A DNA stretch of 62,958 nucleotides, counting the filler, from Dugesia japonica (Eukaryota), in the NCBI GenBank assembly GCA_001938525.1. It is 6 parts of 6 records of this genome, joined end to end, with 100 filler letters (N's around TTAATTAATTAA, not from the genome) between each part and the next. Parts side by side here need not be neighbours in the genome. Positions count along the whole stretch, not along the records: positions 1 to 10,896 come from MQRL01625665.1; positions 10,997 to 21,537 come from MQRL01544052.1; positions 21,638 to 31,076 come from MQRL01609363.1; positions 31,177 to 39,719 come from MQRL01594548.1; positions 39,820 to 50,362 come from MQRL01571188.1; 1 more part is not named here. One strand, written 5' to 3'. Positions 1-62,958 of the stretch are shown here, in pieces. The notes under the pieces were generated by a model. That model saw nothing but the letters and a program-made list of their open reading frames with translations, was not told where the DNA came from and did no database searches. Positions within the stretch are counted from its first letter, which is position 1; every line of letters begins with the position of its first letter. The position numbers and the translations under genes were made by a program.

Positions 1-1932
1 GAAATCCTAACCGCATGGTAACGAGTGGCTTGTTTGATCATTTACAACATTAAATAAATAATCGTTGCTGCGGACTTTGCGTTATTGATTTTAAGATTTT
101 GCATATACAACATTAAATAAATAATCGCTGCGGCGAATTTTGCGTGATTGATTTCAAGGTTTGGTAAAATTACTGTTGTAGTAACGCATATCCATCCTGG
201 ATAGTTTTATGATCTTTTCATTGTAGAATTTTCTAATGGATCACATATGGAACGTGACTACGGACATCCAAACGGGGTTATCTACATTCAAGAAATTCAG
301 GAATCCGCATAACCGGGATGCGGGAATATTAGTCGATAACTCCAACATAACCCCCGAGTTAGCGGAGGAATATCGGAACTGGGACGCCGAAGAACGAGAA
401 GCGTACTACCAGTGGCGTGGCCCCATGCAAGACCGCCCTTATTATCCTCCGTCTCATCGCACTGACTCCGCTTCTCCACCATTACCACGAATTGAACGAG
501 TGTGGTCAGAGAGTCCTACGGTGTTCGGGTTTGCTACCACCCAGCTACTATCTTACAACCACCTTTCTTCCTTCATCCAGAATAACTTGTGGAGCGTGCT
601 TAATTCCATAGGCCAAGTGAATGATGAAAATATAACTCGAGAAAGTTCATAATTTTCGCAGTATGTGTGATTCAATCGAATTATATTATCATTCGTTGTT
701 CTCTTCCTTTGTTGAATTTTGACTAGAATTATTATTATCTTTTAATGTGATCTTATTAATTAATAGCTCATTAAATACAAATTATATCATTCTTTTTGTA
801 GTGCATTCCTCGCTTAACCGTCCACTCGAGCCAACTAAGAAAATCCGTGAGAACAGTGAGGACATAGAGATGTCCTGAAATTTATATCGCCTATCTAAAA
901 GACGTTGGGAGGCCGATGTAGCGACCGCTGAGGCGAAGGTGAAAAGGTACAAAAATAAATGTACCTGGGTTCGGGAGGAATTTCGACTGGCTCAGGAACA
1001 AGAACGAGCCTGGAAAGCTCAAGTCGAGTCATTCGCAGAGACTATCCGATTCAGCCATGACTGAGAGAATAAACTGGTTAAGGATATTCTTTTACTTAAA
1101 GATAAGTCGTATCTCGAACCCCTTATGATTGATAAGGGTACGCAAACAAAAAACAATCTCCGATCGTGACTCTGTAAAATATAAAAAATCATATTTTCCG
1201 TGTTGTTTGTTTAATTTTGTTTCAATTTTAATTAAGATTTAATCATGACCTTTGCTGAATTTGGTCATATCGTATGCTTACTTCACATTCTTGTAATTTC
1301 AGTGCCCAGAATCCAATTTCCTAATAGTCTCAGGAGGTGCCATCGCCTCTTACGCCACCTCCTCATCAAACGTCATTTAAAGAGAAAAGCAGATAAGGCC
1401 TTATTAAAACACCTCGATCAGCGTGACCGACTAATAAAAAAACTCGACCTGGTTATAAAAAAGCAATCAGACTTGGCAAACCAAACTAAAGCATTGGAGG
1501 CGGAAAAAAAAATTTTGCTGCAACGCAAAGTGGAATTCTTGAAACAATATATCGCTGACTTGTCGCGCCAGCTTGGGAATCCAAATATATCTCAGTGGGA
1601 CGAGGATGATGATATAGCGATGTTTAATTTTGTCACCACTACCCCTGACCAATGGTTGGATCCAGAAGCCTTGAATTTATTATAAATGTGTTGTAAATAA
1701 ATAAAAATTTTCTGATTCAAATAAAAAAGATTTTTTATCACCAAATAACAGTAGGGAAAACATATAGAACCCGAACAAAAGGTTTATTGGCGAGCACCTT
1801 CCATCAAGGGTAAGGTCAACCACAATAAACTGAAAACCTACCAAAGGGACGGTAGGGTTAAATTCTTGAAAGGGTTCCCCTGAGGACTGTTGTTTCCCCA
1901 GTCACTTTTCCGACTCAGGTAGAACCCCAACA
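1..1932 (+). mobile_element. Right part of an LTR-like element ending ...ACCCCAACA (left end outside the window)
   Basis: Ends in AGAACCCCAACA (1921-1932), like the element at 33307-34889. The ~70 nt before the end share GTCAAC..CTGAA..TTAAATTCTT..GGGTT spacing with 34760-34830. Higher GC than the flanks. 63-bp-period direct repeat starting at 43 and 106. Confidence 0.55.
236..1685 (+). pseudogene. Spliced orphan coiled-coil gene or pseudogene carried inside the LTR-like element
   Basis: ORF 236-652. Acceptor TTTTTGTAG at 801 followed by a long frame broken only by TGA at 876, 1062 and 1167. Phase-1 donor GTAAAA at 1174 matches the phase-1 acceptor TTTCAG at 1302 into ORF 1245-1685 (heptad-like K/L/E-rich). 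AATAAA after 1685. The exon1-exon2 phase does not match cleanly. Confidence 0.45.
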
Positions 1933-2493
1933 ACAATAATAATAATAATAATAATACTCTTCTTGACTAATTTCTGGCCATTTTGGAGGCATACTCGTTG
2001 CTTCTTTGAGAACATATAAGGTTGTTGCAAAAATATATGGGAAAATCTCTTATGACTTTGTTAACCTTTCATCTTTAAATTCTTTTTTAAATTCTTTTTA
2101 TAATTATTTACGTAACTCAAGACTTTTTTAAAGCTATTTTTTCAAAAGTACTATTTTCTTCAAGAGCCTTAAAATTACTCGGGAACTTCAAAATCTATGA
2201 TAATTATTCATTCAGTTCATATTTATGATCCGATCCATATCTGCACTGAGGAGTTATTCAAAGATAATAATGCCTAACAATTATATAAAACAAAAATCAT
2301 CAATTTTTTACACATTTATTTGTTATCACATTAATTTTCTTTCATATCTCTAGATAATGTTTCTTAAACTATTTTCTACAATGTTGACTTACTGATATTG
2401 AAATATAACCTTAGGCATTACGTATTCATATTTTTTTTGTTTTAATACTTCATTTTACTAATTACTTTATTGATTATTTTATTATCTCTATAG

Positions 2494-3239
2494 GAATCAT
2501 TACATAAGAAAATAAAAACAAACAAATACAGACCATTATTAATGAAAACAATCAAAAAATATACAAGACATATTCTGGAAGGCCTTGAATTTCTGCACGG
2601 ACAAAACATCATTCATAGAGATATTAAAAGTACAAATTTATTGATTATTACAAAATTAACATTGATTAATATAAAAAGGTGAAAATATTTTGATAAACCA
2701 TAAAGATTTTGTAAAAATTGCTGATTTTGGAATGAGTCGATATTTGAAAATAATATCAATGAAAGATCCAAAATCACGTTGTGGTACACCTAATTATATG
2801 GCACCAGAAGTGATTAACAGTGAAGCATATAATTGTTCTGCAGATATTTGGTCTTTAGGAGCAACAGTTTTTGAGATGGCTACAGGTTGGTTATATTTGT
2901 TTTATTAACAATCAAAGTTAACACATTACAATTATAAACAAACATAAAACCTAATACTAATTTTATTAGATAATCATTTTTACTATTGATAAGATAACTA
3001 TTAGAAATTCCGTGAAATTATTTGAATAAATTAAATCTATTCTTCTAGGTCATCGCCCATATCATGAAATGCGTGAGGATGATGTGCTTTTAAAAATTAA
3101 AACTACTAAGACTATCGATTATCCAGCAAATATGCATAATGATATCAAAGAATTTCTCAATTTGATGATAAATGTTGATCCAAATAATCGATCAAGTGCA
3201 ACATCTTTGCTTAATACTGAATTTATTAAGACAAAATAA
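2494..3239 (+). CDS. Ser/Thr protein kinase, STE11/MAP3K-like; last three exons 2494-2629, 2679-2885, 3049-3239
   Basis: Spliced translation gives ...ILEGLEFLHGQNIIHRDIKSENIL...VKIADFG...CGTPNYMAPEVI...ADIWSLGATVFEMATGHRPY...DPNNRSSA...*. GT-AG introns 2630-2678 (49 nt) and 2886-3048 keep the frame. N-lobe exons not found. Confidence 0.85.
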
Positions 3240-4030
3240 ACTGTTAAATTTTCATAATTGGTTGATGTTTTAATTCAACAGTTGATGTTAATTATATTCT
3301 ATTTAATATATCAAATAAGCATATTAAATAATTAATACATATTCAGAAATATATAATAAACTTTTAAAATAAGAATTATTTTTTATCTTAACAATTGTGA
3401 ATTGTTTGAATGATTAATTTTAAAAATACTAATTTATTATGATAAGATAATCACAAAGATAATAAACAAATCAAGCTGTGATCTGAATCATTTAGTTTTT
3501 AATAAATATTAGTTAAACACTAATAAAATTTTGTTGTAGTTTTTTTGATATGTAATAAATTATTAACAAAGTAATAATATGCAATGAAATACACATTTAT
3601 GGTATCCATGAATCTGATTAGCTTTTAAATAATAAATAAAAGTATATTGATTGCTTGTATAATTTTAATTTTAAAATTTTCAGAACATCATATTTACCAT
3701 CTGAAGAATAGACTTGTAATTAGGAAATGAGTAGCGTAATGGAATAGTATCCTCACCCGACGGAGTAAACTTTAATGTTTCGGTTTTCTGTCAATCTGCC
3801 TGTTTAAATTCTTTTCATTGGTGACATTGTATGTGTGTCTGTTATGTTTTGCTACAAGCAATTATTCTGTAAAATTATTAGTATTATTTGACTCAGAATA
3901 AAAACCTACTTATACATTGAACAAAAGGCGATTATCAAAAAATTCTTTGTTTTTGAGATAAGAGTAGTAACTCATCGGATCACTTATAATTATAATAGAT
4001 GTAGTTATATTATAAAAATAATAATGATAC

Positions 4031-4357
4031 TTAGAAAACTTTGGTACCATTCAACTCAAAGAGAAATACTGTCCATAGATTGCCTATATGACTACTATCG
4101 AAAACCTTTCCATTCTCATAATGCATAGAATAATGATAAGTAATATATAGTAATAGTACAACATAGTATACTGTTTTGATGGCAAAGCACCAGACTGTTT
4201 GATCTATATAAGCCAGAAGGGTCTTGCAATCGGTTACGATTTTCAAAGCTTTTTCGTACTCTACGCAAATTAATTGTATCCCATCTAATAAAAATTTGCA
4301 GTAACATAACTTGTAATTCTTGTTAATGAAATCATTCTTGTGAGATATTATATTCAT
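4031..4357 (-). CDS. FKBP-type peptidyl-prolyl isomerase-like fragment (divergent gene or pseudogene)
   Basis: ITYHYSMHYENGKVFDSS...FLFEL aligns without gaps to the FKBP motif VxVHYTGxLxxGKxFDSS...FxFxL. Possible further short exons run down to ~3700 but contain stops. Confidence 0.4.
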   Translation of the reverse strand: MNIISHKNDFINKNYKLCYCKFLLDGIQLICVEYEKALKIVTDCKTLLAYIDQTVWCFAIKTVYYVVLLLYITYHYSMHYENGKVFDSSHIGNLWTVFLFELNGTKVF

Positions 4358-4548
4358 AATCTTTAATGACTTTAATACAATGCCGGATTTTGTTTCTTGT
4401 GGATTTTTGTTATTTGAAACACTTTATCACTCTAATTACTACTGGATTTCTTGATAAATTGTGAAGCTGATATTATAAAAATTCTCATATTGTCACCAAC
4501 TTTATATTTTGGTTTTTATTTGCTATTCATTGTTTTCGTGATAACCAT

Positions 4549-5430
4549 AGTAGATAGATAGTGGTGGGGAAAAACAGCACACATTCAGTAACCCCTCCCC
4601 CCGTGTGTAAAAAGGATTACATAACTTTCCTAATGCAAATACTCGAAGACACACATTTGCGTGAATTACGTAACTGTTTCTCGTATTTTTTGAAAAAATT
4701 ACCGAATTATCGAGTTTTTAATTGAAGAGTAAATTTGTGTGTATTACATAACTTTCATTCGTATTTTTGACTAGTTTACTGATTTAATTGAATAGTATAC
4801 CTAATTATTTGAATGGTTTACCAATTTAATAAGTAGTTTACTGAATTATTTCAAATTTTATATTTTCTGGAAGTTTTGGTACGACATTTCTACGTTAAGG
4901 TTAATCTTGATTAATTATTTACTCACAAGGGTCAATTTCCTATGATTTGCGGTAAAGGTTTCCTCGAAATTAGTCAGTTTTGGACAATTTGGTCAATTAT
5001 TTACCAGTTTGGGTAAATTTAGTTAATTATTTGCTCACAAGGGTATTTTATATGTAAATTTGGTCTAATTTTTCCTCAGGATTGGTCAGGTTGGGTAATT
5101 TTTGGAAGATTTAGTCAATTATTTCCACATTATTGGTCAGTTTAGATAATTTTTTGGCGTTTTGGTGAATTATTTCATCGGAATTGGTAAGTTTAAGATG
5201 AATTATTACGGAAATTCATGGAAAAAGTAGAGTTTGTTTAAATTTTCAAGTTTTTAAAAATTATTTTAAACTATTGTGGTAAATTGGTGAAATTAGGTCA
5301 TTTTAGTTTAAATTTTCAAAATTTTTAAATAAAATTTTTATGGAAATCCGGGAGAACGTCTGAAATTTCGAAAAGATTTTCGAAAAAATTATTTCTCATC
5401 TTTACATAAAATAATCTTATCTATTAGATA
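4549..5430 (+). mobile_element. Polinton-type terminal region (AGTAGATAGATAG...), non-coding
   Basis: Starts AGTAGATAGATAGTGG. Colinear homology with 9487-10130 and 21487-21537. Internal iterated AATTATTTACTCACAAGG units. 5375-5430 recurs inverted at 7535-7590. Confidence 0.6.
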
Positions 5431-6898
5431 GACAACTCTTTGCTGATATATAAACCTAAAATCGTCAATTTTTTAAACAAGTCAAAATTTACAGGAACTT
5501 TTCTAAAATCATAAAATCCATTGTAAAAAAGCGGGTAAATAATTCTAAAATATACTAGAACTATTTCAAAATCATTTAAATTTTCCATAAACTTTTTATT
5601 CATCATTGAAAATTTCTACAAACGTTTCTAAAGCTAGTTAAAATTTACATTAACTTTTCTGTAATAATGATTCTAATACTGACAAGTGTCTATATACAAT
5701 CTATACTCAATCAATTGTACTATCAATCAAACCAAAACATGCAGTCAATCATTCACATATTTTTAATCTTAATATAATAACTGAATTTCGGTATTGTGTT
5801 TTGATTTTAATTCGAATTAATGGTCAAATAATATGAATGATGCATGTATTTTAATTAAAACTTTAAAACTAATAGTTAATTATATCAACATTTTTTATAA
5901 ATCTTGTTTAAATTCATTGTTTGATTTAAATGTAAACTTTTTAAATTTTAAAATTAAATTTGACTTGGTTCAAAAATTACAAATACAAAATAAAGATTAA
6001 ATTTTAAAATATGTGTAAATTTTCTTTAAGTTACTTAGAATTTTAATAAATTTATATAAAAGTTGAATAATTATAATAAGTTCCATAACCTTTCTTCGAT
6101 TTGATTAGATTTTCACCAACCATCCTACTTGATCATTAAAAAACAAGAATTATGCTTCCGATTTTAAGAATTATATGAAAAGTGTAATGAAATTAGGTGG
6201 GATATAACGATTGTATTAAATGTTCACCGTTTATTTTAATTATTATTAAAAATGTATACTTTTCACATAATTTAACTTGTGAAATTTGAATTTATATGAC
6301 TTTAATTATGATTTTATTGTTTCCTTTACGATTAACTTGATGATGATTATTAATTAATGATGAATTAAAATTTTGATGATTAGTTTAATAAATACAATTA
6401 ATTTTTTTTCAAATGTAATGTTATCAATTTAAATTTCATACTTACAAGTTTTCTCAGGGATCAACTAAAGTACTTAACTTTTCAATTTATTTAATCAAGG
6501 ATCAAGATTGGTGATTTTTAACCATGTTTTTCTTACTTAATATAAAATTATCCATCTAATAGATACCTTGATGTTCAAATTTCTTTCTAAAAGATGTTTG
6601 ACATCTTTTATCTATATTAATACTGATAATATTTACTATATTACAATTATACTATATTATACGTCTTCTACAAAGCTTAACAATTTTTAGATGAATATAT
6701 TTAGAATCAACAAAAAATTATATATCTAATAGATACTTTGATGTTCAAATTTGACTGACTTTTTATTTTTTCAAATTTCGATGGTTTATCATTAGAGAAA
6801 CCCATAATAACAACTTGTTTTTAATTTATTTCATCAATAATAAAGTTTGATGATTTTTATCCGTAATAATAATGATATTTGAAATACTTTCAATAACT

Positions 6899-6975
6899 GC
6901 ATGGTCCAGCGATAATAGCATTTCTTTTAAAGTTCATAAGTAGTGTTTCGATTCCTATGATTGTCGACTTATTTC
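6899..6975 (+). repeat. Possible tRNA-derived SINE head (degenerate)
   Basis: A-box-like TGGTCCAGCGA and B-box-like GTTTCGATTCC. The B-box plus tail (GTTCGATTTCTATGATTGT.GACT) recurs at ~8989-9015. Confidence 0.3.
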
Positions 6976-7619
6976 ACCCTTAATTTTTTCTTTATAACGT
7001 TTTATCCATAAGGTTTAGTGATTTATAATCATGTTTTCTTACTCAAACTAAACTTCTCTATCGGATAGACTGATTTATAATTATATTCCAGTTACCCTTT
7101 TGAAATTTCATTATTCCCTCTCGAACTTTCAAAAATGAAGTACATGTTTTTTCTATTTAACATTTTATCTATATAGTTTGGTGATTTTGGATTTACATAT
7201 TTGGAGTCAATGAAAGATTCTCTGTCGAAGATTCTCTGACCAATTTTAAGATACTTTTTCAATTTTCGAAAAAAGTTACCGAATCCGGGAGGACAGCTAA
7301 ATATCTTCAATAGGAAGTATTTTTACCAAGACGATATTTTTAAGTTTGCGCAGTCACTTTTTCTCGTGAGTAAAATAATACTAAATTTGAAACCATACGA
7401 GGTATATATTTAGAGAAAATTGAGCACCAAAATTCAAAATTTGAGATTTGTCACCACAAAACTCTTTTTATTTCATTCCAGATAAAATTTTGCGATTTTA
7501 GGTTTATATATTAGGAATCAGCAAAGAATTTTTTATCTAATAGATATAATTATTTTATGTAAAAATGAGAAATAATTTTTTCGAAAAACTTTTATTTGTT
7601 TAAAATAATTTCCATCAAA

Positions 7620-8180
7620 TTCTGATTCTATTGATGCAAAAATCTATCAACAAGAGCTACACCATAGAATAAAACGACTGAAGAAAGATGTTATCGACGA
7701 TGCCAATTATCTGATGAGACATTATGTCATGTCATTTAAAAATTCACTGTAAATTTAGAAATTATCCAATAAAGACATAATGCATAATTAAAACTAATAA
7801 TTAATGAATTGAATAATCGAGAAATAATGGTTGTGGTAGACCATATGTGTTCTATAGTCCCAGAGTCAAAAGAAAGAGTTGATTTAATGATAACCAATAT
7901 GGAAAAAAGCAAATATTTTAAGTTGACATTAAATGCCCTATTGATTCTATGCATAATTTCGAAAGGTTGATAGTGCAAACTTACAAAAATATGCCATTTT
8001 GATACAAGAAATACAATTAATTAAACAGGATTTCAAAGTGGAGTTACTAATCTGGATAACTTGGATCAATACAACCTTCAACAGAAAACATTCTTAAGAA
8101 AATTGGTGTGCAGAAATCTCAAATAACAAAGCTTCTGAAATCTTGTGCCATCTCAAACATGGTTTTTCAGCAAAATTTGG
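7620..8180 (+). mobile_element. Decayed C-terminus of an RLE-type (R2/NeSL/R4-like) non-LTR retrotransposon
   Basis: Across frameshifts: CYRRC...ETLCHVI zinc knuckle, RHN, GRPYVF, VDIKCPIDS..NFE, LGS. This is the order of the CCHC / RHN / PD / D-x-K restriction-like endonuclease motifs. Confidence 0.6.
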
Positions 8181-9108
8181 AATTTTCACAAAACTGGCAT
8201 AATACTCACTAAATCCATATAAAACAAAAAAGAAAAGGGCCTTGCTAAAAGTAAAATCACTATATATAAATTATTTTTACAATTAAAAAAATAATGAACA
8301 ACAAAAAGTAAACTTAAATAAATGAAATGAAAATATGTTTTATATAAATTGTAAATAACCGGGATTGCATAAAAAAATTTAAAAAATCAATTTATTATAA
8401 ATATATTGCACTCGACATTGATCGCTGTTGGTATTATGATTTGTTATCTTTTGATAAAATTTTTATTCCAGAATAAAAAAAACGTTAAATTTGTTTAAAT
8501 CAATAATTTATTACGTTTCCTTTTTGAAAATAATCTAGATTATGTTTACCAATTAATATGAATAAATTAACTAATAATTTTGATTGTGAACATATTATGA
8601 CTACTCCTAATGAATTTCACGCACAAACTTTCGTCAACAAAAGCTACAATGGTCAAATCTCTGATTCTTATCCTAAGCATGCCGACAAATGTAGTACTTT
8701 GAATTGGACTAGTTCTAAATCTGAATTTGGTAATTGAAATTCCCGAATTCAAAGGTTAGAAAGCCTGATTTCTAATAGTAATGATCAAATGCCTAAGAAG
8801 TTGTCAATTATCATATGCAGAAAGAAAAATTCGATTGGAATCGTCTATATATTGAAATGTTTTATTAAGCAAACAAACCTCTTATATTAAAAAAAGATTA
8901 ACATATATATTTATTAGTCCCAAACAGAACTCCTAATTAGAACTTATAAAATCAATCAAATTTGTTATATATAATAAATGTTTTATTGGGTTCGATTTCT
9001 ATGATTGTAGACTAATTTTACACATTGTTTATCGTATTTGTTAAGTCTCCTATAAATATTGACGATTTTAGATGATGATATTTAGAATCATCAAAAATTT
9101 CTCTATCC

Positions 9109-9180
9109 CAGGGGTCTCAAACTGAAGTAATCTCTCGGGTCGTATTAGACTAAATTCGTTAGTCCGCGGACCGCATTTAT
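9109..9180 (+). mobile_element. hAT (Charlie-like) terminal fragment
   Basis: CAGGGGTCTCAAACT terminus followed by a CCGCGGACCGCA subterminal motif. No partner end found. Confidence 0.45.
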
Positions 9181-9486
9181 ACCGTAACTCACTGTAACAA
9201 TTTTCTTCAATTGTATACCACACTATTGGTAATATTATTACTAATTATACGTATTATATTATAATATAATTATATTATATTGTATTTGTTAGTTATATCT
9301 GAAAAACAATTTATTATTGAATAAATGAATTATTTTCACCTATTAGCTGAAATTCTTCATTTTTATTTTATTTTATTATTCATATTATATGTTTAGAACA
9401 TTTAGTAGGCTAATTATTGTGTAGCATATAAGTATTATTCTAAAAGAAATAAAATAACCATTAAAACATTTATTCTAATAAATCTG

Positions 9487-10330
9487 AGTAGACGGATAGA
9501 AGGACACATAGCCAGCATACATTCAGCAAGCCCACCCCCTGTGTGTAAAGATTATTACATAACTTTTTCAATGTAAATACCCAAAGACATATGTTGGTGT
9601 TTATTACGTAATTATTACATAATGGCTATAAATTTATGTTATTTAGGCGGCGACACACATTTATATGAATTATGTAGCTATTTCTCATATTTTTTGAAAG
9701 GTGGACCGAATTATCGGGTTTCTAATAGATGAATAAATTTGTCTTTATTACATAACTTTTGCTCGTATTTCTTTTTTAAAATATTTTCTGGATTATTTTA
9801 TAGGACATTTACACGTTAGGGGTAATCTTGATTTATTATTTACTCACAAGGTCGATTTCCTATGATTTGGGGTAATAATTTCCTAAGGAATAGTCAATTT
9901 GGGTCAGTTTGGATGACTTGGTCATATATTTACTCGGTTTGGACGATTAAGTCCAATTATTTACTTTTTATAGGTAAACATGGTTGATTATTTACTCACA
10001 AGGTCAATTTTCTATGATTTTTGAGCAAACCCTCGGGTTGGTCTGTTTGGGTAGAATTTTTTACGGAAATCCATAGGAAATAGACAAATTTGTTTATATA
10101 ATTCAAAATATTAAACTTTTTATAGGAATCAGGGTATACATCTTCTCAAAATAGGTTAAGAAAATGTTTTTTTTGATGGAAAAGTTTTCTCTGAGTTCAA
10201 ATATGTTAACCTAAAATCACCAAAGTTAATACTTGATGAAATAAATGAAGATTTCTGGTGATTAAATTTCAAAATTCAGAGTTTAGTACTCAGAACTCTG
10301 TGCTCAGATAACAGCTATTGACTCACATTT
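9487..10330 (+). mobile_element. Second copy of the Polinton-type terminal region
   Basis: Starts AGTAGACGGATAG. Alignable to 4549-5350 (CCCCC.GTGTGTAAA, TTACATAACTTT, ACCGAATTATCG, TTATTTACTCACAAGG blocks). Confidence 0.6.
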
Positions 10331-10545
10331 GATATTATTTAACTCAAAAGGGAAATAAAATACAAGTACTTTATCTAGTATAATTCAAATAAATTTAATT
10401 GAATTTAAATTAATTAATTTTTAAATAACTTTAATAAGAATTTTCTAGAATCAATTGTTTAAACTTATCAATGTATTTAATTAATACACACCTGTTCTAA
10501 AACTTATATAAATTGAATCTCAAATTCATTATTCATTATTTCAAA

Positions 10546-10896
10546 ATGAAGATCATTGAAACTCTTACCAAGGAAAATTCTTCTACACTTGTATTCGAGT
10601 GTGAAAAACCAAGAAATTACTTCAAACATGAGATGTTTTTCTTTAAGAGAACATTCAATTATATTTTTCAAGTAATATTTGATTTGCTAATTACTTTATT
10701 AATACATTTTTATTTAGAATCCTGTTAAAGTGAAACCTTGTGTGTATGATTTATACATATATGAAATAAGTGACAATGATCAAAAAACTCTTAATGAACT
10801 ATTCGTAAGAATCAGTGGTCGTATGAAAATTGAAGATGCAACATTTATTAAATCTAAAGAAAATAATGTTCAAGAAAGTAAATCAAAGATTACAGT
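10546..10896 (+). CDS. Unknown spliced protein, truncated by the assembly linker
   Basis: ATG at 10546. A phase-0 46-nt intron GTAATA...TATTTAG (10672-10717) joins ORFs 10513-10728 and 10730-10948 into one frame. Confidence 0.4.
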
Positions 10897-10996
10897 NNNN
10901 NNNNNNNNNNNNNNNNNNNNNNNNNNNNNNNNNNNNNNNNTTAATTAATTAANNNNNNNNNNNNNNNNNNNNNNNNNNNNNNNNNNNNNNNNNNNN
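10897..10996. other. Artificial scaffold linker (also 21538-21637, 31077-31176, 39720-39819, 50363-50462)
   Basis: Exactly 44 N + TTAATTAATTAA (stops in all six frames) + 44 N, repeated five times. Confidence 0.95.
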
Positions 10997-12484
10997 TTCT
11001 CAAAATAATTATAAATTCAAATATTGATCCTATCGATTGATTGGGGATTTTCCATGAAATATTTAATAATGTTTTGTTTGAATCTATGGATTTTGTAAAA
11101 TTCAATATTTTTATATTATCTAAATTAATAAATCAATAATTTTATTTTTATTTATTTAATTATAATTATCATCATTATAAGTCACATATATATGAATTTT
11201 ACATGTATAGAATTCTTTTTCAGATGTTTCTCCAATATTTTCATTTCGAAAAGTCTTCATTTGTCTCTCAACTCGTATTTTAACAATGTAAATAAGATTC
11301 CTAGACAAATTTGACAATGCTTCATTTGTCCTATCTAAAAAAATTTTATATTGCAAATATTTTTTTCAATTAACATAGAAAATGATCAATTATATTTTAT
11401 AAATTTTAGAACAGTAATAAATAATAAAGCAATACAACGTTAAATATTAGTTATATCAAACAGAAATCAAAATGAAAATCCATTCTATTATGCTATTAAA
11501 AGAGAGGGTATGTTTAGAAAATATTTAAAATTATCAAAACTGGATTTCCATCAACATAATATGATAATATAAATTTTAGAGTCCTGGTATTATAATAGAT
11601 AAAAATATTTATATTCATTGACGTGTAGAGTCATACTTTGTAAGACAAAATGTACGAACATATTCAGGTTCTTTTATAATTTTTACAAATTTTCATTCAT
11701 TTTTTCTTGGCGTAATTTGTTGATAAATTTTCTATAAATATTATAAACGTATAAAAAGCCTAAAATATTCTTTACATAACTTGACTTACTGAAATTTGGT
11801 ATGGCTTCAAATAACCTACTTTCATTTTTGAATAGCCGACCTNNNNNNNNNNNNNNNNNNNNCCTGCTCCCGGATTTCGTTTAATACTTCCTTGTTGATT
11901 GCACAGCTTCATAACATTAAAATACAAATATAATAATAAATGTCAACCAATAGTTAGAGATTTTATTCTTAATATTCTTCAAATAAAAATTATTTAAATA
12001 AACTTTATTGGTTAATGTTCTTTGCTATTATTTTCAAACATTTCAAAATAAAATGTCGGGAAATCACAATAAAGGCGCTATCAGTAAAGTAAATTTATTG
12101 GGTTTTTTTAAATAAAATTCTTAATTTTAAATAAAATTCTTAATTTTAAATAAAATTCTTAATTTTTAAATTTTTTTAACAACATTTTCAATAAAAAATC
12201 AATTTATTTAATAATATTTTATTACTGTTACCTATAAAATCAAAGATGTTTTTCCAACATATTTAAATTTTTAATTTTAGATTATAATAAAATTTTTTAA
12301 AACCTATGAAAATGGAAATTTATTTCAAAAAATAAAATACAAAACCCATAAAACATTGTGAAAATAAAAATTGAAAAATCACTTTATATCCAAAAAAATT
12401 TTTAAAATTTTTGAATTAATTTTATTTAATAATTAAGAATTTTATTTAAAAAAATTAAAAATTATATTTAAAGAATTAATTATG

Positions 12485-13300
12485 AGTAGATATATAGTAG
12501 CGGATCAAAACACTTGCAGTTATCGCGCACATCCCGGGAGGGCTTGGAAAGACATTACGATTGTGTTATGATTTTTGTGCTATGATTTTTTGAATAGTTT
12601 TTTTTTCTAAAATTTTTGGGATCAGATAATTTTTGATCGGATCATTTATTTTTATCCTGTTGGTGCGTGTGATTATTTTTAAATTTTAAAATTTCTGTGT
12701 TTGGGTTTTTAAGGTGTTTTATAAAAAGTAGGTCAAGTTGAGTTTGCATGTGTTGTTGTGTGTGGTGTGTGAAAGAACGGTTTTAGACTTGAGGAGGAGC
12801 TGGAAATCTTGGAAATAATTTTTTTGGAGTTTTTAAGATTTTGTTGTTATTGGAAAAATATTTGGTCTTTATATTGTCTAAAGGACTTATAGGGTTGGAT
12901 GGATTGATTTTGCTAGAAGTGTGGTAGCACATCAGATCAGTCGTATGAGTTATCGTAGTGGTTTATTTTGGGAGGCTGTAGGTTTGTATGTGGTTGATGG
13001 AATTTGTTGGTTGATGTGTGGTTTGAGAAGTAATGTAATGGAGAAGATCTTGAATGTCGAATGTGCTTTGATTGTTTATATTAAGGGCTTGAATTTGATT
13101 GGTTATGTTTTGCAAGTAGTATTAGTGTGTTAAAGAAATTTTTCGGGAAGGGGACAAAGGTATTTGTAGAAAGACAATTAATTATTAGTTTTTAAAGATT
13201 TATTTGAAATTTTTCATGAGGTGGGGTATGACGTCATAGTCTTTTGAAATCTTTATTTTAGTTAAAAATGCTGTATTTTGCTTAAAATGATGAATTTCCT
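12485..13300 (+). mobile_element. Polinton left terminus and subterminal region
   Basis: AGTAGATATATAGTAGCGG... The first ~170 nt are homologous to the reverse complement of 39820-40009 (CCCGGG core, GATTGTG.TATGATTTTTGTGCTA, TTTTTGATCGGATCA). Leads into a repeat array and a pPolB remnant. Confidence 0.7.
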
Positions 13301-13499
13301 GAAAGTAATATTATTTTTGTAAAAATGATGAATTTTTGAATATTTTTGAGTATTTTTGAACAGGGAAGATTTGTTTTTTAAATATTTTTTCAACCAGGAA
13401 GAGGGAAGTCTTGATATTTGTTTTATGAGGGAAATTCAAAAATTTATTTTTGCATGGAAAATTTAAATTTTTTTGAGGAGAATTTATATTTATGTATGA

Positions 13500-13815
13500 G
13501 ATGGAGCAGTCTTGATATTTAGCATGGTATTTATGCATGGTATGGTCAGTCTTGATATTTTGCATGGTATGGGCAGTCTCTATTTTTTACAAGGTATTTA
13601 TGTATAGTATGGGCAGTCTCTATAATATTACAAGATATCCGACAGTCTTGATATTTTGTATGACATTATAACAATATATCGGGCAGTCTTGATATTATTG
13701 TAGGATATTGGGTAGTCTTGATATTTTAAAGAGATTGAAGCATTATCAATTTTTTAAAAAATATTTTTGCTTTAGATGGAACAGTCTTGATATTTTGCAA
13801 GGGATGGGACAGTCT
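13500..13815. repeat. Degenerate ~27-bp tandem array (GGGCAGTCTTGATATTTTGCATGGTAT)
   Basis: CAGTCT(TGATATT) recurs about ten times between the Polinton terminus and the pPolB remnant. Confidence 0.8.
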
Positions 13816-14148
13816 AAAATTTATAGACATGTGATTTTCATTGTATGTATGTTCCATATGAGTTGCATTTGAGTTGCATTTGAGTTGCATACCAATTGAA
13901 TTTATTAAAAATTTATTTTAAAAAATCAATAAAAAATCAAAATGACGGCTATGTTGAGTTTTAAAATTTTTTTGGTGGGAAATGTATTAAAATATCTCAA
14001 ACGCATGATTATAAGTGTATGTGTGTTGCATTCTCATAGCATCTAAGTTGCACAAATATTGCATTTATTAATAAAAATTCCCAGGAATGCAATTTTCAGT
14101 GTATATGTGTTGTATTCTCGTGGCATCTGAGTTGCATATATATCCATA

Positions 14149-14293
14149 ATATCCATTAAAAAAATCAAAGAGGGAAGTCTTCGCAATATTTTCATGATAA
14201 AATATATCTATCAAAAAAGAAGATTTTTGATATATATGTTTTATCATGTAGATTTCACAAATTCTCGCCTCTTTGAAGTTTTTTAATGGATAT
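14149..14293. repeat. ~145-bp imperfect palindrome
   Basis: Left arm ATATCCATTAAAAAAATCAAAGAGG...CATGATAAAATATATCTATCAAAAA pairs with right arm TTTTTGATATATATGTTTTATCATG...CCTCTTTGAAGTTTTTTAATGGATAT. Confidence 0.8.
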
Positions 14294-14349
14294 ATTTTAA
14301 CATGTAAATATCACAAAGACTCCCCTCTTTGAATTTTTTTGATATAAAA

Positions 14350-15720
14350 TATGTGTTTTTGTTACTAACAACATGGTGTTTATTTACAAAGGTTAGTCTG
14401 TCTTGTATACCCTATTCAAAAAAGGTATATATATCATTATAAGTCAACAATTCGATTGGCTCATTTAATGAAATCAATGCAGATGCCAACTCATACCCGG
14501 GATGCCGCGGAATGATAATGACTCCAAATTATTGTGTGCCAATGATTTATTTCTAAACTCATGAAAGAATTCGGCTTACAAAAACCAATCTAGTTTCAAA
14601 TATACTAGCATATAATCCAATAGATAGTTGTACCCTTTTATAGTCTACATTTTCACAGCCTTTTGATAATCTTGCTTACTAATTTCCTCCCATCTTGGTG
14701 GTATTGCTGTTGTTTGAACAACAACTTGCAAACTGATTGCATAATTATAAGAAAATATCCCCTTTGACATTGTTATTCTCCAATCTCTAAATTCATTTGT
14801 TGTGTCTTTTAAGGATTTAACTGCTGCATTCCATGAAAAGTTTATAAATTGGTACGAGTAAATAAATCTGATTCTAATTTCCAATATCCAATGAGGCATA
14901 TGATTTTTTTCTGATGTTTTTGGTATACATGATATGATCCAATGCGGAAATTTATTTAATCTATACTTTAATATGTGGTGAAGATCATATCCTATCAAAT
15001 TTTGGAAGACTGCTGGTAATTGATAGTTGATTCTTCTGCTTAAATTGTATTTATTACAGGCCACTCCTACATACTTGCCTGTAAAATGATCATGATCCTG
15101 AACTGGATTACTTAAAGGATTTTTACACAAATTACATATTGTACTATGTTTAAATTTCATTTCTTGATCCGGGTTTATAATTGGTTTTCTTTTCCTTCTT
15201 TGGGTATACTATATTATTGCCGATTTCCTTCACTGCCTTTATGAAGTCATATACGCATTCATTTACAATTAACTGACTGTATTTCACTTCATGAGTAAAA
15301 TTATTTGGCAACAACAGCTTGGTAATACTGATTCAAAACCAGCATAAATAACAAAGGGTGGAGTTATAGTTTTTGAGCAATCTTGAAATTCTAAATTCCT
15401 TTCTGTTGGCATCTTGTATAATGTGGTTACCGTCTGAATTTTCTCAAAAATTGGTTTATGAGTATTGTAAGCCGTATTATCCCTGAATCCGCTATTACAA
15501 TTTTCACACCAAATTGATCGAATTTGAACACCATCCTTGTGAATAATTCTGTCCATCAATCTATTCAAATTCATTACTGAAGTGTAATGAAATTTGTTGG
15601 CATCTTCCAATAACAATAATTTGATCTTTTCTCACGTGTAGACCGATGTATAATATCTAAATTTGGATGCTTCATGATAACATCATCATCGTCCTCAACT
15701 GATTGAGATTTACATGAGAA
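14350..15720 (-). pseudogene. Polinton protein-primed DNA polymerase B remnant (copy 1, truncated before motif A)
   Basis: HYTSVMNLNRL, WCENCNSGF, PFVIYAGFES (ExoI), CNLC...VQDHDHFTGKYVGVACNKYNL (HNH/EndoVII-like insert), FQNLIGYDLH (ExoII), KGIFSYNY, then LTFVNKHHV. Many stops and frameshifts. Confidence 0.85.
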
Positions 15721-16036
15721 AACATTAATTAATAAGACTTATAGACCTACATGATGGACATATGTAATTTGTTTTCTCATATAAACACTGACCATAATAC
15801 TTTTCCGTAGTACTATGGCAGTCACCTTTATAAGTCTGATTTACACAATATAGTTTGTACATTGTACAACATTCTGGAAAAATTATATTTATTACCTTTT
15901 ATAAAATTATTAAAATTTCATTTAAAAATTAACATAAAATAAATTATAAAATAAATAAAAACAAACTTTTATCATGAATAGAAGCAGTAAAAAAGGAGCA
16001 TCAACAACAGAAGCATCGTCATTCTAAAATAATAAA

Positions 16037-18236
16037 AGTAAAGGGATAGGTCCGCACTGTCGTAATACCCCTGTCCTCCTCCCCTCCCCCTCCCGTTTTT
16101 TTGCGGCTTCAATTTGATTAGCTGCACATATGTTTCCAAAGATTTGATTGAGCAGATTTTTTTATGATGATTACGTAATTGCAGCAGTAATACTGCAATG
16201 TGATTGGTTGAAATTTAGTCGGTATGTTGATGACGTCATAAATGCAATGATTTAATAGTTATGTAATAATCACACAATAATAATTTTTTTAATTAATGGG
16301 GTGTTTTTGTTTAAATGAAGTGAAATTATTGACCATTTTTTTATAGTTTAAATTAAGTAAAATTAATTATATTTTGTTTAAATTAAACAAAATTTATCAA
16401 ATATGATTTTTTCCCAGACAATATTATCATTAAATTTCACTGAGCAACAATAACATTAAATATTCCCAGGGCAATATTATCATTAATATTTTTTATTATA
16501 TATATTTTATATTTTGCATATTTTAGAATTTTGTGTGATGAAATGTAATCTTAAAGAGTTGACTTAGAAATTTCAATGTGATGGATTATACGTTTAACTG
16601 GTTGGTTTGAAATTTTATCTGATGATTTAGAGATTTTGTTATCTTCTATGTAATCTGTGAATATTATTGAATAATTCTGTGTAATTTATGATGCTTTTTA
16701 ATAGAAATATACAATGTTTGAAATGTTTTATTGACTTATATGTATTTTTAAATAGTTTTAATGACTTCTATATAACTTTAGCACAATGAATTATAATTTG
16801 TATGTGCTGACTTAGAATTTTGTGTAATGAAATATAACTTTAATGTAATGGATTACAGTTTTATACCATTGATTTGAATTTATTTTACCACACACAATAA
16901 CTCATAAAACTTTTACACCAACACATTATTTCTAGTTTGTCACATAAAATTTCTTAGTCAACACATAAAAGTTTAAATCAAAAAATTTAAACTTCTAATC
17001 TGTCACACTAAAATGTAGTTCATCACATTGAAATTTCTAAGTCAACGCTTTAAAACTTTAATCCGTCTCTCAAAAGTCTAATTTAACCCATAAAAAATTA
17101 ACACTCAACAAATAAAGTTTCTAAGCCAACACATAGAAATTATATTCCATCACACTAAAATTATAATCCAGCACATTGAAATTTCTAAGTCTTTGCTTTA
17201 AAACTAAAATCCGTACACTAAAATTAGATTCCGTCACATAAAATATATAAACCAACACATCAAAATATAATCCAACTCACAAAAGTCTAATCCGACCCAT
17301 ATAAATAAACGCTCAACAAGTAAAAATCTAAGTTTTAACGCATTAAAGTTTTATGTCAAGACATAAAAATTATAATCCATCGCACCAAAACTAATCCATT
17401 ACATTAAAATTATAATTCATTCACGAAATTCCAAGTCAACACATAAAAAAGTATATACTTCACGCACTAAAATACTTTTCTCACACAAAACCTCTAAGTC
17501 AACACATAATTTCTAGTTACTTAAAATTTCTTAGTCAACACATAATAATTATAACCAACAAGTTAAATACTAATGTCACACTAAAAATACAGTTCATCAC
17601 ATTAAAATTTCTAAGTCAACGTTTAAAAATTATAACCCAACTCACAAAGGTCTAATTCAACGCATAAAACTGAACAAGTAAAATTCTTAGTCAACACATA
17701 CAATTTCTAACCCAACATATAAAAATCATACTTTATCACACTAAAATTACAATCAATCACACTGAATGTTAGCATATTACACTAAAGTTTTCATCCTATC
17801 TCACAGAATTCCATTCAATCACATAAAAACGTTAAGTAGACACATTACATTTCTAAAACAATACATAAAAATTATAAATCTTTCTGTTAAAGTTATATAG
17901 AAGTCATTAAAACTATTTAAAAATACAAATAAATCAATAAAACATTTCAAACATAGCATATTTCTATTAAAAAGCATAATATATTACACAGAAGTATTCA
18001 ATAATAGTCACAGATTTCATAGAAGAAAATGAAATCTCTAAAAAAATCTCTAACAGCTTGAAATTGATATGAATCAAAGTTCAGCAGCTTATAATTATTA
18101 TGAATCAAAATTTATCTGTTTAAATTTAATATGAATCAAATTTTATCAGCTCAAAATTAATACAAATCAAAATTACAGTTTAAAATTAATATAAATTAAA
18201 ATGCTAAATTGATCAGTTCAGACCTATCCCTCTACT
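16037..18236. mobile_element. Complete 2.2-kb non-autonomous Polinton-type element
   Basis: 16-bp TIRs AGTAAAGGGATAGGTC / GACCTATCCCTCTACT (1 mismatch). Flanking 6-bp duplication AATAAA (16031-16036 and 18237-18242). Interior of degenerate ~21-bp units (AAATTTCTAAGTCAACACAT) with an internal inversion (16625-16780 vs 17887-18042). No ORF. Confidence 0.8.
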
Positions 18237-18496
18237 AATAAATTTACTTTAATTAAACTCTTTCTCTTGATTCCCCTTCCTTCTTGATTTAAAGTATTAT
18301 AATTCTAAAATAAAATTAATAATCAATAAATAATAAAAATAAATTTATATTTTTCATCATTAAAATTGTCGAATTCATATTTTTATTATCGTTTAAATTG
18401 TTCATAACCGGAAAGCGTATAATTAATAATAATGAAAATAGTTTACCGTTTCTTTGCTCAACATTTTTCTCAATATGCTTTTATTATTTTTCATAA

Positions 18497-18531
<35 letters not shown>

Positions 18532-19019
18532 AAAGAGATATAAAATAACAAACTTACTAATAAGTAATTATCAATTTTAAAAATAGTTGTAATAAAATTG
18601 TGAAAATTTTTAATAAGTATCTGCTTTTATAATGTTCTGTGTCAAAAGAATTTTTCTATTCCTTTTCTGTTATGTATAATAATTTTTTTCTATCCCCTTT
18701 GTAAGTGTGTATCAAAAAATTTAATACATCAACGTAACACATTTTAAAATACCAAAACGTATTATATTTAGTTGTGACAAGAAATAATTTTTTGATAAAA
18801 TAATTTTAAATCACTGCATTGTAGTATATTGTTGCATTTACAAAGTTATTAGTCATGAAAATAACAAGGACGTGTTTTTGATTATAACAAAGGTTATGTT
18901 ACTGCTTTTTATTTTTATGATTTAACAAAGATTAATCAACTATTATTAAATTAAATAAAATCAAACAAATATTTTTACATAATACATTTATTTACATACA
19001 AGATATACATTTTCAACTG

Positions 19020-19270
19020 CAATGTTGATTATATTCCACATCATGTCAATTTTCAGTTAGAATGTTAATTTTTAAGCAACAATACACAATGTTGACCGCA
19101 GGTTGTTGTAAACGGATTTTGTTATATTCAATTGGCTTTGATATTTTTAAGATATGTGAGTCCAATATATGCGGATAATAAAATTCAAGCGGATCAAAAC
19201 CTGAAATAACAAATATTAATAAATAATAAGATATTTCAGTTGATCCATAAAATCTAATTGTAAATTATTC
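19020..19270 (-). pseudogene. Adenain-like cysteine protease remnant (Polinton PRO)
   Basis: EYNKIRLQ followed, after a frameshift, by TTCGQHCVLLL (19086-19100 = CGQHC). Same strand as, and close to, the ATPase. Catalytic His motif not seen. Confidence 0.6.
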
Positions 19271-19589
19271 CATGTCATCTCATTCGTTTGTTTATACCTG
19301 TTGCCTTGAATTTGTTACGCTTTTTTATTATTTTTTTGCGGTTGATTTGTTATTATATTACTTATCCCCGATGTAATTCTATTTGATATACTGGATGGTA
19401 ACATGTTTGCTACTTTTGGAATCATTTTAGTTACTACATGAAGTAACGAAAACTCTACATCACCAAGTTCTCCCAATGCATTAGATTTCAATGTTGGTAA
19501 TATTTTTTTTATTATTGGTTATAATCTCTTAATGTACAATTAAATCTTTTCTTCAAAATTAAGTAATGATTGTAAACCAACCATTTTTT

Positions 19590-20050
19590 ATTTGAAATGA
19601 GTTAATCCTAGTGCTACTAATGTAATTGGAAGTAATGCTGCTATGTTTTTTCAATATTTCCTTTCTAGCACTGCTCACATTTACATTTCCACGAACAATA
19701 TTTATAATAATTGTCATTAAATCATCCATTACAAACGTTGGAAATTATTTCAAAATGTGCATTCTGATTGATTTTGAATATTGAATTAATGATGTAAAAA
19801 TGGCATACTTCGTTGTATTTCATTTTATATTTTAATAATACTTACTCGTATTGCTTTATAATGATGTCAATTTTCTGTTTACGTTTGATATTTTCTTACC
19901 ATACTGTTTCGATAGTTTCTTTAAAATGTTTAACTGCTTCCTCTTTTTACCCTTTTTCTTTTTTATATTACGATTTTTTGTTCGTTTTCCTTTTTTCATT
20001 TTAGGAATACTTTTGATCTGACTAACTACAATTTTCTTAAATTTTGTCAT
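19590..20050 (-). pseudogene. Small basic Polinton virion/core-like ORF remnant downstream of the ATPase
   Basis: Lys-rich N-terminus (ORF 19856-20050), then NIVRGNV and a terminal amphipathic AALLPITLVALG. Resembles the small NxLxGNV...ALLxPIL protein that follows the ATPase in many Polintons (recalled, not searched). Confidence 0.4.
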
Positions 20051-20065
20051 TTTAAAATATAATAA

Positions 20066-20700
20066 TTACTTAGTTTGTTTGTACACAGTACCACCATCAT
20101 GATTGAACATATCGGTTCTCACCCTCAGTTTGTCTGGAAATTGTTGTGTAAAGTCGAGAAAAATATAACCATGTGGATTTATTGTTGCATCTTCAAATTA
20201 TTCAATAAGAAATTGCCTATTATTAGGATATGCCTGTCTTGCTAGAAAATCAACAGCTATTTCATCTCTTGGATAATGTATAATGTATAAAAAAGGTATA
20301 ATAGAACCAAGTATTATACATTTAAATTACGTGTCCTTTGACTTTTGCCTTGATGGAATAAATTTTAAGTAATGAATATAACAGTTACATTACAATTTCT
20401 GGATACGTTTGTAAATAAATTAATAAAATTTTTTTCTTTCTTTGCAACCTGATAGAGATCATATACTATGATAACATCGCCCAGTTTCAATCTCTTACTC
20501 AAATCCCTTTATAACGTTTATTTTAATGTTGCAAAATTCTGATAACGTCAACCAATATTTTTCATCTGCACCTCTGTGCCAATATATTTTGCTAAAGTTT
20601 GATTAAAATAAATTTGATTTTAGTAACTTGCATACGAAAGTTGTTTTACAGCTTCCGCTTGGACCAAAAATTCGATAAACAGCATCATTTTTCAACTCAC
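20066..20700 (-). pseudogene. A32-like DNA packaging ATPase of a Polinton
   Basis: Walker A-like IFGPSGSCKTTFVCKLL, Walker B-like DVIIVYDL, LFTNVSRNCNVTVIFIT*NLFHQG..RTRNLN, PRD..VDFLARQAYP...EDAT.NPHGYIFLDF.Q..PDKLRVRTD. Several stops and frameshifts. Confidence 0.85.
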
Positions 20701-21035
20701 TTTTATATAAATATATAATTTAATACATTTTTTATAATTTGACTGTTCTTTGTTTATATAAATCTCTTAATTTTGTGAGTAATACGTATGCAATACAGTT
20801 GCAAGTTTAACAAAGAAAGTGCAACACAAACACAAGTAAAACAAAGAAAAAAGATTCACAAATTTTCTTAGAAAAATGTTGTATGAAAAAAAATTTAGAA
20901 AAGAAAAATTTTAAAAAAAAGAAAATAAAAATTTTAAAACAAAAAAAATTTAAAAAAACAAATCGAAATTAAAAAAGCAAATAAAAAATAAATAAATTTT
21001 AAAAAAAATTTATTCCAGAGGGATCTTTAAAAAGG

Positions 21036-21137
21036 ATGAGTCATGATTTTAAAAACCGATGAGTTATTGTCTTTGTCTAGTCACTGATGAGTCATCATGA
21101 AGAGTCATTGTCTTTGTTCCAGTCATCGATGAGTCAT
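21036..21137. promoter_or_regulatory. Cluster of AP-1/TRE-type motifs upstream of the ATPase
   Basis: Three perfect ATGAGTCAT (21036, 21087, 21129) plus variants TGAGTTA and AGAGTCA within ~100 nt. Confidence 0.5.
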
Positions 21138-21486
21138 TGCATTTTTTCTAAAAGTTATTTATCTAAGGGTGTGCTGTCATGCTGACATGTCTCATTACTT
21201 TGAACTTAAATCGCGATTTTCACAAGGAAGAAATTATTTTACGCTACAGGTTCATAAGGACAGTCCTATCTTACTTTAAAATTTCTTATCTTATAATAAA
21301 AAAATGGAAAAAAATTGGCACATTAAAACAAACAAAAAGTATTATTATTAAGTCTGCGCGAGGAATTCAAATAATAAGTCTGCTAGATGATAGTTGCCAA
21401 ATGAATAACCTTGACCTACCTTTACTTAACCTTAGCCTACATTCATTCGATCTTGACATATTAAACCAATAATAATTAAGTATACT

Positions 21487-21537
21487 AGTAGATAGATAGT
21501 GGCGGATAAGAACAGCACACATGAAGAGCCCCCCCCC
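21487..21537 (+). mobile_element. Polinton-type left terminus running into the linker
   Basis: AGTAGATAGATAGTGGCGGATAAGAACAGCACACAT...CCCC, closely matching 4549-4600. Confidence 0.65.
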
Positions 21538-22089
21538 NNNNNNNNNNNNNNNNNNNNNNNNNNNNNNNNNNNNNNNNNNNNTTAATTAATTAANNNNNNN
21601 NNNNNNNNNNNNNNNNNNNNNNNNNNNNNNNNNNNNNATGATATTTAATTTAGATTTGACTGTCAATTTTTTCGGCTAAAATAATTGCTGTCGGATTTAG
21701 TTCTGCTGTATGCTTTGGCTAGGGAATAAGGTCAAGATCAGCTACTAAAATTTATTAGGGACAAAACATGCTGACAAGCTTCATGAAAAATTTGGTTTAA
21801 ATAAAGTTGGTAATAACTTGTCTATTAATAGGAATATTTAACACGGTAACTATGTCAATATCGACCTTTCTTGATGATAACACACGGATAATTTGGTTTG
21901 TGTTTTGTAACAGCAATACGAGTGTGTTTACGTGGAGTTAATATGACTTTTTCTTGAACTTTAAATAGACTAATTGTATTGAAGAGAATCATGTAAAAAT
22001 AAAGATTTCTTTTAAATAACAACATCACAATTAATTTGACCAATTTCTTTTATAAATTGAATTCTTAAAATTACTCCATGCAACTTTTA

Positions 22090-24135
22090 TAAAATATACA
22101 CTCAAACGGGCATAATCTAAATGAACATGACCTATTTATAGTAATAATTTTCTGTAAATGAAAATACTTATTTTATAAAAATAGCATTAATAGAATTTTA
22201 TTTGTTGAAATTTTTTCTAAAATAATACATTTATTTATTTATTTAAACTATCATTTTCATGAAATAGACATATTTTTATTTAAATCTATTAATAACTTTT
22301 ATTAAAATAACAGTATCCTTACTCAGTTATTATCGTGATGGGTTCTGCAATGGGTTGATTTCCGAGATAACAGTAAGGTTCCGACTTGGTTTGAGGCTTT
22401 AAATAAACTTTGTGGGCTATGGAAATAATTTTCTTCTGAATGGTATTAATGATTTTTAATTAATTGGTTAACAGTGATTTCGACCTTACTAATATAACTT
22501 CTTTAATTTGGTTATTTGATCCTGTTAGNAACACGTTCTGGTTGTGGTTTCCGTTGGGTAAATTACTTCTGATGGTTAATAGATATTATTAACCATCAGA
22601 AGTAATTCAGAAGTTGATTTAAAAATTGTCCGTTATTAGGTTGACTTAAAAATTCTGTTTTTTGTTGTATATCTTTATCTAAACTCGGGGCTCCTTTTAT
22701 ACGATTTCTGAGGCACCCCAACTTGTTCCAGATTTGCTGATATTTTTAGATCAGCTTTTTTCTACNNNNNNNNNNNNNNNNNNNNNNNNNNNNNNNNNNN
22801 NNNNNNNNNNNNNNNTAAAATATACACTCAAATGGGCATAATCTAAATGAACATGGCCTATTTATAGTAACAGTTTTCTGTAAATGAAAATACTTATTTA
22901 ATAAAAATAGAATTTTATTTGTTGAAATTTTTCCTACAATAATACATTTATTTATTTATTTAAACTATTATTTTTATGAAATAAACCTATTTTCATTTAA
23001 ATCTATTAATAGCGACTTTTATTAAAATAACATAACTAAAATAACAGTATCCTTACTCAGTTATTATCGTGATGGGTTCTGCAATGGGTTNNNNNNNNNN
23101 NNNNNNNNNNNNNNNNNNNNNNNNNNNNNNNNNNNNNNNNNNNNNNNNNNNNNNNNNNNNNNNNATTTCTTCTGAATGCTATTAATGATTTTTGATTAAT
23201 TGGTTAACAGTGATTTCGACCTTACTAATATACTTCTTTAATTTCGTTATTCGATCCTGTTAGAAACACGTTCTGGTTGTGATTTTCGTTGGGTAAATTA
23301 CTCCTGATGGTTAATAATATCGTTGATTTAAAAATTGTCCGTTATTAGGTTGACTTAAAAATTCTGTTTTTTGTTGTGAATATTTATCTAAACTCGGGGT
23401 TCCTTTTATACGATTTCCAGATTTGCTGATATTTTTGGATCAGCTTTTTTCTACTTCTATTGGTTCTGGTGCTAATTTTCTAAATTTTTCTATGACTTTT
23501 GGTGCTGCCATTGGTGGTTATTTTTATTATGACACCTGACCATGGTGGCTTTGTTCTATTTTTATTTTCAGGATTTTCATTGGCCCGATCTTCAGCACCC
23601 TGCAGAATCCTTCGGAATGATGGTAAGTTCTTCTCCTTTAGCTTTTTTGATGCGTCTTTTTATTTTCTTTCCATTTTTTCTTGTCCGGTTTCTTTCTGAC
23701 TCCTTTGAACGAAGTTATCTGGATAAAACAGATTTTCGACTAATTTCGCTTCTTTTGTTTTTAAAATTAATTAATTNNNNNNNNNNNNNNNNNNNNNNNN
23801 NNNNNNNNNNNNNNNNNNNNNNNNNNCAGATTTTCGACTAATTTCGCTTCTTTTGTTTTTAAAATTAATTAATTTTCTTTGGCTAATTAATTATTTTCCA
23901 AAATGCTTTTCTTTGTTGTTTATTATTAATTAGTTAATTTTTCTTTAATTTATAAATGTAAATTGCTTCTATGTTAACCTGTTCTTCATATTCATCTGGG
24001 ATTTTAATTCGTTCTCTTTTACGGATGATTACATGTTTTGTTTTCCATTATTGTTGACTTTGGGGTCCTGTCATTCTCTTTTGGTTGATTTATTTTTCAC
24101 CCTTAATCTTGTTTAGCGGGTGTTTCACCCCAACA
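22090..24135 (-). mobile_element. LTR-like element of the TGTTGGGGT family (partly duplicated across gaps)
   Basis: Ends CACCCCAACA followed by AATT. The minus strand has CCAAT and TATAAAA motifs positioned like those in 33307-34889. 22090-22766 repeats at 22816-23455. Confidence 0.5.
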
Positions 24136-24730
24136 AATTTATTATTCTATTTATTATTCTATTTAAATTTAAAAAATCTAGATCCAAACTTCAGATATTT
24201 ACAAATANTTATTTTTGTTATTCCAATACACTGTGGTGCACTGTAACAAAGACTTTTTAAAATTAAATTTAAATCGAAGAGTTATTAAAGATTTAAAATT
24301 TTAAAGTTCAAATACCACCCACAGCCTCTAATGTTTATGACCAGGACTTAAATTTGATATTATCGGGTAGGTAATTGAAAACTACCTATACAATCTTAAA
24401 ATGATTAGTATGGTAAAATGCATACTTTACGAGAAAATTCATTTTAAAATGTTTGTTTTGTAGCTATTAAACTTTTATAAACTTAATAATGTTTTGATAA
24501 AACCATGCGCATGTATGTGTGTGCTCGCTGTGTGTTCTTTTATTTTTTCTTTCCTTTTTAGATTTCCATATTCAATTCATCTATTAAACTTTTAAGTAAA
24601 ATTTTATGTATATAAATTTATTTTTCTTATATTATAAGGATCCAATCAAAATCTAGAAATTTATTATCAGTTAAGAAAAATTGTCACAATTCATTTGTTT
24701 AACATTTTTTTTAATATATATATATTAATA

Positions 24731-26051
24731 TAGTCCGTTTCAAAAGTCTGTTCGCACCTATGTAAATTACAAATTATTTTGTATAATTACAAAAATTACA
24801 GAAAAGTCGTTTGAAAAGCCAATGGGAAAGAAAGAATCATTATATTTACAAACGATAGTAAGTTTATTAATATTTTATTTGTTATCCTTTCATCTTAAGA
24901 ACACTCTTCGTGGCATGGAATCAACGAGTCTGTGACATAAGAAAGTGGGTATATTATACCATATCTTTTGTAACTCCGCCCACATTTCATCATCAATAAG
25001 AGGTCTTAAAGCATTCATTTTGATCTTTATGAAATGCCACAAATTTTCAATCGGATTGACATCAGTAGTATTCGCAGGCCAATTTAATATATCAATTTAA
25101 CGTTCACTAAGAAAAGATAATATTGATGCAAATCGATAGCAAGGAGCATTGTCATGCTGCAATATGAACCCTTTGCAGAGGGAAGACCAAACCCTTGCCA
25201 ACTAGGTCAATGTAATTGACAATCTTGTTTTGATAGGTTGCAGAATTCAACGTACACTGTATTTGTTTCTAAATTCCTACACCAAATCCTGAAAAGATCC
25301 CCAAACATGAATTTGCACACCATATTGAATAACCTTAGTACAAATAGGACTTAATCTTACATGTTAAAACCGCCTAATTCTTTGGGAGCGACTATGAATA
25401 CATGTGCAAAACATTGATTCATCACTGAAGACAACATATGCCCATTTATCAACATCCCATTGCTGTTTAGATATTTCCATTGCAATATTCTTTCCCTTTG
25501 CTTATCATTGACCAACGCCTTGCTAACAGCCGGATGACTTTTTAATCCGAACTTATTGAGAATGCGGTGAACTGTGCATCTGGACACATGTTGAATACTA
25601 TCCATGTTACAAATACGTGCTATTTCCGTTAGCGACATGATTCTATTTTTCAGGCATACGCGTCGCATAAATCTGTGTGACCGTATTGATATTATTTTGA
25701 TCTTCCACTGCGTTTCCGATCCACATACATTCCTTCGGTCTCATATTTATGGAAATAATTTGAATGACACGCTTTGACACATCATTATTATTTGCTTTAT
25801 TAAGCAAGAACTATACCCTTCCATCATCAATTCCACAATTATTATTTTGTGCTTCATCAGGACGTTTCGATTATTCATTATATCTAAAATGTGTCATATA
25901 ATATTAAATACATTTAATTTAACTTGATAACATTTTTAAAAATATTATTTACTATATTTTGCAATTAACATTACTTAAACAAATTGAAAAAACAAAAATC
26001 GTTTCGACTTATAAATTTACATGGGTGCGAACAGACTTTTTAAATGAACTG
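24731..26051 (-). mobile_element. Full-length decayed Tc1-type (DD34E-like) transposon
   Basis: ~38-bp TIRs (.AGT.C.TTT.AAAAGTCTGTTCGCACC.ATGTAAATT), TA on both sides. Transposase motifs VSRCTVHRIL, VVFSDES, VWG, LQHDNAP, NPIENLW, LVDSMPRR, with stops and frameshifts. Confidence 0.92.
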
Positions 26052-26439
26052 TAATAAATAAAAATAATTAATGGTTGCGTTAATTACACTAATCTGAAAT
26101 TTGGTCAGCAAATTACTTTTTGATTTATCATATTCAAGTTATTACTATTAAAATAGAAATAATTTTGGAATTTATTTCATTTTATTGAATTTTAATTTGA
26201 TAATTTATTTTTATTATTATTATTTATATTGATTTTTGATTTTATTTAATTTACCGTGAAACCCCGAGTATTACGTTTTTGAAAAGGCTGATTAAAAAAA
26301 CCTAGATTTAGGGTTTGAAAAAAATGTAAAAAATAAACGCAAATAGCAGGAAAATGTGAATTCTTTGGTACGTATAAACGAATAATTCACTGTATGTTTA
26401 TTATAATAATAATTCTATTTTAACAATAAATGTCTTCCG

Positions 26440-26880
26440 AGAATATTACTTTCTTGGCATGTAAGTTTATCTTTCGACCAAACACGATTTTGGATGGTGA
26501 TAGGTTTGTCGAATCTTGAACTGTTGTGTTAATGCTGCATTTTACTCTAGGCGAAAGTGTCTTTCAATCTTACTCAACACATTTTCCTTTCAGTGATGTC
26601 GTAATCATATATTTCAACGTACAAATCATGTGTTCTATCAAACCGTTCGATTGATGTTGATACGCATGATGTTCAATATCATCAATATTCGAAGAATTTC
26701 AAAAACTATGATTTTTATGGTAGGTTAAAAATGTTCTATTAATATATGGAAATTCCAATGGTGTATTAATCTATTGAAAATGCAGTGGTGTATTCTTATT
26801 TGTTTGTTTGTCCACCATGATCAATTTTATTCATAGAATTTCAATAAAAATATTTAAACTCACTGGTATATGTTTGTTCG
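26440..26880 (-). pseudogene. Gypsy-like integrase remnant
   Basis: AYQHQSNGLIEHMICTLK, homologous to PYQHQSNGLAERNIRTL at ~45460. Confidence 0.55.
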
Positions 26881-27799
26881 TTTGTTTGTATGCGATGTTG
26901 AAAATTTTTAATTTTAAATTAAAGCTTTAAAACGAAAACATACAGGTGAATCTGATCAGCTAATTTTCTGAAGTAATTGATGTGCCAAATAAGGCGGGGG
27001 GTTGGTAGCGGACAAGAAGTTCTTTGGAAAACATGTAGAAAGGTAATAGGCGGAAGGCAATGATGCTGAGCAATATAAGATCTTTTAAGCAAGTCTCGAG
27101 AAAACAAACGAAAAATACAAAAATGAGGCGTCTCATAGGTGGGTGATTGATGAGAACCTATTTAGTAGATCTCATTTATATGCCAGATCGATAGTAAATA
27201 TGTATCATTTTATTCTTTCTTTTGTAAAAGTATATTTATGCATAAAACATTTAATTCAAAAAATATTCTGCAAATGATTTTTTCTTACAATTTTCTTATA
27301 TATTGTAAAGGTAATTAGGTGACATCTATCCCTCTATATTTGGATTCTCGATTATTATAAAACAAATCTAAACTCACACAACTGCTAGTTTAGCAATAAC
27401 CCATAAAGCATTTAACAGCAATATTAAAACTAGTTATTCCTAGTGCAATATTTATGTTAATATTGATTTCTCCAATGCTGCACATTGTCATTAAAACACT
27501 GTTGCAGAAAGCAACAGTTACACACTAAACACACGCACAAGCGTAGCAAACAATACAAATAATATATGCACACATTATACATGAAAAACATACAAACACA
27601 AAATAACTAACATTCAGAAACAATGAGTTCTTCAATCAATCCAATAACAGAAACCTCAAATACTCAATCCAAAATGCAATTCTAGCAAGCATCAATTCAA
27701 TCAATCAAACAATAATTTACAGACATTTACATTTTCGTCATTTCTTCCTGAAAATTATGATTTTAATTAGACTCGTTNTTTTACTGACAATACTAATTT

Positions 27800-30680
27800 A
27801 TGATTGGATTGAATTTTTTATTCTATGAATCGTTATTTATTAATAACTTTAATCTGAGTAGTGGTAAAAAGTCGGGAATGGGCACCTTTCCCCTTTTTAT
27901 ACTCAATTGTTGTCAGTCAAAGGTGATTTTCCGTAGCAATATAATGGTGATGTTCATATTTAATATCGTTTTTATACAAGAATTGATCAAGTGAAAAATC
28001 ACCGTTGGCAGTACCCCAAATGGAAAATCATTGTTTGAGTGCCAATAGTTGAGGGTAGGGGGGTGATGTGCCCATTCCCGACTTTTAAACACTACTCTGC
28101 AGCAATCTATAGTGCACTACGTAATTGTTCTTCGAGTAGTTCGTTAACATTAATTTCTTCACTTTACAACCTGGAGCGCTTCTATGTTCTACTNCAACCG
28201 GTAAATCATTCAAATAATCATGAATATCTGCTGGAATCACCATGTACACCTCTAGAGTGTATCCATATGACAATGATTCTAGGTCTGCATTTTTACACTC
28301 TTCCAAAATCCTATATAATCCATCATAAACCCTTTCAAAGTTAGAAAAGGGAAAACTTTGACAAAGTGCCCAACCATATAGATTATTAATATCTATATAC
28401 AAAAGATCAACATTTTCACTGGTGGCAACATGGTGCTTGTTAACAAATGTTAACCCTCTTCTTATACCTCCTTTGAAAAAGGTATACATATCGTTATCTT
28501 GGAGCAACTCAATTGGTTATTCCAATGACATCAACGCAGATGCGCATGACATTCCAGGTATTCCGAAAAAATTCAACCGATCCAAGTGTTGTGTGCTTAA
28601 GACTTTGCATGGAGTTGCTGGAAACAAATCAGCTAATAAATACACACCCAGCTTTAAATATACCATCATATAGTCCAGCAAATTTGTACAGTTGAATATT
28701 TCTCACATCGATCATGCTTTTCCATACTATTCCATACTAACATCCTCCCATTTTAGTTGCATTTGCTTTGTTTCTTCCAGAACCTGTAAGCTCTTTGCAT
28801 AACTGTAAGGAAATATCCCTTTTGAATTGGTAATAATCTGATTCTGAAACTCCTATGTAGTCAAAGATGTCGCTTTTAAGGATTTAACAGCAGAGTCCAA
28901 TGAGAAATATATGAATTGATAACTGTTGGTGAGATTAATTGTTGTTTTATTTTGCCGTACAATTAAACAGAAATATTTTTGATGTTGTTGGGATGCATGA
29001 TATGGCCCGATTCTTGAACTTGTTAATACCATACTTGAGGATATGATGAAGATCATATCCTCGTAAATTATGGAAGACCACTGGTAGTTGAATATGCAAT
29101 TGTCTTCTTAAATTGCATTGGTTGAATGCTGCTCCTCTATATTTCCCTGTGAAATGGTCATGGTCACGAACGATATCTCTTATTTCCTTCTTACATAAGT
29201 AACAAATTTTTTCAGATTTGAATTCTTTATCTTTTTTTTTATTTTTTTCCCTTTCGTTTTATAATAAAGAAACACAATGTTTTCGCTTATTTCCTCCATA
29301 ACCTTTAAAAACTTATACACACAATCATCTCCAATAAACTGTCTGTATTTTGTTTCGTTGGTAAAATTATTTACCAACAGCAGACCAGCCAAAACATGTA
29401 AATGTTTCGGGAAATCTTCTAGTCTGGAGGTAAAATCGACTTAAAATCCGCATATATCACAAAAGGTGGTGTTATAGTCTTTGAATAATCCTTAAAACTT
29501 AAGTTTTTCTCCAATGGCATTGTATACATTGAGGCACCTGTCTGGATATTTTACAAATAGGTTCATGCTTCTCATATGCTACTTCATTTTTGAATCCATT
29601 GAGACAGTTAGGACACCATGTTGATTGAATGCGAACACCATGTCTTTTATTATCCCAGTTCATTAGGCTATTTAGATTCATTACTGCGGTTTAATGAAAT
29701 CTGTTGTTATTTTTCAGTAATAAAAGATATATTTTCTCTCCATCTATTACTTTTGATCGGTGTATTATATCCAAATTTGGATGTTTCATGATTTTTCATT
29801 CTCCACTGATTCTTGATTCCATGATAGGACATTGTTGAATAGTCCTGAATTATTCTTCTCAAACTTTGGTATATCAATCAGTTTCATCGGCATATTCTCT
29901 TCATCATGTATTTTTTATATAATGCTACGCGGTTTTTATTCCTTTGTCTAACTTGATCACCTTTGGTGATAGCAAGAATACTGTTAATAAAACAGTAATT
30001 ATCATCATTCTTGATGTTTACAATTGCTTCTTTCCTTTTAAATCTTCCGGCGTTGGAATATAACTTTTCCTGAAAGTCCACAAATATTTGCAATCTTTGT
30101 GATTTTGAAATTAATTTCAAGTATTCTGTTCAACATCCAACTAGAGCCTAGTTCGCTTCTTATTGTTATTTTCTCGTGTAATTGTTTGATACCATCTTCA
30201 AAAAAGTTATCAGTTAATTCAACGGCTCTATTTAATATCCTACAGGTTTTAAACTCAAATTCTTCTCCATTAGCAGTTGTTGTTAATAATTTGAACTCTA
30301 CATGTATCCAAAATTGTATTTTAACTTTCTTCATTTTTTCTATTGACTGAAATACGTTGTTTACTATAGCTTCTGTTAACATTATTTCAAGACAATTCTA
30401 TTTTGATACATTTATTTTAAGTATTCTATGATAGCGATACAAATCCAATTCTATAATAACTCCATCATCCAAAGTATTATTTGTTGATCCACCAACTTGA
30501 TTATTTTCCTCTTCCATATCGATGACCTCATGTAACACAATATCTTCTTCATCAAGTTCATCAAGTGTTTCAAAACTGAACCATCATTACTTCGGTAAAG
30601 TGCGGCAGCATATTTCCAAAGCCAGTTGAGCACCTCTTCTATGGTGCAGAGCTTTGGATGTTTAACCGATTTGGATGCAG
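27800..30680 (-). pseudogene. Polinton pPolB remnant (copy 2, same subfamily as copy 1)
   Basis: N-terminal region with QVGG, GSSWMLNRILEINFKI, AIVNIKNDDNYCFINSILA, WCPNCLNGF, VRDHDHFTG, FHNLRGYDLH, KGIFPYSY, GIRRG, YIDINNLYGWAL (motif A), YVVHYRLLQ. An IHRI-like remnant lies beyond the MITE. Confidence 0.9.
27857..28096. mobile_element. 240-bp MITE with AGTAGT termini inserted in pPolB copy 2
   Basis: 29-bp TIRs AGTAGTGGTAAAAAGTCGGGAATGGGCAC / GTGCCCATTCCCGACTTTTAAACACTACT (2 mismatches). CTG on both flanks. Confidence 0.85.
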
Positions 30681-31176
30681 CAACTTTATTTTATTAAAAT
30701 TTTTATAACACTTAAACAATTGTCTTCTACAAGTCATCATAAGGAAAAGATTTAAACTTCCAAATGATCACAAAAACATCGCTTTTATTATTAATTCCAG
30801 TAAAATAGAATTCTTTCTTATCAAAATACCAGCGACTGGGGAAGTGCAGAATAATGTAACTGTTATAGAATATCCAACCGATAATCTGGATGATGAACAT
30901 TTGCTAGTACTCCAACGGTTAGCATCAAACTCTCATAACATGGCACAGTAATCAGAAAATCAATTTCAAATTACATCTGATTTTAATACTTGGAAACATT
31001 GAGATGAAATAACTTTGCAATATTTACGTAACCATGGCATTCATCAAAATATTCCCTCTGATTTTACATAAACGAANNNNNNNNNNNNNNNNNNNNNNNN
31101 NNNNNNNNNNNNNNNNNNNNTTAATTAATTAANNNNNNNNNNNNNNNNNNNNNNNNNNNNNNNNNNNNNNNNNNNN

Positions 31177-31547
31177 AAAATAAAAATCGACCCCCCTAGT
31201 TATTAAACCAAACTAATTACAAACATAAAAAGGGTAAAACCCCAACAAAATTACAATCAACAATAGGGTAATGGAAAGTTATTTAAGGATAATCGTGCAA
31301 GTTAATGTTGATTAGAAAGTTAAGCGAGTATCATGTGAACGAACCCAAACTAAAGGAATGCGAGTCTGTACTCGGGCTATGAGTCAACGGCTTCATTCCG
31401 AAGATCTGAATTTTTGGGGGACACCAGATTTAAATTCATCGCGGGGTTTTTACCAAATCAATGATCCTAGACCTGATTTTATATAGAGATGGACCCCCTA
31501 GAATTAATTACAGAAATCACCAACAAAAAAAGGGTAAAACCCCAACA
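31177..31547 (+). mobile_element. Right ends of the TGTTGGGGT...ACCCCAACA LTR-like family
   Basis: 31330-31460 is highly similar to 34700-34830. Two AAAACCCCAACA ends at 31247 and 31547. Confidence 0.65.
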
Positions 31548-32269
31548 ATAAAATAATTCAGTAAATTAATAAAGCAACACGATAATCAGAAGACAGTGTT
31601 GATATTAAATTAATATTTTAAGCAGCAGAAAATTGCTACAAAAATTTAATTAATTATTAAAATAAGTAAGGTGATTAGCAGGTAGCATTTCAGATACAAT
31701 AAGTTAGGAATAAAAATTTATAAATTAATTAATTAAAAAATATTTAACTATTTTATTAGGAAATAATTTTTCATAGAAATAAATTATTTATTTTTGCAAA
31801 AAAGCTATCACAGAAAAAATAGAGTCTTCAGTGAATGAAAAGTGGCAAATAAAAAATTTCTGATTTGAAGAAATATGTGAATCCGAAAATCCAACTTAAA
31901 CGTTAATAGCATAAACAGAGAAAAGGTTATAAGGCTTTTAAAGAATGAAACTATGAGAAGGGGCTAATGTAACACAGAAAGAAAAATGAGCCAGTCAAGA
32001 TTTCTAAACTTTGGAATCTAAGAAATTTAAAAAAACTTTATTTGGAAACACTTCTCAAATCAAGAAGATAAGATTATTAGGTTATTAGTTGCAGAAAAAA
32101 GATAATTTTTATGTTTTTTGTTGGTTTATTTTATTGTTTAATGTTATTTTTTATGTATATTTAAAAAGTTTAAATGATTATTGTCATACTGTAATAATAT
32201 TAAATTTTTTATGTGTAGAACAAATTATGGAAGCTAAATTAACAAAAAATGAAAGTTGAACGAGTTCTA

Positions 32270-32520
32270 ATGAGTGGCCGGGCAGGTTCATTCGATCGAT
32301 CAGTAGCTGTTGATTTTAATTTAAAATACACACGGAGGAACCAAATTAACCAGACAACTGTTCAGAGGCTAATAAAATGTTTTAAAGAAACAGAAAGTGT
32401 AGCATATAAGCCTTGAACAGGCGGCCCACAATTAGTAACTGATGAAGCGAATGTGACAATGGATTTGGGTGAAGTCGTAATGACTCCAAAGAAGTCTTTA
32501 CGAAAACTTATTTCTAGCTA
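32270..32520 (+). pseudogene. Mariner-family transposase N-terminal HTH fragment
   Basis: TTVQRLIKCFKETESVAYKP*TGGP...TPKKSLRKL matches the KF.ETGSV..RxGRP...SPxKSxR pattern. Confidence 0.6.
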
Positions 32521-32561
32521 GATCTGTTTTTAAGTGTACCTTATTTTTATATTGTTATCAG

Positions 32562-35260
32562 CAGGGCTTTGGAGCAGTCCAATTTTTGATCGTGCTCCGC
32601 TCCATGCTCCAAGAACAATTTATAATAAATTACACATCTACAAACGTTTTAAGAAAAGAATTTTTTTACTGTAAATTAACTAAATAAACTTTATTTTAAG
32701 TTGTTACATATATGTACTAATTACATACAAACGATATCAATTTTCGTTATTTATTCTATGAAATAAAACTACTGAGAGTAAGTCTTCTTTCATTATAATT
32801 TTCTTTCATTATTAATTTGAGAGCTGAAAACAGTCTCTCAACACTTGCTTGAGTAGTGGGCATATTGGATGCAACTCGACATGCATCTTGAATTCATTCC
32901 AAATAATTTTCAATTGCCTTGAAGACTGATTTAACTTTGAACCTACCCATGCTCTCCATGATTTCACAATCTTCATTAAAAAATCGTTCAAACTGATCTT
33001 TTAAAGAATCTATGCCTATGGCAGTTGCATAACTATTTCCTTGTCTATCTGATTCGACTGTTACTAATTGTAGTTCTTTACTGGGTTGCAATTTATTGAA
33101 ACGTCGATAAATATTTTGTTTCTCAAGCCTTTGGGCGATATTTAAGAGTCCTTCTTAAGCTTTAATTGAACTTAGTAAAATCCTATAGCGTGGATCAACA
33201 TAAACTCCAGCAAAGAAATGTGTGTTTTTAAAAAGATTCTCTTCGCGTTTTCGCTGAAGGATACCATTTCAAATGCAAATTAGACTCGTACTTTCTTCCA
33301 TAAATTTGTTGGGGTAAAATGCTTGGTACGGAAAATAAAAATGGTGTTAAGTAGACTCGAAATTATAAAGATTGTCCTAAGAAAAGAAAACGAAGTATTA
33401 AGACATAAGAAAGACATAATTCCGTTGAAGGAAGAAATAATAAAAGAGAAAACCGGATTAGGAAGCTAAAATTTATGCGATAACCAGAATAATCTAGAAT
33501 TTCAGAAGGAAACAAATCAGAAATACAAAAGCCAAAGAAGGAAAGGAGTATTAAAAGCGGTTATCAGAACAAAGAAAATAACGAATAACAATTAGTTTAT
33601 TAGACAGATTAAGAAAATCCTGTGAGTTAAAGAAATAGAAAATAAATTAAATGAATTAAATAGTGGAAGAAAATCAACGAAATTAAATTAATTCTAGACC
33701 CGAAAATAAAAATGAAAATCAAATTAATATTTTAGACGAAAATAAAATAAATAATTTATTTTTTTAAATAAAATAAATAATATGAATTAAAATGATTTAT
33801 TTTAAAGAAGAAAATTAAATTTTTTACAAAAATTAGAAAAATGAAGATTTTTCTATCAAATTAAAATTAGCATTTAAGAAAATTATAGACAAGAAAACAT
33901 CGGGGAGACCGAAAATTTCAGTTAAAAATCATAGCAAGACTAGGAAAGAAGATACAAAGGTCTGAAGGTTAACCAACCAATAAGAAGAATCTTGTGACAG
34001 AATTCAAATAAACCGACCAATAAAACAGCAAGAATGCATATTAATCAATGGAAGGAACGAGGGTTTAGAAGAAAACCGGTATAAATGCCGATGTAATTTT
34101 CATTAAAAATTGGCTTAATCAATAAAAAACTTTGTACTCATCGAAATTTTAATATTGGATCGAAATGTATCTCAAGAGGTAATTATCGGTTTTTTACAAA
34201 AAATGTGTTTTGTAACGGTTTCCGACCCCAAAACTTATGGAAAATGCATGAAGTTAAAAAACGAATTCCATTGGGTTATCAGGAAGATTTTTGTTGCTCT
34301 GTGTTGTTGCTCCGGATTGATTCGCGCTCATGTAAGTTCTGATTATTATGTAATTTTAAAATTTTGCTGTACCCTATATTAACAATATATGTTTCATTAA
34401 CAAAGTTTTGTATTATTAATTAGTTGGTTAATTTTTCTTGAATTTTAGGAAGTAATCATTTCGAAATTAAATTATCAAGGGTAATAAATTTTTAATAAGT
34501 GATTAATTAAATTTTCCAAAACCGCCAACTATTGAGTAATTCTTCCTGTAATATCAAAAAACACGTAAAAGTTGTTACTCACTAAGATTGAACCAGATAA
34601 TAAAATAAAGACTAATAAACTCCGCACAAAGTGGAGATATAAAGAATTAAGGAGTTATAAGAAAATGACTAGTAAGAATTAAGAATATCTTGAGAATCAA
34701 GCGAGTATCGTGAAGTATGAATCCGAACCAAAGGAATGCGATTCTGTTCTCGGATTCCGAGTCAACGGCTTCATTCTGAAGATCTTGATTTTTGGAGACA
34801 CCAGATTAAATTCTTCGAGGGGTTTTACTAGGCCGTTTACCCTAAACTTAATTACTAAAAATTCGACCCATCTAGATAAAACCCCAACAAATTTACTTAA
34901 ATAATTTAATAAATAAATTTAAATAAATATGTAAGTTGTCAAAATTTTTATTTTCAGCTTTCTCGACAAAAAACATACCATAACCTGAAAATTCATAAAC
35001 ACATAAAATTAAATGAAACAAAATAACATCAAAACAAAAATTAGAGTAGATTTTTAGATATGTACGCAATGTATGTATGTACTAGTTTAGTACATCTACT
35101 TAAGTACATTTAGTAAATCTATTACATAATGTATTTTTTTAATAATCTGAAGCAGTGGAGCAATCAAAATTATTGTGCTTTGATCTCCTCTCCAGCTTCG
35201 TGCAAAACCTTGTGCTCCGATGCTCCGCGCTCCAGCTCCGGGCTCTGCTCCAAAACCCTG
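32562..35260 (-). mobile_element. hAT transposon (internally deleted) with a nested LTR-like insertion
   Basis: TIRs CAGGGCTTTGGAGCAG / CTGCTCCAAAACCCTG. Perfect 8-bp TSD GTTATCAG (32554-32561, 35261-35268). GCTCC subterminal repeats. Dimerisation-domain remnant PTTQASVERLFSALK at ~32820-32865. Confidence 0.92.
33307..34889 (+). mobile_element. 1.58-kb solo-LTR-like element
   Basis: TGTTGGGGT...ACCCCAACA termini, 4-bp TSD AATT, internal CCAAT, TATAAA and AATAAA. Interrupts the hAT element. Confidence 0.8.
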
Positions 35261-35842
35261 GTTATCAGTTCCAAATATTATGTCTAAGAACATCTTACTT
35301 ATTATTTTTATTTCACATATGAATTGAATTGAATTATGAGTAAACTATGAATTTAATTTTATTATTAAATTATTTGTCTTTATCCTTTAACTATTTAATT
35401 ACTAATATTGTAATCATTTAGTTGCTAATGATGAGAGGAACACGGAATCTTCGATACAGTTGCGGGATTGAATTTAATCTGTTGATAATTAATGAACAAT
35501 GAGATGAGAATTCTGACGTATGAGTTAACATTAACATTTTCGTCCTAATCCTTAGTTAAATTTCTTCATTTTGAAAATATTTAATTTTATTTTTTTTAAA
35601 ATTAAATATTTAAACACAATGAACCTTTCTACTGTAAATGTAAACAAAAAATCATTAATTTCACTTTATTTAAACAAACAATTTAATTCCCGGTCGATTA
35701 CATAATAAATGACGCAATTATTTTCCTATCGCCTCCCATGAAAAATTCCTGAATCCGTCGTTGCATATATAGGTAGCTTATGATTATAACTAATTAATTT
35801 ATGATATATGAGTAGATAGAAATAACCCTAAATTAGGACAGG

Positions 35843-36338
35843 GTTTGGTGCAAAATGTAAAATGTCAAATTTTGGTTCAAAATTTAAAATGTCAAATTTT
35901 GGTGCAAAATGCAAAATGTCAAATTTTGGTGCAAAATGTAAAATGTCAAATTTTGGTGTAAAAATGCAAAATGTCAAATTTTGGTGTTTGGTGCAAAAAT
36001 GTCAAGTGCAAAAATGTCAAGTGCAAAAATCAAGATGCAAAAATCAAGATGCAAAAATCAAGATGCAAAAATCAAGATGCAAAAATCAAGTGCAAAAATG
36101 TCAAGTGCAAAAATCAAGTGCAAAAATGTCAAATTTTGGTGCAAAATGTAAAATGTCAAATTTCAAGTGTAAAAATGCAAAATGTCAAATTTTGGTGTTT
36201 GGTGTAAAAATCAAGATGTAAAAAATCAAAATGCAAAATCAAGATGCAAAATCAAGATATAAAACCAAGATGTAAAAATCAAGATGTAAAAATCAAGATG
36301 TAAAAATCAAGATGTAAAAATCAAGATGTAAAATGTAA
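35843..36338. repeat. Composite tandem array: 27-bp AAAATGTCAAATTTTGGTGCAAAATGT and 14-bp AAAAATCAAGATG(C/T) units
   Basis: Near-perfect units are directly visible. ORFs 35862-36221 and 35971-36207 are just translations of this array. Confidence 0.9.
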
Positions 36339-36410
36339 AAATAATTTAAGAGGAAAAAATTTAAGAGGTATGATTAAATTTTTTATAATAAAAAAAGAAG
36401 AAAATAAAAA

Positions 36411-39400
36411 ATGCCTCCATTAAGATGTCCTAATTGTGATAAACCATTTAAAAATAAACGTGGATTAAATTCACATATTCAATCTAAAAATTTTTTTGCT
36501 TTAGATCCAAATGATTATATATTTTGTGGAATGTGGGATAAAAAATTTAAAACTCAAACCGCTTTAAATATACACAAGACTAAAACTAAATGTGGTAGCA
36601 TTGATTTATATTGTGAACTTTGTGATAAACATTTAGCAAATAAAGAATTATTAAATGAACATATGCGAAGTGAAAAACATATGAAAATAGTTATGAGATT
36701 AATAAAAAATTTTAAAACAAGACCAAAACATATTAAAGAAGTGTTCACAAAAGAATTATATCCACATTATAATATTAATATATTTTTAAATAGTAGATTA
36801 CAAATGACAAGAAATGTTCAAAGATATAATTTATCAACACTTGATAGGACTAAACCAGGATTGGAAAAAATTATTAGAAAGTTTTTTACATTAGGTCATA
36901 AATTTAAAATTAGAATGGGAGTTAATTGTCAATATAGTAAAGAAGGAAAAATAGCTACGTTTTATTCTTACACTACTAATAGAAAANNNNNNNNNNNNNC
37001 TTCAATACCTAAAAAACTAAATCAAATGTTAGAAGAAGTAGAAAGATATATTCGTGATAAAGATCGAAAAGAATCTAATTGGAACATGGATCTTATAATT
37101 GATTTTAAAATAGAATTAAAAAATATCAATCATTAGTTGGAGCAACATATTGCAAATTACCATTTAAAAAATATGGAGTTATTAATATTGAAAATCATGA
37201 TGATAAATGTTTATTATATTCAGTTCTTGCACATAAACATGTTTTACCACATGCAACACGTGTAGGAAATTATATTCCATATTTACCAGAATTAAATATA
37301 ACAGGAGTGGTCTTTCCATCAGGAAATTAGAAAAGTTAAATAACTTTAAAATAAATGTTTTTGAATTAAATGCACCAATTCGTATTTCACATTTTGATGT
37401 AAAACCAAATCCTGAAGANNNNNNNNNNNNNNNNNNNNNNNNNNNNNNNNNNNNNNNNNNNNNNNNNNNNNNNNNNNNNNNNNNNNNNNNNNNNNNNNNN
37501 NNNNNNNNNNNNNNNNNNNNNNNNNNNNNNNNNNNNNNNNNNNNNNNNNNNNNNNNNNNNNNNNNNNNNNNNNNNNNNNNNNNNNNNNNNNNNNNNNNNN
37601 NNNNNNNNNNNNNNNNNNNNNNNNNNNNNNAATAATTATTTTAAAAATAAAATACCATTTGTAATGTATTGTGATTTTGAATGTTACACAAAAGAAAATG
37701 ATATAGAAGAACCAATAAGTTTAGGAATATATTTAAAATCAGATTATCAAAATTTATTTGAAAGTAAATATTATCAATTCTTAGGAGAAAATGTAGTTAA
37801 TGATTTTATAAAGTTTCTTGAAGATGTTAATAAAAAATTTAAAGATGTTATTTTTAAAAGGTTACAAAAAGAATTTACAGGAATATGTCCAGAATTTATA
37901 CCTAACACAAATTGTTATTATTGTGAAAAACCAATAACAGAAAATCCAATTAAAGATCATAATCATTTTAATGGAGAATTTCGTTGCTATGCACATTCAA
38001 ATTGTAATCTTCAAGATAAAAGTAAAAGAAACTTATTTATACCATGTTACTTTCATAATGCAATGGGTTATGATAATCATTTATTCTTTAAACAACTTTT
38101 AAGAAAACATCCAAAAGAAATAAAGAAAATAATTCCACATTCTGATGATCGATATATTTCATTTCAATATAAGAATATTAGATTTCTAGATTCTTTTAAA
38201 ATATGTAAATCATCAGTTGAGAAAATGGGTGAAACACTAAGTAAATCAGGAAATCATGAAATATTAACATCTTACAATTTAAGACCTAAAAAAGCCCATT
38301 TTCCATATGATTATGTAAAAGGAAATAATATTAAAAAAGTAATGCAATTGTTAAAATCAAATAGAATGCCAACACAAAATGATTTCTTTAGTATATTAAA
38401 ACAAAAAGGAATATCTAACACAGAACATGATGAATTTTTAATAGACTATTTAGATTTTAATAATCTTTGGGATTACATGTTACACTACATGAAATTAGAT
38501 GTATTAATTCTAGCAGATTATGTAGAAAACTTTAGAAATATTTGTTTAAACTTTTATAAAATAGATCCAAGTTATTGTTATTCAGCATCAGGTTTAACAT
38601 GGCAAGCTGGAATGAGATTTACAAAACAAGAAACTTATGATACATTTTTAAAATTTGAACGTGGAGTTAGAGGTGGATATTCTGGTGAAGAAGGTGAACG
38701 TCAAGTATTTTCACATGATAAAATTAAAGAACCATATACTAGACAATTAAATATTGCAGAGTATGAAGATATCTTAAAAATGTTTAATGAACATGAATTT
38801 CTTCCAGATCAATATATTAATGATTTAATGGAAGATAGATTTATAAAATATTTAGATGCAAATTCTTTATATGCAAGTTGTATGACAAAACCATTACCAA
38901 CAGGTGAATTTATCGAATGTAACGAGCTAACATATGAAACGTCAACAGATGAAATGAATTATCTTTATGAAGTTGATTTAGATTATCCACCAAAATTACA
39001 TGATAGAACTAAATATTTTCTATTAGCACCTGACAGAATACTTATTACAGATGATATGTTAAGTAATTATCAAAAATCATTTAATAAAAAATTATCAGAT
39101 AAAAATATTAAATTAACAATGAATCAGCTTGATAAGAAAAATTATATTATACTTGGATCAACATTAGATTTATATTTAAGTTTAGGAATGGAATTAAAAA
39201 AGATTCANNNNNNNNNNNNNNNNNNNNNNNNNNNNNNNNNNNNNNNNNNNNNNNNNNNNNNNNNNNNNNNNNNNNNNNNNNNNNNNNNNNNNNNNNNNNN
39301 NNNNNNNNNNNNNNNNNNNNNNNNNNNNNNNNNNATGGTAAAACATTAGAAAATATTAGAAATAGATGTAATGTGTTTATTGTAGGAACTGATAAAGAAT

Positions 39401-39719
39401 ATCAAAATCTTAAATCTAAACCAATTTATTTAAGTTGTAAAAGTTTCAATATAGATGATGAAATTGTTGATACAATGGCAGCAGTTCATTTAACAAAAAC
39501 AAATTTAAATTATAATAAATTTCCATATTTAGGATTTACAATTCTTGAATATGCAAAAGAAGTAATGTANNNNNNNNNNNNNNNNCAATTAGAACCAGAA
39601 GTAGGACAAGATAATTATAAAATTCATTATTCAGACACGGATTCCGTATTTGTTGAGATAAAACATAGAGATAATTTAGAAAAATTAAATAGATTAACAG
39701 GAAATGATTTATTTCAGAT
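36411..39719 (+). CDS. Protein-primed family B DNA polymerase with three N-terminal zinc fingers (Polinton/adintovirus type); near intact, 2 frameshifts plus gaps
   Basis: CPNC..H, CGMW..H, CELC..H..H fingers. After a shift at ~37120: GATYCKLP...INIENHDDKCLLYSVLA. Then YCDFE, CYYC...KDHNHFNGEFRCYAHSNCNL, FHNAMGYDNH, FLDSF, FPYDY, YMKLDVLILAD, RGG, YLDANSLY, YGKT, YSDTDS. Confidence 0.93.
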
Positions 39720-39819
39720 NNNNNNNNNNNNNNNNNNNNNNNNNNNNNNNNNNNNNNNNNNNNTTAATTAATTAANNNNNNNNNNNNNNNNNNNNNNNNN
39801 NNNNNNNNNNNNNNNNNNN

Positions 39820-40264
39820 AAAAAACTGATCCGATCAAAAAAAATTGATCCGATCAAAAATTTTTTGATCCCAAAAATCTTAGAAAAAAAAACTTATCCC
39901 AAAAATAGTAGCACAAAAATCATAGCACAATCTTAATGCGTTTCCGAGCCCCCCCCCGGGGGGTTCGCCCAGCGCTATGAATGTGCTAATGCGCTACTAT
40001 CCCTCTACTCTGGAAAGAAATANNNNNNNNNNNNNNNNNNNNNNNNNNNNNNNNNNNNNNNNNNNNNNNNNNAAAAAAACTGATCCGATCAAAAAAAATT
40101 GATCCGATCAAAAATTTTTTGATCCCAAAAATCTTAGGAAAAAAAACTTATCCCAAAAATAGTAGCACAAAAATCATAGCACAATCTTAATGCGTTTCCG
40201 AGCCCCCCCCCCGGGGGGTTCGCCCAGCGCTATGAATGTGCTAATGCGCTACTATCCCTCTACT
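39820..40264 (-). mobile_element. Polinton right terminus (...CTACTATCCCTCTACT), assembled twice (39820-40009 and 40073-40264)
   Basis: Reverse complement begins AGTAGAGGGATAGTAG and matches 12485-12655. Contains a CCCCCCGGGGGG palindrome and GATCCGATCAAAA repeats. Abuts a Gypsy integrase. Confidence 0.8.
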
Positions 40265-40995
40265 CTGGAAAGAAATACATTTTTGCTATAATTGATCAAT
40301 TTAGTAAATATACAATTTTAAAGGCTGTTACATCACAAGATGAAAAATCCATCACGAAATTACTTTTAAATGAATGGATTTTAAATTTTGAGACCCCTAA
40401 AACAATCCAAGTAGATAGAGACAAAGGCTTCAAATCAAATTTATTTCGAAATTTGTCAGAAAGATTTAATTTTGATATTATTTATTCAAGTCCCTATCAT
40501 CACCAAGCCAATGGACAAATAGAGATTGGCTATCTTGTAGTTTAAAAGATCAATTACATAAAAATTTGGAAGATGCACTACAACATATAGAATTTGCTTT
40601 AAATGCGATAACGCAAAAAAGTTTAAAATGTAGACCAACAGATATTGTTTTTGGCAAAAAAATAAACAAAGAAATGTTTGTCCATGAAATTCCATCTTGC
40701 GAAGATTCATTGGAATATATTAAATTGTTGAATGATGTTCGGAGTGAAAGAAAGGAAGTTATTCATAGTGCTAGTATGATTAGTGATTATAATAATGATA
40801 AAAGAATTCATAAACATTTCAAAATTGGTGATAATGTGCTGGTAAAATTAGACATGAGATAAACTGGAAAATAGATATGGAGGACCTTATAAAATTATAA
40901 ATGAAATACACAATAATAGCTTTAAATTGAGAAATTCTGAAAGTAAAGAGATAGTTTGAAATTTAGAATGGCTAAAGCTATTTAAAACGAGGGGG
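40265..40995 (+). mobile_element. Gypsy integrase core and C-terminus with polypurine tract
   Basis: GKKYIFAIIDQFSKY...IQVDRDKGF...SSPYHHQANGQIE, FKIGDNVLVK, GPYKII. PPT AAAACGAGGGGG (40984-40995) followed by TG. Confidence 0.85.
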
Positions 40996-43900
40996 TGTGA
41001 GATGATTATACATTCATCTCTTAGTACTCTTATAAAATAAATTATGTTTGATTGTATTTGTGTATGTCAGGCTATGTTGATTTATTTGTTTTAGTTCCGT
41101 ATTATTATTTCATAGATTTCCCCAAGACTGATTGATTCTAAAACATTATATATAGAAGCCGATGATGTCATATTGTATTAAAAATTTATTTTAGAAACTC
41201 TATTTGGACTTCTTTATAACAACTTTATCATAATTATATTTAATAATAGATTTAAATTCTTCAATATTATTTATGAAATAGAATAAGTCATCATGATTAT
41301 CTTTAGACTTTATAAATATATTCATTACTTTTTCATCATCTTTATAGTTAATAATAAAATCAACTAAAATATTTATAATTTCTCTATTATTACACACACA
41401 TCACATCACCATAACTATTAAACCTAAATGTACATTTGCACTTTCCACACGCATACATAGATCCTACCACTTCGCATCAATACCATAATACTTAAACACC
41501 TGACCGATTTTAAGGAAAACTGTGCCGTAACTCATCATGTGTTCTAGTGTGTTACCATCTTTTGTAGCTAGAACAAAGCACTTTACACCATAAGTTCTTT
41601 AGATAATCTATAAATATAATTTTATTCTCAATACAACTGTTGGGCTAAAACAGGCCAGTTTGGAAAATAAATAAATATTGCGAAATGACCAGAAAAGAAA
41701 CAATAAACTCAGCTCATCAGATTAAACTAAAACCCATGAAGATGATGAATGCTCAAATTAAATAATTGATCGGAAAAAAACTAGAAGAAAGGAAAATTAA
41801 CAGAAAAAGAACATATATTGTTTTTTATAAATATATAATTGATATACAAGTAGAATTATAATAAAAAGTTATTATAAATATAATAAAATAATTAATATCA
41901 GAAAGTAGAGTTAAAACAAAAGTAATTCGTATTAAAATATCGTATTAAAGTCGAACGAAAAATACGAGAAAGTAGATAGAAAATAAATCGGCATTATAAT
42001 TATAGTTAGAAGTATCAATAAAGGTAATATTATGTCAGTGGAGAATCATATTATATAATAAAAGTATTTAAATAGTTATCCTGTAATATTATTATTAATT
42101 GTCGTTAAATATTATTAAATATGAAGACAGAATTGGAATTAAGAGATCAGAATTTGATATAATGGGAGATAATAAAAATATAATTTAAAGTTTGTTAGGA
42201 ATATTAAAATAATTACAATTAATTAGGTATAAATCCCTCTGTATAATATAGAAACAAACAATCTAAAATTATTATTATTTTACAATAAATAATATTTAAA
42301 TTATTATTAAAGCATAAATATTATTATTTATAACGAAAAGAAATTAAGAATTTAAAGGCCCGAGTCGCATGAGAAGAAAGGAAATAAAAATATAAAATAG
42401 AATTTAATAATAATATCAAATTATTTATATTATTTCCTGTATTTATGTGTATTTATATGTGGAAACAGTGTTCCCAAATTTATTATTCTGNNNNNNNNNN
42501 NNNNNNNNNNNNNNNNNNNNNNNNNNNNNNNNNNNNNNNNNNNNNNNNNNNNNNNNNNNNNNNNNNNNNNNNNNNNNNNNNNNNNNNTTTTTTTTTATCT
42601 TCTTATGAAAGCACTACACATTGATTGAAAACTAAAATTTAAAACACACGCATGAACAAGCTGTAAATCGGGTGAGCACCGAGAAGCGGTAATAGCAATA
42701 GAATCTATTAGACTGATTGAGCACCGGCCATGCTATAGAATAACAAAAAAATGGTGAACAGAAAAACATGACTAAATATAGTCATTGTGAGCAAAACTGC
42801 CAGTGAGTACGGCACGACTCATTGAGTTTTTCTGAAAATTATTAGTGGTCGCTTGCAACATCTGCCAAAGAAAATACTATAAAATCAGAAACAAAATTTT
42901 GAATTTTAACTACTTTTCATTTGAATTCCACTTGCTAACTTATCGTTAAAAGTTACAAGTTGATTTATTAAATCGAGAGAACAACTTTTGGTAAAAGCAA
43001 ATTTTGAGAAAGTAATTCTTATGATTTTATTTTAAATTTTTATAAATTGATGAATGGAATACTGAGGCGAGGCTCATTGTTGACTAGCAGAGCTGGCAAC
43101 GATGGGTGGCGGAACTCAGAGATCCGTATAATGAGATCACGAGATCATTCACCATTTGATTCTGAGAACAAAACTGTGCATTTAGGATATGATACGAAAG
43201 AGAACCTATACTATATGAAGGAGTGGAATGAATTATATAAATGTGAGAAGTGAATAAAAATTATGCGAGAGGAGAATCTATGTTATGTGAAAGAGATCGT
43301 GTGCATAAGAGTAGTAAACTGATATCACGTGAATTAGAGTAGTAAACTGATATTATGTGAGCAAGANAAGCGAACGTGAANGNTGTTGNANAAATAAAAG
43401 TTGGAATATTCACTGAGATATGAGTTGATGATAATAATAAATGATCATGCAGTTAAATGATAAGTGAGAGAATACAATGGAGGGCGATTTAGTGATAACG
43501 TGATGTCACCAATAATTAGGGAACATGAATTAAGTGTTGAAAAAATGGATATCAACGCAGCGGAAATTACAGGTCGAAATCACGGACTTACAACGGAAGA
43601 ACTTCTAGTTACGGGACATCAACATCAAATTGAAAGAGAGGGACTTGGCGTTAGCGCAGTCTTGTCGGATGATGGCCGACATTATAAAAACATATGCCGA
43701 CAGAGAAGTGGCGCTAATTGCGACAGTTCACACCCTCACCCAGATATCGGGGAGAGAACCGGATAAAGGAAGAGACAAGGAGATCATTGACCTTGATGAT
43801 TACTGTTTTAGAAATCAAATTCTGTAAAGAAATGTTTGCGTTCAAAGATAAAATCCTCTTCAATGAAGATAAAATAAAATAAACCAATTATCAGAGCGGA

Positions 43901-44689
43901 ATACTACACAAAATTGAATCCTAAGACGGGATACAGCATAGTCTCGCGGAATCCGGTAATGGGGAATCTTGTTGCTGAAGAAAGCAACGCACATTTCTGT
44001 GGTTGCTAGGTATCAAGAAAGAAACAACAAGGAACAAAAACTGAATACCAATACATTATTTACACAACATCAAAAGCCTATTAACCCAACACAACCATAA
44101 AATTCTCACCTCAAAAAAGTAAAAGCACACACCTCTTTTGAGTCAACTTTCTCTTTTTACACCATATCTTTACACACACACACACTACACACACAAATAG
44201 TATGATATCATCACAAACACTTTACACACATACATGCGCAATAGCATCCGTCACCAATACAGCAATACTTTTTAAAGAAATATTTTTAAAAAATCGAATA
44301 AATTAAAACAAAATTTAAAATTCATAAATAATTAATTAATTAAAGCAAAAAAAATAAAAATTTTTGATCCGATCAAAAATCTTAAAATTCAAAATCCACG
44401 ATAACCCATACCAAAATTCAAGAACGGNNNNNNNNNNNNNNNNNNNNNNNNNNNNNNNNNNNNNNNNNNNNNNNNNNNNNNNNNNNNNNNNNNNNNNNNN
44501 NNNNNNNNNNNNNNNNNNNNNNNNNNNNNNNNNNNNNGGAGATGGATGAAATGTATTTCTAATAGTTTTATATCATCATCGTCTGAAGGAACATCGAGTA
44601 TTTACTCAATTTTTTTTCGCTAAGAGGGTTGGTGTTCTACTGAGCCACTATTTACCAACTTTAGACCTTCAAAGATAAGAGAGTCATTA

Positions 44690-45970
44690 TTTGCAATGTG
44701 AGATTATACATCAAGATGCCAAAAGGAAACGGTCTCCAATTAAAAGAATCAATACTTTAGTCAAAACAAACTTTGACAGAAGTCATTTTAAAGAATTACA
44801 GAAAAACGATCCAATAACGAGAGAAATCATTGAATATATTGAAAGTAGAATAATAAATAATAGCACAATGATTTCTAAAAGTAAATATTTTTCCAAACTT
44901 GTAAAGTTTGAGTTGGATGATGAGATATTAATTATCAATGAAGGAGACAAGAAAAAACAATTTTACTGTTAGGAAAAACGATACCTAACCTTATAGATTT
45001 CATACACGATGAATTATGTCATGTGTGAGGCTAAACACTGACGAAATATTTGAGTGTAAGTTATTTTTGCCCACAATGGAAAGGAATGTTTAACATCAGC
45101 TAAAATAATGTGTGATATATAACATTTGAAAAACGTACACTTGACGAACAAAGAAATTTTTTATTCTAAGAATCGAATTTGGACCATTAGAACAGGTTAT
45201 CATGGATATAGCTTACTTTCCAGAAGTGTAAACTAAAAAGAAATATATTCTCATCATGGTTGAAAGGTCTAGTAAATTAGTGTCATTCTTAGCATTAAGT
45301 AAACAGGATGAAACATCGGTAGTTGAGGCAATAAAAGAAAACTGAATATATCGTTTTGGTAAGCCAAAATCATTTTTGACCGACAGAGCAAACCTTTTTG
45401 AATGAAAGTAAATTCGGTCACTTGCAAAGAAATTTGTGATTAAATAAAAATTTTCCTTCCCATATCAACATCAATCAAATGGTTTAGCAGAAAGAAATAT
45501 TAGAACACTGCAGGATATGATAGTAACAATGATAAAGAAAGGCAGCACGGAATCAAGTTGGGACAAATTACTTCAACGAATTCAGTTTGCAATAAATGCG
45601 ACACAACTTAAATTGCCTGGTCTACCTCCTTTTGAAATTATCTTTGCAAGAAGATTTGTCTTACATTGATTATCAGAAGAAGGAAATTTGGAACCAGGAG
45701 AAATGAAGAAACAACCAGATGAAAATTTACAGAAAGCAGCTTAAAAATGAAACAAATACGAATGTGAAAAACGAACATACAGACATTTTGAAGAAGCAGA
45801 AAAAGAATTGGCGAAAATAGAACCACGCAAGTTAAAGAAATAAGGTTTCAGTTATAAGGGTTCTTATAAAACTAGTAAATTTATAAGCCCATGTCAGGTG
45901 CTTATAGATTATGTAGGACAGCTTAAACCCAGAAGACTTGAATGACTGAACAAAATTGAAAATAAGCATT
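44690..45970 (+). mobile_element. Decayed Gypsy integrase region
   Basis: LQKNDP, H...CH zinc-binding remnant, QVIMDI, KYILIMV, FGKPKSFLTDR, PYQHQSNGLAERNIRTL. Multiple stops. Confidence 0.8.
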
Positions 45971-46904
45971 AGAAAGAGAGAGATAAGTTATATATCGTTA
46001 ATAAAATTATATAAAGTTTTAAATTTTTTAATATTAAATTATATTATTTGTTTAGATGTTTTCAAGTTATTATTTGTTTAAATAGTTCATTATTAATAAA
46101 TAGTTTTTTGTTAAATAAATTATTATCGAAAATTCAAGATTTTTAATTTTTGATATCAACTTTTTATTTTATTATGGTAACAAACTCTATTTCAATTTTT
46201 AAAAAAATTCAAAAAAAACAAAAATTTAAATTAAAAAAAATATTTAAAAATTAAAAACAAAATTAAAAGAAAATATACTTTTTAATAAGTTAAAAATTAA
46301 AAAAAATTGTAAAATAAGATAACTTAATAAAAAATCAAATGAAAACATTAAAATGACATTACCCTTCTAATGTACGTAATCTCAAGTGACAGAATGATTA
46401 TTGTGGTCGGTAAATGTTCTAAATACATAACTACATAATCTAAATACATGTCGGTAGATTATTTTGTTATACCCATAGACAGTTACAGAAATGAGACTAT
46501 AATTTTCAGTGTTATGGGAGTTCTCACGGAAATCCCTTTGTTCCTCTTCCGAGGAATCACTTACAGGTATATTGATGAACCATGTGCAGTTTCATACGAG
46601 AATGTTGTAAAAGTTTATTTCAATTACATCCTTTTCTATATTCATACCCAAGAGAGTTGAGAATCCTTTTTTCATTGATGTGTCAATTATGATCTTTGGG
46701 TGTAAGATTATTAATGTTCCTCAATGTGAACTGTTGATGAAGCGAATTTTCTGATTGACAGACTTTTCTATTATACATTTTCTGTACTAGATTACAATGT
46801 GAGAACAGCACTGTAGAAATAGATGTTGTTTATTCGAACTAATATGTAATCGGCAGTTTTTAAAAATATATTTTGTCTATTTAGTTTCTTAGTTATAAAA
46901 CAAC

Positions 46905-49900
46905 ATGGCGTCAAGAGCAGTTTTGGAAGAATTTCTCAAATTCCTTCAAGGAAATACGNNNNNNNNNNNNNNNNNNNNNNNNNNNNNNNNNNNNNNNNNN
47001 NNNNNNNNNNNNNNNNNNNNNNNNNNNNNNNNNNNNNNNNNNNNNNNNNNNNNNNNNNNNNNNNNNNNNNNNNNNNNNNNNNNNNNNNNNNNNNNNNNNN
47101 NNNNNNNNNNNNNNNNNNNNNNNNNNNNNNNNNNNNNNNNNNNNNNNNNNNNNNNNNNNNNNNNNNNNNNNNNNNNNNNNNNNNNAACGACCAAAGTAAG
47201 TCCAATAATTAATATGCTTAATTGCAGACAGGAAAATATGTCTATTCGCGAATATTTAATGACCGTTCGAGTTGCAGGCATGAAGCCATTGCAAGATCAT
47301 GATGATATAGAACGAGAAGGGATCCTTATTAATATATTTTTAAAAGGGTTAAATAATCAAAATGCTGCCAAAGCGACTGAATTGATGAAACCAAAATCAC
47401 TTGAAGAAGCGTTTAATCTTATTAAAAAANNNNNNNNNNNNNNNNNNNNNNNNNNNNNNNNNNNNNNNNNNNNNNNNNNNNGACAGTCAAAGATCCAACG
47501 AAATAGAAATTTTAAAGAAACGAATATCCAATTTAGAATATAAAATAAGACAGATAGAAAAAATCATGTTATAAAAAATCATCTTAACCATGAAAAAACA
47601 TCAAAAGATTTTAAGAAAAAAATTGAATGTTATAATTGCAAAGAAGAAGGGCACATTGCAAGAAACTGTTTAAAACCTCTTAATTGTAATATTTGTAAGA
47701 AGACTGGACATATATCCAGATTTTGCAAAGGTAATGACAAAGTCCAAAAAAACAAAATATTNNNNNNNNNNNNNNNNNNNNNNNNNNNNNNNNNNNNNNN
47801 NNNNNNNNNNNNNNNNNCGAAAACAATAGTATTATTACTGATTATAAAAGTAAAACCGAGGAAGAAATGGATAATTTAAAATAGCAGCAAGTAAAAGAAA
47901 AACTATAAAAAATTCTAGGCCAGATATAAAATATCCAGATGATATTAATCAAATTGAGCAATTCATCAACGGATCAAGGAAAACAAATCCAATAAATGGN
48001 NNNNNNNNNNNNNNNNNNNNNNNNNNNNNNNNNNNNNNNNNNNNNNNNNATTATATGAATTCTATAAAACGACCAATGGTTAAGTCCAACAATTATTCTC
48101 GTAATAATTGCAATTGTAAAATAAGTAAAAAAAACTATAAAAAATTCTAGGTCAGAAATAAAATATCCAGACGACATTATTCAAATTGAACAATTCATCA
48201 ACGTATCAAGGAAAACAAATCCAATAAATGGGGCTACAAAAACGATGATATCAGAGAGCAGAAGTGAACCGGCGGCGAATAAACCAATTATTAGAGGTTG
48301 TATAGAAGATAAAAATGAAAAGATATTCATTGATTCAGGAGCAGAATCAAGTATAATCGACTATGGACTATTCCAGAAACTTCAAGAAAGAGAAGGACTC
48401 AAACTTTATCTATCCAACAAAGTGTTAAATTGTGCTAATGGGTCAAATATAAAGGTAATTGGTCATTCTATATTAAAATTGAAAATAGNNNNNNNNNNNN
48501 NNNNNNNNNNNNNNNNNNNNNNNNNNNNNNNNNNNNNNTATTATTACTGATTATAAAAGTAAAACCGAGGAAGAAAATGAATTATTTAAAATAGTAGCAA
48601 GTAAAAGAAAAAATATAAAAAATTCTAGGCCAGAAATTAAAAATCCAGACGATATTATTCAAATTGAGCAATTCGTCAATTCAGCGGCGAATAAACCAAT
48701 TATAAGAGGTTGTATAGAAGATAAAGATGAAAAGATATTCATAGATTCAGGAGCAGAATCAAATACTATCGACTATGGACTATTCCAGAAACTTTAAGAA
48801 AGAGAAGTATACAAATTATATCGATCCAACAAAGTGTTAAATTGTGCTAATGGGTCAAATATAAAGGTAATTGGTCATTCTATATTAAAAGTGAAAATAG
48901 GAAATAAAACTAGTAGAGTTAAGATGATAGTATTTGATAAATTATTTCCTCGTGTAATTATAGGCATTAAAGAAATGAAAATGCTGAATACTGCAGTGAT
49001 GCCAGCTAATGACTGCATTTTTGTAGATGAAGAACAAATCCCGTTTATCTCTATAGTAAGAGAGACTGAAAACTAGAACGCTCAGCTTATAAGAGTCCAG
49101 AAGCTGATGCGAACCATTACAGGGGGACTCAAATTTGAATTATTAGAATACTTATAGATAGAACTGTGGTAGTGAGTCCGAGAGAAGAAATAAACGTTTT
49201 AGCTAGAATTATTAGCGACGTGTTTAATTTAGATAATGTTTTATTTAGTCCTTACAAAGATATGTTGGCAGATAGAGGTCTTTTAGCGGCAAATAGTATT
49301 TCAAATGTAACTGAGGATGGCAGAATACCAATAANNNNNNNNNNNNNNNNNNATCGAGAGATTACGATATTTAAAAACACGAAAATGGGTACTGTGGAAC
49401 CACTAATAGAGACAGATCACATCAAAAAACATGTCTTTAGAAGTTACGATAAGGAAAATACAGATCATGTTCAATGTATTTTAAAATCACTAGCTACGAA
49501 TACAACAAATAGTATTGAGAAAATNNNNNNNNNNNNNNNNNNNNNNNNNNNNNNNNNNNNNNNNNNNNNNNNNNNNNNNNNNNNNNNNNNNNNNNNNNNN
49601 NNNNNNNNNNNNNNNNNNNNNNNNNNNNNNNNNNNNNNNNNNNNNNNNNNNNNNNNNNNNNNNNNNNNNNNNNNNNNNNNNNNNNNNNNNNNNNNNNNNN
49701 NNNNNNNNNNNNNNNNNNATTGTTCGAGAGAGCTCAAGCCCATGGTCATCAGCAATCGTTATTTGTCAAAAGAAGAGCGGCGATATAAGACTATGCGTTG
49801 ATTATTGAAAACGTAATTCAGTAACGAAAAAACCCATTTACCCAATTCCAGACAACCAGCAACTTTTTGACTCATTATCAGGAGCAAGATATTTCAGTGC

Positions 49901-50362
49901 TTTAGATTTATCAAGCGGTTACTACAATATTGAGTTAAATGAACATTATAAAGAAAAAACAGCATTTGCAACTAGTAGAGGACAATATAAATTTAACAGA
50001 TTGCCTTTTGGATTGTGTGGAGCACCCGAAACGTTTCAGAGATTAATGTATCTCATTTTACGAGAAGAAAATTTTGAAAAATGTGAAATATACTTAGATG
50101 AAATTCTCATCTTTGGAAAAGATTTTGAAGAACATAACGAGAAACTAAGAACAGTATTAGAGAAAATACGATAAACAGGAGTCAAATTATCACCTACAAA
50201 GTGCCCTTTTCTACGAGATTCAGTTAAATATTTGGGTCATATTATATCTGAAAGAAGAATGGAAACAGATCCAGATAAAATTATAGCCTTTCAAAATTGG
50301 CAGCCACCACAAACAAATGAAGATTTGCAATGTTTCTTAGGATTCTGTAACTATTACAGAAA
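46905..50362 (+). mobile_element. Gypsy LTR retrotransposon gag-pro-RT (gapped, partly duplicated, decayed)
   Basis: Gag with CYNCKEEGHIARNC and CNICKKTGHISRFC knuckles. Protease FIDSGAES. RT motifs SSPWSS, RLCVDY, ALDLSSGYY, TAF..GQY.F.RLPFGL, YLDEILI, YLGH, FLGFCNYYR. Confidence 0.92.
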
Positions 50363-50499
50363 NNNNNNNNNNNNNNNNNNNNNNNNNNNNNNNNNNNNNN
50401 NNNNNNTTAATTAATTAANNNNNNNNNNNNNNNNNNNNNNNNNNNNNNNNNNNNNNNNNNNNTTCCTGTAGTTTGAATGGAATCAAATAAAGTTGAATG

Positions 50500-50830
50500 C
50501 TATGTACTGGGTTTAATAAAAATAGTTAAGCAAGAAATGAAGAAACTATTAAACATTCATTTGAAGCCAAGCTAGGAAACTTTGGCATCAACTAACAACG
50601 CAGCTGCTGTAATGAAAAAAAACGGGAAATATTAGATGTTTTAAATCAGCTTTGCCATATTCATGCACTCCATTTGACCGTAATGGACTGTTTTTATATA
50701 CCAATAAATTCTTCTCCTAATGAAGCGTTGGACTTGGACGATATCGAAAATTTTGTTGATGATAAAATTGAAGATGATGTAGAAGAAGATTTCAGAGAAN
50801 ATCTGTATTCGGATAACAATTTGGAGTTAG
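50500..50830 (+). pseudogene. hAT (hATm-like) transposase fragment
   Basis: NNAAAVMKK and QLCHIHALHLTVMDCFY (CxxH motif) followed by an acidic stretch. Confidence 0.55.
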
Positions 50831-53800
50831 TTGAAGAAATACTGTGACACTTGTCTGTACTCTTAGTACACTATAATTATTTATTTTTTTCTGATATCCC
50901 ATACGTTGTGCCCATACTGTAGAGTCAGCTAATGACGTCATTATTTAATACTTGGGGTCTTTGTTGTTTTATGTTAGTAAACAAAAACAAAATTTTGAAA
51001 AAATTTAAAACCCTCCTTCATATATTCCTGGCTACGCTACTGGCTTACAGATATATTTGAAATTATACATATTGATTTCTGTGGACCGTTTAAAACCGCT
51101 AGAAATAGTAAAAAATATATATTAGCTACTATAGATCAATTTAGTTGTTTAATGTAGGGGCTTTGGTCCATAATTTGAACTGATACAAAATAATGGTTCA
51201 AAATTTCTTTTTTTCCAAAGTTCATTTAAACAGTCTAGAAAAGAGATCTTTAATAATCATCATAAATTAATTACATTACAAAATAGAAAAATTATATCGA
51301 ATGGTATCAAAATATGAATATTTAAACAAATTGTACGTCAACATAAAACAAAACCATTAAAAAAATGTATTTTTGTACCAACCTAATAAAAACTTATCTA
51401 ACTTGCATTTTGTTTGGAAAAGTATGCCCAATAAAAATTTCTCTGGTTATCAATTAATAAGAGTTTTACCCAAAGGATGTAATTTAGTTTAAGAAATCCT
51501 AATTTTCGCGGTGTTTAAAATTAAATCAATAATTAACCAATTTAAAAATTTCAATAAATCGCTTTATAACAAATCTTTTACTTGTAAATGTCTCCAACAG
51601 TTCGGAATAGCTTTAACTGGATACCAATAATCAATGTTCATATCATTAAAGTTCGTATAAGTAAATGGTAACTTAATATTAAAACATGTTGAATTTGTCA
51701 AAATAGTACTGAGATTCTGACATTGATTAACAGATTCAAAACAATGCTCCCTAAAGAAAATTATTCTTTTTTGTACCACTCATGTGAAACACTAACTTAT
51801 TTGAAGAATAACTACTAAGAATAGAATAATTATGAGCTTGACAGTAAACTTCGTGGTAATATGAAACGATCCAAATCCCAAATAAAAATATCATACTAGC
51901 TGTAATAACTCTAATAAGAGTTGAATGAAGTGTAATAAGGTTACCAAAGCTTTTATATTTTGGTACAATATAATTTAGAAAAAATATTTCTGTGATAAAT
52001 TATCATAAAATAAATTTGAATGCTCCGTTATTTTTTTTTTNNNNNNNNNNNNNNNNNNNNNNNNNNNNNNNNTGTCAGTAGATGCAACCAAAATTAAACA
52101 TTAGATTTTAAAGTAAAAAACACATTTTAAATTTATTTACATAAAATCCACAATTAAAAATTAAATTGCAAACAACATCCATTGGTTAAAATTTACTACA
52201 GATTTTACAGATAATTTTGCAAACACATTAAGCTAGAAAATTAAAGTTAAAAATTCATGAATCTCAACAAATCAACACAATAGGTTTTTACTTACAATAA
52301 TCTCGACATGGTATATACAAAATCAAAAAAATTACATTTAAAACATGCAAATGTCCAACTTTAATATAATACAGACAAATTATGTCCTGCATTTAAAATT
52401 GCATACTAATCGAAATAACCTTCTACAATAAATTTTAAATAAATGCATAAATACTGAATGAAAAAAAACTGATGTACATCAACGAGAAAACAAATTATCA
52501 GAATCAGTTGATAAAATCATTGTAGAAATTTGGCGTAAAAGCAAATGAGGTCCATAAAACAACGTTTTTAATGGTTGTTATCTTTACATCATGTATCCTA
52601 AATTTAAAATAAATTAATTTTAATTAAAAAATAATGTCAAAACTATGTAATCAAAACTAACAGTAATCGAAAGCGTAAAAGAAATTACTCATACTTAAAT
52701 CGTTTAAAGTTTATTTATTCAATCTGAATAAAATAACTCCATAATATAATCAATACAACTGGTGAAAGTGTTGCTTTACTGTCAACTAAGATGAGTCATA
52801 AATGTCATATTCGGCTGTCTATTGTTTTTCAAAAGACACATAGAATNNNNNNNNNNNNNNNNNAAAATTTCATTTTCAGGCATAAATTAAATTTATAAAC
52901 TTTTATCAATAAACGAGGAGATTGGAAGAAAAATACGATTTTTAAATCACTTTTGAAATTACTTTTAAAAAATAAATTATTTTGAATATTAAATTTTACT
53001 ATTAATATTCTAATTTTAAACCGTAACATTAAAAATAATATAAATTATTTCTTAATTGGCAGATATGACTAATTATTTACATACAGACTTAACTTATTAT
53101 TTCATTTCAATATATTAATATACTTTTAGAAATTTGAAAAACGAATTAATACCATAAAATAAAAATCCAAAATAAAAACTTTTTAATAAGTTTTTTTGTC
53201 ATATTTTACAAACATACTTTTTAAATATGGATTTTTATATTTTAATTAATAGCACAAAATAATATGCATTTTAGTACATTTAATATAGCTACAAAAAATT
53301 TAAGTTATTCAAAATTAGTTCGAAATATGATTTTTACAAAAAATCACAAAAAATTTTTATTTATTTCAATTTTAAAATAGAAAAATTTGTTATTCAGGAT
53401 ATGAAATATAAAAATTAACAGTGATTTCTCTCGTTAGATATTGAAAATTTTTATTAATAATTTAATATGGTAAATTTAATGTATCGAAATATTCAGTGAA
53501 TTTTTGTGAGCTATTCGGTAACTAAAAAAACAAAACGCAATAAATATTTACTATTCTCTAAAAATTCCTAATTTTTTATTTTTTGAATGCTGCTAAACTT
53601 GTTTTAGAAGAGGAAATTTTTAAAATCGATTTCAACTTGCTTAAATATTTATAATTAAATTTGAGAAAAGTCGTAAATTAAATTTATATTTTTAGTCATC
53701 AGATATGCTTTAAATAAACCTAAATTTTTGTTATTTGGATAAAACCAAATCGTTGGTAATTTTGAAAATTTTCTCAGCTAATTAAAAATTAAATGTTTTA

Positions 53801-56800
53801 TTTATTTAAATTTTAGATAAAACACAGATAATCCTTTGAAACTTATGAATATTTTCTAAATAATTTAAAACAAAAAAAATAAAATTTCGTTATTAAAATT
53901 ATGAAAACATCCTTTTAATTGGGTTTAGAAATTAAAAGTGATATGATTCAACTTAATACAAATTTAAATTAATACGCTTTTTATATGCTGAATATCTAAA
54001 ATCATGTTTACATTATTTGAAAATATAAGTAAAATCATATTTGTAAAGTTTTTCTTGCGTAAGTTTATTTGTTTGCTTCATTTAATTCAATTTAAAAAAG
54101 AACTTCAAATCAAAACTTTATTAAAACACAAATTCTTCTTCTAGAAAATTCTTCTTGCTTCTGAACGTTTCTTCCCAAAATTGCCTTATGCAATTTATGT
54201 TATATATATTTAAATAAAATTATTAAAAATTATTATTGTTAAATTATTTAAATTATATAAAATATAAAATTATTTTAATATAAAACAATTCAAATTTTAA
54301 AAATAATTTTTCAAATTTTCAATTAAATTTATAATTACATTGTAGAAACTTTCAATTATAAATTTATATAAAAAGTTTTACATTACGTATTTATATCTAA
54401 AATTCTTTCAATTAATTCAAAAAATTTAAACTACAAATTTCAACAATAAAATTTTAAATTTATATTTTACATTTTAAAACAATTAAAAATTTACGCTTTT
54501 AAAAATACTTAATAGAAACAATAATCGATACTGAAACGAATTAATATTCTAAAAATCCAATCGTAACAAAAATTTACTAAAAATTTCATTTTAAACTATT
54601 ACTGTTAATGTGACTCTCAAAGTTAAATATTCAATAAAATAAATAGAAAGTAATAAAAGAAAATTTAGTTTCCGGTTGTTATTTCCCATTATCACAAATT
54701 AAATAATTTAAGAAAAAAATTTATAACTTAATCTACTTACAAATCTAATGTTTACCTTCAAATAAAACCGGAATTATTTATTATTAAAGTTAGTCAAATA
54801 GGATAAATTAAATAAACAATTTAAGTATGTTACCAAACTTACAAGTGTGATATATAATTATTGATTACATAAAAATTTACGTTGATATTATGTTTACGCA
54901 TTGTTTTAAAAGTTAACATTAAAGCGATGAGTAATTAGTAATTTTTTATATATTGTAGCTAATGATAATGCAATCCAAAATAACACTCAAAGTTTGATTA
55001 ATTGAAGTCCCGGAAGATAACAAATGGCTGGCAGAGAAAACATTAATATTGTGTGGATACTTGTTGACTTTTTAATTATTTAGGTCATCATTTATTGGAT
55101 AAATAGTTATGAGATCAGTTATACTAATTAATATGAAAANNNNNNNNNNNNNNNNNNNNNNNNNNNNNNNNNNNNNNNNNNNNNNNNNNNNNNNNNNNNN
55201 NNNNNNNNNNNNNNNNNNNNNNNNNNNNNNNNNNNNNNNNNNNNNNNNNNNNNNNNNNNNNNNNNNNNNNNNNNNNNNNNNNNNNNNNNNGAATAATGTA
55301 TTTCAATCCACTAATTTCTATTTTTCAGAAATAATCTTTGAATTCTTTGCTTCTAACTTATAATATTTGATAGTATTTAAAGCGTTCAAAGTAAATATAT
55401 AGATGTTTTAAAGTTAATTAAGAAAAAATAGGGCTAAATATTTATGAAACCGTAAAATAACTAAATGCAAACAAAACTCGTAAATAAATCGATTCTGAAT
55501 AAGCTATCAAAAGTATTTAAAATATCTTTATAAATTGATTTTTATACTTAAAAATCTTTAAAACTCTCGAAAATACTAAAATCGGGCATAATCTTTATTT
55601 TAAAAGTGTAATGATTTTTATTAGTCTATTTGAATTCAATATTTGCTTAAATATTTGGAGATAACCCATTTTAATTTGGATAGTTAAACCAAAATCAATT
55701 AAAAAGTAATAATTATAATATAATAATAATAATAATAATGCAAGTAATTTTAATGACAAAAGTTAATAATTTCAACAAATATATTGACACACCTTCTAAA
55801 TAGATTCAAGAGTATAATGAATGTTTGTTGACTTGTTACAAAATGAAATAATATAAATTCCTAATATAGGGTACAGTTATTATAATTACTTTATAATAAA
55901 AATAACAAAAAATATTACAAATTCTAAGATTGAAATAATTCTTAATACACTTAAAATTTGAAAAAAATTTGATTATACTTATAAATTTTAGCTGCATGAA
56001 TAATGTTGAATTTTGTAGCGTGTAAACTACTGAAGCACAAGTGGATTCTGCACACGAGCAACTATAAATCATGTCATATGTTAAAATATAGCCATTTATC
56101 TTTCCTTAAATGTAAGTTTGTGTTGTATTGATTGGGAGAAAAGAAAACTATCTCGTCATCTACATGAAAAAATTGAAAGGTGGTATTAATCTTAGACTAA
56201 TTTATCATCAGTGCATGTCTTACAAGTGACAAGCATATAAATGATGTGCCTAGTATAGTTGAATTTGTATAAATTTTCAAATATTTCAGATGAATACCTA
56301 ATTATTACAGATTGTTATATAAAAATATGCATATTGACTATAAAAAATTTCTAAAAATAATTTAATAATGTTTTAGCATAACTCATTAATTATCTTTATA
56401 TAATTTCAAACATAAAAATGTCATTTGTGCAATAAATTTTTCAGGTAGAATTTATTTCATTAGTAAAAAATAGTAGATTCCAATGATCAATGTAAAATGA
56501 TTAATTTTTTATTAATTATTTTGAAAGAAATAAACAGCGCATTTTAAACAAAATGTGCAAATCTTTTTGAAATTATATTCAATTTTATAAGTGTAAGAAA
56601 TTTTTTCAATTTAATTTAAATAATTTTATTTAATAGATTATTGTGTATTGTTTCAGTTTGTGGATTTTTAAAAAATACTATATAATAAAGTATATTTTTA
56701 AATAAAAAAAATAACATAATAAAGTGTATTTTTAAAGGGTTTTTTTTTTAAATTAGAGATACTTTCAAAATATCTTTTTATTATTAATGATACGATATTT

Positions 56801-57164
56801 TAAGGTATTAATTACGTTGTTTGAAAATTATGAATCAAGCCTTTTTTTCAATTTGTTATAACAAATAAATTTTTGCATGGAAAATTTTGAAATTGTTAAT
56901 TTCACTAGAAATAAGTACAAGTTTTTTTTATAATATTAATTTCACTCTAAAATTACATATGGAGTTACATATGATGTAGATTACAAGTGAGTAACCTTTT
57001 TTAAACCACAAATATTATTTCAACATATTAAGGGTTCACATTTTTAGTTCGATCACTTTGTATAGAAAAAGAAAAGTGGATAAAATACTTTTTTCACTCG
57101 TTAGCCATATTTGCCATTCTACCCTATTATAACATGATATAGAGTAATATTATATATGCATATA

Positions 57165-57340
57165 CACTCATCCCTCGCTTAACAAAGTTTTCATTTTACA
57201 GAAAACTTTTTTTGTCAAATAGATTGTGCAATTTAGACGTACACACAGTTGTGCGAATTTCTATCATTAATTTCGCGTTACACTGTTTCATTTAACACGA
57301 TGATCTAGCAGAATCTATCTTCCGTGTTAAGGGATGGGTG
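57165..57340. mobile_element. pogo/Tigger-like MITE
   Basis: CACTCATCCCTCGCTTAACA / TGTTAAGGGATGGGTG inverted ends, with TA on both sides. Confidence 0.7.
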
Positions 57341-58205
57341 TATATAACCTAAAACGATATATATTAAAGTATTTTAAAATTATTTCAATACATCAAATGG
57401 GTTATAATTTCAGAATTGTTGATATAGAAAGTTAAACAAAAAGACTTGATTTCAAGAAAATGAACATTTATTTCAAGATACATCATACACTACCATTGCA
57501 TTTATATAAAAATATTTTTTTTATAAAATATATGATAATAAACAATGAAAAAATCGTAAAGTTGAACTAATATGATCAATATTATTATTTTCAATAAAGG
57601 AATTATGTTTATCCTTCACCAAATTATCTAAATTTGGTTCATTATTTGTCAGTTACACAAACACATGATTCAGAATTATCATTAGTTAATGGACGTCCTA
57701 ATTCGTTTTTAACATAATTCGTTTGAGAAAAGATTTTTCGGCTTATATATAATATTAATATATTAAATACTGTTAAAATTGCCACTGTAATTACTATTAT
57801 GCCCATGTAATCGATCAATGATCAACTAAAAATTTCTCTCCATGATTAAATTTTAAACTAATTTGTACAAATATCTTTCGCAATCAAATTCTTGGGCGGT
57901 ATTCCCGTGGGTCAATCGTTAAGTTACCGAACTGAAGAGGATTTAAATGTAAATTTCATTAAAGTTTATAAATGATGTGAATAGAAATTTTTAATTTTTA
58001 TTTCCTCAGATTTTGAAATTAAATTAATTTATAAAATATTTTAAAATTACTTAACTATTTGACTTAAAACCAAACTTAATATTTATTTATATTATTTTAA
58101 TTTTATTATTGTATAATTCAATATATATATATTATCAAAGAATGATTAAGAAAATTCCTTGAAATTAATAGAATAAAACTCCATAGATTTTACTATAATA
58201 CTTAC

Positions 58206-58674
58206 CTAATTTCTGATTTTTAGAATCTCCCATTTGTTGTGATGGAGGTAGCAGATTTCCATTTTGCGCTTGAGCATTTAACATATTTTCAGGAACACTT
58301 GATAGTAACGGCTTTTGTAATTCTTGTGTACCAATTGTTTGTTGGGTTTGTTGTGGAAATTGGTATTGTAATGGAATAGCCTGCTTGTCATCACAGCCTT
58401 GAATTATCATCTTATTTGATGTTGCTCCAACAAAATGTCTTTGATAGTAACCATTATTTTTTTCCAACCAATCTGACCTTGTCCATGGTGAACCAGGTTC
58501 CAAACGACGAAATAATTTTGAAAAGAAATATTTCCATGAAAGTAAAGTTTTTCCACTCCATATCCAAATTCCACTTGTAATTCCAACAATTAAACTCATT
58601 AAATATTTAATCATAAAAAGTTCAAATTCTGGCTTTTGAGAAAACATTAAGGCATTTCCATTTGTACTAATTAG
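58206..58674 (-). CDS. fz: Frizzled receptor (Fz1/2/7-like) exon encoding TM7 and the cytoplasmic tail
   Basis: [33 protein letters not shown] contains TM7 and the KTxxxW Dishevelled-binding motif. In-frame acceptor CTTTAG ending at 58675, donor GTAAG at 58205 (or read-through to the stop at 58165). Other exons not found. Confidence 0.92.
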
Positions 58675-60469
58675 CTAAAGTATAATATGAATCACTTTAA
58701 TTTGAAAATGTAAAATATCTGTAAAATGTAAAATATATCGTATGACAAAAATCTGTATACAATTATCGTATTTTCATCAAAAATTTACTCATTTAAACAA
58801 TTACATTTACTCCTCTTCGCCACCCACTAGTAGAATTAACATAAAACCTATGACTCATAATGATTCACACTATGTATGATACCCAGTTGCAGAGGTTGAA
58901 AAAATATAAAAAANTTTATAGATAGCATCTTGATTTAAAATTAATTATTTTTATTACAATTACTAATCTAGATTTTTTATTTCTGTCAATAAATACATAA
59001 TTTTTAGAATTATTAATTTCATCGATTTATGAAAAGCAAGAATATTTAAATCAAAATTTTCCAAATACAATATTTTTTAAACGCAAAATTGAAATTTATT
59101 AAAATAAGATTTAAAATATTCTAGATAACACATATCCAGGATAGAATAGAAATATCAACTTTAGCACACATATTAACTATTTGTAATTGATCAAAAGTAA
59201 GTTATCAATAGTAATCAATATTACTGATATTTATAAAGTACTAAATATATTGGCACGTATAAAAAAATTTCTTATCAGTATCAATTGAAATTTTCTAAGT
59301 TTTTAGAAAAAATTATTTATTGATTAAACAGTAGAAAAAATCTTTCAATTTTAAAAAAGAAATTTCATTTTTTTAAAAATTTGACTCACTTCAAAATATT
59401 AAATCGATTAGCGGAAGGAAATTAGTCAATTTACTTTTAAAAAACTAAGAATTTGAAGTAAAAATTTTTTTTATTTATGATTCAATGTTTATGTACACTT
59501 TAAATTTTTGATAAATGAAATATATGGTTAAATTCAATAAAACACATGGCAATTTTGAAACTGATTTTAATAATTATTTAGTGTCCAACTTAAAATATAT
59601 TGTCAATAAGTATCTAATAAATAAATAACAAAGCATCTAACTACTTTAAAAATAAATTTCATATAATTTGTAAAATTCAAATTATCTGATATATGCGTAG
59701 TGAAACAAATGAGATAATAATTTCAGTTCAAAAAATACTACTGATCCAAGCACTATTTTTATTATTTTGTCTAACTGTATAACAAAATGAATCCTCCTAT
59801 TTCAAGGTTAAATAATTTAAGAAAACAATTAATTTTATATTTTACACGTCTCAATTAATTAACGTTTAAAATAAGGTAAAATATCTTAAATAATCACTAA
59901 TTATTTTAAAAACTTAATAAATTAAATTTTTAAAAGATAAAAATTCGAAAAAAACGAATAATAAATCATTTATTATAAATATTAATTTAGTAATTAGTAT
60001 TAATTTATCTAATATCAATAAATATCAATGAAAACTTAACATAAGCAACAATAAAAAAGGTTTATTAACTTTTTTTAAAATTATTTTTTTTTATAAATAT
60101 GATAGGAAAATTATCCGAAAACAATTTATTTTTAATATCAAAACCATTAATTTCACATTTATTTTTATTAGAAAATTCAATATTAACAATAAAATATCCT
60201 TCTCATAAAAATTATTTTAATAAATTTTTATTGGTTAATAATTTCTACAATTAATTCCTCTTCAATATTAAATATTTTCAAACTTGTTTTTTAAAAAATT
60301 TTTCTAAAAAATTTCTAAAATCAATTGGTTGTTTTTTTAATATTCTCTTTTTAAGAAATCTTAAAAGTTTTTCTACTTTTCTCCTTAATATTTTCACCTG
60401 TCGTGAATTTTCTCAATTATACGATATGGATTATCAAATATTTCTTGGTTTTTATTTCTTGTTTCTAGC

Positions 60470-62560
60470 TTGATGAGGACGTAATACCTTCCTTTGAATT
60501 GCCTATTAGTAGATACTTCCTAACTGTACTCTTTAGTTATCTATATAGCATCTGACTCGTGCTAATTTTCTCTGCTAATACTCTTTCCGTATACTATCTC
60601 AACCGAACTTTTCCCGGTCGTTTTTCACATTTTTTATTAATATTTCCACTGTCAGTTTCTACTAATGTCACAATGACTTATGTCATAATTTCCATTTATG
60701 TATTGTAGTGACTTTAATAGAAATTGTGACTTAACCCCCTTTCCTACTTTGTAACTTTCGTCGTAAATTATGTTTCAGATAATAGGTATTTTCGATCGCA
60801 ATCAATACTCTTGTCTTGATCTTTCCTTTCTTGGTATCTTCATGGGATATTTGACATTGCACACATACTTCACATAATGGTCTAGATAACATATCAACAT
60901 TTCCATGCTGAATTACTTTTCTATAAAGTAAGAACTTTATGATCAGTTCTAATCGTGAATCTTCTATTGTACAAGTAATGTTTGAAACGCATGCAGAAAT
61001 AATAAGCAACCAATAACTACTTTCGTGTGATGCAGTATACTTTTTCATGACTAGTCATTGAATGTGATTTATACTTGACATTTCTTTCTCTCCCTTCTTC
61101 ATCTCTCTGTGACAATACTGATCTATTTGTATTGAAACTAGCGTCCGTATCTAATATAAACTCTCTGTTTATGTCTGAAAAATACAATATTAGTGCAATC
61201 ATTAGGGCTTTCTTCAGATCCTCGAAAGTATCGTTGATTTCAGTTGTCAACTCTTACTTATTGTTGCTTGGTGCGCTACACAACTATTCTAAGATTCTTG
61301 ATTTTCTTGCGTAATTTTCTATAAATTTTTGGTAATACTTACAAATTGCTAAGTAACCTCATAATTTCTTGACGCAGTTAGGTTTTTGAAATGTTCTCAT
61401 TGCTTCTATTTTGGAAGGATTAGTTCTAAAACCATCCCTGCNNAGTATATGACCAGGAAATTTAATTTCACTTTGAAGAAACTAACACTTTTCCGAATTA
61501 ATTCTTATACCAGCTTTCATTATTTCCTTCAATACTCGGCCAATTACTTTACAGTGTTGATCTTTATTTTTCGTAAATATCAGAATGTCATCAAGATATA
61601 CCATGGCTCCATTAATTCTTTCCTGAAATGTACTTGGTGTCATTATGATGCCAAGTGGCATTTTATTCAAACAATANNNNNNNNNNNNNNNNNNNNNNNN
61701 NNNNNNNNNNNNNNNNNNNNNNNNNNNNNNNNNNNNNNNNNNNNNNNNNNNNNNNNNNNNNNNNNNNNNNNNNNNNNNNNNNNNNNNNNNNNNNNNNNNN
61801 NNNNNNNNNNNNNNNNNNNNNNNNNNNNNNNNNNNNNNNNNNNNNNNNNNNNNNNNNNNNNNNNNNNNNNNTAGGTTTGCCAAATGTTCTTATAGCTTCT
61901 ATTTTAGACGGATCAGTTCTAACACCCTCCCTGCTAATTATGTGTCTAAGAAACTTGATTTCGCTTTAAAGAAACTGGCACTATTCCGGATTAATTCTTA
62001 GACCAGCCTTCATTATTTCCATCAATACTCTTTCAATTATTTCATAGCGTTGATCTTTATTGTTCGTAAATATCAGGATGTCATCAAGATGATGACATCA
62101 AGGTTGGCTCTACTGATTCCGCCAACCACTTTTGCCAGTATTACCAAGCGACAAAAAGCATTTCCAGAAACATTTACCTGTTTCAGCTGGAATTGAATTA
62201 TTTCAACTAATGAAAATGAAGTATACTAGATCAGTGACCTTGAGAATTCAACCTTAAATTATTTCAGCCAATGAGAATGAAGTATACTAGATCACTGACC
62301 TTGAAAATTTGACCACTTTTTTCATCATCTCTTGAAATGTCCCTGGTGCCGCTGCGATGCCAAATGGCATTCTATTAAAACAATATTGTCCATGCTTCGT
62401 TGAAAACGCCGTTTTTTATTGAGATTCTTTTTCAAGCTTTACCTGATAGTACGCATTTCCCTAATCTTTTGAAATGAAATATTTGGCTCCATCTAACTTG
62501 TCCAGCATTTCTTTGACATTAGGCATCAGAAAGGCTTGTCATTTCGTTACTGTCTACAAT
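60470..62560 (-). mobile_element. Decayed Gypsy pol (RT, RNase H, start of integrase), probably intronic to frizzled
   Basis: TAFSTKHGQYCFNRMPFGI, VYLDDILIF, FILDTDAS, HGNVDMLSR..CEVCVQC. Internal duplication across the gap. Confidence 0.88.
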
Positions 62561-62958
62561 CCAACGGTCTGCTCAAATCAATTTTATTGGTTCTTTAAAT
62601 TTGTAATTTTCATTCTTGCTGATATTTATTTTAGAGAAATATTTTTATTGGTCGTTATGTAAAGGGTAGATTGTTCGTACATATGAAGTATTATTTAAAC
62701 AATTGTAAATTATCATAAATTTTGACAAAAGTCCTGATTTATGAAAAATATAAAAATGGAATATTTTTTAGAGATCCATTTTCGTAACTTTATACAATAC
62801 AAAAAAAAGTCCTGATGTTCGAAAAAATAGTGACGAGAATTACCTTTAGAAAACAGCATAAAACATGCAGACAAACATAGACTATTAATTTTGATTGATC
62901 ATACGACTATTGATTTTAATCGATTATTCTATTACATCTATATTCTACTGAACGTTAT

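Follow-up and report, generated by a model that had tools for sequence, protein, structure and literature searches.

Decayed, nested Polinton fragments of two polymerase lineages and gene-less AG-ended elements in contigs of Dugesia japonica

The window analysed is a stretch of 62,958 nucleotides from Dugesia japonica (GCA_001938525.1; 26% G+C), in which six contigs are joined by linkers of the form N44-TTAATTAATTAA-N44: contig 1 (1-10896), contig 2 (10997-21537), contig 3 (21638-31076), contig 4 (31177-39719), contig 5 (39820-50362) and contig 6 (50463-62958). The contigs measure 8.5-12.5 kb, against 13-25 kb for a full-length Polinton (10.1101/2023.08.22.554363). Distances that cross a linker are biologically meaningless, so the 36 kb over which a first-pass annotation had seen a large, diversified Polinton-like radiation consists of five unconnected pieces; support was found for the Polinton identity, for the diversity of ends and for the large radiation itself. 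The features are collected in Table 1.

Table 1. Polinton-related genes, ends and elements, in their order along the window
Feature	Position	Strand	Evidence or remark
Polinton-type integrase, C-terminal part with chromodomain, decayed, three colinear pieces	3600-4542	-	integrase profile
Family A left end and subterminal repeat region	4549-5473	+	inverted partial copy at 7367-7593
Second family A left end, non-coding	9487-10355	+	65% identical to the 4549 end over 446 bp
Family B end with long strand-skewed subterminal tandem repeats	12485-14343	+	abuts truncated pPolB
pPolB remnant 1, endonuclease VII-like domain	14352-15895	-	profile iE 3e-44; Endonuclease_7 E 0.0013
2.2-kb gene-less element, family C	16037-18236	.	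nested in contig-2 Polinton
Adenain (capsid maturation protease), C-terminal half, frameshifted	19062-19198	-	tblastn with P0053
Candidate remnant of the small gene preceding the major capsid gene in L055/L059/L060	19318-19518	-	local iE 0.018 only; no tblastn match
Conserved small Polinton gene remnant; C-terminus of the family protein-X-like	19594-19819	-	tblastn E 3e-12 to 2e-9
Small basic ORF	19859-20050	-	62% identical to P0051
A32-type packaging ATPase remnant, stops and frameshifts	20069-20719	-	phmmer E 5e-57; middle frame 70% identity
Third family A left end	21487-21537	+	cut by contig end
240-bp element, family D, 78-bp inverted repeats	27857-28096	.	at break point of pPolB remnant 2
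pPolB remnant 2, endonuclease VII-like domain	28088-30382	-	profile search
Family E left end, 27-bp and 14-bp tandem repeats	35811-36410	+	
pPolB 3, separate lineage, N-terminal C2H2 zinc fingers	36411-39693	+	profile search
Family B right end, assembled twice	39820-40264	-	inserted into Gypsy-type integrase gene

A profile built from fetched relatives detected three pPolB remnants in the window (iE 3e-44, 2e-52 and 3e-108), in agreement with the three pPolB genes noticed earlier. Remnants 1 and 2 share 65% DNA identity over 1388 bp. Remnant 1 is broken by stops and frameshifts (5 stops in 259 codons) and has lost its C-terminal part; remnant 2 carries 5 stops in its longest frame, and its C-terminal part was not found within the window. 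The third gene, pPolB 3, keeps a 524-codon stop-free core, but its 5′ third is frameshifted, it contains assembly gaps and it is cut by the contig end. It starts 600 bp from its end at 35811. Only on contig 2 is the polymerase gene surrounded by much sequence; there are ∼700 bases upstream of it on contig 3, and none downstream of it on contig 4.

The relationships of the polymerases were analyzed with FastTree on 76 sequences (three window frames and 73 references, excluding P0006, P0014, P0032, P0036 and locus ORFs shorter than 600 residues); the tree was midpoint-rooted and is weakly supported at its deep nodes. It places remnants 1 and 2 as a sister pair next to L031/L032 (support 0.998). 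pPolB 3 groups with P0001, P0002 and P0008 (support 1.0), which are known only from 3.6-4.9 kb contigs, inside a larger clade with L002 and L018 (support 0.907), both of which carry DJR capsid hits (E 3e-47 and 2e-49). The pPolB cores reach 33-40% identity at most to the fetched relatives. L031 encodes an ATPase, an integrase with chromodomain, a protease and a gene grouped by clustering with DJR capsid proteins, although this last gene was recognised by neither Pfam nor a PDB sequence search (0 PDB hits).

On contig 2, pPolB remnant 1 lies with remnants of the packaging ATPase, adenain and the protein-X-like gene on one strand within at most 6.4 kb, with the ATPase upstream of pPolB. The ATPase remnant matched 6 of 63 candidates by phmmer, all of them PF04665 or close kin. 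The adenain remnant is 76% and 70% identical in two frames to P0053 (E 2e-14), itself a Peptidase_C5 protein (E 2e-6, above cut-off); P0056, a relative of the protein-X-like gene, scored Adeno_PX at E 0.0015, below cut-off. The segment 19049-19264 was also considered as a capsid N-terminus and rejected: it has no capsid profile score and corresponds to the protease. Because packaging ATPase and adenain have no role outside virion assembly, a parent that encoded a capsid is the likely ancestor of the contig-2 element. Among 60 chosen window ORFs, Pfam recognised neither a capsid nor an ATPase nor a protease, and the ORFs scanned included no superfamily 1 helicase; because even the true ATPase remnant was missed, Pfam blanks mean little here.

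The integrase that the first-pass annotation did not recognise lies just outside the end at 4549. One piece of the remnant (4375-4542) scored iE 1.9e-6 window-wide; the other two, at profile positions 290-311 and 309-351, score poorly when taken singly (local iE 1.4 and 0.06). The remnant ends in a chromodomain-like stretch, lacks the catalytic core, is cut on its 5′ side by the 4549 end and is interrupted by a 587-bp insertion. It stands on contig 1, apart from every pPolB contig. The frame at 3404-4423 had no homolog among 398 candidates, and none in the Atlas. Three further integrase hits (40180-40860, 45088-45642 and 26249-26698) were rejected as Polinton integrases and read as Gypsy-type from sequence context alone: a purine tract and TG follow 40180-40860, and a gag knuckle and a reverse transcriptase lie on the same contig.

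Of the proteins proposed earlier for a homology check, namely double jelly-roll capsid, penton and rve integrase, the integrase was thus recovered as a C-terminus, and neither a major capsid nor a penton protein was found window-wide, with profiles or by tblastn with 17 capsid and 14 penton-like ORFs from 92 loci. The best capsid match in the window had E 0.087, against 0.56 on the reversed-window control, and one faint capsid-like hit at 23174-23302 (E 0.16 window-wide), produced by a single one of the 17 queries, was not accepted. In leave-one-out trials with intact 60-residue pieces, 93 of 100 capsid pieces, 35 of 71 pieces of the penton-like cluster and 30 of 46 protease pieces were recovered. 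The protease profile nevertheless failed on the genuine protease remnant, which was detected solely through a close relative (P0053), so the absence of capsid and penton genes carries little weight.

Viral contigs yielded no locus when scanned with pPolB 3, with the ATPase alignment or with the capsid-cluster gene of L031. The same scan with the terminal pattern gave 5 loci, which were taken as chance. A genome-contig scan gave a single hit among 83 stretches, an ATPase in decay whose neighbours were uninformative.

Ends had been listed at 11 coordinates, and all carry an AGTAG start on the strand given, except that 16037 reads AGTAA. The pair 40009/40264 is one end rather than two, assembled twice over a 50-N gap (204 bp, 99% identical, same flank), so 10 distinct ends remain, on five contigs, which bears out the earlier count of about ten. 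Several further blocks are likewise duplicated across N gaps. The motif AGTAGAKRGATAG with at most 1 mismatch occurs 9 times in the window, against 0.09 expected, and 0 of 100 shuffles reach 9; since the pattern was derived from the same sites, this control somewhat overstates the significance. Eight of the nine matches are listed ends; the other, at 40942, was rejected as a chance match within a Gypsy integrase. The 35811 end fits only with 2 mismatches, a level at which 17 matches were found against 3.0 expected, and 27857 and 28096 (AGTAGTG...) do not fit, matching one another over 78 bp at 77%.

By their subterminal sequences the ends fall into five families, as had been proposed: A (4549, 9487 and 21487), B (12485 and 40264), C (16037 and 18236), D (27857 and 28096) and E (35811). 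Families A and B have their first ∼28 bases in common. Only two pairs of ends close within one contig (16037-18236 and 27857-28096). Each pPolB-bearing element has one end, and none has both in the window; for the 4549 end, neither a matching outer right end nor a target duplication was found in the window. Four insertions interrupt other mobile genes or elements: 4549 cuts the integrase, 16037-18236 sits within the contig-2 element, 28096 cuts pPolB and 40264 cuts a Gypsy integrase. A literature search returned no title on an AGTAG-type end motif.

The two paired elements hold no recognisable gene. The element at 16037-18236 is bounded by imperfect terminal inverted repeats of 23 bp, contains satellites and an internal inverted repeat of 192 bp, and is flanked on both sides by the 6-bp direct repeat AATAAA; the chance of that 6-mer at a given place is 0.003-0.004, AATAAA being a common word in the window. 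It is likely a non-autonomous element. The 240-bp element lacks a 6-bp target duplication (flanks AATCTG and CTGCAG, with only CTG in common), so such a duplication marks one of the two paired elements. With no Polinton gene linked to them, families A, C and D are provisionally assigned to Polintons by terminal motif and context, and the single target duplication suggests that the C and D elements may be mobile.

The abundance of the contig-4 family was estimated from three public DNA runs of three studies, compared with 35400-39719 only, at a likeness of at least 85%. The matching contigs numbered 9,292, 14,504 and 15,714. The summed word depth was ∼4,000-43,000 over most of the pPolB 3 core, and single positions in 35400-39719 showed another letter in up to 68-81 different contigs. 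Neither contig count nor summed depth equals copy number: overlapping short contigs inflate the sum, so that the data suggest only hundreds of divergent copies of pPolB 3, perhaps more, and one of the runs is possibly the assembly source. The subterminal repeats had a much smaller depth (60-650), consistent with numerous subfamilies that differ in their ends. The contig that spans the 35811 junction had a depth of 21. In one RNA run, 144 of 13.6 million reads fell on 35400-39719, all with partial fit and none 99% alike; they have no bearing on expression.

These data make it very probable that the window holds (i) broken, nested pieces of Polintons of the canonical, capsid-type kind, from two polymerase lineages; and (ii) gene-less AG-ended elements that are likely mobilised in trans by intact copies elsewhere. 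From what is known of the family, intact parents would replicate by protein priming from a short terminal repeat, integrate by a retroviral-like integrase that leaves 6-bp duplications, and form capsids, with ATPase and adenain serving virion assembly. Copies would then insert into one another and into other transposons and lose genes by deletion, stops and frameshifts, and elements that keep only their ends could still be moved in trans. The first-pass annotation had offered two accounts. Heavy decay of virus-like Polintons is borne out by the ATPase, adenain and protein-X-like gene beside the contig-2 pPolB and by the integrase remnant on contig 1. A reduced, pPolB-centred lineage mobilised in trans fares less well: ATPase and protease beside the contig-2 pPolB contradict reduction in the contig-2/3 lineage, so that such a lineage would be confined to the contig-4 family, whose contig ends inside pPolB, and mobilisation in trans is apparent for the gene-less elements and not for the pPolB-bearing ones.

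It is unlikely, in our view, that the contig-4 family is a capsid-less, polymerase-centred element amplified in the cell with an integrase borrowed in trans, the contig-2/3 family being an older canonical Polinton. The short distance from pPolB 3 to its end, the stop-free core, the likely hundreds of divergent copies, a clade of its own with three relatives whose neighbours are unseen, and the lack of a capsid gene in the window all speak for that arrangement. However, nothing downstream of pPolB 3 is visible beyond the contig end, a pPolB beside one end is the usual Polinton layout (e.g., L061), and the wider clade takes in the capsid-bearing L002 and L018. We also regard as improbable the view that this zinc-finger pPolB family, <40% identical to every sequence fetched, represents a self-synthesising transposon without a capsid, which reached hundreds of copies or more by amplification in an animal genome and, together with resident integrases, drives the gene-less AG-ended swarm.

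Quite doubtful is the proposal that some AGTAG ends (families A, C and D) derive from cut-and-paste transposons of an unrelated group that happen to lie in the window alongside Polinton debris. In favour of it, CAGTAGAG ends are known from Tc1/mariner elements (excerpts of PMC3014272), none of the three families encloses a linked Polinton gene, and family D shows no 6-bp duplication. A TA-flanked CAGTAG end would, however, need TAC before it (TA duplication, then CAGT), which precedes 0 of the 10 ends. Moreover, in two of its three copies family A agrees with the B end at 12485, the one beside pPolB, at 22-24 of the first 30 bases; the corresponding figure for family C against the B end at 40264 is 19-20, and C has a 6-bp duplication. 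That assembly has inflated the apparent density of ends, by concatenating repeat-rich unplaced contigs and duplicating some ends, is highly improbable as an account of the window. Linkers do join the six contigs, and N gaps separate two copies of the 40009/40264 end and of several other blocks, but ten distinct AGTAG ends still remain, the 35811 junction is crossed by one public contig without any difference, and contigs by the thousand from three studies match pPolB 3. Assembly tempers the density figure and not the existence of the radiation.

Read as decayed Polintons, the pieces resemble Polintons/Mavericks (adintoviruses) with an endonuclease VII/HNH pPolB, represented by the metagenomic L031, L055 and L060, with which they have in common pPolB, an A32 ATPase, adenain, a protein-X-like gene, an integrase with chromodomain, AG-type ends and, in one of the two paired elements, a 6-bp duplication. 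In contrast to these loci, the window holds fragments only, with no capsid or penton remnant seen, and the contig-2 ATPase lies upstream of pPolB on the same strand, unlike in L055/L060 and L031. A Polinton is defined by encoding both pPolB and integrase (excerpts of PMC5499653). An HNH domain is present in some pPolBs and target duplications measure 5-8 bp (excerpts of 10.1101/2023.08.22.554363), and adintovirus accessory genes have protein-X-like domains (excerpts of PMC8502044). Other background sources are PMC6431247 and 10.1101/2024.01.15.575659.

The excerpted account of vertebrate Mavericks (PMC8097293) describes 3,511 loci over 143 species, 96% of them degraded, with 6-bp duplications. 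Like the window pieces, they are eroded by stops, frameshifts and insertions and have short repeated AG/AGT ends; their ends read AGTAGT or AGAGAG, against AGTAGA(T/G)(A/G)GATAG here, and the copy load looks higher here. The polB-less mobile polintons of butterflies (10.1101/2025.02.07.637071, in excerpt) keep their ends, have lost the replication gene and likely move in trans, as proposed here, but the C (2.2 kb) and D (240 bp) elements are unlike them in having no recognisable gene at all. Transpovirons and linear plasmids are also linear, with inverted ends and without capsid genes (PMC5499653); unlike them, the contig-2 element retains remnants of ATPase and protease, and no superfamily 1 helicase turned up in the ORFs scanned.

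Repbase has short non-autonomous Polinton-N elements, and no novelty is therefore claimed for non-autonomous Polintons. A phrase search for non-autonomous Polinton or Maverick, in partial texts that did not include the founding 2006 paper or Repbase, found the term in one paper, which applies it to Tlr1. The present data extend a known class by two divergent Polinton lineages and by what is likely a gene-less non-autonomous family. They also caution that, in decayed and fragmented assemblies, a missing capsid or integrase gene may easily reflect failed detection. If the load is indeed hundreds of pPolB copies, this host suits the question of reinfection versus copying inside the cell: under reinfection the number of capsid genes would match that of pPolB, whereas under copying inside the cell capsid genes would lag far behind.

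Apart from mobile elements, an animal host is suggested by two genes in the window, a fragmentary Frizzled (Pfam E 4e-12) and a protein kinase split by an intron.

On the inward strand, a G precedes 6 of the 10 distinct AGTAG-type termini in the window (binomial p about 8e-4, for a pattern spotted after the fact), and the triplet preceding these G-flanked ends is often CTG, ATG or CAG. The preceding G may reflect a target preference. An additional degenerate end-like motif with two mismatches, absent from the first-pass annotation, was observed at 27326–27338 (−); a search for its partner end found none.

Directly left of the family E left end at 35811, a repeat (35544–35800) reached a very high summed depth of up to 39,000, a value that adds word depth over matching contigs of public DNA runs and is not a copy number. 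This repeat was 73% similar over 90 bp to positions 16306–16392, inside the gene-less 2.2-kb family C element. The high depth of the repeat may indicate that family C is abundant.

In precomputed Pfam annotation, two relatives of pPolB 3, the proteins P0006 and P0014, are marked with the homing-endonuclease and intein families PF14528 and PF14890. An 80-codon ORF (30709–30948, +) is oriented away from pPolB remnant 2; a family match was sought for it and none was found, and it may be an accessory gene. Blocks present twice across N gaps were also seen at 22090–23874, containing ORF-like pieces of no recognised kind.

The decayed Polinton-type integrase remnant left of the 4549 end is interrupted by a 587-bp insertion at 3722–4308. 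The insertion is flanked on both sides by a 10-bp direct repeat and contains a weak match to an FKBP-type isomerase (Pfam E 0.047); it may be a host gene that was retrocopied into this site. Remnants of other transposons and a direct repeat in the window are listed below.

Other transposon remnants and repeats in the window
Feature	Position	Evidence
Decayed Tc1/mariner element	24711–26071	59-bp inverted repeats and transposase remnants
hAT dimerisation-domain remnant	32759–33270	Pfam E 0.025
130-bp direct repeat	31322–31450 / 34699–34826	Copies 3.4 kb apart
Gypsy-like retrotransposon remnants	40180–40990, 45088–45642, 47544–50171	Two integrases, gag zinc knuckle, reverse transcriptase

Follow-up and report, generated by a model that had tools for sequence, protein, structure and literature searches.

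Zinc fingers of a Polinton-type polymerase and the tandem array at a probable element end in Dugesia japonica

Do the zinc fingers at the front of a Polinton-type polymerase (pPolB) read the tandem array that separates its gene from the probable end of the element? The question is raised by a locus in Dugesia japonica for which the initial annotation had proposed a self-recognizing module, with the array acting as an iteron-like origin or an autoregulated promoter bound by the polymerase's own fingers; the accessible parts of the literature gave no account of how Polinton polymerases locate their own ends. The window (the whole stretch of DNA analyzed, 62,958 nucleotides) consists of contigs joined with a fixed 100-base spacer, and is animal DNA of ~25% G+C, with a Frizzled fragment present. 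The locus lies on the contig at 31177-39719, whose end at 39719 truncates both the pPolB gene and the element. Very probably, in our view, it is a Polinton/Maverick left end, from a copy that inserted recently, is damaged (or was poorly assembled) and encodes a divergent pPolB containing HNH. Its features, all on the plus strand, are as follows.

35811..35820, plus: probable Polinton left terminus AGTAGATAGA, with 10 nt in common with the ends at 4549 and 21487, and 33 bp before the array
35844..36340, plus: tandem array of 27-bp and 13-15-bp units with a common core and an internal ~250-bp duplication (TRF, unit parse, self-alignment)
36341..36410, plus: spacer rich in A/T, containing a 15-bp doublet and the TATA-like TATAAT, a putative pPolB core promoter (sequence, TRF)
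36411..36710, plus: three C2H2-like fingers, only the third with all four ligands (Pfam, model, ligand check, fold matches)
36750..37125, plus: terminal-protein (TP, D1) domain with a candidate priming Ser in ESNW (profile, model, fold matches)
37109..37416, plus: vOTU protease domain with the DDKC Cys motif (profile E 3e-17 and 1e-3 in two pieces, BLASTP to relatives)
37634..39205, plus: exonuclease carrying an HNH/Endo VII insert, together with polymerase motif A, in 524 open codons (motifs, homologues)
39337..39719, plus: polymerase motif B/C region (GKT..., DTDS), with the gene truncated by the contig end (DNA_pol_B E 0.008; relatives extend further)

The order of domains is thus fingers, TP, vOTU, exonuclease (with HNH) and palm. 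The TP domain, which the initial annotation had overlooked between the fingers and the DDKC domain, was located with profiles of 84 relatives: residues 100-237 fall in a conserved block (E 1e-7) that closes with a GSGW-like motif, where the Ser of ESNW sits, and the DDKC piece falls in the next block (E 3e-17). An AlphaFold model built from alignment A3 (18 rows, pLDDT 77) was used for fold comparison; in it the TP domain has a beta-alpha-beta-beta-alpha-beta topology and is similar in fold to the little-finger/PAD of polymerases of the Y family (rmsd 2.6-3.0 over ~92-106 aligned residues, Z up to 8.5), which make up 11 of the 12 best fold matches, at Z 6.5-8.5 except for one designed protein and one unrelated match. 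The domain therefore has the LF/PAD fold of the PRD1-like terminal proteins of Polintons/Mavericks. A single-sequence fold (pLDDT 39) was excluded from the searches, alignment A2 was dropped for scattering the short TP piece, and a version with 42 relatives was misaligned as well. A word-based search with the TP region alone scored none of 512 candidates, a failure of sensitivity, since the profile detected the domain.

Downstream, the Cys-containing DDKC domain is present as first reported and can be named a vOTU protease; it is broken by the frame changes near 37120 and 37325, its Cys motif can be read, and its catalytic His region falls in a run of N. Exo I, Exo II, DANSLY, DTDS and an HNH/Endo VII insert of the form C-x2-C...DH-x-H...H-x2-CN were all read directly, which bears out the exonuclease with an HNH-like insert, for which Pfam Endonuclease_7 gives a weak match (E 0.067). 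Of the three polymerase motifs described as intact, DANSLY and DTDS are, but the first base of the YGK codon is N. The exonuclease and polymerase motifs are those of a protein-primed family B polymerase, in which the aromatic residue of motif B falls on an N. The core piece has 235 long relatives (6917 in an exhaustive search), with best identities of 36-49%, and PF03175 does not match the focal pPolB at E 0.1; an OTU-bearing PolB divergent from PF03175 and carrying an HNH motif is what characterizes Beta adintovirus/pPolB2 polymerases.

All but the fingers is already published architecture, since the TP-vOTU match, the HNH inserts and the OTU domain have each been described. The available text of PMC11071308 gives the pPolB order as TP-vOTU-EXO-PALM with cleavage proposed between TP and vOTU, matches the terminal protein to the Y-family little-finger/PAD, locates the priming residue, Ser or Tyr, between alpha2 and beta4, infers TP priming from structure models, and reports homing-nuclease inserts to be common. 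The focal protein shares with that Polinton pPolB the LF/PAD-fold TP, a Ser in the alpha2-beta4 loop, the vOTU Cys motif, the exonuclease and the palm; it differs in having zinc fingers before the TP, the word "zinc" occurring nowhere in that main text, and in being broken and truncated. Likewise, the OTU domain marks both adintovirus PolB classes in the accessible portion of PMC8502044, and HNH inserts in pPolB are described in that of 10.1101/2023.08.22.554363, so that, judged from these descriptions, an OTU-bearing PolB with an HNH/Endo VII insert links the focal copy to Beta-class adintovirus PolB and HNH-bearing pPolB2. The portions available of these two sources mention no N-terminal fingers such as the focal copy has, and the latter treats HNH inserts as limited to nematode and oomycete pPolB2, whereas by Pfam the insert is widespread here, in 57 of 84 relatives.

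The pPolB ATG lies at 36411, 71 bp past the array, in agreement with the ~70 bp first noted. The gene had been called a clean ORF, which it is not: its reading frame is split into five pieces by N runs and the two frame breaks, with 368 of its 3309 bases (11%) being N. No in-frame stop occurs in the 970 readable codons; 6.8% of single changes would make a stop codon if all rates are equal, and neutral substitution is consequently bounded at ~1.5% (a rough 95% bound, equal rates). The suggestion of a young family can be kept insofar as this lack of stops marks the copy as fairly recent, but not on the strength of repeat homogeneity, from which no insertion date follows. Light decay or draft-assembly error would each be consistent with the two frame breaks and the two incomplete fingers. 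The focal copy is young, though damaged, and belongs to a known family.

Whether position 35811 is an element end depends on more than the AGTAG with which it was first identified. This pentamer has 83 sites on both strands of the window, where ~110 would be expected from base composition, and at such a chance frequency it proves nothing about a terminus. The longer AGTAGATAGA-type 10-mer, chosen post hoc, has 11 matches in the window against 0.86 expected, 3 of which lack any sign of being ends, and it matches a family of repeat ends: seven other sites starting with AGTAGA resemble such ends (two of the seven being a near-duplicate pair), alignment at six of them shows homology running inward from that base with unrelated flanks, and the one at 40264 is sharp and breaks the frame of an LTR integrase exactly at the end. 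At 4549 and 21487 homology begins at the first base of the common 10 nt; at the focal terminus likeness to the other ends stops beyond those 10 nt. A hairpin at 35824-35845, inside the terminus, is no better than shuffles (z -0.85). The site has the 5'-AG of Polinton/Maverick termini, on the basis of the 10 nt and the position, and on this sequence evidence 35811 is a probable element end, which leaves the Polinton-type pPolB adjoining such an end much as first described.

The ~500-bp array of 27-bp and 14-bp repeats was confirmed by TRF at 35844-36333 (period 27 x5.3 at 92%, period 14 x9.8 at 93%, and period 14 x9.5 at 89%) and reaches 36340. One core is common to both unit types and present in 24 copies, and a ~250-bp internal duplication has 83% identity; duplication and core-sharing units are of the kind that slippage and unequal exchange give rise to, hence the homogeneity of the units gives no insertion date. 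Two probe words from the array occur 9 and 7 times, every time inside it and nowhere else in the window, where the array is linked to the terminus and was not found apart from one. Among 59 related loci, a 10-mer of the array unit occurs once in each of six, never arrayed. Subterminal arrays as such can be taken as usual for the AGTAGA ends of the window: the end at 18236 (minus strand) has a different array, with a 31-bp unit, 34 bp inside, and the ends at 4549, 12485 and 40264 have arrays inside them too. In addition, a second element with a pPolB has, at 13409-13800, seven copies of a AAATATCAAGAC-like word related to the array unit; they run in the same direction as that element's pPolB, which is 29% identical to the focal one over 146 residues. 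Array-motif matches scoring at least 24 outside the array number three, compared with 0-1 in each of 12 simulated windows; two are in this second element and the third, near 34780, is outside any known element. From the sequence, the related word in the second element weakly suggests a shared reader and not a family code.

Polinton debris is abundant in the window and includes the following remnants.

~14.4-15.7 kb, minus: second pPolB remnant (profile of relatives)
28.0-30.4 kb, minus: third pPolB remnant (profile of relatives)
19-20.7 kb: ATPase and protease remnants, on a contig other than the focal one

Neither of the two other pPolB remnants yielded N-terminal fingers, and one of them is seemingly without its N-terminus. 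A search of the contig at 31177-39719 found no rve integrase, packaging ATPase, protease or capsid genes. The integrase at 40267 was not accepted as belonging to the element: a polypurine tract and then TG (an LTR start) follow it, which makes it LTR type, and a different element end interrupts it. The end at 40009, beyond the gap, was rejected as the partner end (no TSD, different flank); the pair of ends at 12485 and 18236 likewise has no TSD. Rfam gave no matches, and a sigma-70 scan was set aside as irrelevant in a eukaryote.

Structurally, the three fingers were borne out as units but not as complete zinc sites. The AlphaFold model contains three beta-beta-alpha finger units (pLDDT 64-95 per 10-residue block), and Pfam scores two finger stretches (zf-C2H2_jaz, E 4e-14; zf-C2H2, E 2e-10); finger 1 is missing its fourth ligand and finger 2 its second cysteine, so that only finger 3, with the matrin/U1-like H-x5-H noted from the start and assigned by Pfam to the jaz/met type, has all four. 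With spacings of 33 and 29 residues and no Kruppel-type linkers, they do not form a Kruppel-type C2H2 array, in which complete H-x3/4-H fingers follow one another over linkers that are short and conserved; they may nevertheless work like one. For finger 3 the best fold matches are TUT1 (Z 5.5, rmsd 1.4, 39 aligned) and JAZ-dsRNA (Z 5.3, rmsd 2.7, 44 aligned), followed by spliceosomal fingers and ZFa (all best matches at Z 4.2-5.5), values of 5-5.5 being middling for a finger of 40 residues. Solved examples of this matrin/JAZ class bind RNA, and the ESM Atlas neighbors are small viral jaz/met finger proteins. By sequence, phmmer against PDB returned nearly all Kruppel-type arrays (best E 6e-8), which points toward classical DNA-reading fingers for fingers 1-2, and Foldseek against PDB ranked CTCF/ZBTB7A-DNA complexes high, all at E > 1e-3, with nothing at E <= 1e-3.

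Evolutionarily, the fingers are a patchy trait. The 270 proteins collected formed 170 clusters, of which 86 were left out (short, or without a regex OTU match; the finger-bearing P0122 among them), and in the remaining 84 non-redundant long relatives Pfam named C2H2 fingers in 13, Rho_N in 3, 2C_adapt (2-cysteine adaptor) in 1 and nothing in 67 at the N-terminal slot, leaving 71 of 84 without Pfam fingers; regex alone gave fingers in 17. On a rough, unrooted FastTree tree (16 of 86 rows with fingers), finger presence needs at least 11 changes, gain and loss not being separable. Members of the closest clade, P0002, P0122 and P0125, have one or two fingers with H-x5-H, likewise of the matrin/JAZ class, so the focal copy inherited the trait, and several more distant relatives have helices of the typical base-reading type. 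The slot before the TP looks like an exchangeable accessory-domain position, and its recognition as variable is the present yield of this comparison. No description of fingers before the TP was found in the full-text literature searched, mostly exclusive of subscription papers, Repbase reports and supplements; the accessible part of PMC3671162 lists virophage/Polinton C2H2 fingers and Zn-ribbons as separate or nuclease-fused proteins.

Coupling between fingers and arrays was assessed in one scan of genome contigs, which gave 59 pPolB loci, apparently on eukaryotic or viral contigs mis-binned in MAGs. Of these, ORF starts were read in 41 and upstream DNA was scanned in 20; seven were dropped for having less than 400 nt and two for a probably internal start, leaving 11 whose start was plausible and whose upstream DNA ran to at least 676 nt, only two of them finger-bearing. 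Short upstream repeats precede one of the two finger-bearing and four of the nine finger-less pPolB genes, a weak test because both finger-bearing genes are internal and not terminal. Of the two, L006 has its ATG closely preceded by an 18-bp x2.8 repeat, and L033 has no upstream repeat. A long array within 700 nt upstream was found at none of the 11 loci, on short-read contigs of a kind that tends to lose arrays. One host also encodes a stand-alone finger ORF upstream of pPolB, preceded by a 54-bp array in L009 and by none in L048, the two fingers being near-identical with the same recognition helix.

Taken together, we posit that the fingers are probably an exchangeable, low-specificity nucleic-acid-binding appendage of the TP, and the array ordinary subterminal DNA. 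As hypothesized in the literature, the TP would prime synthesis at the element end via Ser or Tyr, and the vOTU would cut between the TP and itself, with the TP left on the 5' end; the fingers would then stay on the TP fragment as an exchangeable accessory domain, where their binding to nucleic acid or chromatin may be largely independent of sequence and may help to load or tether the terminal protein, in a slot that in other lineages holds Rho_N, a 2-cysteine adaptor or nothing. The array would be slippage-grown subterminal DNA, possibly with sites for a host or conserved element factor, and not a code matched to the fingers. In phi29, the N-terminal part of the TP binds DNA non-specifically, which offers an analogy for the proposed finger role. 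It is quite improbable, by comparison, that the fingers read the array and load TP-pPolB at its own origin or repress its own promoter, in the manner of a plasmid Rep protein at iterons. End, array and ATG do lie within 600 bp, exact array units are confined to the focal end within the window, fingers 1-2 resemble classical DNA-reading fingers, a mini-repeat lies upstream of the finger-bearing L006, cleavage by the vOTU as proposed would keep the fingers tethered at the 5' end, and a three-finger unit covers ~9-12 bp, near the size of the repeat core. Yet most related pPolBs (71 of 84) lack Pfam fingers, the matrin/JAZ class of finger 3 and the long spacing without Kruppel-type linkers speak against such reading, no finger-array association emerged from the 11 loci of the weak test, arrays also lie inside other AGTAGA ends of the same genome, and a related motif is repeated seven times in another element, whose pPolB is only 29% identical, for which a shared factor fits better than a family-specific code. 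The autoregulated promoter and iteron module first proposed are therefore not supported.

A functional role for the array, as an enhancer or auxiliary origin that a host factor or some other conserved protein of the element recognizes while the fingers do something else, is unlikely as well, and would follow the model of adenovirus ITRs, which use NFI/Oct-1. Arrays recur inside AGTAGA ends, and both the sevenfold AAATATCAAGAC-like word in pPolB sense and the three outside matches, two of them in the second element, would be accounted for; the similarity was noticed post hoc, however, the motif in the second element is reversed relative to the terminus and 0.9-1.3 kb inside, and the match near 34780 belongs to no known element. 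Finally, the AGTAG could be no terminus at all and the array an unrelated minisatellite or internal region in accidental juxtaposition, as the chance frequency of AGTAG, the 3 of 11 longer matches that are not evident ends, the loss of likeness after 10 nt, the missing TSD and partner end and the insignificant hairpin would allow. We consider this very unlikely, given that the 10-nt match falls within 33 bp of an array, a depth much like that at 18236 (34 bp), that the array reaches to 71 bp before the pPolB ATG, and that a sharp end of the same family breaks the LTR integrase at 40264. A wider proposal, that in a fifth or so of lineages TP-borne fingers remain with the 5'-linked TP once the vOTU has cut, and there recognize a family-specific subterminal array, is a long shot; if true, a finger (or Rho_N) swap together with array regrowth would set replication specificity between co-resident families, as a eukaryotic counterpart of iteron incompatibility, and if the fingers do read the array, origin recognition could be tested with a 100-residue domain and a 14-bp oligonucleotide.

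In plasmid iteron-Rep origins direct repeats adjoin the initiator gene, as they do here, whereas the Polinton end has irregular unit phasing and would belong to protein-primed linear replication. Searches for Polinton subterminal arrays found nothing specific in the available parts of PMC12910113, PMC12368964 and PMC6431247. According to the accessible text of PMC8097293, vertebrate Maverick termini begin AG(T) and have TIRs of 46-1447 bp; the focal end shares the AG start, and such a TIR length is enough to hold the focal array, but the end is AGTAGA and not (AGT)2 or (AG)3, and the ends of the window seemingly share only 10-13 nt. With matrin/U1/JAZ fingers (TUT1, 9j8p; JAZ, 2mkn; ZFa, 1zu1), finger 3 has both H-x5-H spacing and fold in common, whereas here the fingers are fused to a viral terminal protein and fingers 1-2 look more classical.

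Besides the probable Polinton left end at 35811, further Polinton-derived sequence, together with features of other origin, was recognized in the window as follows.
12485-18236, decayed Polinton derivative with an AGTAGA end on each side, several arrays, and a pPolB remnant inside
19074-20671, minus strand, remnants of a packaging ATPase (A32-like) and of a protease resembling adenain
25360-25740, minus strand, helix-turn-helix (HTH) of a Tc1-type transposase
27980-30400, minus strand, third pPolB remnant, heavily broken, with pieces of the terminal protein (TP), vOTU protease domain, exonuclease, and HNH
39820-40264, AGTAGA end with a C-run/G-run hairpin, in two tandem copies (98%) spanning an N run
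46900-50200, Ty3/gypsy-like remnant that includes a reverse transcriptase and an aspartic protease
58168-58674, minus strand, Frizzled membrane-region fragment

The decayed derivative is bounded by ends at 12485 and 18236 that share only about 10-13 nt, which suggests that Polinton ends in the Dugesia japonica genome are asymmetric, with very short TIRs. No target-site duplication was found around this element, and it carries an inverted pair of 192 bp at 16626-18042. A word resembling the 14-bp unit of the 35844-36340 array recurs within it as seven spaced copies (13409-13800, minus strand), in the same sense as its pPolB. In the third pPolB remnant, no N-terminal finger was detected.

At none of the eight AGTAGA ends in the window (4549, 9487, 12485, 18236, 21487, 35811, 40009, and 40264) was the base immediately outside A or C; it was T or G each time, a pattern that may reflect a target preference. 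The end at 39820-40264, whose tandem doubling is possibly an assembly duplicate, sits inserted in an LTR-type integrase that is followed downstream, at about 40990, by a PPT and then TG.

Polinton-type contigs, some of them carrying genes for an integrase, an ATPase, and a protease, were also present in GTDB species genomes (MAGs; 59 related pPolB loci, L001-L059), most likely as eukaryotic or viral contamination. Among related pPolBs, a Rho_N domain occupies the N-terminal slot, as fingers do elsewhere, in P0114, P0156, P0161, and L003, which form one clade in a rough, unrooted tree. At two loci, a lone C2H2 finger is encoded as its own small ORF upstream of pPolB (L009, 3171-3524; L048, 7579-7908); these stand-alone ORFs could represent the source, or a split form, of the finger-pPolB fusion.
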